Assembly (NCBI GenBank): GCA_951406725.2
Contig: OX597814.1
Location: forward strand, 185,938,001-186,002,000
Length of the DNA stretch: 64,000 bases
Direction of reading: 5' to 3'
From: Octopus vulgaris
Lineage: Eukaryota
Position numbers and translations under genes: made by a program. Position 1 is the stretch's first letter. The number at the start of each line of letters is the position of its first letter. The notes below the pieces were generated by a model. The model was not told where the DNA came from. It ran no database searches and saw only the letters and a list, made by a program, of their open reading frames with translations. This document shows positions 1 to 64,000 of the stretch, one piece after another.

Positions 1-842
1 GTAAAGGAAAGTCTGGCAAAACAGAAGACAATATCTCTAACCAAATTATTGCTGCATCAATAGAACTGTTGGGTCAATAAACTGAAATAATTTGGAAAGT
101 CAGTTTGAGCAAAAACAAAAAACAAAAGCCTGATTGTTGAGAAGAATATTAATTCAGTTTTGATATAATTTAGAATATTGTTTCAGCAGGTTTCACAAAT
201 TTATTTGTTAGCTAGAAGCCTAAGATAGACAACTATATCACCATTATAAGCTTTGATGCTTTCGGAGATGATTTTGTATTTTTTTTGTTTGCTTTTTTTT
301 TCTTTTATTCTTTTATTCTTTTACTTGTTTCGGTCATTTGACTGCGGCCATGCTGGAGCACTGTCTTTAGTTGAGCAAATCAACCCCAGGACTTATTCTT
401 TGTAAGGCTAGTACTTATTCTAACAGAAGCAATACAGAACAATAAGAGGGTCCTTTTTGTTCTGCAAAAGTACAAGAAAAGGGCACTAGTATTGGTGGCA
501 TCATAAAATGCATGCAGTACAGGCTATAAAATCATTGAGGTCAACTCTTGGTTGACCAAAGCCCTGTGGATATATTAATTTGTATAACAAGGACATGTGG
601 TTTAAATACTAGCTTCCTTTTATAATTCCCCTCGATCAACCATAGCTGGGTGATATGCACAATGATGAGGGTAAACAGGAGGAAATGAAAGATAAAGTTA
701 ATGAAAGCTAAGAGAGATCTTAACCATAAGCTAAAAGGAAATCATAGCCACAAGATAACTCTTGGTTTTTAAGGAGATCTTGCCACAAACTAGGGAGAAT
801 TAGCAACATTTTTAAAGGGATTTATAATGTAAGCAACACCAA

Positions 843-1231
843 TCTATATATATAAAGCTGGAGTTGTCTGTGTGTGGCAAGTTTGGTAGCCTTCAACTAA
901 CACTATCTCCTTCGAGACCTTGCGGCACAAGTTGACCAAAATTTAAAGTATGATAGAAGAAGGCTTGCTCTTCATTCCATAGAAGAAAAACTTCAAATCG
1001 GACCATGTTAAGACCAAAAATTATTTACATCAAAAAGGTGCTTTTTTTCTATGAAAATCCCTATTTTCACGATTTTTCGACTGCTGTGTCATCATTTTTC
1101 GGTGTATTTCAACCAGAAAAATGTTCACTTAAAGAGTATAACAAGCTACATAATGCAAAATGTTTACTTTTCAAAAATTCCAATTCTAAAGGGTCGAAAC
1201 AAACCTGAGCAATGCCAGGCAATACTGCTAG
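843..1231 (+). mobile_element. Non-autonomous Helitron
   Basis: Starts A|TCTATATATATAAAG. Ends with the subterminal hairpin CCTGAGC-AAT-GCCAGG then CTAG|T. Inserted between A and T with no TSD. Confidence 0.8.
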
Positions 1232-1704
1232 TATTAGATAATGTTCAGTCTTCTTGCATTATACAAAACATGGACTGGATGAAATAGTTAAAGGTATCAG
1301 AAAACTGACAATAAACAGAAGTTACAATCTGCAGAGTAGTGTTGATAGATTAGATATACTATGGAAAGACAGAAGAAGGAAGACATTAAATATAACAGAT
1401 TTAATATATTTGACAATTTTAGAGCAAGAAAAGTATGTTGGGAAAAGGGAAGATTAAGCTTGCATGTACAACCTGGAAGATCAATGGTGAATATAAAGAA
1501 GCAGATAAAGATTGCAACAACAACAACAACAAAGAGAGTGAGAGAGGATGAAAACTGGAATGTGAATGGGTTGTATATGTAGTTTGGGAGTCAAACAGAA
1601 GATACAAGAGAAGAATAGTGGGATTGGCCGGAAAGTGGAGTACTAAAGAGGAAAATAAAAACTTTCATTATAGCTGTGTATGAACAATCTTTTAGAACAA
1701 ACCT

Positions 1705-2050
1705 TCATCATCATCATCATCGTTTAATGTCCGTTTTCCATGCTAGCATGGGTTAGACGGTTTGACCGGGGTCTGGGAAGCCAGGAGGCTGCACCAGGCA
1801 CTAGTCTGATCTGGCAGTGTTTCTACAGCTGGATGCCCTTCCTGACGCCAACCACTCCGTGAGTGTAGTGGGTGCTTTTTACGTGTCACCGGCACAGGGG
1901 CCAGAAGAGGCTGGCAAACGGGCAATGATTGGTGAGTGCTTTTACGTGTCACCGACACAAATGCCAGTCAGGCGGTGCTGGCATCTGCCATGTTCGGACA
2001 GTGCTTTTAACGTGTCACTGGCACAGGTATCTTAACTACAATTTCCATTT
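1705..2050 (-). mobile_element. RTE-tailed SINE-like repeat (family C); further copies about 11735-12040, 18578-18780, 23600-23798, 52161-52605 (-) and 27435-27585, 44880-45155 (+)
   Basis: Recurrent (CAT)n-CGTTTAAYGTCCGYTTTCCATGCTAGCATGGGTTGGACG...CTGGATGCCCTTCCTAACGCCAACCACTCCG. The same tail ends the RTE relic at 36131. Confidence 0.8.
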
Positions 2051-2736
2051 GATTTTCATTTTAATGTTGGTGTTAATGTACTTGTGGACAGAGGCCAACA
2101 AAATAGCAAATGTTGGATGAGTAGCTATTTTGATACAGCATATGGATGTAATGAGATGTCACATAAAGGAGAGAAATGAAAACACTTGAGAATAGAGGGA
2201 ATATACACTCTGGAAAGTTGGGAGATGGATGAAAATGGTATGGCGATCAACCACAATCTGTTACACAAAATAATTGATAGTAGCTAGATTTTGTGATATT
2301 TTCCCCATAAATTGGTGACCATGTAATTGACATATATGATCATCATCACTTCATCATCATCATTTTACATCTGTTTTCCATGTTGACATGGGTTGGTTGA
2401 GTCATCATAGCCCAAGTCAGTTTTGAAGTTATTTTCCTCCTAGACTTGATTAGGAGACCATTTTCACCTGTACATTTTCTTCCAGCTTGGTTTCCACAAA
2501 TGATTGCTCTTCCTAGAAGCAACTATTTTATACCATGTATTGGGTGCATTTTATTATGGCACCAGTACTAGAGAGGTTGTCATATCCTTGACAAACTTAA
2601 AGGGTCTTAACCCTACAGTTCCTCCGCTCATTTGCCATCCCCTTTACAGAATGTATTGGATATGTTTTATCATGGCAGTAACTCTAGTGAGGTTGCCTGG
2701 TAATCTACCAAATGAAAGGAATCCTCAATGCTCTAC

Positions 2737-2814
<78 letters not shown>

Positions 2815-2816
2815 CT

Positions 2817-2890
2817 GGCAACAGCAATTGTAAATTAAAATCATTTTATTATATTTACAAAAGATTGCCGAAACTATGCATAGTCCAGGA
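2817..2890 (+). ncRNA. 5'-truncated hammerhead-like motif (stem II + GAAA + stem III + GUC)
   Basis: GGCAA...TTGCC long stem, then GAAAC-TATGCATA-GTC (palindromic stem III). The CUGAnGA half is replaced by the (TA)n tract. Confidence 0.5.
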
Positions 2891-3350
2891 AAGATTGGGT
2901 AAACGTTTTTATTTCTCTTTCCCTTTCAGAATTACAACTATTAGTGGTTTGGAGTTTAACTGCTCTTTCTAGTGAGTCAGATGTCCTATTATGGTCATCT
3001 CTTATGTGTTTAAATAGTTCTCCTAACGCCAAATCTGTTCATCAAATAGTAGTAATTGGCATTTAGTTGTGACAATGTTGTTTTCTACATAAATTCCTTA
3101 TATGGAATTCTGACATCCCCATTACCCCATTTCTATAATTAGAAAATCTTTATTGTCTCCTTTCATTAGTTCTTCCCTCTCAGAACTTTACAGTAGTCTG
3201 GAACAACTGAATCTTAGTCAGTCAGTTGATGGGCTCCACTACCTCAAATGTTCTTAAAATTTAAATCCACATCTTTGTCTATATATCTACCTTCTCTATA
3301 ATGTTGCCACTTGATATGAAAATTTTTGTATTAATGGAAAACTTCTATAA

Positions 3351-3436
3351 TTGGCTGATGAGTGCTCAGCATTTTAAAACTGCTGTAATACTTACAACAT
3401 TTAGTAAAATGATGTAGTACGAAACGATCATACCAA
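3351..3436 (+). ncRNA. Type I minimal hammerhead ribozyme-like motif (PLE type)
   Basis: TTGG-CTGATGA-GTGCT...AGTAC-GAAAC-GATC-ATA-CCAA: stem I, core, stem II and palindromic GATC loop are present. ATA could be CpG-decayed GTA. Confidence 0.75.
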
Positions 3437-3484
3437 ATTACCGGAGTCATTCTTGTTGCTTATTTTGATATATATATATATATA

Positions 3485-3858
3485 CACTACCGTCAGAAAT
3501 TAATTAGCACCCTTGATTTGCTCTTCACTCAAGGTATGTGCTGTCACCTAGTGGCCATATCTCAAATTATTGCTTTGTTGCGAGTTCACTGTTGCGCAGA
3601 ACGATGACGTAACTTTGTTTGCAGAGCAGTTTGAGAGTCTACAGCCTTATGATGTTGACATAGCAGTGCAACAAATTGGAGTGCGGATGCAGACAAATCT
3701 TCCTTTGTTTAATAGATATAGGTAGCGCCTCGCAAGGACCGAAATCACACCATACTAAGTTTTCTCATCGCGTAAGACGTTTTGAACAGCTCATAGGTTA
3801 ATTGATTTAACCTATTTAATGTAGAAATTTGAGAAGTGCTAATTAATTTCTGACGCAA

Positions 3859-3861
<3 letters not shown>
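3485..3861. mobile_element. Tc1/mariner-type MITE inserted in (TA)n
   Basis: About 26-bp TIRs CACTACCGTCAGAAATTAATTAGCAC / GTGCTAATTAATTTCTGACGCAAGTG, flanked by TA on both sides. Confidence 0.8.
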
Positions 3862-3896
<35 letters not shown>

Positions 3897-4641
3897 TCCT
3901 TCAAGGTAGTGTAACAAACATCAAATAGGAGAGCGGGTGAGGGTACATACGAGAGAATGCAAAAACTTGACCCAGATGGGATTTGGTGTGGAACAGTGCC
4001 AGAACAAATACTACAAGGCATTTAATCCAACTCTCTAATGACTGCCAATTTGATGCTGTAGTAGAAAAATGAATCAAAATACGCAAAATCATAGATTTTG
4101 AAATGCTGTACAATCAAAGAAGTAAAACAACTGATGGAAAAGGAATTAGACTCATTGACTTGCCTTTGAACTGTGAAAATTCTAGGACTGCAAATAAAAA
4201 TGGTAAATAAAAACTATAAGAGCTATGGGAACAATGCCAAAATGTCTGTTCATTAAAATAAGAGGCAATGGAATTAAAATTCAGATGAGTTGCACAACAA
4301 TGTCATTCTGAATTCTGAAAAAAAATCTTAACATAGTATTTGAGATTTGAGAAAAAAAAAAACATCAGCTAAATTTCAAGATATAACTGACCTGATCAAC
4401 ATTGCAGACAGCAATGATAATAATAATGGTTTCAAATTTTGCCACAGGGACAGCAGTTTTCAAGGAGAAGAATCAATTACATCGAAACCCCCACCCCCAT
4501 CCCACAGTAATCAACTGGTACTTATTTTATTGACCCCAAAAAGGTGAAGGGTAAAGTTGGAATTTGAACTCAGAATGTAGTGATGGGTGAAATACCGCTA
4601 AGCATTTTGCCTGGTGTGCTAACAATTCTGCCAACGCGTCA

Positions 4642-4676
4642 AAATAATAATAATAATAATGATGATGATGATGATT

Positions 4677-4716
<40 letters not shown>

Positions 4717-4757
4717 CGACGACGATGACGATGATGATGATGATGATGACGACAACG

Positions 4758-4821
<64 letters not shown>

Positions 4822-5096
4822 TAACAAAAATGGTTTTAAATTTTACCACAAGAGCAGCAATTTTGGGAGAGGCAATGAGTTGATTACATCGACCCCAGTG
4901 TTCAACTGGTACTTATTTTATTGACCCTGAAAGGAGGAAAGGTAAAATCAACCTTGACAGAATTCAAACTCAGAACAGTGTGCTAACGATTCTGCCAGCT
5001 CACAACAATAATGATAATAATAGTAATAACAATAATAATAACAACAATAATAATAAAAATAAAAATAATAATAACAATAATAATAATAAAAATTAA

Positions 5097-5134
<38 letters not shown>

Positions 5135-5185
5135 AAATAATAATAATAATATTAGCAGTAATAATAACAATAATCATAACAATAA
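4642..5185. repeat. (GAT)n/(AAT)n microsatellites interleaved with family B SINE fragments
   Basis: Direct reading of trinucleotide runs. Confidence 0.9.
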
Positions 5186-5998
5186 ATTAAATCAACCCCA
5201 GGACCTAATTAGTATTTTCATCAACCCCCTAAATGATGAAGAGGCAAATTTGTCTCCAGTAAGATTGAACTCAAAATCTACTGACCCTGTAACACATTTT
5301 TCGTTCTTCAGAACCAACAAGAGAACCTTTAGAAATAGCAGCTTAAAACCATACCTTATACTTCAATAAACTTAATGAAAGAGCACATAAGAATAATGTA
5401 GCCCTACGAGCCACTAAAAAGACAGGATGGTCGTTGATGGAAATCCTTTAATCATGGGTCTGCTTGCTAATCTACCCAAGAAACAAGAAAGTCAAATAAC
5501 AACCCAGAATCCAAATGTCTTTCTCTCTCTCTCACCCTCCCTCTCTCTCTCACCCTCTCCCTCTCTTTCTCTCCCTCTTTCTCTCTCCCTGTCTCTTTCC
5601 CATCACCCCTTGATAACTAGTGCCAGTGTGCTTATGTCCCTATGACTTAGTGGTTCAGCAAAAGAGACAAATAGTATAAGTGCCAGGTTCAAGTCATTCA
5701 AATAAAGTCTTCAAGGTAGTGCTCCAGCGTGGCCACAGTCTAATGACTGAAGAAAGAGAGAGAAAGAGAAAGAGAGAGAGAAAGAGAGAAGGAAAGAAAG
5801 AGAGAGAGCAGGAAAGAGAAACACACAAACATACATACATACGCACACACACACATACATACATACATACATACATACATACATACATACATACATACAT
5901 ACAAACATACGTACATACATGCATGCATGCATGCATGCATACATACATACATACATACATACACACAACATACATACATACATACATACATACATACA

Positions 5999-6033
<35 letters not shown>

Positions 6034-6579
6034 CCCTTTGTAGGGCTTATACATCTAATGTGTGTCAGATATAAGTGGCAGATAGAGAAAATTCTAAATA
6101 AAGACAGAACTTCACTGCAAAGGATCCTGCCTGATAGCCAATGAGCAGTCACAAACCAATAATGGCAGCATTCACTAGGGTACAGTGACCCAACAGATAG
6201 CACTGTTGCATCTATAAAAAGATGTAGAAACTCTATGATAATGCTGTGACAAGGTGAATGCAGATTGTCTTCAAAGAAACCTTGCTTCCATCCAGGTTAG
6301 ATAGAGGCAGCTCTTTCCGTCCAGCTGTCATGTTTTGATGTTTCACTTGATCAAAGGTGCAAGAGTTAAGAGGTTGTTTGTGCTTTCTTGGGAATATTTG
6401 GACGCTTAAAACAGGAGCAAAAGCATGATGCATAAAAAGAAATATCTTTTCAGCCACCGAGCCATGCTCCTTTGCAAAGTATATACAGTGTAAATACAGA
6501 GAACAATTACTGTAAAAGACAACACAAGGTTTGACAGATATGGTATTAGCTTAATGCTTTAATGGAATGAGAAAAGTGC

Positions 6580-6613
6580 CTTAATGTTTTGAACGTTAGT
6601 CCTTCATCAGAAG
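6580..6613 (-). ncRNA. Decayed minimal hammerhead-like motif
   Basis: Minus strand CTT-CTGATGA-AGGAC-TAAC-GTTC-AAAAC-ATT-AAG. Two CpG>CpA reversions give C-GAAAC-GTT-AAG. Confidence 0.5.
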
Positions 6614-7185
6614 AAAGAGAGAAGCAAAGAGGGTGTAAGAAAAAGGAAAAGTTAGTCAAAGAGGGAGAGAGAGAGAAAGAAGAAAATGGTATGTATTAGT
6701 GACAGAAGCAGTATTAATATAGAGAAGTAATATTTATCCCCACTTAAACATGGATGTTCTATTAGAACAAGCTATACTGTTGTAGATACAATGAGAGAAA
6801 TTCTTATATTGGCTTTTGATGCAAAATACACTCTTGTTTATATTGCCAGTAGGGAGATAAATTCCCACCATCTCCAGTGCTGAGACCACCAGATCATGTG
6901 ATTTCAACCTTCCTTGCTCTTGTCAATGATGGACACTCAACCACTAGAGATAGCAGCTACTCATCTCCCTGTCAGGAATATTTATAGAACAACAGTGTCA
7001 GAACAGGTGCTGGTGTCACGATTAGCCAGTGAGCTTGTTCAAAAGTATGTATTAGCAACAGAGGTAAACTATACTTCAGTATATACCATGAGAGAAACTC
7101 GTGTCTGGAAGTTGGTACAAGAGGGGAGTGATGCACATTTGTGGGTTTTTTTGAGAGGTGTAGGTTAGTGGGAATGTGACACATT

Positions 7186-7590
7186 CATCATCATCATCAT
7201 TGTTCGACCGAGGTCGAGACAATGGAATTTACCATGCTATGCCAGACCTCACGGTCCATCATAGTATTACGGAGGTCCTGTGGCTGGATGCCTGTACCCC
7301 TGGAGATTACATCAGGGTAGGAGAGTGTGCGCCCTCTGGTATTGCAAGCAGATGGCCTCCAGAGGAGAAGAGTAGAAATTGCCTCGTTTTCAACTCTACA
7401 ACAATGTCCAGCAAACTGCATTTTGGTTGAATGACGCTTCCACGAGAGATTTTGAGCCCTCATAAGGAGGCGAGTGTAGGTTCCATCTAACCGCCTCTCA
7501 AGCTTCTTTGATAACGTCCAGGTTTCTGAGCCATATAGTAGTACTGGCTCGACTGTGGCCCTGAAGATTTCAAGTTTGAAGTCTCTACCC
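7186..7590 (-). mobile_element. RTE-clade LINE 3' fragment
   Basis: ORF 7197-7682(-) contains KLEIFRATVEPVLLYGSETWTL...FAGHCCR, followed by a (TGA)n tail. Confidence 0.85.
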
Positions 7591-7811
7591 AGATTGGCAC
7601 ATTGGGTGGGGATGTAATCATTAAGTGAGAGGGAAGAGCAGGCACGAGAGTTAAGCGGGGTTTGCATTGTATTCTGCCTCACTGTGTGATACCTTGGGTA
7701 AATCTATTCTTCTATAGCTTCAGGTCAATTGTAGCCATGTGAGTGAGTTTTATAGCTGGAAAATCTGCCTCAGTGAATCTTGTCTGCCCCATGCAAGCAT
7801 GGAAAATGATG

Positions 7812-7907
<96 letters not shown>

Positions 7908-8290
7908 CACACACAAAGGGAAGAGAACTCAATACATATAGTTGAGTTTATTTATTTGTTCAAGGCTAATAATGAATCATTCTGAGCAGCAATGAAATGA
8001 ATCATCAACTCTAAATATGTATGTACGTATATATATTTGTATGTATGTATGTATGTATGTATGTATGTATGTATGTACGTACATATGTATGTGTGCATGT
8101 GTACTTACTTACATGCATACAGTGAGAGAGAAAGAGAAGTGAGAGAAATGCAAAGAAAAAATCTAGAGTCTAAAGAAACTAGCAATGGCTTGCATCATCA
8201 AAAAGCAGTAAATAAAATTTGTAAAACAGAGAAGTTTGTGTACCATGAGGGTAAGTTCTGACATTTTAGGCAGGGCCCTTCTTGTGTAAT

Positions 8291-8371
<81 letters not shown>

Positions 8372-8689
8372 TTTATAGCAGAGACGACATTTAAAATTAT
8401 ATGTATTCACACTCATGCACACGCACACATAGAAGTATATATAAACATACATTCACATACACACATGCACATACACGCACACACATAAACACTCACATAT
8501 AGCACACTCATAAATGCATATATTTATACTCTTTACTTACAAGTATATCCATAAACACGGAGAAATGTACGCAGAACCTTTTTTTAGTATTTCGTGATTT
8601 ACAGTCTCAAATATCTTAGAATAGTGACTATGCGAATAAAAATTGCTGGCACCATTGCAATACTAAATCATTAAGTGTTTGTATATGCA

Positions 8690-8739
<50 letters not shown>

Positions 8740-8943
8740 TGTGTGTGTATGTGTAAATATGTGCATGTACACACATACTTGGTGTGAATATGCATGGGTG
8801 TGCATATGTGTGTGTGTGCGTCTGTCTGTGAAAGAAGGGGTAAACTAGAGACATTGAGAAAGCAAGTGAGTGTGATAGATAGTGTAAGAATGATAAAGTG
8901 TGAGGAGGGAGGGGAGGAGGGGGAGCGAATGAGGAGGAGGAGA

Positions 8944-8977
<34 letters not shown>

Positions 8978-9789
8978 CGACGACGATGATGATGATGATG
9001 ATGATGAGGAGGAGGAGGAGGAGGAGGAGGAGGAGGAGGAGGAGGAGGAGTGGAAAAAGAGTTAGTGAGAGAATGAGATGGGTCGGGGAATGAGAGAGAG
9101 AGAAGAAAAAGCCTGTATAAGTTACATTGAAAGGTAGTTATTAATGAAACCCATTACAACTGAACGAAATTTCCTCTTAGTGGTGGATACCTGTGCACGA
9201 AGAAATTGCCTTTATAATTGACTACTGCTCCTTTATTAGACCTTATACAGCCTAGAATCAGAACCAGATCCTGGGTTCAATGATATGGTTAACTAAAATT
9301 GTGTTTCTGAATTTGGAGAAGAGAAACCTGGTTTGCAGTTTAAGTATTTGGGTGGAAACTCTGCTTTTTTCCAAGCCCACACATGAAAGTGAATTCAAAC
9401 AATAATCTAATAGAAGACTCATTCGTTGTACTACTGAAATGGTGAGCTGTAGGCAAGCTCAGGTACCTACTTGTTGTTATCTTCATTGTTTAGCCCAAGG
9501 CAGTCCCAACTGAAGTGACATGTGATCAAAGGAAATCGAGCCATGACCATCCCAAAGAAGAAAATACCTAAGACTACATTAGTACATATATCTATACTTC
9601 ATCATCATCATCATCATTTAACATCCACTCTCCATGCTGGTATGATTTTGATAGTTTGACATGGATGGATCGGCAAGCAGAGAGCTGTCCAGGCATGGTT
9701 CTAAGGCTGGATGCCCTTCCTAATGCTAACCCCTTAACAGAGTGTGCTGGGTGCCTTTTTTTTTGCACTGCATCAGACTATATTATACC

Positions 9790-10015
9790 ATATGTTTTTG
9801 CTTTTTAAATGGTAAAGTGTAAGCAGGACCAGGTTTATGTATGGGCCAATATGGGCCATGGCCCAGTGGGCCGCAAGCATGATGAAGAAGATGATGATGA
9901 CGATATGTTTTTGCTTTTTAAATGGTAAAGTGTAAGCAGGACCAGGTTTATGTACGGGCCAATATGGGCCATGGCCCAGTGGACCACAAGCATGATGAAG
10001 AAGATGACGATGACG
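9790..10015. repeat. Tandem duplication of a ~113-bp unit
   Basis: ATATGTTTTTGCTTTTTAAATGG...GATGAYGATGACG occurs at 9790 and again at 9903 with few mismatches. Confidence 0.9.
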
Positions 10016-10692
10016 GTGATGATTAATGGTTAAGATTTTAAATACAAATTATATATGATGTCTACAGGCAACATTTATTTTTCTGAGCTGAATATGTGCT
10101 GATAAACATTTTATATAATTCATATTTAATATCTTAAACCATAAATGAACAAGTTGTAATTACATATATATGGGTGTATGGTAGAGAATTTTATTTAAAT
10201 ATACATGTGTTTGTGTGTGTGTGCGCACGTGCACTTTAATTTGTATATTTTCAGGCTGACTGGTAGCATGTGAACCAAGGATGGTTTGAAGAAAGATTGA
10301 GCAGAAAAAGAGATTAAAATCCTATATCACAAAATAGCCTTCACAGAGATTTGGCATTATGATAATAGTTAAACGGTGGCAATCTGATTAATGCTAAATA
10401 CTGAAATAAGCAAATTCTTACAAGAGATGAAAAAAATATATAAAACCTAACCAAGTGAAACTGGGTAAGATTTTATCTTCAGATTTGATGTTAAAAATTT
10501 ACTGCTAGTTATGTTAAGTCAGCATTAGAAAAATACTTAACACTATACTTTGGTATTTACCACAAACCTCTTAAAATGATATAAAATTTTAGGTAAAAAT
10601 ATTTTATAGTATTTTGTTTTCTAACATTTTTTTTTGTAGATTTTTAGTCCAAGAAACTACCATGTGTATCCTGGTTTCAGAATGTTGTAAGA

Positions 10693-11025
10693 GATGGCTC
10701 AGTGGTTAGAGTGTCAGACTCACAATCATGAGGTAGTGAATTCTATTCCTGGACTGAGCTGTGTGTTGTGTTCTTGAGCAAGACACTTTATTTTCATGTT
10801 GCTCCAGTACACTCAGCTGTAAAAATGAGCTGCGACGTCACTGGTGCCAAGCTTTAGCAGCCTTTGCCTTTCCTTTGTATAACATCGGTGGTGTGGAGAG
10901 GGGATGCTGGTATGCATGGGTGAATGCTGGTCTTCTATAAACAACCTTGCCTGGACTTGTGCCTCAGAGGGGAACTTTCTAGGTGCATGGTCATTCATGA
11001 TCAAAGAGGGTCTTTACTCTTTACT
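10693..11025 (+). mobile_element. tRNA-derived SINE (family D); related copies about 23205-23492, 27255-27735, 50385-50710, 61720-61925 (-)
   Basis: TGGCTCAGTGGTTAGAG A-box, B-box-like segment, TGTGTTCTTGAGCAAGACACTT core and (CTTTA)-like tail. Confidence 0.75.
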
Positions 11026-12045
11026 CTCTTTAAAAGATGAATGAAAGGGTAGGTGAGATCCAGCGTCAAATACTGCCTCAGAATTTCAATCCAACAGATG
11101 TAAAATGGTATTGATAATGATGATGATGATGATAATAACAATGATGATGATAATATTGATGATGACAATGATGATGATCTAGTATACGAAAATGCTCATA
11201 GCCCTTATAGGAGCTCCAAAACTAGTTAGGTCTAAGTGGTCGAAGCTCAGCTTGAATGTCTGAAAGCTAATCCATGTGAGAGAAGCATAGGTTGGGAAAG
11301 AATTCCAGAAAATTCTTTTTGTATTCTAGGCACAAGGTCCGATATTTTGGAGGAGGGGGCCCAGTTGATAAGATCGACCCCAGTACACAACTGGTACTTA
11401 ATTTATTGACCCGAAATGATGAAAGGCAGATTTTAATTCAAAATTTGTGAAAACAAGACATTTGTATTACAGACAGAGGGGGTTCAGCCGGGTTGGTATT
11501 GAAAGGGTTAAGTATCATTAGGAATTGTATAAAAGGTATATTAAAATATTTTTTGTATTATAGCAGTATAACCAATTTATTGCTCATAAATTTTAACAAA
11601 ACAATTTTATATGGAACCCAGTTGAGAATCACTGCTCAAGAGGTCCCCTTGACCTTAATGCCTAAGAAGCTGAATGGGAAGTGATAATCAAAAATGGTGT
11701 GAGTGAGAAGGGTCATATATATATATATATATATCATCATCATCATCATCATCATTGTTTAAGGTCCGCTTTCCATGCTGGCATGGGTTGGACGATTTGA
11801 CTGAGGTCTGGTGAACCAGATGGCTGCACCAGACTCCAATCTAATCTGGCAGAGTTTCTACAGCTGGATGCCCTTCCTAATGCCAACCACTCCGAGAGTG
11901 TAGTAGGTGCTTTTATGTGCCACCGGCATGAGGGCCAGTCAGGCAGTAATGGCAACGGCCACGCTCAAATGGTGCTTTTTATGTGCCACCTGTACTGGAG
12001 CCAGTGCAGCGGCACTGGCAACGACCTCGCTCGAATGTTAAAATA

Positions 12046-12092
<47 letters not shown>

Positions 12093-12496
12093 GAAAAAAG
12101 GTTTGAAAATGCAATTTAAACGATGTTTATTTACTTAACCGGTTTCACTCTTTGGTAAAAGATTGTCAAAAGTTACATTTAAGGAAACATTGAATAATAT
12201 GGGTTCAAAAAGTTTTTTACATAATTGTCACATTGAATATTATGCATTCAAAAAAGTTGTTTACATAATTGTCACATTGGATATTATGGGTTCAAAAAAA
12301 GTTTTTTACATAATTGTCACATTGAATATTATGCATTCAAAAAAGTTTTTACATAATTGTCACATTGGATATTATGAATTCAAAAATGTTTTTTTATACA
12401 TAATTGTCACATTATTTGGGAAAATTTGGCAGAAAAGGATAAAACAAATATATTATTGGGAATTGGTTGCGTTAATTATTGGTTGTCGCAAAAAAA

Positions 12497-12781
12497 AATT
12501 TACTCTACGTCATAAGGTGTGAAGGATGCCACGAAGACTACATAGGGCAAACGAGCCTTACCCTCAGAGACAGAATGACAGTTCACCGACAACAACTGAG
12601 GGACCCCTCCACAAGACAGATACCACTAAGTGGACACTTAGACCTTTGTGCACACAATAAGTCCCCCAAATTCTTAGTCTTCCCACTATACCAATGCTCG
12701 GACAACACCACAGACCAAACACGAATAAATAAGGAAAGTAATCTTATTCAAAAATACAGACCACAACTAAACATACTCTAA
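12497..12781 (+). CDS. C-terminal GIY-YIG endonuclease fragment of a PLE (no true start)
   Basis: NLLYVIRCEGCHEDYIGQTSLTLRDRMTVH...H...E...I....P.LN matches the PLE GIY-YIG pattern with CCHH residues. Confidence 0.88.
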   Translation, partial: NLLYVIRCEGCHEDYIGQTSLTLRDRMTVHRQQLRDPSTRQIPLSGHLDLCAHNKSPKFLVFPLYQCSDNTTDQTRINKESNLIQKYRPQLNIL

Positions 12782-12929
12782 CATACCCCCTGGAAGCACA
12801 TCCAGAGCAAGCACACAGGGACGCGCGCACGCTCACAGCATATCGTGCGGGCGGGCACATGCGCGCATCGGCACGCATAGGACACACTAGCGGGCATTGA
12901 CCGCACACATACGTGGCATGCACACGCAT

Positions 12930-12966
12930 GCATTATATATATGTAGGTGATGTATGTGTGTGAGTG

Positions 12967-12998
<32 letters not shown>

Positions 12999-13171
12999 AC
13001 TGTGTGCGTGTGTGTGTATATGTGTGTGTGCGCGCGTTGTATGTGTGTGTGTGTGTGCACGTGTGTATATATGTGTGTGTGTGTGTGCACTGTGTGCGGG
13101 TGTGTGTGTATGTGTGTGTGTGTGTGTGAGCATTGTGTACGTGTGTATGTATTTACATATGTATCTGTTTT

Positions 13172-13208
<37 letters not shown>

Positions 13209-14000
13209 TGTGTGTGTATATGCATGGTATGTGTGTATATGTTAGTACTTTGTTTGTGTGTATGTGCGGCATGTAGAGATATATTTGAGTGTGTACGCTA
13301 TAGGTTTGTAATTTGTGTGTGTGGGGGGTGGGGAATTTTTTATATATATATATGTGTGTGAAAAAATATATGTATGTGCATGTATGTATGTATGTATGTG
13401 TGTATATATATATATATGTGTATATATATGTGTGTGTGTGTATGTGTGTGTGTGTATATTTATTTGCATGTTTATGTGTGTATAAACATGTACATTATTT
13501 GCATGCGCATTGTGTATATGTATATTGTATGTATGTGTATTGTATATGTACGTGTACAATTAAGTGTATATATTTGTGTGTATGTGTGCACTGTATATAT
13601 GTATATTGTAGGTGTGCTATATGTGCATGAATACATGTATATGCATTGCGTGTATATATATGTATGCATTGTGTGTGTATGTATGTTATGTGTGTGTGTG
13701 TGTATATATATATTATATGTATGCGTATGTGTATGTGTATGCATTGTATGTATGTGTGTTGTGTGTATATGTGGTACATCTATGTATGTGTATGTAAACA
13801 CTATTTATATGTATATGTGTATATATGTATATGCATTGTCTATATATATATATATTATATGTATGTATTACGTATGTATATTGCATGCATATATTGTGTA
13901 TATATATTACTTACATGCTGTATGTGTGTATTGTATGTGTGTATATATATGCTAGGTGTATTTGTGTGATATTTATATTATGTATGTATGTGTGCGTGTG

Positions 14001-14033
<33 letters not shown>

Positions 14034-14255
14034 GTGTGTATGTGTGTTATATATCTGTGTATGTTATATATAGATACATGTTATATTTGTGTGCTGTGTG
14101 TATATGTGATATATGTGGGTGCGTTGTGTGTGGGTGTGTGTGTTCTGTGTGTGTGTGTGTTGTTTGTATGTGGTGTGTGTTTGTATACTATGTGTGTGTG
14201 TGTGTGTGTGTGTTGTTGTGTGTGTGTGTGTTTGTGTGTATATATATGTGTGTGA
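12930..14255. repeat. 1.3-kb degenerate (TG)/(TA) low-complexity tract inside the PLE 3' region
   Basis: Direct reading. Confidence 0.9.
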
Positions 14256-14766
14256 CAAACAGACGCTGTCTGACCAGCAGGCACGGACACATCTATTCAC
14301 ACCCGCATACTAACCTCCTGATAACCCCAAAATCATTCATGCATAAAGGGGAAGTATACACCACATTGGCTACTTCTTCTGTTCTCTCAGTTCAGCCTTT
14401 CTGCTAATACTGACAGGTCAGTAAAAACATACTTAAAATATTCTGAGATGTACAAAAAAGCCATTTTAATTTTTGCTGTCAAAACGCTGTATATATATAC
14501 CAAAGATTGTATATATATACATGTAATGTGACAATTTGCGACAACCAATAATTAACGCAACCAATTCCCAATAATATATTTGTTTTATCCTTTTCTGCCA
14601 AATTTTCCCAAATAATGTGACAATTATGTATAAAAAAACATTTTTGAATTCATAATATCCAATGTGACAATTATGTAAAAAACTTTTTTGAATGCATAAT
14701 ATTCAATGTGACAATTATGTAAAAAACTTTTTTGAACCCATATTATTCAATGTTTCCTTAAATGTA

Positions 14767-14807
14767 ACTTTTGACAATCTTTTACCAAAGAGTGAAACCG
14801 GTTAAGT
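14767..14807 (+). ncRNA. Variant or decayed minimal HHR in the pLTR (mirror copy 12133-12173, - strand)
   Basis: ACTT-TTGACAA-TCTTT-TACC-AAAGA-GT-GAAACCGGTT-AAGT. Core differs from CTGACGA at two positions. Confidence 0.5.
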
Positions 14808-14885
14808 AAATAAACATCGTTTAAATTGCATTTTCAAACCTTTTTTCTTATATAATCCCACTGTGCGATACCCCACAACTCAACT

Positions 14886-14933
<48 letters not shown>

Positions 14934-15409
14934 TGAAGCTGAGATAAACACTGAAGGTGAGGAGGGCTGCAACATAATATCCATGGATTATCTATGGACT
15001 ATCTAAATCCTTTCAAACAGCCACAAGAAGAAGAAGAAAACAGCATCCTCATACCATAAATAACAGCCTAAAACTCTTTCGAAAAGCACAAAGTTCCATC
15101 TTTTGAAGCAAAAAAAAAAAAGATGGATGAACACACTGAATAATAAATAAACTCTGCGAGTCAGAAAAAGGACAGGATGGATGGTGTTGGCTTGAATGTC
15201 TTTGATCCCAGATCTCCTCAATCAAGACTGACCAGCAACCAAATAACAATAACGATAAGGAAACTCAAAGTTTATGCTGGCACCTCCATATTCATTCTAC
15301 CTCAGGTTTCTTTCTACCATTGATCTCTCTTCTTCACCTTAAACTACTCTTCCTTCTTCATCTTTTTGTATCTGTCTTTCTCTCTCTTTCACTCGTACAC
15401 TCAGTCTCT

Positions 15410-15607
15410 CTTTCATCTATCTATCTATCTATCTGTCTATCTATCTATCTATCTATCTATCTAACTATCTATCTATCTATCTATCTTTATATCTCTCTAT
15501 CTATCTATTTATCTATCTATCTATTTATCTATCTCTCACTTTCTATTTATCTATCTATCTCTCTCTACCTATCCATTTATCTATTTATTTATCTCTCTCT
15601 CTCTAAC

Positions 15608-15678
<71 letters not shown>

Positions 15679-15680
15679 TC
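15410..15680. repeat. (ATCT)n microsatellite
   Basis: Direct reading. Confidence 0.9.
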
Positions 15681-15731
15681 TTTCCCCAACCATTCTTCAC
15701 ACTTCTTCCTCTAACACAGTAATTAATCTCT

Positions 15732-15790
<59 letters not shown>

Positions 15791-16492
15791 ACCCATCACT
15801 ACACTCAAACAAACAAACAAACACATATTAATGCATGCTTGTGCACACAGACACACTAATACACACATCCTTATACTTTCTCTTTACTAGCCCTACTCTT
15901 ACACATATCTCCCTTTATCTGCTTGCTCTTTCTCTCCCTCACTCTCTCTCTCCTTCTCTCTCTCCTTCTCTCTCTCTCCTTCTCTCTCTCTCCTTCTCTC
16001 TCTCCCTCTCTCTCTCCCCTCCCCTCTCTCTCTCTCTCTCTCTCAGACACACACACTCACAGTGTCAACTAGTTTAAAAATAAGTCCTCACAACAAACCA
16101 AACTCACAGATACCCCTCCTCCTTACTAACTTCTAGATCATACATCACTTCTTTTGTGCATCCACTCCATCACACTTGCTCCCATGCACACACACACACT
16201 CACACACACACACAGACACACACACACACATGCATGTGCACACTTGCAAACATACACACAAACACAAGACACACATATGCCTGTGTGTTTCTTTACATCT
16301 GTGCATGTCCAAAAAAGCATGAGCTATAAAGCTGTGACACTATTGCCATTTTGCCAGCCAGCAAATCATTCACAGGTTATGGCACCTTCTAACATGAGTG
16401 AAATAAAAGATCCATTTCTTGAAAACCAAGAGAAAGTTAGTGGCAGGAAGGGCATTGGGCGATAAAAACAATGGCTTACTAATCATCTAACC

Positions 16493-16868
16493 TAGGCCTG
16501 GCCAACTTGAATTACATCGCGGGCCACATTAATTGCAGAAAGTTTTTTGAGGGCCACTTGTATACTTTATTCACTAAGAGTAAAATAATCAAATTACAGA
16601 ATCAAGAATTTTTCATACTTTTTGTTTTACTCTTTTACTCTTACTTCTTTCAGTCAGTTGACTGTGGCCATGCTGGAGCACCACCTCTAGTCAAGCAAAT
16701 TGACCCCAGTACTTATTCTGTGTAAGCCTAATAAATTCTTTGTGAGCCTAAGAAGTACTTATTCTATCAGTCTCTTTTGCTGAACTGCTAAATTACGGGG
16801 ATGTAAACACACCAGCATCAGTTGTCAAGCGATGTTGGGGGGACAAACACAGACACACAAACATATAT

Positions 16869-16925
<57 letters not shown>

Positions 16926-17264
16926 TACGACGGGCTTCTTTCAGTTTCCATCTACCAAATCCACTCACAAGGCTTTGGTCATCCCGAGGCTATAATAGAA
17001 GACACTTGCCCAAGGTGCCATGCAGTGGGACTGAACCCGAAACCATGTGGTTTGTAAGCAAGCTACTCACCACACAGCCACTCCTATGCCTTATTTAAAA
17101 TTATTAAATTGTAGGCTGTTGCTTTATTACCACTTATGAATTTTTAATTTATTTTGAAACAAATGTTTTATACAAGCAATTTTATTTTGAAATTAAACAC
17201 AATACTTCAAGAAAGTATGAAGCAGGCTGCATGCGGCCGGTGGGCCTCAGGTTGGCCAACCCTG
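16493..17264. mobile_element. hAT (Charlie-like) MITE with a nested SINE
   Basis: TIRs TAGGCCTGGCCAAC / GTTGGCCAACCCTG. Perfect 8-bp TSD ATCTAACC at 16485-16492 and 17265-17272. Confidence 0.85.
16626..17090 (-). mobile_element. tRNA-derived SINE (family A) with internal (TA)/(CA) tract
   Basis: Reverse complement of GGAGTGGCTGTGTGGTAAG...GGTTCAGTCCC head and GTGCTCCAGCATGGCC.CAGTC...AAAAGAG tail. Confidence 0.88.
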
Positions 17265-18237
17265 ATCTAACCCATGTAAACATGGGAAAATGGGCATGAA
17301 ACAAATGAATAAATGAATACATACATCACTATTCTCATGTGGATCACATATATATACATACACACACATTCAAAATAATCCTTTCTATTATGAACACTTT
17401 CAAAATAATGAAACCGGTTGAGAACTGACATGGAAAACTGCAGCGTGATTGCATAATTTGAAACAAATAGCAGCCAAATCTTCCTCATATTCCACATACG
17501 GCTTTTAAAGAAAGAAATACACATGTGACTATGTGGTTCAGAAGCTTGCTTCCAAACCATATGGTCTTGGGTTTAGTCCCACTGTGTGATACCCTGAGTT
17601 TCTGCTATAGCTCAGGTTGACCAATGAATTGTGAGTGAATTTAGTCGACAGAAACTGTGTGAAAACCCATTGTGTGTGTGTGTGTGTGTGTTTGAATCAG
17701 TGGTGTCTTCCATCACTACTTGATAACTGGTATTGGTTTGTTTACATATCCATAATCTAGTAGTTCAGCAAAAGAGACTGATAGAATAAGTACCAGGCTT
17801 TATAAAAATATAGGTAGGGAGGATTGATTTGTTTGACTAAACCTTTCAAGGTGGTGCTCCAGCATGGCTGCTGTCCAATGACTGAAATAAGCAAAAGATG
17901 GAAAATAAAAGCAATGATAAAAAGAAACGATACCATGTCCCAAAACAAATCTGGATAGCCACAGCTGGAACGTCTTTGATCAAAAGTTCACTAGAATGGG
18001 GTTGATCAATACAGTGCGGTTAGACAATAAAACCAGTGGTCATTCAGATTTTTTGCGCTATCAAATAATCAAATCATCATCATCATCATCATCATCATCG
18101 TCGTCGTGGTCGTCGTCATCATCATCATCATCATCATCGTCATTGTCACCATCATCATCATCATAATCATTGTCGTCATCTTCGTCGTCGTCGTCATCGC
18201 TGTCATCATTGTCATCATCGTCATCATCATCATTTAA

Positions 18238-18457
18238 CCCTTCAGTAGTTAGATTATTCTGTCAAACGTGGTGCTTGTTTATTTACACCATTTTCAATTA
18301 ATAATGCACTATCTCGTAACTCTGATATTTTAATGATGTGATTGTTTATTTTCAGAACAATATTCTAGGATAGGTGTGAGAGGCTGGATTTGGCTGGTTT
18401 GAACATAAAACAGATAAAATACCTGGGCCAGATATGGCCAGTTTAAATGCTAAAAGG
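18238..18457. mobile_element. piggyBac-like MITE (TTAA TSD); related copy about 59460-59677
   Basis: TTAA|CCCTTCAG...CTAAAAGG|TTAA, inserted in the TTAA of a family C tail. Confidence 0.75.
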
Positions 18458-19201
18458 TTAACATCCATTGTCCATGCTGGCATGGGTTGAATGGTTTGAC
18501 CAGGGCTGGTAAGCTGAGGGGCTGCACATGACTACAATCTGATTGGGTATGGTTTCTACAGCTGGATGCCCTTCATAACATCATCATCATCATCATCGTT
18601 TAATGTCTGCTTTCCATGCTAGCATGGGTTGGACGATTTGACTGAGGTCTGGCGAACCAGATGGCTGCACTAGACTCTAATCTGATCTAGCAGAGTTTCT
18701 ACAACTGGATGCCCTACCTAACACCAACCACTCCGAGAGTGTAATGGGTGCTTTTATGTACCATTAGCATGGGTGTCACATGTGTGACCCTAGTATCTGC
18801 TATGATTATGATTTCACTTGGATCAGTGGGTCTTCTTCTCAAGCACAGTATGTTGCCGAAGGTCTCGGTTATTTGTCATTACCTCTGTGAGGCCTAACAC
18901 TTGAAAGGTGAATTCTTTTTACATGCCACTGGTACAGGTATTATAGTTACATGACATGCAGCATCAGCCACATTGCCTCCATAAGGCCCAAAACTCAAAT
19001 GGGGCACTTTATGTGCCAGCGGCTCAGGTGCCACTTATGTGAAACTAGCATCGGGCTACAACTACAATGGAAAAAAACATAAATAAATGGTGTAGGTGGT
19101 AGAGATAGCCTTGGATGATGTAAAAGGAACAGGAAATGGAGAGAGAAAGAGAAAGAGAGAGACAGAGAGAAAAAGAGAGAGAGAGAGACAGAGAGAAATA
19201 T

Positions 19202-19249
<48 letters not shown>

Positions 19250-20139
19250 CAGGACTAATAATTTACTCCACCTTTGCCTGTACTTCTACTTCATTTCCAC
19301 TTCGCTCTTGTAACACCACCACCACCACCACCACCACCGCCACCGCCACCCATCTACTTTTCCAGCCTCCCTCACCCCACCAGTTACACCTACCACCACT
19401 ACCACTACCACCACCACCACCACCATCATCACCACTACCACCACCACTACCACCACCACTACCACCACCACTACCACCACCACCACCACCACCACCACCA
19501 CCACCAGTGTCACCACTTATACCCAGATCGCCAAGTCATGCTTCTGCTCCTCCTTAAATATTACTTCATGACATCCGCCTCAAACCACAAACCCTTTTGC
19601 CATCTATGCTGACTTAACACCTATGTCTTTAAAACTACATTACCTCACACCTCAAACACCACCGCCACCACTACCAAAACCCACCACAACCACCAACACC
19701 AACACCACCGCCACCACCAACGCCAACACTATTGCAATCATTAAAAATTCCTCCACAGTTGCTCTATTCTTCTTCTTCTTCTTCTGCCTCCCACCTTATC
19801 CAGAATGTTACCTCCTACCCAACTCATCCCCGCACCCTCCCCCCCGTTTCCACCATCTCCTCCCCCTCATTTACCTTAGCCCCTTCTCCTAGCATCTATT
19901 CTCTCTCTCTCTCTCTCTTTCTGGGCATAAGGAACCTACACCACCTCAAACATCAATCATCTGAATCTCACATACACACACATGCACGTACACACACATA
20001 CACACACACACACACACACATTTGTACATACAGACCCTATCATTTCCGTAATGTTGGCTTCATCATCACCCTTTCGCCATTGTCTGCTGACATCAGTAAT
20101 CACCTCCTCCCTCCACCAAATCGCTACCCCCTTATTTAA

Positions 20140-20201
20140 TGCATTTATATATACATACACATACACACATTTTAAAGATATATATACATACATATATATA
20201 C

Positions 20202-20264
<63 letters not shown>

Positions 20265-20323
20265 TATATACATATATATATACATATATATATATATACA
20301 TATATACATATATATATACATAT

Positions 20324-20373
<50 letters not shown>

Positions 20374-20495
20374 TTACATACACATGTATATATATACATG
20401 CACGCATACATATACACACATACACACATATACATACATAAATGAATACATAGATATACACACTTACATATATATGTATATATTATATATATATA
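20140..20495. repeat. (TA)/(TACA) microsatellite
   Basis: Direct reading. Confidence 0.9.
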
Positions 20496-20923
20496 ATACT
20501 TCGTTTCTCTTGTGTTTCCTCTATTTTTCCTTCACTCAGCTCCCGATAATGGTATAATAGCAACTGGAAAATCTTTCACATCTTTCACTTCTCTTGTCTT
20601 TTTTCCTTTATCACATCTGTGCCCAGATAATTGGCTGAAATGTGTTGGAATATGTCTTTTTAGCTCAATCCTAATTACCATCTGTCAGCAGACTTCCTGG
20701 AATGTCTCAAAATGAAAACAACAACAACAACAACAACACAAAACAAAACAAAAAAAAAACACCTCAGAAAACTTAAACAAAAAAAAAGTAGAAGAAAACG
20801 AGAAAAGAAAAGAAAAAGGAAATACAAGCAAAAGGAAACACATTGTGCTACAAGTTGAACGTCCTCTGCAAGCCTGCCCTTTTAGTATCTCAAGGGACCC
20901 AGAGTGTCAACTAGTATTATTTA

Positions 20924-20954
<31 letters not shown>

Positions 20955-21013
20955 CAACAGCACAAAAAACTAATTTACAACACTCATACATATGCACAAA
21001 TTCACACTTGCCT

Positions 21014-21065
<52 letters not shown>

Positions 21066-21272
21066 TAATCCAAACAAGAAAGCACAAAAAAACACAACAA
21101 CGCAAGGATGGACGTGGAACAAATGTAGTATTATTGGATGCTCAGGAAAGAAGGAAAGAAGGAGGGTTTAACATTTTGAGCGGAGCTCTTCGTCGGAAAC
21201 ATAGGAGAAGGAAAGATCCAGAGAAGGGAAGACAGAGGAAAAAAAAATCGACAACGGTACGCATGAGGTCAC

Positions 21273-21308
<36 letters not shown>

Positions 21309-21319
21309 GTATGTATATA

Positions 21320-21605
21320 TGGCCACTGGTGGTGGTGTTACACACCATACTAATCATATCTGTTGGGCATGTGGAAAAGAGTGTAATTCGGCAGGAGGAC
21401 TTAAACGACATGCAAAGGTACATGAAGCCCAGTTACAACTACAGCCGGCTATTACCGGTAAAGGTATTAGTTGCCAATTCTGTACAAGACGTCGTAGATT
21501 TTTAGCTGGGCTAAAAAGTCACATTCGATCACAGCACCAGTAACAGTTAAGCTTCGTGCAATGGCCATACTCAATAACGAGGGGGCAGCCATAATAATAA
21601 TAATA
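21320..21605 (+). mobile_element. RTE-like LINE 3' end encoding two C2H2-like zinc fingers
   Basis: HICWACGKECNSAGGLKRHAKVH and CQFCTRRRRFLAGLKSHIRSQH, then a stop, the tail GGCCATACTCAATAACGAGGGGGCAGCC and (ATA)n. The same tail occurs at about 57990-58032. Confidence 0.7.
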
Positions 21606-22680
21606 TATGGTTTGACAGGAGTTGGCCCGGCAGGTGCTTGCATCAGAGTTTTGTGTCTGTTTTCGCAGGGTTTTTATGGCTGGATGCCCTTCCTCACACC
21701 AAACACTCAGCAGAGTGGACTGGGTGCTTTGCTTTTTGCGTGGTACATGCACAGGTGAGGTCAGTTTTGCCATGTTTTTATACAGCGGAATGCCCTTCCA
21801 GGTGCCAACAACTTTATAGTATGGACAGTTATCGCTTGACAACTGATGCTGGAGTGTTTACATCCCTGTAACTTAACGGTTCGGTAAATGAGACCGATAG
21901 AATAAGTACTAGGCTTACAAAGAATAAGTCCTGGGGGTCGATTTGCTCGACTAAAGGCAGTGCTCCAGCATGGCCACAGTCAAATGACTGAAACAAGTAA
22001 AAGAATAAAAGAAAAAAAAAGGATACACATGCACACAATTTTCTCTCTTTCGTTTTGATCAATACCTTAATATCATTGATTGGACTCTGTTTTCATAGTT
22101 TCTGTTTAGAATTCATCCCCCTACATTCTCACACACACACATACACACAACCTCAAACCCACCCAGTTCTTCCCACCCCCATTCTTAACATACACACCAC
22201 TCCTCCCTGCACACACACACACACACACATCTCACATATACGCACATCTATGACAACACTTCATTCTATGCCAGTCATAGAATCATAGAAAACCTATTAA
22301 ATCTATTGTCTAGCATTGAACATCTATCTAATCATTCTACTGTTTTGTCTATGTTTTTTTTTGTTTATTTTGTTTTTACTTTTAGTGATAAAATTGCAGC
22401 CGTGGAGAATAATAAATTTTGAATATGATATTTCACAATTTCACACAAATTCATATCTCACATTGATGAATATAAAAAGATGTCTGTTGTTGCTGTTGCT
22501 GTTGTTCTTGTTGTTGTTATTGTGTATCACCAGATCAGCCCTAATTAAACAGACCTATGACATGTTGTCAGAAAGCCAATCAACTTAGGTATAATTCTAT
22601 TGTTCCTGATATATCATGCTTCCACTTTGAATTCTGACATGCAATGTGGAATTCTGGACAGGTTACTTTCCATGCCTATT

Positions 22681-23095
22681 TCTTTACTGTCCACAAGGGG
22701 CTAAACACAAAGAGGACAAACAAGGACAGACAAATGGATTAAGTCAATCATATCGACCCCAGTGCGTAACTGGTACTTATTTAATTGACCCCGAAAGGAT
22801 GAAAGGCAAAAGTCGACCTCGACGGAATTTGAACTCAGAACGTAGTGGCAGACAAAATACCCACTTCTTTACTATCCACAAGGGGCTAAACACAAAGAGG
22901 ACAAACAAGGACAGACAAACGGATTAAGTCAATTATAGAGACCCCAGTGCGTAACTGGTACTTATTTAATCGACCCCGAAAGGATGAAAGGCAAAAGTCG
23001 ACATCGGCGGAATTTGAACTCAGAACATAGCTGCAGACGAAATACCACTAAGCATTTCACCCAGCGCGCTTAAGGTTTCTGCCAGCTCGCCGCCT
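22681..23095 (-). mobile_element. Family B SINE (Nin/Deu-domain-like) with a tandem ~186-bp duplication
   Basis: Unit TCTTTACT.TCCACAAGGGGCTAAAC...GAACTCAGAA repeated at 22681 and 22867. Contains the reverse complement of GCCTTTCATCCTTTCGGGGTCGAT..ATAAGTACCAG. Confidence 0.85.
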
Positions 23096-24170
23096 TTACT
23101 TTCTAAACCGTTGTCCAGTCTGTTCTGTATGCTTCTTGTTGTTCAGCTTTGGGTCAACCCTAATTGAACAAACCTTCGGTCAAAGTCATTAAGCTACTAT
23201 TATTTTCACTGGCACTCCAGTTGATCCGATCAATGGAACAGCTTGCTTGTGAAAATAATGTGCAAGTGGTTGAGCACTCCACAGACACATGTACCCTTAA
23301 TGTAGTTCTCAGGGAGATTCAGCATGACACAGAATGTGATTAGGCTGGCCCTTTGAAATACAGGTACTACTAATTTTTGCCAGCTGAGATGACTGGAGCA
23401 ATGGGAAATAAAGTGCCTTGCTCAAAGACACAAGATATCGCCCGGAATTGAACTCACAACCTTACGATTGTGAGTCGAATACTCTAACCACATGTCTTCA
23501 AAACTGTTATTTTAAAGAAATGGACGATTACATGATTACATTGTCTGATATGTCCTTCTCTTACTCTCACAGCATCAAATCAAAACTTTGCCCAGCAGTC
23601 ATCATCATCATCATCGTCATTATCAACGTTTAACGTCTGCCTTCCATGCTAGCATGGGTTGGACGATTTTGACTGAGGGCTGGCGAACCAGACGGCTGCA
23701 CCAGGCTCCAATCTTGATTAGGCAGAGTTTCTACAGCTGGATGCCCTTCCTAACGCCAATCACTCTAAGAGTGTAGTGGGTGCGTTTTACATGCCACTCT
23801 GTCTGGCAAATGGATTGATAGAATCTTCCAAGTGTCAGACAACATGTCTTATGTAATATTTGGTTCCATTCCTTCACGTTCTGAGTTTAAGCCCTGCTGG
23901 AGTCAACTTTACTTTTCACCCTTCCAGAGGAATTGATAAAATAGAGTATCAGTTAAGTAATGCAGGTGGGTACTTCCTAAATGTGAATGGAATTATGAGA
24001 GAGACAGACAGACAGACAGAGAACAGAAACATCTTTTGAAAATATTTTCTGCCACAATTAATATCTATTATATTTTTTCCTCATCTAACATTATATCATT
24101 TAGTTGATTGCATATGTTCTATATCAACAGACTGATATTCTGTATTGTTGCTTTCATTAATATTAGATAT

Positions 24171-24328
24171 AGGCATAGGAGTGGCTGTGTGGTAAGTAGC
24201 TTGCTTATCAACCACATGGTTCCAAGTTCAGTTCCACTGTGCGGCACGTTGGCAAATGTCTTATACTTTAGCCTCGGGCCGGCCAAAGCCTTGTGAGTGG
24301 ATTTGGTAGACGGAAACTGAAAGAAGCC

Positions 24329-24376
<48 letters not shown>

Positions 24377-24600
24377 ATATGTTTGTGTGTCTGTGCTTGT
24401 CCCCCCCCCCAACATCGCTTGACAACCGATGCTGGTGTGTTTAAGTCCCCGTAACTTAGCGGTTTGGCAAAAGAGACCAATAGAATAAGTACTAGGCTTA
24501 CAAAGAATAAGTCCTGGGGTCAATTTGCTCGACTAAAGGTGGTGCTCCTGCATGGCCACAATCAAATGACTGAAACGAGTAAAAGAGAGAGTAAAAGAGT
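24171..24600 (+). mobile_element. Family A SINE, full length
   Basis: Head, internal (TA)n and tail as at 16626-17090. Confidence 0.9.
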
Positions 24601-24938
24601 AAGCTGATGAAACCTAATATGGTTGAAATCCAACCAGTATGAAATCTGTCTGGGTATTTCAATTAGGTAATCACTTATTCATATCTGTTATTTCTACTGC
24701 ACCCAATCTTAATTTTTTTTTAAAAAGTCCTTTTTCATCCAATCCTAGATTAAGTCATCAAACAATTTTATGTATTTATGACAATGTACTTTGATTGTCA
24801 AATTCAGATGACTTCACAAAGTTTTAAGTCTAAAATTATTTTACAGCAATAGTGAATATTTATTACATTGTAATTTTTTACATTTCTTTTGAAGTCTAAT
24901 CTAGGCTGAAATAAACAATGCATATTTGTATATTGATA

Positions 24939-24991
<53 letters not shown>

Positions 24992-25174
24992 AAATATTAG
25001 GGAATAAATCCAAATTTACAAGGAAAAATCAGATTTAAGATTGAATCCAATTTTATAGTAAAATATTATATTATATCAAATTAGAGACAAAACCACTATT
25101 ATGCAAATCAAACAAAGAAAGACTTAAGCCAATACATAAAATAATTTATATAAATTAAAATTTAACATATGAAT

Positions 25175-25226
25175 AACCACTACGATCGTTTCGTGTCAGC
25201 ACATCTTAGACATTCTTCAGGTGGTT
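25175..25226 (-). ncRNA. Type I minimal hammerhead ribozyme
   Basis: Minus strand AACCAC-CTGAAGA-ATGTC...GACAC-GAAAC-GATC-GTA-GTGGTT: 6-bp stem I, intact core, palindromic loop III, GUA cleavage triplet. Confidence 0.82.
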
Positions 25227-25289
25227 TCAAAACCTTCTTAGCGAGTTTTAAATTAGTTCATAATTTAAAACTCGCTAAGAAGGTTTTGA

Positions 25290-25341
25290 AACCACCTGAA
25301 GAATGTCTAAGATGTGCTGACACGAAACAATCGTAGTGGTT
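25290..25341 (+). ncRNA. Type I minimal hammerhead ribozyme (mirror copy; loop III GATC>AATC)
   Basis: AACCAC-CTGAAGA-ATGTC...GACAC-GAAAC-AATC-GTA-GTGGTT. Confidence 0.78.
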
Positions 25342-25565
25342 ATTCATATGTTAAATTTTAATTTATATAAATTATTTTATGTATTGGCTTAAGTCTTTCT
25401 TTGTTTTATTTACATAATAGTGGTTTTGTCTCTAATTTGATATAATATATATATATATATATATATAAATTTATATATGAGGATAATATCGATATTTAAG
25501 TGTCGAAATTATCAAGTGGCCAGCATGAAAGAAATACCTTACAAAGGTTAAAAAAAAATTTTAAC

Positions 25566-25753
25566 AATTAAAAATGAGGGTGTCTAAAAGACACCAACAT
25601 GTCGAAATAGCAGTCAAAACACTGACTATAGTACCACGTTAAATGTTCATATCGCACCATGGTGCGATATGAACATTTAACGTGGTACTATAGTCAGTGT
25701 TTCGACTGCTATTTCAGCATGTTGGTGTCTTTTAGACACCCTCATTTTTAATT
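25566..25753. repeat. 188-bp loopless palindrome
   Basis: 94-bp arms centred on CACCA|TGGTG (25659/25660), about 3 mismatches, (TA)n on the right. Confidence 0.92.
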
Positions 25754-25756
25754 ATA

Positions 25757-25794
<38 letters not shown>

Positions 25795-26007
25795 CATATA
25801 CAAAAATTCTATAATCATAAGCATAATTATGGTTCATCAAAATTTGCTTCACCACATACTTAAATTTAGAGTATTGCAGTCTGGGAGATATCTTATGGTA
25901 GTAGAATAGTATTTTAACTGCTATTTCTAAATTTTGGTATGTGGTGGAGCAAATTTTGCTGAACTCTAATTATAATTATACTCATAATTATAGAATTTTT
26001 GTATATG
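25795..26007. repeat. Imperfect inverted repeat (older fold-back) in (TA)n
   Basis: CATATACAAAAATTCTATAAT... / ...ATTATAGAATTTTTGTATATG, about 85-bp arms. Confidence 0.8.
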
Positions 26008-28137
26008 TTTACCGATAATGGTTCTTTTAACATACCGAACTACTTGGTAAAATTATTAATTATTAATTGATTAATTAATTTTACCCTTTATTATTATTGA
26101 TTATATATATATATATACACACACACATAAGATTAATATGTATACATATTTATATATTTTAATCTTAGTGTAAATATAAAACAAAGGATCTATTGAAAAG
26201 ACTCAAATTAAATAGCACTTGATGACTCACTTCTGTTGCTCAATCATCCGGGTTTGCATCAACACTTCGATTAAATATTTATTATGTCTAAAAATTAATT
26301 TCCTTGTTTGCTACATTGTGTAGTATATAATTATTATCATTGGAAATATCCTGTGAAGCAAACATCTGACATTCTGTAATGAAATTTTAAATGATGGTTA
26401 GTTTAATACAATTAAACAGTGGTTCCCATATTAACTAACACATTAACAAATATCATACACCTTGTTATTCTCTTCATACACGGAAAAAAAATAAAGGAGA
26501 TTGCCCTGATATATTTCACAATTTGTTAGTCACTCAAAAGAAGACAAGTATTCCGTTAACCTTCTACCTGCAAAACAGAAGTTACAATAAATTGTTGTTT
26601 AAATCAAACACAAGCCAGAACTTAGATGTAAAGATTAAACTATTTAAGATACTGTATGTTTATTGCATCCTTCAAAACTTCCATGCATCCTGAGATTCGC
26701 CAACACTACACCTGATTTTCTCCCCTCCATACACACGCAAGCATGTATCTGACTGATGCACTGTTCACTTCCCAGACATTTGTACATTACTGCATATGCT
26801 TTATATGCACTTTTGACAAGTTGTGGTGCACCTGAGCACTGTATACAATAATTTCATTATTATTATAATTAGTTAATTAATAAATATTTACGTACAACAC
26901 ACCATGCATTAGAAGCCCAAGATAATTCATAGTTAAACTATAGTTTGTTATGCTGCTTTCACTATGAAACTTAGAACAGATGTAAATACACCAGTATTCA
27001 ACTATTTAAAATTGATCTCGGGTTTCTGATATACAGATATTTATTAACTAAAATCAATTATGTTACAACTTGTGACCATCATCTCACAAAGAGTACTAAA
27101 CTTCAGGGTACTATAATTTCCCCATGTACTACTTGGTGTAGTATCTAATTATTATCATTGGATATAATAATATCCAATGATATTATGGAAAGAGTACTAA
27201 ATTCAAAGTTATTCATCCATATTGCAATGTACATAAATTTTGATATTGTATGTTAGAGTAAAGACCCCCTTCGGTCAAGAATGATTATGAGATTGCACCT
27301 AGAAAGTTACCCTCTGAGGCATAAATCCGGGTACCGTTGTTTTGTAGAAAACCAACAGTTTCCCATGCATACCAGCCTCCCTTCTCCATACCACCGATGA
27401 CATCCAAGGGAAAGCCAAAGGCCGATACAGTTTGACTCTCGGAGTGGTTGGTGTTAGGAAGGGCATCCAGCTGTAGAAACTCTGCCAGATCAGATTGGAG
27501 TCTGGTTTGCCAGCCCTCAGTCAAATCGTCCAACCCATGCTAGCATGGAAAGCGGACGTTAAATGATGATGATGATGATGATGATGTTGCAACTCATTTT
27601 TACAGGTGAGTGAACTGGAGCAATATAAAATAAAGTGCCTTGCTCAAGAACGCAACACACAGCCCAGTCTGAGAATTGAACTCACTACCTCATGATTGTG
27701 AGCCCAATGCTCTAACCACTAAGCAATGCACCTTCACTTATTGTACTTTAACATCATTTAAAAACAAAATAGTGTATCACCAATTTTTTTTTTTTTCCTA
27801 TTCAGCATATTTCAACATTCATTAGTTTAATGTCTACTTTTCCTTGCTCATTGTAGATCAGACAGAATCTGTTGAGGCAGATTTTCTAAGGTCTGATGCC
27901 CTTCTTCTTACCAACCTTTACCTCCTTCCAAATAAGATAATATTTCCTCATGATCAGACATGCTTTAGAGAAGACTGGAAACAAAGGATACTGCTTGCAT
28001 GATGATGATACTCATTTACAACTATCATACAATGTCAAGACAATGAGACTAACACACATGCACACTCATATACTCACAAATACATACATATATGTACATA
28101 TTCAGATAGAAACTGAAAGAAACCTTCATATTAAAAA

Positions 28138-28181
<44 letters not shown>

Positions 28182-28329
28182 AGTCACTTGAATTGCTAAA
28201 AAAGAAAAACAAAAAGACAGTTAAATCTCCCCAAATTACACCCTAGTTATTATGATTTTAACACCCACTTTTCCGTGTGTGTGTGTCTATATATATATAT
28301 AAAATATATATATATAAAATACATGAAAA

Positions 28330-28404
<75 letters not shown>

Positions 28405-28879
28405 CACACACATATATATATAAGGTAACAAACTAAGGAAAGAAATTCCTTCAAAGGGGTATGTAAAACATCCACTTCACTGGTACATTAGTTGAATACC
28501 ACATAGATATGGGTATAATGCAAATTACAAACAAATTGTGCTGGTGGCATGTAAAAAGCACCCACTACACTCTCGGAGTCACTGGCATTAAGAAGGGCAT
28601 CCAACCGTAGATACACTGCCAGATCAAAATCTTATATTTGATATTAATTGATTGAAGGAGAGGTTTTCTTCTAGCTGCTCATCCATAATACCCAAGCTTA
28701 TGCAGATATGTAACACATGTTCTTGGACTAACTTCTAGCTGACTAACTTCTAGCCTTCAAACGGGGTTTGAAGTGAAGGCAGCATGTTCATTGTCTATCT
28801 CCTTAACTTCTTGGAGATTTTAGGTAAAATTATACTAATGTGTCCATCTGTTTTAATTTAATTAAATTCTATGTCTTTG

Positions 28880-28965
28880 TGCAGCTGAGGATTGCTCTGC
28901 ATTTAAATTGATGTAATGGTTGCATTGTTCAATTAAATGGAGTTGTGTGAAACGATCATACTGCA
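28880..28965 (+). ncRNA. Type I minimal hammerhead-like motif
   Basis: TGCAG-CTGAGGA-TTGC...GTGT-GAAAC-GATC-ATA-CTGCA. Downstream tail CTTGTTGCTTATTTTGATAT is shared with the 3351 copy. Confidence 0.7.
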
Positions 28966-29295
28966 TTACCTCTGGATATCCTTGTTGCTTATTTTGATAT
29001 TTATATATATATGTATATATACACACACATACAACAGTTAATAGTTTATATGGAAAAAGACAGCATGCTGGCAGAATCATTAGCATGCCAGATGAAATGA
29101 TTAAAAGTATTTCACCCATCTTCATGTTCTGAGTTCAAATTCTGCTGAGGTTGACATTGCCTTTCATCCTCTTGGAGTTGATAAAATAAGCACCAGTTGA
29201 GCCCTTCCTGTTATCAACCCTCTTTGACTAGATATATTTACTCAGAAGATTGGAAATGAAGGGCACCACTTCTATGATGGTGGCAATTGCTTTAG

Positions 29296-29528
29296 GGCAG
29301 CGAACAGGCACAATCGTTAGCAGGCTGGGCGAACTGCCTAGCGGTATTTCGTCTGCCGTTACATTCTGAGTTCAAATTTCTCCGAGGTCGACTTTGCCTT
29401 TCATCCTTTCGGGGTCGATTAAATAAGTACCAGTTACACACTGGGGTCGATGTAATCGACTTAATCCCTTTGTCTGTCCTTGTTTGTCCCCTCTATGTTT
29501 AGCCCCCTGTGGGCAATTAAAAAATAAA
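29296..29528 (+). mobile_element. Family B SINE; further copies about 34827-35058, 46365-46575, 61058-61270, 62230-62460 (+) and 43590-43795 (-)
   Basis: GGC.G.GA.CTGGCAGAA.CGTTAGCA head, GAGTTCAAATT B-box, GCCTTTCATCCTTTCGGGGTCGAT core. Confidence 0.85.
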
Positions 29529-31864
29529 TTGCTTATAACAATCACATGATGTTAGGACGAGATACAAACACACACACACACACACCTCAGTTTCCATCTC
29601 CCAAATCTACTACAATGCTTTGATCAGACAGAGACTATAGTCAAAGAGAAGTGACCAAGCTTCCACTCAGTGGGAATGAACCCAGAACTATGAAGTTTGG
29701 AAGCAGTTTTAACCCACACAACCATGCCTGGGCTTATAACCGTCTCTATGAGTAAAACTGACAATTACCAATTATCCTAGCCAAGGTAAGAGATGTTTTC
29801 CAGCTACTTCACACTTTGAAAACTGCTATGAGTCACAGCCCATCATTACTGAGCTAATAGGTGACAGGAAAGGGTTAAAAAGGCCAAAAAGGAAAAAATA
29901 TATCATTACAATCATTATTGTTGTTGGTTTACTTTACAAAGACTGATTTTACCCCAAGAGAATTCTTACTTGTATCCATGTCAAGCATTATTCTATTTGT
30001 TAGGCTTAACAATCTGAAAGTGTGATCTAAATACCAGATTTAAACACTCTCCAATTTGGTCTCTACCGTTGTACACAATTCTTGTATTTTAATGCTTTTA
30101 CACAAAATTCATGCTAAGCTGCTCTGTCCATAACATCTGGGTCACGAGTATTTTATAAGTGGCTAATTTGAAATGCAAACGTTAAAGCCTGAGTTACCAT
30201 GCCAGCAGCTCTCTTTTATCACGTCAGTAGACACTGAACAGAAATGAGAATATAATGAAACAAAATCCCTACTGGTAACTAAGATTGAACTTAGACTTAG
30301 AATTCACGGAACTAGAAATTACAGTTTGTTAAATTTGGCCAAGTACCAATACCTCAAAGACATTGGCAGTGTAGTTCAAGCTGAAAGAAAAACAAGGTTT
30401 ATTATTTTAAATCAATGTGTATGTATTTAAATAGAGTAGTTAGCAGTGATAACCCTTCGAAAATATGTTAACACCATTTCACAGCTTGGAGTCGAATTTA
30501 TGGGAAGCAGCCCACCGAATGGATATATTCTACATCTAAAAATGTTGGTTTCTAAGAGTGATGAATATGTATAAATTACCGGAAGGATTGAGTGAGAAGA
30601 GAACAGCCTTTCAGTTATACTTCGACTGAGGTTGTTTCTTTTTTTTTTCTTACTTCGTTTGTTTTGTTTTAATTTTTTTTTTTTCATTCTCTCTGTTGCC
30701 TCAAAGTGAGAGTGGTTATGTCATTTTGTTCACAAGCAGATTGTAACTATATTAATATAGGTTGACTTTTAAAAAGACATCCTGGAAGAGAAAACCATTT
30801 ATAAAAGAGAAGGCAAAGAAAGGAAAAATAAGTATTTGCTTGACTGATCCTACCTCTGAGATCTCAATTGCCTAGTTTTCAGTTCAACTCAAGTTTTCCC
30901 CCTGCTGCTGAATGGTGGCAATTGTCAAAAGAACAGCCTCTCTAGGAAGTCATGTGGAAAGTTTTCTCTTTCTACTTGAAGTTACTGTTAAAAGAAAATC
31001 TATGAAAATATTCTTTTTGGCTCAAAATAAAGTTTACTAAAAGAATTCTTAAAGAAACTCACATCCAGTTAATGAACAAATTAAATTTTCACTTTATTCT
31101 CCTGCTTCCTTTCATTATACTGACACTTAAAGTACCCCTATTCTCTTTGTATTTCTGATAGTCTTAGAAGTAAATAACTTTTTCAGACAGTAGAAATTTT
31201 AATTATTCATATCCAATGTTAACATGAATTAGACATAAGTAGTCTTATATCTATCATCTCAGGACAGTTAATTTTTGTGGTCTTGTCTATTTACCTTTCA
31301 ATGGTACCATAGAAATCCAGCAAGTCAGTTTTATACAGTCTGTAAGCAGTGGAAGCAGCTTGTAATTTATGAATGTTTGTCATGCTCATAACATCAAGCT
31401 CATAAGGTCCTAAAGAAACCATTCATTTTCCTACATCTGTTTTCCAATCCTTACATAAATATGAAGGTTTGTTCCTCTGCTGTTTAAATCTGTCATTTCA
31501 ACTACTGACCCTGATTCTTTTAAATCACTCATTACAACCTTATCAGATCTTAGGTCGGCATTTAATGACTAATAATGGCTATTAGCCTGCAACTCCTTTT
31601 CATCTAGTTCTTCCATTTCTCATCATAGAAACTATTTATTTATATCATACTAAGGTTTCAGATCTGTCTAATATTTCTCGCAAAGATTTTGTCTGTCTCA
31701 AGTAAAGATATATTGTTCTTAATACTTAACAAGCCACCACAGCAATCACTTTATTTACCCACACAAAAATTCTTCAGAATTAAGTCTTGTGCTTTCATTT
31801 ATATTGAAGATAGTAAGAATGTAAGAGGTAGTCAAAACTATGTGAAGACTTACCAAATATTTTA

Positions 31865-32174
31865 AACTTTTTCTTGACCACATTTCAAATGAAATACTGT
31901 GACTTCATTTCAATTAATTTTGAAACTAATGAAAAAATTAGTAAAATAACTTCATCATTGTTAAGCTGATGTTTGGAACATTAATTACGATGAAATTTTG
32001 ATGGAAGTTTTGCCATGCTCATAACATCAAGCTCAAATCCTCATAAGGTCTTAAAGAAATCATTCATTTTGCTACATCTGTTTTTCAATCCTTACATAAA
32101 TATGGAAGATCACTTTAAAACAGGAAGGTTTTATAGAACCAGGGGTGGTCTCGGGTGAATTGGTATCAAAAGGG
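31865..32174. mobile_element. Old piggyBac-like MITE carrying a ~95-bp insert copied from 31378-31465
   Basis: Collinear with the reverse complement of 61971-62190 on both sides of the insert. Ends AAAAGGG|TTAA. Confidence 0.7.
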
Positions 32175-32309
32175 TTAAAGTTGTACCTATAATACACTAC
32201 AGTAATTGCAAAGTACTTCACGGTTATAAGCTCAAATTCCACTTATGTCAATTTTATTTTTCACATTTCCACATTCACTTAAATAAATTGCAATAATTGA
32301 TTATTTTAA

Positions 32310-32555
32310 TTACGGAGATGTACTTGCATAGCAAGTGATCTGATCTGAGATCTTGAGCTGAAACGAAAACAATTGCAGCGTGGAAGGTGTTTATAAGCCA
32401 TTGAAGAAACACACAAAAACTGTTAGATTCACTTAGGTCACAGCCTCAAAGCGACGAAAATATTTTGACAAATTAAATTTTAATGTTGAAGTGAATCAAA
32501 CAGTTTTTGTGTGTTTCTTAAATGGCTTATAAACACCTTCCACAATGCAATTGTT
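32310..32555. mobile_element. Fold-back pLTR-like element (same family as 39382-39602)
   Basis: Inverted arms 32368-32434 / 32489-32555. The spacer holds ...GAC-GAAAATATTTT-GACAAA (3' half of an HHR-like motif). Confidence 0.75.
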
Positions 32556-33204
32556 GTGATTATTTTAAATTATTAAGAAAATAAAAATTACAAATACAGC
32601 AGAAAACAAAATTAGATGTTTTACAAATCCCTTTTTTAAAGCTACATTCTTTTTACAGTTAAAATCCTATCAGATCTGATGTTACCTTCTATTTGTTTGG
32701 CATTAATATAAAATAAATGCTAGTAATACTTAAAGTAACAGCCATCAACAAACATACCATCTACCCTTCAAAAACTTTGATAGAAGCTGAGTGAAAAGTA
32801 ATTTAAGATTATTGGCATTCACAGAAAATAATAGCCATTCTTAAATTTGACCTTTGTTTCCCAAATCTATTTTGTTGACCCCCACCTCAAATATCAGATC
32901 TCCTTTTAGTACTCATTCTAAAACAGACTAGTTTGAGATACACTGGTCTAAACGACATTTAATTCTTAATTTCCCCAACCATCTTTCTAGCTCACAAAAA
33001 AGTCAATCTAGTCCTCTGGCACAACAAATTACACATTCATCAAATCATATTTACCTCAACCTTTCTCTAAATATCTAATGTTTCTTTTTTTTATTCTTTC
33101 TTTTTTATCCTAAAGTATTAGGCATCCATTTTCTGATACATATGTCATTGGAGCTTGTACTTTAGAGATGTAGAATATAAAGGTATATGTCTGTCTCTCT
33201 CTCA

Positions 33205-33264
<60 letters not shown>

Positions 33265-33567
33265 ATGATGATGATATTTATATACATACATATATATATA
33301 TATATATATACACACAGACATATATACAGGGACATATAAATACATACATAGGGGTATATATAAATATATACATACATATATAAATACATACATACATTGG
33401 GGTATACATAAATATATACATATATAGCGATATATATAAATTACATACATATATAGCAATATATAAATACATATATATGGAAATATATAAATACATACAT
33501 ATAAAACGGATACATATATATATATGTATATGTATGTTGAGAGAGAGAAAGAGAGAGCATATATACT

Positions 33568-33606
<39 letters not shown>

Positions 33607-33784
33607 ACACATATATATGTATATGTATATATGTAAATATATGTATATATCCTCATTGATTTGACTACTTAAATATACCTATTAAATAATTAATAATTCT
33701 GGAAACAGTTTGTTTATTTTGGTTTTTTTCTTGCAAGAATGGAACTAGGTTATATGCTAGGGATGGATGATTTGTAGGATAGGT

Positions 33785-33920
33785 AGATGGATGGATGGAT
33801 GGATGGATGGATGGATGGATGGATGGATGGATGGATGGATGGATGGATGGATGGGTGGATGGGTGGGTGGATGGATGGATGGGTGGGTGGGTGGATGGAT
33901 GGATTGATGGATGGATAGAT
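33785..33920. repeat. (GGAT)n microsatellite
   Basis: Direct reading. Confidence 0.9.
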
Positions 33921-35144
33921 ATACTGTCAGACAAACATATGGAAAGACAGGCACACAGACAGACATGCAGGGAGACATGCAGACAGACACGCAAAGAGGC
34001 AGATAAAATAGGTGGATAGACAGATAGACAGATACAAATAAAAAGATTGAAAGACAGATAAATAAATAAGGAAACAGGCAAACATAATAGGTTCTTAACA
34101 CAAAAAGGTCATATAATTTAGAGCAGTGTGTTCTTCTCCATTTTAGCCATTAGAGAATTGTTGAAACGCATATAGGTTTCAGTTTTCTGTTGCTTAGAAG
34201 TGGTGATATTATTTACTTCCTAATAATCTCATAAATAAGCCTACTTGCAGACAGATTACATTTCAATATTCAAATATTAGAAATATCTGCGAAAATTCTT
34301 AAGGTTTTCCATTTCTGATCTACCAGTGACACTCAGTTTGAAACCTACTCTACATACTGAAGATTACATTCTCAAAGAGCAGAGCAGAACAAGACACGAA
34401 GCAGCATCTTCCATTGTTTTTATTGTTTAAATGATGTTTTATTTATTATTCTTTGTGATGTAATTCCAAAAGAAAGAGGATGTCGTGTATTTGTTGTTGT
34501 TTTTGTTGAGCCTAGATTGTTCCTGATAGAGCAAACTTAGGGCAAAAGCACTCCAGCTGTGACCATCCCATTTAATTTTAAGACATACGTGCATAGTGTA
34601 TCTAGCAATACATTAAGCAATGTGCCCTTCATCTTTCCTCAAGCAGAAAACAATGTGATCTGAGGATGATTTTGCTGACTTTCATATCAAGTTGAACACA
34701 ACATGAACCATGTCCTTTGTTGGCTCATCTTCATGTATATCAGTTTACAAAGACGGAAGAAGCAATAATCCTAAACATAGAGTAACATATGATGCTATGA
34801 CACACACTCGGTGAGTGTGTGTCCTAGGTGAGCTGGCAGAAACGTTAGCACGCCAGGCAAAATGCTTAGTGGTATTTTGTCTGCCGTTACATTCTGAGTT
34901 CAAATTCTGTCGAGGTTGACTTTGCCTTTCATCCTTTCGAGGTCGATAAATTAAGTACCAGTTATGCACTGGGGTCGATGTAATCGACTTAATCCCTTTG
35001 TCTATCCTTGTTTGTCCCTTCTGTGTTTAGCCCCTTGTGGGCAATAAAGAAATAAAATAAGACACACACTCTGCTTTGGGAAGGAAATTTGCATAAGGGG
35101 TGCAAACCCAGGTCCAAAATTTTTTTACAAACAAGGTTAAGACC

Positions 35145-35540
35145 TTTTATTCTTTTATTTGTTTCAGTCATTTGACTGTGGCCATGCTGGAGTGCCACTT
35201 TTAGTCAAACAAATCAACCCCAGAACTTATTTCTTAAGCCTAGTACTTATTATATCTGTCTCTTTGGCCAAACTGCTAAGTTACAAGGGCGTAAACACTA
35301 CAACACCAGTCATCAAACAGTGATTGGGGGACAAACACAGACACAAAGACACACACATGTAGATACATACATACATACATACATACATACATACAATGGG
35401 TTTCTCTCAGTTTCCATATACCAAATCCACCCAAAAGGCTTTAGTCAGCCTGAGGCTATAGCAGAAGACAGTAACCTAAGATGCCATGCAGTGGAACCAT
35501 GTGGTTGGGAAGCGAGCAAGCTTCTCACCAGACAGCCATA
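35145..35540 (-). mobile_element. Family A SINE; further copies 39751-40165, 41291-41706, 49591-49935 (-) and 17525-17925, 38524-38927, 51479-51900, 60078-60461 (+)
   Basis: Same head, body and tail as 24171-24600. Confidence 0.88.
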
Positions 35541-36130
35541 TTTTTAAAATATATTTTAGTTCTTTGCTCTTTGAGAAGAAATCTAAAATCAAGCTACATC
35601 TTACACACTGTTTTCTAAACTTGAGAAAAGTAAGTAGGGGTGCAAATTTTGATCTTACATTCCATGCACCCTCTGTACCTAGGCCACACACACAATGAAA
35701 CGGAGTAATGTCACTCAACAGGCTGTTTAACTTGGAGATCATGAGTCTCTTCAGGTCAAGTCTCTACTTCCTTGCACTGAAAGATCACCATTCCAGTACA
35801 ATGAATATGTTATTAGAATGTTCCTGGGATGAATCACAACATGGATTCCTGTAGCCAAGCCACCTGGTAGGACACTTAATGGTAGACCAACAAATGAAAT
35901 GGTTAGACATTATTCATAGCCCATGGATAATTTGATAAAAGTTAAATTAGAACTATTTTATGTATGCCACATTTCCTGATATTACTCATGGCAGCAAGAA
36001 ATACACTTCCAAAATTACTTGTCTTATGTGTATATATGTGAATGCAAGTGTATGTGTGTACATACATATATACATACACACATACATGATGGCCGTCCAC
36101 TCATGACCGAGGAAGACTATTGCTGACCTT

Positions 36131-37450
36131 CATCATCATCGTTTAACACCCATTTTCCATGCTGGCATGGGTTGGACAGTTTGACTGTCTTAATTCATAT
36201 GTAACACATGGCCATACCAGCACAGTCACCTCTCTTGCACACCACATTTGATGCTCCTTATGCCCAACTTTTCTGGCAGGGCGCTTACATTCTCTATGCA
36301 CACTGACATTACACATCCAATGGATCATATTAGCTTCATTTCTTTCAAGCCTACACATGTCCTCAGCATTCATGGCCCATGTTTCACTACCGTATAGAAA
36401 GGTAGTTCGCATGCATGCATCATACAGACTACCTTTGACCCTGAGTGAGAGGCCTTTAGTTACCAGCAGAGGTCGGAGCTCCCTGAACTTTGCCCAGGCT
36501 ATTCTTACTCTAGTTGCTACACTCTCAGAGCAACTGCCCCCCACTACAGACTTGGTCACCTTGATAGCAGAAGCTATTAACTACTTGTAGTTTTTCTCCC
36601 TGGCATGTGATGGAATCTGTTTTCTGTACATCTTCAGTGTTTATTGTCCCAGTGCATCTGCCACACACAAAAACTATTTTCCCGGTTAACCTTCCTTTGA
36701 TATTGCTGCACCTCTTATGTGTCCATAGCTTACACTGGGTACAACATATGGAGTTTCTACCCATACCTTTTCTACAGATTAAGCAGGGTCATCTACCTGA
36801 AGGGGCTTGTGATTTGACACCCTTCCTAATTACTAAAACTTTGGTTTAGGCTAGGTTAACCCTAAGGCCCTTCAATTCTATACCTTGCTTCCACACCCAA
36901 AACTTCATCTCCAGTTCTGGCAGTGACTCGGCTATTAGAGCAAAGTAATCAGCATAGAGGAACTCCCAGGGGCAACCTGTCTTGAATTCCTCTGTTAATG
37001 CCTGGAGGACTATAATGAATAAGAGGGTGGCTGAGGACTGAACATTGGTGAATCTGCTTCTATTCAGAATTCTTCAGTATACTCATTGCCAACACTCACA
37101 CTACTGACAGCTTCCCTGTACAGAGCTTGTACAGATCTTACCAGCCACTCATCTATCCCCAGTTTCTGCACTGACCACCCTGTCAAAGGCTTTCTCCAAG
37201 TCAACAAAAGCCAAGTACAAAGGTTTATCTTTGGCTAGGTATTTCTCCTGCAGTTTCCTTACTAGAAATATAGCATCAGTGGTGCTTGTACCTGGCACAA
37301 AACCAAACTGTGTCTCATCTAGGCTAACTCTCTCCCTAATTAGTTGGGCTATGACCCTCTCTGTAACTTTCACCACCTGATCCAATAATTTGATACCCCT
37401 GTTGTTATTTCTATCCAAAGCATCACCTTTCCCCTTGTAGCAGTTGATAT
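36131..37450 (-). pseudogene. RTE-clade LINE relic (RT, PHD-like Cys cluster, C-terminus)
   Basis: YKGKGDALDRNNNRGIKLL...QFGFVPGTSTTDAIF...AFVDLEKAFDRV; CCTQCKLWTHKRC...CGRC; RVRIAWAKFREL...LYGSETW. Frameshifted. Confidence 0.92.
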
Positions 37451-37507
37451 CTATTTCTAGCATGCAAGGGGTCCACTTAGTGGTCTCTCCTATTGTTCAT
37501 ACATATG

Positions 37508-37543
<36 letters not shown>

Positions 37544-37909
37544 CTATAAAACTTGCTGAACTGTCAGTGTTTATTATAAAATACTTAAATTAAGAGGAGT
37601 GGTTTTTGAAATTTCAGATATCAGATTAGAAATCAAAATAAACTAAAGTCATATAAGGTTATCAAAAAACAAAAACAAAAAAAATTAATGTTAAAAAAAT
37701 TTAATTATTCATTTAAAATTTATATAGATGTAGATAAAATTTCATCTATCAAATGCAAAGATGTAGACTAATATTGTTAAAAATGCTGTAAAATATCAAG
37801 AAATTTTAAATGCTTCAGATAAAGTCTCGGTTTTGACATTGTCCTGATTAAATTATGAGAAAATGTAAATTACTACATTTTTAGCATCATTGCAACAATC
37901 TTTGTAATC

Positions 37910-38450
37910 GCTGTCATCAGCTAAACACTGCTACTGTCATCATTGTCATCATCACCATCACCATCAGTGTCATTGGCATCATCGTTATCATCATCATCAT
38001 CATCACCAGCATTTCCATTACTATCATCATCATCATCATCATCAACATCACCATAATTATCATCATCATCAACATCAACATCACCATAATTATTATCATC
38101 ATCATCAACATCACCATTATTATCATCATCATCATCATCAACATCACCATTATTATTATCATCATCATCATCACCATTATTATTATCATCATCATCATCA
38201 TCACCATCACCATCATCATCATCATCATCACCATTATTATCATCATCATCATCAACACTACCATTATCATCATCATCATTATTATCATCATCATCATCAT
38301 CATCAACATCACCATTATTATCATCTTAATTATCATCCTGATAGCTATCACTGTCTATATCCACCAATGTAGCTGCTAATACCAACAGTGATAGTAGCAC
38401 TGACATCATCATCATCATCATCATCATTATCATCAATACCAACATCACAG
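37910..38450. repeat. (CAT/CAC/ATT)n compound trinucleotide array
   Basis: Direct reading; recurring CATCAACATCACCATWATTAT unit. Confidence 0.9.
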
Positions 38451-39381
38451 ACAAAGATACTATTACATTCAACATTACAACAACAACAATTTCAGTTATA
38501 GAAACAGTATGTCTTTGAAACATAGGTGCAAGAGTGGCTGTGTGGTAAGTAGCTCGCTTACGTACCAAGTGGTTCCGGGTTCAGTCCCACTGCATGGCAC
38601 CTTGGGCAAGTGTCTTCTACTATAGCCTTGGGCTGACCAAAGCTTTGTGAGTGGATTTGGTAGATGGAAACTGAAAGAAGCCTGTCATATATATGAATAT
38701 ATATATATATATATGTATGTATGTGTGTGTATGTAAATGTTTCTGTATCTGTGTTTGTCCCCACAACATTGCTTGACAACTGATGCTGGTGTGTTTACGT
38801 CCCCGTAACTTAGTGAAGCGGCAAAAGAGACCGATAGAATAAGTACTGGGCTTACAAAGAATAAGTCCTGGGTGCAATTAGCTTAACTAAAGGCAGTGCT
38901 CCAGCATGGCCACAGCTTGCCAACTGAAATCATTTTGATATCAAAAATGGTATTTCCAATTTGTATGTGTGTGGGTGTGTGTGTGTGTGTGTGCATGCTT
39001 TGGTATATATATATATGTGTGTGTATGTTTGCACTTTTAAATTACCCATTATGGAAACTCTTCTTCAAAGGAGAAGATTATTGAAGGAACAAAAAAGAAG
39101 GCAGCAATCAAGCTTATCTCCAGAACAATTAGAAATAAGAAGAGAAATAAAAAGACAAAGACATTCCAGTGTCTCACAAAAAAAGAACAAATACAATTAG
39201 GAAAACAATTAAAAAATGCAATTAAAAATAAGTCAGCTACAAAATATCAAAATGAAACAGAAGGTATGAGATCTAATAATGAAGGTAATTCTTAGAGAAC
39301 AACCATTAGAGAGATATCAAAATGAAACAGAGAAAGAAAGAAATTTAAGGAGGCCAAATATGAGAAAAACATCATAAAAAT

Positions 39382-39602
39382 AATTGCAGTGTGGAAGGCG
39401 TTTATAAGCCTTTTGTCGGTGAACAGGTTGCGATCTCAAAGCAACGAAAATATTTTGACAAATTAAATTTAAATGTTGAAGTGAATCTAACGATTTTGTG
39501 TGTTTCTTAAATGGCTTATAAACACCTTCCACGCTGCAATTGTTTTTTTTCCAGCACACGATCTCAAATCAGGTCACTTGCTATGCAAGTACATCTCCGT
39601 AA
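39382..39602 (+). mobile_element. Fold-back pLTR-like element with HHR-like motif at 39412-39462
   Basis: A short inverted arm at 39382-39410 mirrors about 39513-39541. Motif TTTGTCG-GTGAACA-G-GTTGC...GCAAC-GAAA-ATAT-TT-TGACAAA. Confidence 0.7.
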
Positions 39603-39972
39603 CATCATAAAAATGTTCGACAAACCCTACAGAATGGAGTAGAAAATTTCTTTATGGACAACCAATGAGGAATACAAGAATCTGGCATATGAAGTCTTGG
39701 TACAAGAGCAAACATATAAATAACTATATTTCAAAATAAATGTACTCCCTCTTTTACTCTTTTACTTGTTTCAGTCATTTGACTGTGGCCATGCTGGAGC
39801 ACCACCTGTAGTCAAACAAATTGACCCCAGGACTTATTCTTTGTAAGCCTAGTACTTATTCTATCAGTGTCTTTTTGCCGAACCACTAAGTTACGGGGAC
39901 GTAAACATACCAGCATCAGTTGTCAAGTGATGTTGGGGGGACAAACACAGACACAGAAACATATACTCACAC

Positions 39973-40015
<43 letters not shown>

Positions 40016-41013
40016 TACGATGGGCTTCTTTCAGTTTCCGTCTACCAAATCCACTCACAAGGCTTTGGTCAGCCCGAGGCTATAGTAGAAGACACTTGCC
40101 CAAGGTGCCACGCAGTGGGGCTGAATCCGGAACCATGTGGTTTGTAAGCAAGTTACTTACCACACTTATTTTAATTCTATTTTATTTTCTATACATTTAA
40201 GGGAAATCAACTTGCCATTATTATTAATGGCATGGATACACTAGTGTGCGTGCGTACATGTGTATGTGTGTATGTGTGTGCATTTCCTCTATGAGTTCAA
40301 GATAGAGATAGTAGGCAGGCAAGTAAATGAATATGATTCAAGGTATTAAGGAAATGTTTATCTGTAGTAATTAAGAAAAATGTAAGCAGTAAGTATTCAA
40401 CTAAAAATAAATGAGATGATGATGGAAAAATTATTTATTTCCTTACTTCTTTTTCTTAATCTTTGAAGTATGTATGTAACATTATTAACCCTATTTTTTT
40501 TCATTAACCTTAATATGCTTCTTCTCTAAGTCATCTTGATATTATTTACCCAGAATCAGCCAGTAATTTTCAAAAAAGAGTGTCACTCACTAAGTAGGTT
40601 ATACAGTTCAATCATAAATAATTAATATGTAAGAAATCATTTGAATTGTAAGAAAATCATTGAAATATTAGGAATTATTATACAAAAATATTGGTTTCCA
40701 TTTCTTATTGTTTATATTGATTCCTTTAAATAATCAGTTTGTCATAAATAGTTGAGCACCAGACTTAAAAAGTATTGTTTTATTTTATGCTTCTATACTC
40801 TATATCTATATTCCTAATGGGATTAGCTTTCATTTTAATATGAGGGTGGGGGAGTGGATGTCAATAAAATGAATAATTATGTATTATTGGGATGACAAAC
40901 AATTCCATTGATTATATTCATCTCTAACAAATTTCAAATTTTATGTCAATATATGAAGGCTAAATTTTTGGTTCATTTTGATTATATAAAAATTATTACA
41001 ATATAATTTTATA

Positions 41014-41219
41014 CATATACTATTGTGTCTGGGGGGGAGTCATTTTCTTCTTGTGCCTTATAATTTAATGTGTTCACCGGTAAGATTTCCACTTATTCCT
41101 TATTTTCATTTTCCTAAAATTTTCCTAAAAATAAGGAATAAGTGGAAATTTTACCGGTGAGTGTGTTAAATTATAAGGCACAAAAAGAAAATGACTCTCC
41201 CCAGACACAACAGAATATG
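41014..41219. repeat. ~206-bp fold-back (about 92-bp arms)
   Basis: TTGTGTCTGGGG...CACCGGTAAGATTTCCACTTATTCCTTATTTT / AAAATAAGGAATAAGTGGAAATTTTACCGGTG...CCCCAGACACAA. Confidence 0.88.
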
Positions 41220-41744
41220 CTTCAACACACGAACTCACATAAAGAATCTTGCAAACCAAATCCAAAAACAAAAACTTTACACATATATATTCTTTTATTT
41301 TACTTTTTTATTTGTTTCAGTCATTTGACTGCAGCCATGCTGGAGCACCACCTTTAGTCAAGCAAATCAATCCCAGGACTTCTTCTTTGTAAGCCTAGTA
41401 CTTATTTTATTGGTCTCTCTTGCCAAACCACTAAGTGATGGGGACGTAAACACACCGCATTGGTTGTCAAACGATATTCGGGGGACAAATACAGACACAC
41501 AAACATATACACACACATACACACATATATATATATATACATATATATGACAGACTTCTTTTCATTTTCCGTCTACCAAATCCACTCACAAGGCTTTGGT
41601 CGGCCTGAAGTTATAGTAGAAGACACTTGCCCAAGATGCCACACAGTGGGACTGAACCTAGAACCATGTGGTTGGTAAGCAAGCTACTTACCACACAACC
41701 ACTCCTGACACAGGAAAAACAATGGTTATGTTATGAACTTCATT

Positions 41745-41822
41745 AGCTTACAGTTGTTTCTGCTATATGATGCAGTGGGCTCTTAGAGTGCCTGAATAAT
41801 ATCCTATAGCCACATCAGTGCC
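41745..41822 (-). ncRNA. Decayed hammerhead-like motif
   Basis: Minus strand GGCA-CTGATGT-GGCTATA...TATAGCA-GAAAC-AACT-GTA-AGCT. Confidence 0.5.
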
Positions 41823-42571
41823 TTGAATATGAAGTGTAATTTATTTGAGAAAAAGAAGAGCATTTTTGCAATATACAGAGAAGACGTTACTAGCGAGAAA
41901 GTTATTATTGATGTATACAAAAAAAGTATATATCCAAAAGGTAATTTGATTTACTAATAGAAAAAATAGAAAAAAAAATTGAAAAAGTACATGCATATGC
42001 ACTTGAAAAATCGCATGCAGAGTTCTACACTAGGTTATTAGCCTCACAATGCCTAAGTGAAATTCCATTGATTATATTCATCTCTAACAAATTTCAAATT
42101 CTACGTCAATATACAAAGGCTAAATTTTTGGTTCATTTTGATTATATAAAAATGCTAATAACCAAGCTAATAACCTGGTGTGTGTGTGTATGTGTGTGTG
42201 TTACAATTTGTCCATATGTATGCATGCTCAGTTGATAGAAAGTTGAACCATTCACAATTAATTAATTCACATACTTTATGGTCTTGTATAATAATTTTGT
42301 TTAAAGACCCACTAATTGTCAAAGCTACACTATCAATAATTCTGGATTTTGTCTGAAAAATGTACTGTCAGTCTGTCTGTCTGGGTAAACATACATTATT
42401 CTTAGTGCATCAAAACTGATGAGGCTAAACTATGCTGAACCTTCAATCAGTTGTTAGACCAGCGTGTTTTTGCTAAATTTTATAAATTTAAAATTGTTTT
42501 AGAGTAAAGAAATAATCCTGTACTCCACCCACAAGAATAATATATAACTAAAACTCACTTAGTCACTTAGT

Positions 42572-42613
42572 CACAACATGTGGCAATTTCTGATGAAATT
42601 GCCACATGTTGTG
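42572..42613. repeat. Perfect 19-bp-stem hairpin
   Basis: CACAACATGTGGCAATTTC-TGAT-GAAATTGCCACATGTTGTG. Confidence 0.9.
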
Positions 42614-43797
42614 CCCCAGCATGGCCACAGACTAATGACTGAAACAAGAAAAAGATAAAAGATAGATGCAAGTCATATTGTCAGAAAGTACACTCCAAAT
42701 GGTCACTATTGGAGAAGCAGATACAGAACAAACGCAAACATTTTAAAATCTCGTTTAAATTAATTCATAGACATTTCGAGAGACTTCAACATGTACTTTT
42801 CTCCAACTACAGTCCAGCAACAACAACAGCAACAGAAAGTTGAACTTGAGCCTACTGAGAATATATATATATCCACAGAATGGGAAGAGGGAAGAGGTGC
42901 CTGTAGCATTCCCTTTTCAATTATATTGACCTTCTTTTTCTTTATCTTGTTCCCTGTTTCTTCTCCTCTTTAATAACATTCATTCTTGCAGTCTTAAAAG
43001 TAGCAATTTGTTTGTTAACACCATCAGCCCTGCCACCCACCACGACCACCACCACAACATTTCAACACATTGAGTATGGACTGGCGAATAAAGAGAGAAA
43101 GGGCAAGATAAATTAGTAAATATAGGTTCTGCTTGATCAAATCTGACAAGGCTACTAGAGTAGTTGTAGTGGGAGTTGGGTTTTAATTGTGGTGGCAGTG
43201 GAGATAAAGTGGAACCATATCTTCTAACAGTTTTGTAAGTATAGGTCTGCTTGACCATAACTGTCCAGAAAGTGAGATGATACTCTCAAATCAATGTTGT
43301 TAAATATAGGTTAACTTCAACAGGTAAGAATAGACAAAAACAGACTACACACCATCAGTGAAATAACAACAAAAATTAAACATTCAACAACAGGTTTCTA
43401 AGAATGGACTTAGATGTGTTATTACATTGACAATGATATTATATTTTAAAATCCTGGGAAGGTGTATAGTTAATTATCTATCACACAGTACAAGACAGAT
43501 ATTTTCTTTTATTAACCCCAAAATCATGAAAGAGAAACTAGACATCAGGGTGATTTGAATTCAGAATGTGAAATAAGGAAACTAAATATTGCTTTCGAAT
43601 TTTGGTACAAGGCCGGCAATTTCAGGCGAGTTGGTAAGTCAACTACACCAGCCCTCAGTGCTCAACAGGTACTTATTTATTGACCTTGAAAGAATAACAG
43701 GCAAAGTCACCTTGACAGGATTTGAACCTGGAATATAAAGACAGATTAGATGCTACTAAGCATTTTGACCAATGTACTAATGATTCTGCTAGCTTGT

Positions 43798-44016
43798 CCT
43801 TTCGTTACCAACCTAGCTGAAACTAACTCTGGCTCTGAGTACAAATGTCTTGTTTTCATAAGTTTTGAATTAAAATCTTCCACCAAATCTTAGTCACAAT
43901 TCATGTTCCTAACACTAGCTTAATGATAACTAAGTTATTTTACTAAATTCTTTGTTATATTTAAAGTAATTGAAAGAAACACAGAGCTTCTCAAAATAAA
44001 TACAGTAACGAAAGGG
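43798..44016. mobile_element. piggyBac-like MITE (family of 61971-62190)
   Basis: CCTTTCGTTAC...GTAACGAAAGGG termini. Body nearly identical to 61971-62190. Confidence 0.82.
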
Positions 44017-44433
44017 TAGAGGAAACTAAATATTATAAATAATTCTGATATGAAAGGTCATAAGTGCAGAAATTTAGATGTAGTGGGATAGAGACAGCGA
44101 TTTTTATTACAGGCAGAAGGCTACAAACTATGGGGGAGGGAAAGTCGATTGTATCAACCAGTACTTCATTCGTACTCATTTTGGCACCCTCTGAAGGAGA
44201 CAAGGCAGAAACAACCTGAGTAGAATTTCATTTCAAAATGTAAAGGATGGATAACTTAATATCACAGGTTATTATGTGAGACACTTTCTATACTAATGAC
44301 TTTGTCCAATGAGAAATATAAGACTGAGTTTGATAAGATAGACTAAGCAAGTAAGACTGATTTTCATTAATTCTCAAGCATCTAATTATAATGTTTTTCT
44401 TAGTGAAAACAACTGTCTTATTCAGGCATCATT

Positions 44434-45238
44434 AGACTGGTCAAAAATCTTGTATTTGGAAAGGTCAAAATTTAGTCTGTTCAGCACAGCTGAAACCATA
44501 CAGGAGGAGAATTTCAATACAGAGCTGCATGTCAGGGAAAAGATGTTGGTTCCATACATCAAATTCAGGATATCATGAACAGCACAACCTATGTAGAGAT
44601 CTTGGAGAAAATAATGCTTCCATAAGTCAATAATCATTTGGGCCAGTCATGGGCTTTTAAGCATGACAGTTACAGGAACAATATAGGAATTCATCAAAAG
44701 CAAGAAAATCTGGGTGCTGAAGTAATCAGGATAATCCACAAATTTAAATCAATAGAAAACATATGGAAACTTTAATTCATGCATTATTCAACAAAGGAAA
44801 TCCAAGAAACTGAATGAAATGTATGATTATACAGTCAAAAAATGGTAAGAGACTAGAGTATTTAACCAAGCGTCGCCTTACTGGCACTTGTGCCAGTGTG
44901 CAGGTGGCACGTAAAAAAAAACACAAATTTTTCGTGGCCGTTGCCAGTTACCGCCTGACTGGCCCGCATGCCGATGGCACATAAAAGTACCCACTACACT
45001 CTCAGAGTGGTTGGCATTAGGAAGGGCATCCAGCTGTAGAAACTCTGCCAGATCAAGATTGGAGCCTGGTGCAGCCATCTGGTTCACTAGTCCTCAGTCA
45101 AATCGTCCAACCCATGCCAGCATGGAAAGCGGATGTTAAACGATGATGATGATGATCATGATGATCATGATGATTCAGTGCCTTGTAGATATGAAACCAT
45201 TATTAAGAAATTTCAGGTACCCAATCAAATATTAGCTC
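44434..45238 (+). pseudogene. Tc1 transposase relic interrupted by a family C repeat
   Basis: DWSKILYLERSKFSLF (cf. W..VLFSDESKF.LF); VGSIHQIQDIMNSTTYVEILEKIMLP; N.IENIW (cf. SPDLNPIENLW); C-terminal P.R...I...KY* near 45180-45238. Confidence 0.75.
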
Positions 45239-45521
45239 CATGTGATTTTAATGCAAACATTCCACTTTATTGAAAAAAAAAAATTGTTTGAAATGTTTCT
45301 GAATTAAATGATGTTCACTGAAAGGGCATTACTAGTACTGTTAATAATTGTATTTTGTTCATATAAAATCTCTGCTTTTAAATCTACATCATTTAAAAAG
45401 AGTTTTAAAAAATTCTTTTTTGATTTTTGAAATAGTTTTAATCATACATTATTAAATACAAGGAAATAAATCACATCCAATTATCGTTATACTCCTGGTT
45501 TTAAACTGATAAAATTTTCCT

Positions 45522-45870
45522 TGTATGTGTGTGCGTGCATGCATGTGTGTTTGTGTGTGTGTATTTGTGTGTGTATGTGTGTGTGTGTTTTTGTGTGTGT
45601 GTGTGTGTGTATGTGAGTGTGTGTGTGTGTTTTTGTGTGTGTATGTGTGTGTATGTGTGTGTTTGTGTGTGTATGTGTGTTTTTGTGTGTATGTGTGTGT
45701 ATGTGTGTGATTTTGTGTGTGTATGTGTGTGTATGTGTGTGTTTTTGTGTGTATATGTGTGTGTATGTGTGTGCTTGTGTGTGTATATGTGTGTGTATGT
45801 GTGTGTTTGTGTGTGTATGTGTGTGTTTGTGTGTGTGTGTGTGTGTTTGCGTGTGTGTTTGTGTGTGTGT
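45522..45870. repeat. Degenerate (TG)n tract
   Basis: Direct reading. Confidence 0.9.
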
Positions 45871-46675
45871 AGTAACTGTAGTGTAAAAGAACACACCACA
45901 AATAATGTGTCACAGATGTCCTGTTACTTTTCCCTACTTTTTTTTTCACCGCAACCCCTATTCTGCAGAAGCAGCAAGTTGCATGCTATATCTGCCGCAT
46001 CCTTCCCAATGCATCTAAAACTCTCCTTTTCTCATCACCTCCATCATGTTTCACTTATCAGACCCTTATACCAAACACTTAGCTCAAATCAATCTTCTCC
46101 AGCACAATGAAATCTCTGGAGTTCCCACTTTAGCTGTGGTGTTTCCCCAGAGATAACAACTTTCAGAAGTTCAAAGTGAACATGAAATGTCTCAGATTTA
46201 CCATTCTGCAAAGATCAGGGATGCTGAGCCATCTCTTCATACTAATTTGTTCAAAAAAGGAAAAATATGTTACTGAAGCACACAGGCCTCTACATTGTTG
46301 TTGTGGTGGTGGTGGTGGTGGCGGTTGCGGTAGTAGCAGCGGTGGTGGTGGTGGTGGTGGTGGAGGCAAGCTAGCAGAATCACTAGTACACTGGGTAAAA
46401 TGCTTATTAGCAGTATTTCATCCATCTTTACAATCTGAGTTCAAATCCCGTCAAAGTCAACTTTGCTTTTCATTCTTTTGGGGGTCGATAAATTAAGTAC
46501 CAATTGAACTCTGGAGCCAATGTAATCAACTTACCGTTCCCCCAAAATTGCTGGCTTTGTGCCAAAATTTGAAAGCATTATTATTGTTGTTGTTGCTGTT
46601 GTTGTTGTAGTTGTTTTTGTTGTTGTTGTTGTTGTTATAATTATAATTATTATTATTATTATTATTATGATCATC

Positions 46676-47030
46676 ATTGCCTTTTCGCAGCTTCTAATGC
46701 TGGAGATGTACTACAGGTCAGCTGTTCGCTACCAGGGAATTAAGGCAACACCCCTTATTTTTCGAGCACCTTCTGGAGTATTCAAGTGGTTCCAAGCAGT
46801 GCTCTACCCTTATTGCAGCTCCTATTTGTCCCATGTACTTCTCAAGATTTTTATTCAGTGTTCCCAGAGCTCTGACAATTATTGGTACTACTACCACCTT
46901 TTTCATCAACCACAACTGCTTCACTTCCCAAGCTAACCTGTCATATCTATCGACTTTTCTTTCTTCCTTATCACATATTTTGTTGTCAGCTGGGCATGCT
47001 ATATCTATGATCCAGCATAGTTTGCACAGA
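46676..47030 (-). mobile_element. R4-like LINE 3' fragment (restriction-like endonuclease domain)
   Basis: Minus strand CWIIDIACPADNKICDKEERKVDRYDRLAWEVKQLWLMKKVVVVPIIVRALG, followed by a 3' UTR and (AAT)n. Confidence 0.8.
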
Positions 47031-47624
47031 ATATAAAGAAATTATTTCTTTTCTAAGCACAGATATGGCTGTTTTGTTTAAGACGCTTGCTTACCAACTA
47101 AGTGGTTCCAAATTCAGTCCCACTGGAAAAGCATCTTCTATAACCCCAAGCCAACCAGAGCTGTGAGTAGATTTGATAGAAGGAAACTTAAAATCCATTG
47201 TATGTATATATAGAGACATATAGATATACATACATACATACATACATATATATAAACTTACTTGGAAATGGATGTATCAATTAAATAATAAGTAATGAAT
47301 AATATATTGTGTGTTTGTGTGTGTCATTTTTTTGTTTCCAACTTTGACCCTCCGTAAATCCAAAATTTTAATTTTATTTTAGAATTCATGGGAGCAACTG
47401 TTTTTGAAGACCCAAATTGTCATTGAATGCTCGAAATGAGGAGTAGATAGACAGCCAACAACTGATGAAGGGTCCTTTCTCTGTGTTAACTTGTCCTGTT
47501 TTCCTTCTTTTTTTTTTAATTGCTTATGTATTTCACTCATTTTTCCTTCATTTGATTAGGTATTTCATGGTTATTTGCACCGTTGGTGATGTCCTGTACC
47601 CATACACTCATGTGTATATATGTA

Positions 47625-47679
<55 letters not shown>

Positions 47680-48515
47680 ACATACATACATATGTACAAA
47701 TTTGGTAATGCAAACAGGAAAGATAGAAATCAAAACATGAGTATATATATATATATATTTCAATATTTAGCAGAAGCAAAGCAACAGAGTGACTCAAGGA
47801 TCAAGAGATTCATACATTAGTACTTGTGTGTGTGTGTGTGTGTCTATGCATGCATGTGTGTTTGTCCCCCTACCACTGCTTGAAAACCAGCTGTTTGCTT
47901 CCATTACCGTAACTTAGCCATTGGGCAGAAAGAGACTGAAAGAATAAGTACCAAACCGAAAACAAAAAATAAGTAGTGGGATCAATTTATTTTGACTGAA
48001 GCCCAAGCAAGGCTGCAATCCAATGAGTAAAACAAGTAAAAGATACAAGTTATTCTTTGTATAGAGGTCCATTCCATATGATAATAGAGTAACACAGAAT
48101 CCTTTTTCTTGATGAAATTATCAATGATTATCTCTCGTCACACAAATCCAATAAGTTCTGTCTTGCACTAGTGTAGCTGTCAGTAACGATCAACATTTTA
48201 ATAATAACTTCATCAAATATCTTTGCACTTTTATGTTTGGTTGCTTTCTATGCTTGATTTTATAATTTTAAGACTTTTCTACTTTATTTAAATAAATTCT
48301 TTTATTTCATTTCTTCTCTTTTGTTTTTTTATGTTGCCTTTTTTTTCTCCGCTTTTGTTGGTAGGGATAAGTGGATATATAATCATTTGACAAGGATAAT
48401 AAGTTAATCTGTTTGGGTGGAGATAATGATGAACAGTATATATCCTTAGGGATTGTACAGTCAGAATTTAAGATATACATACATACATATATATTATACA
48501 CTCACACACACAAAC

Positions 48516-48609
<94 letters not shown>

Positions 48610-49758
48610 CATATATACTCTTACATACAAATGTACATATCTAAGTATACACACACACACACATACATACATATATATATATATATACACCCACATACAT
48701 GTGTATATACAAATAATTATGTATGCATGCATGTGTGTATCTGCTTCTTTGCTTGTCTCTATATGTACATCTGTATACATATATGTATATGCATACACAC
48801 TGATATTTGTGTATGAGTATGCATACATGTCTTGCATGTACAAGCAAGTTCATGCAGGCATGCATGCTTCCATGCATGTGTGTGTGTGTGTATGAATGCG
48901 ATTAATTTTTAAATGTTTGTTTTCAAATTTAAGGATTATATCAAAATAGATTTCAAACCCATAACAACAAATTACTTTGCTTTTAAAACAAATTTTAAAA
49001 GATTACCCCAGAATTTTAGTTTATATTCTGAAAATATTATTTCTTTCCCTATGATTCCGGTGGAGAAAAAAAAATACCAAATCAATAGACCCTTGTTTTT
49101 GATTGTTATATTTGTTTTTGTTTTTGTTTGTATTTTCTTTCTATTTTATGACAGGCCAGAACCATATTGACATATTGACTTTAATCAACTACATAAATTT
49201 AAGCCACTAATTAAATCTGTTTTCTTTTTTTTTTTCTTTTTTTTTGCAGTGTGCTTCAGGTAGGAAGAGCAAAAACACTACCCCTCCCTCGATCTCATGC
49301 CACCCAAACACTCACTCACCCACCCACCCCACTTTAACTTATGCACTGTGCATTTATCGGTCACCGGGCAATGCGTTCAGGTCAAACAGGTAGAGAAGAA
49401 GAGGACTGAGATTGCAATAATTAACATTGGGCTTCAAGAGTTGAAAGTAGCTTGTTGTGGGAGCACATGCATAGGGAAAGGGATTTGTTCTGTACTGAAT
49501 TAAGGTCAACCTGTATAATTTTTTAAACCAGATTTAAAGTTTTATATCAATATATATATATATACATATATGTGAATATATTCTTCTGTTCCTTTATACT
49601 TTTATGCTTTCGGTCATTTTGACTGCGGCCATGGAGCACCACATTTAGTCAAGCAAATTCTTTGTAAGCCTAGTACTTATTTTATCAGTCTCTTTTATTA
49701 AGGGATGTTGGGGGAGACAAACACACTCACACAAACATATACATACATACATACGTAC

Positions 49759-49789
<31 letters not shown>

Positions 49790-49935
49790 AGCTTCTTTCA
49801 GTTTCCGTCTACCAAATCCACTCACAAGACTTTGGTCAGTCCAAGGCTATAGTAGAAGACACTCACTCAAAGTGCCACACAGTGGGACTGAACCTGGAAC
49901 CATGTGGTTGGTAAGCAAGCTACTTACCACACAGC

Positions 49936-50008
<73 letters not shown>

Positions 50009-52323
50009 AACTATCACTCATAAAACTTACAAATACCTGTTATATATATTTTACTGTACATACAAAATGGATTTATATTTTATTTCTTCATTAAAGAGAG
50101 TTGGAAAAACATTACTTATGGTATGTCTCAAATCTCACATCTCACATAATTACCAGTCAATAAAATGATTTATTGGCCAAACAATTTACTAAATGCAAGG
50201 CAGCGCATTACTTCACAAAACCATAAGAAAGACATAGCAAAACTTCAAAGAAAAATGAACCATCGATGGACAAGCGATCTATCCATGGAGATTCACCTTG
50301 TATTTATTTAGAGTTCAAGAAAGTCAGTTCCCATCTTAATAGAATCTGGAGTCTTCTGGAAAGATTTAAAGGGTAAAAAACCCCTATAGTCTTGAATGAT
50401 CATGGAATTGCACTTAGAAAGTTACCCTGTGAGGCTGCTTATGGAAGACTGGCAGTCGCCCATGCATACCAGCCTTCCATCTCCTTGCCACCAATGGTGT
50501 CCAAAAGAAGAGCAAAGGTCAATACCTCTTGGCACCAGTGATCTCGAAACTCATTTCTACAGCTGAGTGAAATGGAACAAAGTGAAATGAAGGGCCTTGC
50601 TCAAGAACACAACACAGCCTGGTCCATGAACTGAACTCACTACCTCGTGATTGTGATGAACTGAACTGAATTAACTACCTCATGACTCTAACCACTGAGT
50701 CATGCACCTTCCATGGAAAGATGATAACTTTTTTTAGCCATCTACAATTTATAAGATCCTATAAAACTTATAATTTATAAAGTGTTTATATTGGTGTCTT
50801 TTCTGAAGTTATGATTTTGTTCAAATGATTTTTCATCCAGAAATCATAATGGTATTTCTGTGATAAACAAGTATATTAGCTTTTAATTTTCTAAATGTAT
50901 TATTTATTTCCTACAGTTGTGACAGATATAGACAAAACTGACATTTTCTAATTAGGAGATATCAATGACAGTGATTGATCAGCCCTATTGACTTATTGGA
51001 AAGATGAATTGGAGTGGTTTACGGATGCATATTCCACTTACGTATTGGAATTTCGAGATCGCTTTTGCAAGCTAATAAAAACATTCTTCATTTCAACCAT
51101 TTCACATTTAGCCAATCTTCAAAATAGGAATGGCAGAATCATAAGAGACTTGCGTAAAAACAAATGCTTATATTAATTTGTTATGATACTACATCCTCAG
51201 TTTGAATTCCCCCGGATCAATTTTACCTTTTTCTTCCATCCAAGGTCAATAAAATAAAATACCAGTCAAAAATTGAGGCTGATTTAATGTTACTATAAAG
51301 CATCAAAGATGTGAATGAAATTATAACAGAAATCCAAGATGAAGATTAAACCTATAATCTTGACTGAGAGACCAAACATCATCAGATCAAGTCACATTTT
51401 TCTTAATTTTCTCCTAATACACTCAATACTTTTCTCTTTTAGCACTCGGTTTTCATTTACAATACTGACCTATCCTATAGGAGCAGGAGTGGCTGTGTGG
51501 TAAGTAGCTTGCTAACCAACCACATGGTTCCGGGTTCAGTCCCACTGCGTGGTACCTTGGGCAAGTGTCTTCTGCTATAGCCTCGGGCCGACCAATGCCT
51601 TGTGAGTGGATTTGGTAGACAGAAACTGAAAGAAGCCTGTCGTATATATGTATATATATATATATATGTATGTGTGTGTTTGTGTGTCTGTGTTTGTCCC
51701 CCTAGCATTGCTTGACAACCGATGCTGGTGTGTTTACGTCCCCGTAACTTAGCGGTTTGGCAAAAAGAGACCGATAGAATAAGTACTGGGCTTACAAAAA
51801 AAGAATAAGTCCCGGGGTCGATTTGCTCGACTAAAGGCGGTGCTCCAGCATGGCCGCAGTCAAATGATTGAAACAAGTAAAAGAGTAAAAGAGTAAAGAG
51901 TATCCTGAGTTGTTGCTTCAGTATCATTATAGTAGAAATTAAACTACAATACTACTAACTATATGGTCAGAAATCTGCTTCCCAACCACATGGTTCCAAG
52001 TTCATCCCAATTGCATAGCACCCTGAGCATGTCTCTTCTACTGTAGCCTCAAGCAACTAGTCTTGTGAGTGGATTTGGTAGATGGAAACTGAAAGAAGCC
52101 TGTCCTCTGTGTGTGTGTGTGTGTGTGTGTGTGCCTTCGTGTATGTGTGACACACATATATCATCATCATCATCATTTAGCGTCCGTTCTCCATGCTAGC
52201 ATGGGTTGGACGGTTCAACTGGGGTCTGTGAAGCTGGAAGGCTTCATCAGGCCCAGTCAGATCTGGCAGTGTTTCTACGGCTGGATGCCCTTCCTAACGC
52301 CAACCACTCCATGAGTGTAGTGG

Positions 52324-52603
52324 GTGCTTTTTACGTGCCACCTGCACAGGTGCCAGACAGAGCTGGCAAACGGCCATGAACAGATGGTGCTTTTACGTGT
52401 CACCGGCACGGGGGCTAGGCGAGGCTGGCAACGGGCACGAACGGATGGTGCTTTTACATGCCACCGACACGGGGGCCAGACAGGGCTGGCAAACGGCCAC
52501 GAACAGATGGTGCTTTTACGTGTCACCGGCACGGGGGCCAGGCGAGGCTGGCAACGGACATGAACGGATGGTGCTTTTACATGTCGCCGACATGGGGGCC
52601 AGA
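52324..52603. repeat. Internal ~60-bp tandem array within a family C element
   Basis: GGTGCTTTTAC.TG.CACC...GGCTGGCAA.CGG.CA.GAAC.GAT repeated about 4.5 times in alternating variants. Confidence 0.85.
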
Positions 52604-53217
52604 CATATATATATATATATATATATAAAATATTTATACTGTGAAATTTGATTTAATACTAAATCTAATTTTTTCCTGTAAGTTTGGAGCCATACTCCCT
52701 AATATTATTTTTATTATATATATATATATATATATATATGTGGCAGGCTTCTTTTGGTTTACATCTACCAAATCCACTCAAAAGAGTTAGTTGACTCTGG
52801 ATCATAGTAGAAGGTGCTTGCCCAAGATTCCATGCACTGGGACTGAACCCGGAACCATGTGGCTGAGAGCAAACTTCTCTTACCATGCATCCATACCAGC
52901 ACCTACAGGATGCATTGGATAACACAGTTCTAATTACACTATATCAGATAAAAAAAAATTATAGAATGGTGATGGTTGGAATGCTTTTCATAATATGATT
53001 GCTCCAGCAAGGCCAACCAGGGGCAAAGCAACAATAACAGGCCTATTTGCAAAACACAAACAAGTGGTGGAGGTGTGACAAGTGGGAAGAAAGGAAGACA
53101 AAAAAACACAATTGGATTATAAATTCAACCACTATTGAATGCAATTAGTACATTAAACTCTTAACAACTTCCAACACCTCCCCCACCAGCACCACAATAA
53201 CAATAAGCACTACAAAT

Positions 53218-53248
<31 letters not shown>

Positions 53249-53406
53249 CTAACACAACCACCACTAGCAACATCAGACTTCTTCCATTGCCCTCATTTCA
53301 TACCTTGCTCTTCTCACACTTCAACAGTTAGAATAGAAAGAGTCAATTATTCCGGATCAGCCTCCAGCTACAACATAAAAGCATTAACAACAACAACAAC
53401 AACAAC

Positions 53407-53456
<50 letters not shown>

Positions 53457-53847
53457 TAATAATAATGGCCGACAGTAAGTAACCAACAGGTTCAGGGATG
53501 TTTTCATGGTAAAAAGAAAAAAGGGATTTGCCAAGGGATTAGCTGCCAGAGAAAGAACAGGTTAAAAAGAAATGAAAAAAAACAAAAACAAGACCTTTGT
53601 ATTGATTTATAAATTGCTTACTGCTCCTTACTTCTGTTTTCTCCACTGCCAGCCACACTTTCATCCCCTACTGACACCCACTCCCTCAGCATTAATATGT
53701 CACGTGCCATATGCATTGATGTATAAACTGGCAATAATCCATTGTCAGCTATCACCAACATATTCATATATGTATATGCTTGTCATCACACACAAACACA
53801 ATATATACATATATATATATATATATATTGTGTGTGTGATGACAAGC

Positions 53848-53884
<37 letters not shown>

Positions 53885-53900
<16 letters not shown>

Positions 53901-53911
53901 TAGATAGATAA

Positions 53912-53995
<84 letters not shown>

Positions 53996-54089
53996 TTAGA
54001 TAGACAGACAGATAGATATAGATATACTTGGAAGAGGATGCAAGGTGTTCAATCATATAATAATATAAATAAATATAAATATATTATAT

Positions 54090-54188
<99 letters not shown>

Positions 54189-54215
54189 AAGATATAGATA
54201 TATATATAGATATAG

Positions 54216-54270
<55 letters not shown>
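53885..54270. repeat. (AGAT)n and (TA)n microsatellites
   Basis: Direct reading. Confidence 0.9.
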
Positions 54271-54273
<3 letters not shown>

Positions 54274-54999
54274 TGTAAACAGAGTTAGTGGTTATAATAA
54301 CCAACTAAGGGATAAAATATCCGTATATACTATTGGTATCTGTTACCCATGTTATCCCTGGGCATTGGTGAGCAGGTACTCTGCATGTAGAGTGCAGGTA
54401 ACAACAGAATAAACAAGAGTTTATCAGGAAACAAATACAAATAATACTAGATAGTATTCCCTAGATCACTACTAGCTCACTTTTTTACCTACAGATCTTG
54501 TAGCCCCTAGATGGTAGATTATATGCTTTTAACATATTGGGTTTCTTAGACTTTTTCCTAGGCCATGTTTTCTTTCCTTTTCCTTGTATCCTTTGTTTAT
54601 TTTGTATACTCTTGTTTTTTACTCTGCCGAAGCTCTGTGCCTTAATTTGAATATCCTATGAAAATGAAGAACTTTATTCTTGCATTTTGGCAACAGATTG
54701 GAAAAGACCGTAAGATATATTTCATCACCTATTTGCTATGTCATGCTTTGTATTTAAAAAATAAGCTATAAATTCAGTCAAATTGATGTGTTTGTTAATA
54801 TGAGATTTTCCTGTTGTTAAATGCTCAAAATACAAGAGTTAGAAAAACAGCCAACAACTGATGAAGGATCGTTCTTTATGTTGTTTGTCTTGTTTTCCTT
54901 TTGTGTCTTTCATTGTTCGAAAAAATAGTTCATAGTCCATGTACTCATACTTAGTATTTTTCTTGTTGTACACGTTTCATGATGTCCTGTGTCCACATA

Positions 55000-55030
<31 letters not shown>

Positions 55031-55122
55031 CTATACAATATGTTACATTACTCGGTAGTCAAGATAAAACTCTGAGTTTCAGATGCCGAAGTGGAAATCC
55101 ACAACACCATCTCTTAAATTAG

Positions 55123-56760
55123 ATAAAAAAAATAGAAACCCTCCCCCAAAAAGAGGCCTTTATTACTATTAAAGATCACAAAGAAAACTTCCTTTCCAAC
55201 CCTAAATGTAGGCTTATCAACCCAGCCAAGTCAGAACTAGGGATTATTAGCAAAGAAATTTTAGATAAAATAAATTCGAAAATTAAGACCGATACTAGGC
55301 TAGTGCAATGGTCCAATAGTATAGAAGTCGTAGACTGGTTTAAAGCTATTAAGAATAAGAAAAAAGCGAGGTTTACACAATTCGATATTGTTGATTTTTA
55401 TGCCTCTATCTCTAAAGAACTGCTAGATAAAGCCCTAATCTTCGCTAGTGACTTCATAGAAATTAGTACCAATGATAAGGATATAATCTTCCATGCTAGA
55501 AAGACATTACTTTTCAGTGAGAATGCAAAGTGGGTAAAAAACACCGACACGGAGGGCGCTTTCGATGTGAGCATGGGTTCATATGATGGGGCAGGCATCT
55601 GTGATCTAATTGGACTCTTTCTCCTAGATACCTTCGGTAAGACATTCCCTAACGTACATTTCGCCATCTACAAAGATGATGCCCTCGCCTTAACAGCTAA
55701 TACAAATGGACCAGCACAAGATCGTTTTAGGAAGGATATTATCCAGTTAATGAAACACTTCGGACTTAGTATAACTATAGACACTAACCTGACGGTTGTC
55801 AATTTCTTAGACGTTTCCTTAGATCTTAATAATAATATTTATAAGCCTTATAGGAAGCCCAATGATAGACTAAGTTATATTAATGTAGGTTCATGCCATC
55901 CCCCTATAGTATTCAAAAATTTAGTTAAAAATATTAGTAAGAGGATTTCTAGCCTCTCATCTAATGAGGACATCTTCAATAGCGTTGCCCCAGTTTATAA
56001 TAAAGCTTTAAAAGATAGTGGTTTTAGCGAAAAAATAAAATATACACCTATCACCAGCCCAACAGTAAGGAAAAGGAATAATAGAAATAGGAAGGTCATC
56101 TGGTTTACGCCCCCTTACTCACCCGAGGTGGCCTTCAATATAGGTAAATATTTCCTAGCACTGATAGATAGACATTTTCCAGTTAACCATGCTTATAGGA
56201 AACTCTTCAATAGACACAATTTAAAAATTAGTTTTAGTTCAACTACCAATTTTAAAAACATAATCAATCATAACATACAAAAAACACAAGAAGAAAACAG
56301 CTGTTCATGCAGGAATAAAGAATTGTGCCCGCTAAATGGAGCTTGCATGTCCAAGACCATCATATATGAAGCTACCGTAAACTCTATAACCACTAAAGAC
56401 ACCGTTTCAACGAAGAAATACGTGGGCCTGACAGAGGGTAATTTCAAGGCCAGGTTCAATAACCACACTTTGAGCTTTAGGCACTGGAACAAAAGAAAAG
56501 CGACACAATTATCCAATCATATTTGGTCTTTAAGAGATAAAGGTGTCGATTATAACATACAATGGAAGATTTTGGCCAGATGTAAGCCCTACACTAACGG
56601 CAGCGGAAGGTGCGGTTTATGCGACATGGAGAGATGGCTTATCTGGAAAAGCAGCTTAGACCCTACCACATGTCTAAATACAAGGACAGAGCTTTTCGGA
56701 TCATGCCCACATGTGACTAAATTTCTGTTACGTTTTTGGTCCCCTAAAGAAAACGGATAG
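55123..56760 (+). CDS. PLE reverse transcriptase + C-terminal GIY-YIG-like endonuclease (frame open from 55123; N-terminus missing)
   Basis: AFITIKDHKENF..NPKCRLINPAKSELG; QFDIVDFY; SMGSYDGA; IYKDDAL; VNFLDV; CSCRNKELC; IIYEA...YVGLTEGNFKARFNNH; RCGLC. Confidence 0.93.
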   Translation: MKKIETLPQKEAFITIKDHKENFLSNPKCRLINPAKSELGIISKEILDKINSKIKTDTRLVQWSNSIEVVDWFKAIKNKKKARFTQFDIVDFYASISKELLDKALIFASDFIEISTNDKDIIFHARKTLLFSENAKWVKNTDTEGAFDVSMGSYDGAGICDLIGLFLLDTFGKTFPNVHFAIYKDDALALTANTNGPAQDRFRKDIIQLMKHFGLSITIDTNLTVVNFLDVSLDLNNNIYKPYRKPNDRLSYINVGSCHPPIVFKNLVKNISKRISSLSSNEDIFNSVAPVYNKALKDSGFSEKIKYTPITSPTVRKRNNRNRKVIWFTPPYSPEVAFNIGKYFLALIDRHFPVNHAYRKLFNRHNLKISFSSTTNFKNIINHNIQKTQEENSCSCRNKELCPLNGACMSKTIIYEATVNSITTKDTVSTKKYVGLTEGNFKARFNNHTLSFRHWNKRKATQLSNHIWSLRDKGVDYNIQWKILARCKPYTNGSGRCGLCDMERWLIWKSSLDPTTCLNTRTELFGSCPHVTKFLLRFWSPKENG

Positions 56761-56944
56761 AACATGCTTTCTGTGTTATGTCCCAAGAAGATTTTATATA
56801 TTTTTATATATTTTTATGCATTTTTATATAATTTTTATGACGAAAAATGCGAGCGATGTATAAGTACGCAGGCAAAGCAGAGTTATAACAGAGTAATTTC
56901 CCTTCATTTTTAACGGTATTTTTTCATAACGTTTTCAAATAGCC

Positions 56945-57007
56945 AGATAACCGAAGAGATGGTGTTGTGGATTTCCACTTCGGCATCTGAAACTCAGAGT
57001 TTTATCT
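56945..57007 (+). ncRNA. Hammerhead-like motif in the PLE 3' pLTR (CCGAAGA core variant)
   Basis: AGATAA-CCGAAGA-GATG...CATC-T-GAAAC-TCAGA-GTT-TTATCT: 6-bp stem I and an extended stem II (GTGG/CCAC). Confidence 0.72.
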
Positions 57008-57103
57008 TGACTACCGAGTAATGTAACATATTGTATAGATAAATTTCCTCTATTTACATAATATTGAGGTCTCTTTCTTTCTTTTGTTATCTTACCGTTT
57101 TAT

Positions 57104-57175
<72 letters not shown>

Positions 57176-57234
57176 ATATGTGTGTGTGTGTGTGTATGTA
57201 TAGATGTAAGTATGTACATGTACGTATGTATATA

Positions 57235-57279
<45 letters not shown>

Positions 57280-57283
<4 letters not shown>

Positions 57284-57402
57284 ATATGTACAATTACTCA
57301 ATAGTCAAGATAAAACTCTGAGTTTCAGATGCCAAAGTGGAAATCCACAACACCATCTCTTCGGTTATCTGGCCATCTGAAAAAACGCTATTAAAAAATA
57401 CC
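57280..57402 (-). mobile_element. Additional inverted pLTR copy with a complete HHR-like motif (57308-57370)
   Basis: Reverse complement of about 56915-57032 with a few substitutions. Between (TA)n tracts. Confidence 0.85.
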
Positions 57403-57505
57403 ATTATATATATATATATTATTTATTTTATTATATGATTGAATGCCATGCATCCTCTTTCAAGTAAGTTTTATATATATGTAAGTATGTATGTATGTAT
57501 ATATG

Positions 57506-58033
57506 TCAGGTGACTTTTGAGTGCTACTGGTAACATGTAACCCAGTGCAACTTGTTGCATGGCCAGGTCGTCGGCAACTAAACTGGCAACCCCACCAAGC
57601 TTGCTTGGTGAGGAGGGTGTTTATTGGACACCCTACGGGATAAAAAACAAAATCCGTCAAAGGGCGGAGGAACTCTTGAGAGTCAACGGCCATCCAATAA
57701 ATGTCTTAAGGCTGCATCAAGCGTGGGGACATAGAAATAATTGGACTGAATACCCGATTGTGCGGTTAAACCATTGGGAGTGAAGGACTCCTAGCCTTTG
57801 TTAGGGCATCCTTCTAGGAGAAGGTAACTCAGGTAACTGGGATAACTCCTACGTAAAACATGCAGCTCAGTAGTTACCAATGATGTTGACTTGTTCTTCT
57901 TTTCGGATTATGGCTGCTGTTGCTTAGTGAATGCACTTTAAAAAACAAATCTTCTTGCACAGGCATTGCACGATAACAACATTGATTAAGCTTCATGCAA
58001 TGGCCATACTCAATAACGAGGAGGCAGCCACCA
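57506..58033 (+). mobile_element. Internally deleted RTE-derived element (5' UTR-like part + 3' tail)
   Basis: GGCAACTAAACTGGCAACCCCACC and GGGCATCCTTCTAGGAGAAGGTAACTC resemble RTE 5' UTR motifs. 3' tail shared with 21548-21590. Confidence 0.55.
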
Positions 58034-58788
58034 TGTATGTATATAGGGACAAGCATGATAGTTTGATTAAGAATCTGGTTTTATAGCTAAATTATTTTAA
58101 GTTCAGCCTCATTATTTGGCTCTTTGAACAGGTACCTTGTACAATAGTTCTGACCAACCAATGCTTTCTGAGTAAACTTCAGAATGGAAACTAGACACTC
58201 ATCATATGCTTTGGTTGGCCTGAGGCTATAAGTTGCCCAAAGTGCCACGCAGTAGGACTGAACCCTGAACCAAGTGTTTGGGAAGCAAGCTTCTTACCAC
58301 AATGATCGAGTAAACCCTTCAAAATGGTGCTCCAGCATGGCTACAGTCTAATGACTGAAACAATAAAAGATTAATAAATACATATGTAGTATATCTTATA
58401 CAAAGAAAGCATATGTTACATATCTGACGATGATGATGATATATCTATATATATATATACACATATATATATACAAATGATAAACTGATAAACACACAAA
58501 CACTTATATATATATATGTGCATATATATATATATATAAAACTATATATATATTTACACATATATATATATATATATATATTCACTTGTGTATGTTATAT
58601 ATGTTTGTTATATTCATATAACACTCACACATACATAGAAGAGTCCACATATATATATCTTGCTATATCTCTATGGAAATGAATACATCTGCTATACACC
58701 GTTTTACCTCATCACTGTCTCCATGATTCTCTCCAAAGCTTTCAAATCCTATACCTATACTTATTGCATTCTCACCTTTCTGTCAGTT

Positions 58789-58802
58789 GTTTCTATGGCA
58801 AC
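58789..58802. promoter_or_regulatory. RFX X-box consensus match in non-repetitive DNA
   Basis: GTTTCTATGGCAAC fits GTHNYY-AT-RRNAAC. Confidence 0.4.
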
Positions 58803-59706
58803 AACTCTCAGATATCTCGTCAAGTTGGAACCATCAATATGTTGCCGTTCTTTCATTCCATTGCAAATATTTTCTGAAAAATCACAAGCACCATATCTTC
58901 GTTCTGATTCATGTTGATTACCGATTTTGGGAGGAAAAGAAAAAAAAATTTTTTTTCCATTCTTTTCTTTTATTTGATCATTTTTTTTTTTTAACTCATT
59001 TCTTTCTAGAAATTCCATATTTTGACATAAAATGTGAAAGGACAATATCTGTTTCCTGTTGGAGAGCTTATGAAATATATGCTAATGCTTGTTTTCATGA
59101 TAACATCAAATCACAGTGTTTTGTTCTTTTTATTTTTCACTTTGTCATAGTTTCCTGATCTGGGTTTTTCATTCAGTTTTTTTTTTTTTTTCACTTATTT
59201 ACAATGGAAGGAGGATGGAATCGGTAAAACATCAGACAAAATACCTTGTAATACTTAGTACCATCCCTTTATGTATGGAATTCAAATCCTTCTGTGATAA
59301 ATTCTCAGTTGTTTCTGATCTTCACAAAACAAATAACGAACCAAGTACTGTGCTTGATGTAATCAACTGTTCTTTTCCCACCATTAAAATCTGTGGCCTT
59401 GTGTCTCAGGAATCAATGTTATTGAAGGCCCAAAGTGCTATACTTGATTGAAACATTAACCCTTTACCATTCAGCCTACTTTGCCAAATGTAATGCTTAT
59501 TTATACATATTGTTTTGAATTAATTATGCATTATCTTGTAGCTATAAGGTTTTGATTATGTGATGGCTTATTTTTAGAATAACATTATAATGTCATGGTG
59601 GGACACTGAATCTTGCTGGTTTGTACTTAAAACAGTAGAATATTTGGGTTGGATATGACCAGTTTAAATGCTAAAGGAGTGAGGTTAGAATGAAGGCTTT
59701 TACAAT

Positions 59707-60965
59707 TATATTTTAATGGCCCTAGAAAAATAAAAGACTAATTTAACCTGGGTGGAATTTGAACTTGGAATAAAGAATGAAACTAAATATCATAAAACAT
59801 ATTCGAGTGCTCCACAATCTTTGTCAACTGGCCACCCTATTTTAGGACTGTAAAACATAAAATTGATTTCATATGACAAGGTACATGACAGCTAACCTAT
59901 TATATGAAAGGTGGTATAACAGTCATAGGTGATATAACTGCTATTACAACCACTTTGGAATCAGCATTATCATTTGACATCTTTTCTATGCTTGGAATTT
60001 ATTGAAGTGGATCTTATACGGCTGGGTGCACTTCCTGTTGCCAACCTTCACCTGTTTACAAATATTGTCTAATTACCAGACATGGCTGTGTAGTTAAGAA
60101 GCTTACTTTCCAGCCATGTAGTTTTGGGTTCAGTCCCACTGCACAGCACCTTGAGAAAGTGTCTCCTACTATAGCCTCAGGCTGACCAAAGCACCAGAGC
60201 CTTGTGAATGGATTTGGTACTGGAAGACGTCCGTTGTATATGAGTGTGTGTATGTGCAGCATGTGTGTGTGTGTCGTGTTGGGGCTTTCATCCCCGTAAC
60301 TTAGTGATTCAGCAAAAGAAACTGATAGAATAAGTTCCAGGCTTAGCAAAATAACAAAAAAATTAGTACTGGGGGTCAATTCACTTGACTAAAAAAACAT
60401 TCTTCAAGACGGTGTCCCAGCATGGCCACAGTCTAATGACTGAAACAAGTAAAAGATAAAAAGTGTGTGAGTGTGTGCACATGCGTGTGGTGTGCATGCT
60501 CTTGTCATATGGTGGTTGTAAATGAGCATTGTTGACATGCAAATGATATTGTTCACTTTCTGTATGTCATGGAAAAACATGTTTGGCAATGGAAAACATT
60601 ACCATAATTATAAACAGGTGAAGGTTAGCAACAGGAAGTGCACCCAGCCATATAAGATCCACTTCAATAAATTCCAAGCATAGAAAAGATGTCAAATGAT
60701 AATGCTGATTCCAAAGTGGTTGTAATAGCAGTTATATCACCTATAACTGTTATATTACCTTTCATATAATAGCTTAGCTGTCATGTACCTTGTTATATGA
60801 AATCAATTTAATGTTTTACAATCCTAAAATAGGGTGGCCAGTTGACAAAGATTGTGGAGCACTTGACTATGTTTTATGACGTTTAGTTTCATGCATCTTT
60901 ATTCCAAGTTCAAATTCCACCCAGGTTAAATTTATCTTTTATTTTTCTAGGGCCATTAAAATATA
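59707..60965. repeat. ~350-bp inverted duplication (59707-60058 / 60611-60965) around a SINE-containing spacer
   Basis: Arms align base by base in reverse complement with scattered mismatches. Confidence 0.92.
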
Positions 60966-61970
60966 TACATTGATTACCTGTAAGTTGCTTTGATCACTTA
61001 TGTTGCTTCCTCAATAAAAAATACCAGTAGTAAGGAATTCGTGATATTCCAAGACAGTAAGGTGGCAAACTGGGGAAAATCATTAGCACATTGGACGAAA
61101 TGCTTAGAGTCATTTCTTCCAGCTTTTTACATTCTTATTCCAAATTTTGCCACAGTCAACTTTGCCTTTCATCCTTCTGGAATCGATGAAATAAATTCTC
61201 GTTGAACACTGGGGCTGGTGTAATCAACTTATGCCTTGTTAAAATAGTTGGCTGGCCTTGTGCCAAAAAAATTTGATATAAATATTCCAAGAGAGTGAAA
61301 TTGACTGGAAACTGAACTGCCAGGCATTTTTAGTCTAATTTCTTTCTGTCTAATTTAGTCTAATTTTTAGTCTAATTTCTTTCTATTCAGAAATTTTGAA
61401 TCCTGTCAAAGTAGACTTTGTTTTTGTTTCATTTAAGTATCAGCTGTTATTGCTGTTTAGCTCCACATCAATTTTGATCAAGAAGACCTTTCACCAATGA
61501 TGTTCCAGCAGTGAGCATCCCATTTTTTTTCATCCTTTTATACTATCTACTGAGCTCTTCCTTTTTAAAGATTCAAGCATGTAATCTTAGGAATATTTGA
61601 TTGCTGTATTAGCAGGTTGTACAATTACATCAAGATCCTCATACTAACCGATGGACACTCCTAATCAGAGACAACAGATGTGGGTTCCTCAACATTTTGC
61701 TGAACAATCAGCAGAGATGGTTTGTACATAATGATCAAACGTTTGTGCTATGCATCAGCTCATTTTCTCCATCAAATCCACATTGCCTAAGCAATGAAGT
61801 GATTGCAAAGCAATATGAAATGAAGTGTCTTGCTCAAGAGCACAAAGCACCATCCAGTTCAGGAATCATAACCACAATCTTGCTATCATGAGTGCAGAAT
61901 CCTAACCACTAAACTCTGCATCCACTTCTCTTACAGACTGCATACCAGTTATATATATGGTTCATTTTAA

Positions 61971-62190
61971 CCCTTTTGTTACCAACCTGGCTGAAACCGG
62001 CTCTGGTTCTGAGTACAAATGTCTTGTTTTCATAAGTTTTGAATTAAAATCTTCCACCAAACCTTAGTCACAATTTATGTTCCTAACACTAGCTGAATGA
62101 TGACTAAGTTATTTTACTAAATTCTTAGTTATATTTAAAGTAATTGAAAGAAACACAGAGCATCTCAAAATAAATGCAGTAACAAAAGGC
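61971..62190. mobile_element. piggyBac-like MITE
   Basis: TTAA|CCCTTTTGTTAC...GTAACAAAAGGC|TTAA. Confidence 0.85.
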
Positions 62191-62498
62191 TTAAATAATT
62201 ATACTCTGTGTCTACATATGTGAACTCAATATCATACACAGTCAAGTAGGGTGCTGAACTGGCAGAATCGTTGGCACACAAAGCAAAATGTTTTGCAGCA
62301 TTTATTCTGGTTTTACATTCTGAGTTCAAATTCTGCTGAGGTCACCTTCACCTTTCAACATTTTGGGGTTGAAAAATAAGTAGTAGTTGAGCACTGGGGT
62401 CAATGTAATTGACTTACCCCTTTTCTACTAATTACTAACCTGGTACCAAAACTTGAAACCAATACTATACAGAGACAAGAGCTGTAAGTTAGGAGAGT

Positions 62499-62818
62499 TT
62501 ATTTTATTTATTTATGCGCCCTTTTCAAGCCTAGTCAGGTTCATGGGCCCAGTTTCCCGGTTTCTATGGCATATGTGTTCCCCCCAGCTGGACAGGACAC
62601 CAATCCATTGCAGCATTACTCAAGAAACAGGAAGAAAGAGTGAGAGAAAGTTGGGTCGAAAGAGTACAACAAGGGTCGCCACAACCCCCTGCCGGAGCCT
62701 TGTGGGGCTTTAGGTGTTTTCGCTCAATAAACACACACAACGCCCAGTCTGGGAATCGAAACCACGATCCTCTGACAGCGAATCAACTGCCCTAACCACT
62801 GGGCCATTGCGCCTCCAC
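62499..62818 (-). mobile_element. tRNA-derived SINE (family E) with 13-bp TSD
   Basis: Minus-strand head GTGGAGGCGCAATGGCCCAGTGGTTAG...GGTTTCGATTCCC, A-rich tail. TSD AAGTTAGGAGAGT at 62486-62498 and 62819-62831. Confidence 0.85.
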
Positions 62819-64000
62819 AAGTTAGGAGAGTAGGTGAGTTAAATTCTTAGAGATTTTAGTCTCATTTCTCTACGTCTAAATTTGAATCCTATCATGAATT
62901 TTTTTTTAACCATTTTTTTTGTAATATTAAGTAAAAAATGAGCTGAATGCAAACAGCTATTTAGTTTAGGAATTTACAACACAGTACTAAACAAGACTTT
63001 CATAAAATATTCTATGCTGCTTCAAAACCTACAAAAAAATGTTGGGCAGACAAATTGATATAACGAGAAAAAAAAAACAGCAAAGCGACACAGAGAGAAT
63101 AGATGTATGAGTTTAAACTTACATGCTCTATGATGTAAAGGATCTGTTCAAAATAAAGGCCAGAATAAGGAGGAATATATCTTTTATATAACAAATAATA
63201 TGCATGAGCATGCATCTGATAATTTGTCATCCTGAAGGGAAAAGTAACATAAATAATGATATTCAACCAAATAGGTAACAACTTATGTCAGTATTTTCTT
63301 ATAGCTGCAGGGATGGGTATTTATGTTGTTATTTTTCGTGTATTTTCAAACCCAAAGTATATTGATTTCAGATAATCCAAGTTAGAATTTTTTTTTTTAA
63401 ATATACAGAGGAAATTAAACAGTGTTCCCACATTTGATAAATAAATTATATCTACTTGTACCTTCAAATTACAGATTTATTGTTATTAATACTGACACAG
63501 CACCGAATACCGTTTTATTTTTTTAATTTGCTTCTGTCAAATTACAGGCAATGATGTATATGTGAATTCTTCCCCAAGCCTTCTTATGACAGTTTTTCTT
63601 TTTTAACCCTTTCCCAAGGAGGAGGATAATTTTTTAATCCTTTGTGGCATGGGTGAATATTTTTCAATAAATTTGCATTCCAGTACTGTTCTGTGGTGTG
63701 TTTACATATGACAGCCCACATTCAAAAGCAAACTGACAAATGCTTGTAGCTTTCAGGCATCAGAAGAGGCAGGGTTTCATTATCACAGATCTATGTAATA
63801 CTCTAATCTGCTACAGTTACAACAGCCACCCTTCATATCCAAGATCCATTATCTTCATTGCTTGATGAGACACCACACACACTGAAACTTTATAGTGCTG
63901 ATGGGGATGCTGTGCATTTCTCAGCATCATTATTTTTGCTGTGCAGATGATAGGGTCCAGTAGCAAGAGAGACCCAAGATGACTGATACATCCTCTCAGT

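Follow-up and report, generated by a model that had tools for sequence, protein, structure and literature searches.

Hammerhead-bearing insertions of several Penelope-like element families in an octopus genomic window, with hairpins likely derived from a spliced leader

The minimal hammerhead ribozyme of Penelope-like elements (PLEs) is reported to require a dimer. Among EN+ PLEs, the Hydra clade as described by Craig et al. (2021, PMC8557442) combines a C-terminal GIY-YIG domain, a CxCx5C linker, a DKT motif, CxxC and CxH near the C-terminus, a pLTR hammerhead, (TA)n targets, an inverted 5'-truncated arm and a one-sided tail, while Neptune-type elements have in the same account GxKF, DKG, a CX2-5CxxC linker, a GIY-YIG domain with an internal CxxC, a hammerhead and (TA)n targets. 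In D. virilis Penelope the pLTR contains the start site, a short first exon is followed by an intron that ends just 5' of the hammerhead, and full-length copies keep this intron (Schostak, 2008, PMC2377424; Cervera, 2014, PMC4209133; Arkhipova, 2013, PMC3846280). Intron retention is a known trait of PLEs, for which an antisense template was proposed as the reason, and the Discussion of that work asked for data separating an antisense from an unspliced sense template (PMC3846280). PLE hammerhead activity in vitro is described as low, and a U3-A8 core variant was reported at the same time (PMC4209133). In the Poseidon element PAc of the green anole, both strands are nicked at AT-rich DNA and two reverse transcription start sites bracket the tail near the pLTR-ORF junction, the hammerhead being dispensable for insertion in vitro (Frangieh, 2024, PMC11167929). 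Finally, metazoan non-LTR retrozymes lack an ORF, are rich in AT and lie head to tail, each unit having one type I hammerhead, and they occur alongside PLEs (Cervera and de la Pena, 2020, PMC7229834; Li, 2026, bioRxiv 10.64898/2026.07.22.740005). In the parts of this literature covered here, we found no description of octopus PLE hammerheads, nor of spliced or intron-less genomic PLE copies, which Repbase or Dfam entries or the supplements of Craig et al. (2021) could hold.

The window considered here is the whole 64,000-nucleotide stretch of Octopus vulgaris contig OX597814.1 from position 185,938,001 to 186,002,000 (assembly GCA_951406725.2). In our reading, which we hold with good confidence, its elements are insertions of several PLE families (Table 1), and the hairpin of family A was likely reverse-transcribed from spliced mRNA. 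Most of these families have hundreds to thousands of genomic matches. The two copies with PLE coding sequence announced in the preliminary description are indeed there, a 5'-truncated frame with RT and GIY-YIG in family C (545 aa) and a GIY-YIG tail only in family D, for which an open frame has 876 aa; frames of 838-841 aa belong to A', a sister family of A. A single ORF with RT and GIY-YIG, a pLTR, an inverted 5'-truncated arm and a one-sided tail are found, as in EN+ PLEs, the Pfam GIY-YIG domain passing the cut-off in D and falling below it in C. A' and C display the CxCx5C linker and a C-terminal CxxC and CxH, with no CCHH as judged by eye; DKT is seen in A' only, C being truncated there, and A' has RIKW at residue 41, which is not a literal match to the RWK motif of the Hydra clade. 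Family D has GxKF, DKG, the CX2-5CxxC linker and a GIY-YIG domain with CxxC. On motif content, A' and C would belong to the Hydra clade and D to the Neptune type. There are differences, however. Compared with the Hydra clade as described, the A' unit is long (~6 kb against <3 kb), its tail measures ~80-90 nt instead of 30-40, the leader of A and A' holds a microsatellite-rich intron of 1.1-1.8 kb, and the abundant intron-less genomic copies met here go unmentioned in that account (PMC8557442). Family D departs from the Neptune type by its ~2 kb TG-rich 3' UTR and its U3-A8 core.

Table 1. Elements and element fragments in the window (positions are those of the window)
Feature	Position	Strand	Description
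Family F stub	2817..3014	+	Hammerhead remnant without CUGANGA core; stops at family short end
Family B 5'-truncated pLTR end	3015..3470	+	Core 3355; one stem III substitution; (TA)n at end
Family G decayed old repeat	6500..6640	-	Hammerhead-like core 6610; GAAA box altered
Family D inverted arm	12089..12492	-	Short end in (TA)n; U3-A8 core 12169
Family D main arm	12493..14885	+	GIY-YIG tail 12493-12781 of Neptune-like PLE; ~2 kb TG-rich 3' UTR
Family D main arm, 3' part	within 12493..14885	+	Hammerhead core 14771; tailed long end in (TA)n
Family A hairpin, long (tailed) end arm	24978..25260	-	Putative spliced junction 25234/25233; intact core 25220
Family A hairpin, short-end arm	25255..25449	+	Begins at initiator-like site; exon 1 to 25282
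Family A short-end arm, 3' part	within 25255..25449	+	Putative spliced junction 25282/25283; hammerhead core 25296
Family I hairpin stub	25468..25753	.	Long-end arm -, short-end arm +; truncated 3' of hammerhead; not in the preliminary description
Family B2 (B relative) 5'-truncated end	28769..28998	+	Core 28885; substitutions in stems II and III; (TA)n at end
Family E fold-back	39378..39602	+	Short inverted arm 39378-39410; main arm core 39419 (G3-C8); long end; 14-nt target duplication
Family H hairpin in old repeat	41745..41812	+	Non-hammerhead; left out of the system
Family C insertion	55030..57106	+	Inverted short arm 55030-55116; 5'-truncated Hydra-like RT and GIY-YIG ORF 55123-56760
Family C insertion, 3' part	within 55030..57106	+	Core 56951, C at position 4; long end; (TA)n at both ends
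Separate family C fragment	57279..57405	-	89.5% identical; lies between TA runs; core 57364

About ten hammerhead-like motifs, at 12 coordinates, had been proposed in the window, and at most of these sites the motif is real and belongs to PLE families. A type I descriptor (paired core positions 3-8, stems I and II of at least 4 bp each, near-palindromic stem III) finds nine matches, compared with 0.05 ± 0.22 (maximum 1) in 40 block-wise dinucleotide shuffles of the window. Eight coincide with proposed sites (cores 3355, 12169, 14771, 25220, 25296, 39419, 56951 and 57364) and the ninth, at 28015, lies outside them. Complete motifs are present at 12133/14767, 25175, 25290, 39412 and 56945/57308; the core has U3-A8 at both 12133 and 14767, G3-C8 at 39412, and a C at position 4 at both 56945 and 57308. 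The sites 3351 and 28880 belong to families with an intact motif, their window copies reading GATCATA where most members have GATCGTA, and the descriptor rejects the copy at 28880. At 2817, a family-F copy, the truncation runs through the catalytic core, and 6580 is an old decayed copy with 80-86% identity to the 14 relatives compared. As for 41745, it was discarded as a hammerhead, none of 15 aligned members having a CUGANGA or GAAA box: it is a plain long hairpin. A minimal type I hammerhead is therefore lacking at 41745, and the copies found in the window at 2817, 6580 and 28880 do not have one either. In an Rfam scan of the window, the best 150 of 200 matches were microsatellite noise and included no hammerhead. 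Covariation of stems I and II, suggested as a check, turned out to be uninformative within families, where the stems are nearly invariant, paired changes being found only in stem I of B versus B2; between families stem sequences are unrelated, yet pairing is kept in every one, as the descriptor itself conditions.

Inverted repeats and/or (TA)n tracts were said to surround most motifs; inverted repeats are present in A (189-nt arms), C, D and E. In two-armed insertions a tailed, long end is combined with an untailed, short end (30/30 in A, 5/6 in D, 10/11 in E). Both ends point outward, in most cases into (TA)n, and the junction is specific to each copy: these fold-backs are ordinary head-to-head PLE insertions. 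A (TA)4 run lies within 30 nt past the 3' end in 28/29 A, 30/30 D and 15/26 E ends (one of 30 A loci and four of 30 E loci yielded no end), far above the 5.0% of the window and the 240 of 3420 (7.0%) of distal flanks. The claimed association with (TA)n holds for these ends and fails for the E copy of the window, which sits outside (TA)n between copies of its target duplication. The preliminary description was right that these pieces come from PLEs, that their hammerheads are minimal, that inverted 5' arms occur and that (TA)n is targeted, all of them published features.

In its bolder reading, the fold-back hairpin would propagate itself in the manner of a retrozyme, and its ribozymes would work. 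Hairpins are frequent, with 30 distinct two-armed insertions among 80 family-A loci, and this genome does contain genuine tandem units that carry a hammerhead and no ORF (family I, below). However, fixed junctions, the mark proposed for such a unit, were not found: all 30 head-to-head junctions differ. Furthermore, the A hairpin is predicted to form a single, almost perfect duplex (-285 kcal/mol) in which the ribozyme is buried; A minis occur as head-to-head pairs or single arms, not head-to-tail, with one local duplication (L099); and none of 60 arm 5' ends coincides with the ribozyme cut site, although three come as close as 5 nt or less and, in each insertion, one of the arms had been chosen to span that site. 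This reading is in our view very improbable: A minis are neither retrozymes, as they are not tandem, nor a self-propagating family, as they have no clade of their own and no shared junction. That A hairpins would seed the genome with self-cleaving modules is likewise doubtful, because the predicted duplex buries the ribozyme, a read-through transcript would hold only one sense copy of a motif reported to require a dimer, and several window copies are damaged; that they form dsRNA is supported, by structure prediction.

What distinguishes the family-A hairpin (25067-25449) is the lack of a 1.1-1.3 kb GT-AG intron present in long copies, both window arms having the exact join of exon 1 to the hammerhead exon. 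Long copies read exon 1, GTAAGT ... TTTTAG, hammerhead exon, with introns of 1314, 1231 and 1132 nt (L032, L035 and L057), and in full-length elements the initiator-like site is followed by an exon of ~25-30 nt, a GT-AG intron of 1.1-1.8 kb, the hammerhead exon, the short end, the tail and the ORF. Exact genome counts gave 199 spliced versus 79 unspliced junctions in A and 500 versus 438 in A', with no match to reversed patterns. By contrast with the 75 bp intron of D. virilis Penelope, retained in genomic copies, spliced copies here equal or outnumber unspliced ones. No sequence upstream of the initiator-like site was found in 30 spliced A loci or in 16 spliced A' loci; given this limit and the initiator consensus, we take it to be the putative start site. 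Exact loss of a GT-AG intron together with a 5' limit at a presumed start site is what processed retrocopies display. At the 5' ends of minis, an additional G derived from a cap is unambiguous in only two of 30 A loci, the others being confounded by microhomology, and we make no claim of it. The family-A hairpin is likely a double copy of a leader, precisely without its intron, reverse-transcribed from spliced mRNA; the template may have been the leader of the ORF mRNA or a transcript from a downstream pLTR promoter, which look the same in DNA. For the exact A subfamily of the window we found no full-length ORF, a search with L096:5090-5370 reaching an A-type ORF only indirectly: the full-length units are those of A', with a leader ~81-83% identical to that of A, and A-like arms of 86-89% identity flank ORF fragments.

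Could the intron have been lost in DNA? A deletion in a master copy, or one old intron loss, followed by spread as a short non-autonomous element, would fit the high copy number, and internal promoters can drive transcription of short elements. Four bases are repeated at the A splice sites, where a microhomology deletion would yield the same join. It would not in A', however, which has an exon 1 unlike that of A and exactly GT-AG splice sites without repeated bases (introns of 1845 nt in L459 and 1818 nt in L463). The spliced form also ends where transcription would start, and subfamily variants are common to spliced and unspliced copies, which are intermixed on the tree. This tree was built on 156 columns from 27 spliced rows and 17 unspliced ones, with 6 of the 50 loci skipped, and is weakly supported (one starred branch, a bootstrap that had not settled). 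It has 13 changes between spliced and unspliced states, compared with 13.6 under shuffled labels, and a single clade of spliced copies is rejected (p-AU 2.6e-5). Deletion followed by spread seems to us improbable.

The distribution of the two forms supports reverse transcription of spliced RNA. Among 30 ORF-bearing loci, the leader hammerhead is present in 13 and the acceptor is reached in 12, all 12 unspliced. Head-to-head pairs (those of A' from 2 contigs, those of A from 8) comprise 36 spliced-spliced, 27 unspliced-unspliced and 0 mixed of 63, while ~30 mixed pairs would be expected under independence. The spliced copies suggest a sense template.

The ORF-less pieces had been presented as either extreme truncations or retrozyme-like elements. 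Both kinds occur, in different families, and the spliced leaders of A, a route that had not been considered, make a third origin. Pieces of B, B2, C and D are variable 5' truncations, a process published for PLEs (PMC8557442, PMC4209133) and consistent with copy-specific junctions. To extend it, with the usual inverted arm, to all ORF-less pieces is very improbable: exon 1 and the hammerhead exon, separated by an intron of 1.1-1.8 kb, cannot be joined by truncation, it gives no fixed upstream limit, yet none of 46 copies passes the initiator-like site, and it does not produce head-to-tail 481-nt units. As a complete account it is refuted by the spliced junction counts. Conversely, D (30 loci) and B (5' ends spread over 3015-3319) yielded no spliced form, hence the spliced-leader route is not general. 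Of 30 family-E copies, 26 have their 5' end within ~7 nt of a single point, which may be a start site or a 3' splice site; exon 1 was not found in the long copies inspected by eye. Family I consists of ORF-less, head-to-tail units of 481-486 nt, each with a single hammerhead, as retrozymes do: in 6 of 20 loci, hammerheads on the same strand are spaced by 481-482 nt, with up to four consecutive units, and 21 loci gave no PLE protein match, the longest stop-free frame having 105 aa. Family F is probably a partial-tandem ORF-less unit of the same kind (~487 nt). The pieces of I, and probably F, are stubs of separate tandem units, which are likely mobilised in trans. Their 481-487 nt exceed the 150-450 bp quoted for retrozymes and, unlike those described, they bear PLE integration marks, namely short and long ends, an inverted arm and (TA)n.

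A mechanism can be proposed. From what is published in vitro, the protein of the PLE would nick both target strands, reverse transcription would begin at two internal RNA sites, and the two cDNAs would be joined where they stop. On a spliced, promoter-initiated RNA both start sites would lie within ~300 nt of the 5' end, and the product would be a 200-290 nt intron-less leader copy; an unspliced, longer-than-unit precursor would give a long or full-length copy with its intron. Spliced minis would then be dead-end by-products, remade repeatedly by each subfamily. Poseidon PAc differs in that its start sites lie inside the ORF, instead of upstream of the ATG as here, and no intron or spliced product is reported in what we cite of that work (PMC11167929). 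From the sequences compared, we lean towards two pools of sense RNA, spliced messenger yielding short leader hairpins only and unspliced precursor yielding every ORF-bearing copy, both arms being copied from the same RNA.

Minimal hammerheads, fold-backs and TA targeting are ordinary here, and short PLE remains with hammerhead motifs are debris of a known sort. In family I, direct integration marks tie a retrozyme-like unit to PLE machinery. How PLE introns survive passage through an RNA intermediate has been an open question. Hundreds of precise, start-bounded spliced copies, never mixed and absent from ORF-bearing leaders, could come from sense RNA only, if the splicing is real, and they allow the template question to be tested in the in vitro system already published. 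If the two-pool reading is true, it would explain intron survival without an antisense template, and leader hairpins would form a genomic record of PLE start and splice sites.

Nine type I hammerhead matches were found by descriptor search in the window, which is 35% GC and carries many microsatellites (the whole genome is 2.8 Gb in 227 contigs). The 40 shuffles gave 0.05 ± 0.22, and this comparison serves as the control for chance, since the descriptor itself demands pairing. Eight of the nine fall on sites named in the preliminary description, and genome searches assign every site to a repeat family (see table). Stems pair in each family despite wholly unlike stem sequences between families, a pairing conditioned by the descriptor; stem III is palindromic and core pair 3-8 occurs as C-G, U-A, G-C or U-G. 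As hammerheads the sites are of uneven standing: B and B2 are represented here by copies with substitutions, the core is lost in F, G is decayed, and H, in which both conserved boxes are missing, is no hammerhead. Family C has C in place of U at core position 4, as do at least four further motif types, and dozens of additional hammerhead families lie in the flanks of 427 scanned loci.

Hammerhead families and other features of the window
Feature	Position	Genome-wide	Remark
Family A	25175/25290	258 exact 26-mer matches	
Family B	3351	1897 candidates	
Family B2	28880	2972 candidates	
Family C	56945/57308	9 candidates	position 4 = C at 56951, 57364
C coding region	55123-56760		
Family D	12133/14767	1657 exact matches	3-8 = U-A
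Family E	39412	2018 exact matches	3-8 = G-C
Family F	2817	2270 candidates	
Family G	6580	236 candidates	
Family H	41745 (41745-41812)	1297 candidates	old repeat, not a hammerhead; conserved long hairpin with internal loop
Family I stub	25468-25753	229 exact hammerhead matches	3-8 = U-G; second hairpin, beside A hairpin
Ninth match	28015, - strand		A3-U8 core; stem II region is long; possibly a chance match
CTGATGA cores	47462, 54858, 42416, 42590, 24604		no complete downstream motif; first two have common flanks, look like a single old family
Inverted repeat	59777-60892		292-nt arms, 95% complementary; SINE-like insert between
Hairpin	41032-41202		recurs in flanks of L060, L234; may be MITE-like
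Hairpin	53772-53853		
LINE reverse transcriptase-like and C2H2 zinc-finger fragments	7197-7703, 36143-37496, 46718-47041, 21205-21543		Pfam RVT_1 at 37152-37496; other RT-like fragments without Pfam match
Repeat families D17-D20			abundant, SINE-like, often beside TA runs

The claimed association with (TA)n holds well: of the 3' ends examined, 28/29 in A, 30/30 in D and 15/26 in E adjoin such tracts, where the background is 5-7%. The 80 A loci contain 30 distinct two-armed insertions, and the shared hairpin junctions that would mark a self-propagating family are absent, all 30 junctions being unlike and copy-specific. A long, tailed end is paired with a short one in 30/30 A, 5/6 D and 10/11 E two-armed insertions, the same inverted-arm layout as the published insertion unit of Penelope-like elements (PLEs) (PMC8557442). 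These fold-backs fit two internal reverse transcriptase (RT) start sites with nicking of both strands, as published for PLE insertion (PMC11167929); opposite-strand hammerheads 100-700 bp apart were noted earlier in schistosomes (PMC4209133). The A hairpin is predicted to fold as one duplex (-285 kcal/mol), so that its ribozyme would be hidden. Two loci 373 kb apart on this contig (L032, L033) are identical over 1.8 kb, a segmental or assembly duplicate.

Pieces devoid of an ORF had been put down to truncation or to a retrozyme-like class; both routes are found, and the pair of choices misses a third, copies of leaders that were probably spliced. Truncation accounts for B, with 5' ends scattered across 3015-3319, for D, whose copies reach as little as about 100 nt or as much as 1.5 kb and more upstream, and for C, likewise variable at its 5' end. 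Family I is a head-to-tail unit of 481-486 nt with a single hammerhead each, in runs of up to four (121 exact read-through junctions), with no PLE protein match in 21 loci. Family F looks similar, with a 487-nt spacing in one locus (L378), and the long-end motif upstream of the ribozyme in 3/15 loci, but PLE protein matches lie near 4/15. The design of I, and probably that of F, matches that described for non-LTR retrozymes (PMC7229834; bioRxiv 10.64898/2026.07.22.740005).

Among coding partners, C is 40% identical over RT to full-length elements (838-841 aa) of A', the sister family of A; both have the CxCx5C linker, a Hydra clade trait (PMC8557442), and motifs likewise suggest a Neptune type for D, which has an 876-aa open frame (L149). 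The long TG/TA-rich 3' UTR of D, about 2 kb, means that this family spreads microsatellite-like DNA. D is very young, 40/40 best matches being 100% identical over 386 nt (window 12493-14885; L071-L090). One locus (L466) retains the end of a family E ORF with GIY-YIG.

The third route is seen in A and A', and none of it in B or D. Long A copies contain an exon of about 30 nt, then a GTAAGT donor, a TG-rich intron of 1132-1314 nt and, directly 5' of the hammerhead, a TTTTAG acceptor; both arms of the window hairpin carry the exact exon join. Direct counts of exact junctions genome-wide give 199 spliced and 79 unspliced for A, and 500 and 438 for A', whose design is the same although its exon differs and its intron measures 1.8 kb. 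In an unbiased set of 30 A' loci, 16 had the spliced and 7 the unspliced form, and 7 had neither. Microhomology deletion does not account for both families, since a four-base repeat at the A splice sites is absent from those of A'. No spliced copy extends beyond an initiator-like site (0/30 A, 0/16 A'), named for its resemblance to the initiator consensus, and in ORF-bearing loci each of the 12 leaders long enough to include the acceptor is unspliced. Mixed arms occur in 0/63 head-to-head pairs from part of the genome, with about 30 expected if arms were independent; in a weakly resolved tree (44 of 50 loci) spliced and unspliced copies intermingle across subfamilies. In family E (L288-L317), the 5' ends of 26/30 copies lie at a single point or no more than about 7 nt from it; the sequence there looks like a 3' splice site and equally like an initiator.

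From the DNA we infer the following course. The element's promoter would make a spliced RNA; its two RT start sites would lie within about 300 nt of the 5' end, so that copying yields a short intron-less leader, usually two, head to head. Unspliced longer-than-unit precursors would give long and full-length copies, which thus keep the intron. In either case the two arms of an insertion would be copied from a single RNA, or at least from RNA of a single class. The short spliced leaders, without upstream promoter region and intron, are likely dead ends.

Known biology covers most of the system first described; the spliced leaders add a variant to it. In Drosophila virilis Penelope the leader intron adjoins the hammerhead (PMC2377424; PMC4209133), and PLEs are described as keeping introns, the proposed template being antisense, with unspliced sense RNA as the other candidate (PMC3846280). 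No account of abundant spliced genomic PLE copies was found in the literature consulted. The spliced-leader class bears on the open mechanistic question of how PLEs retain their introns.
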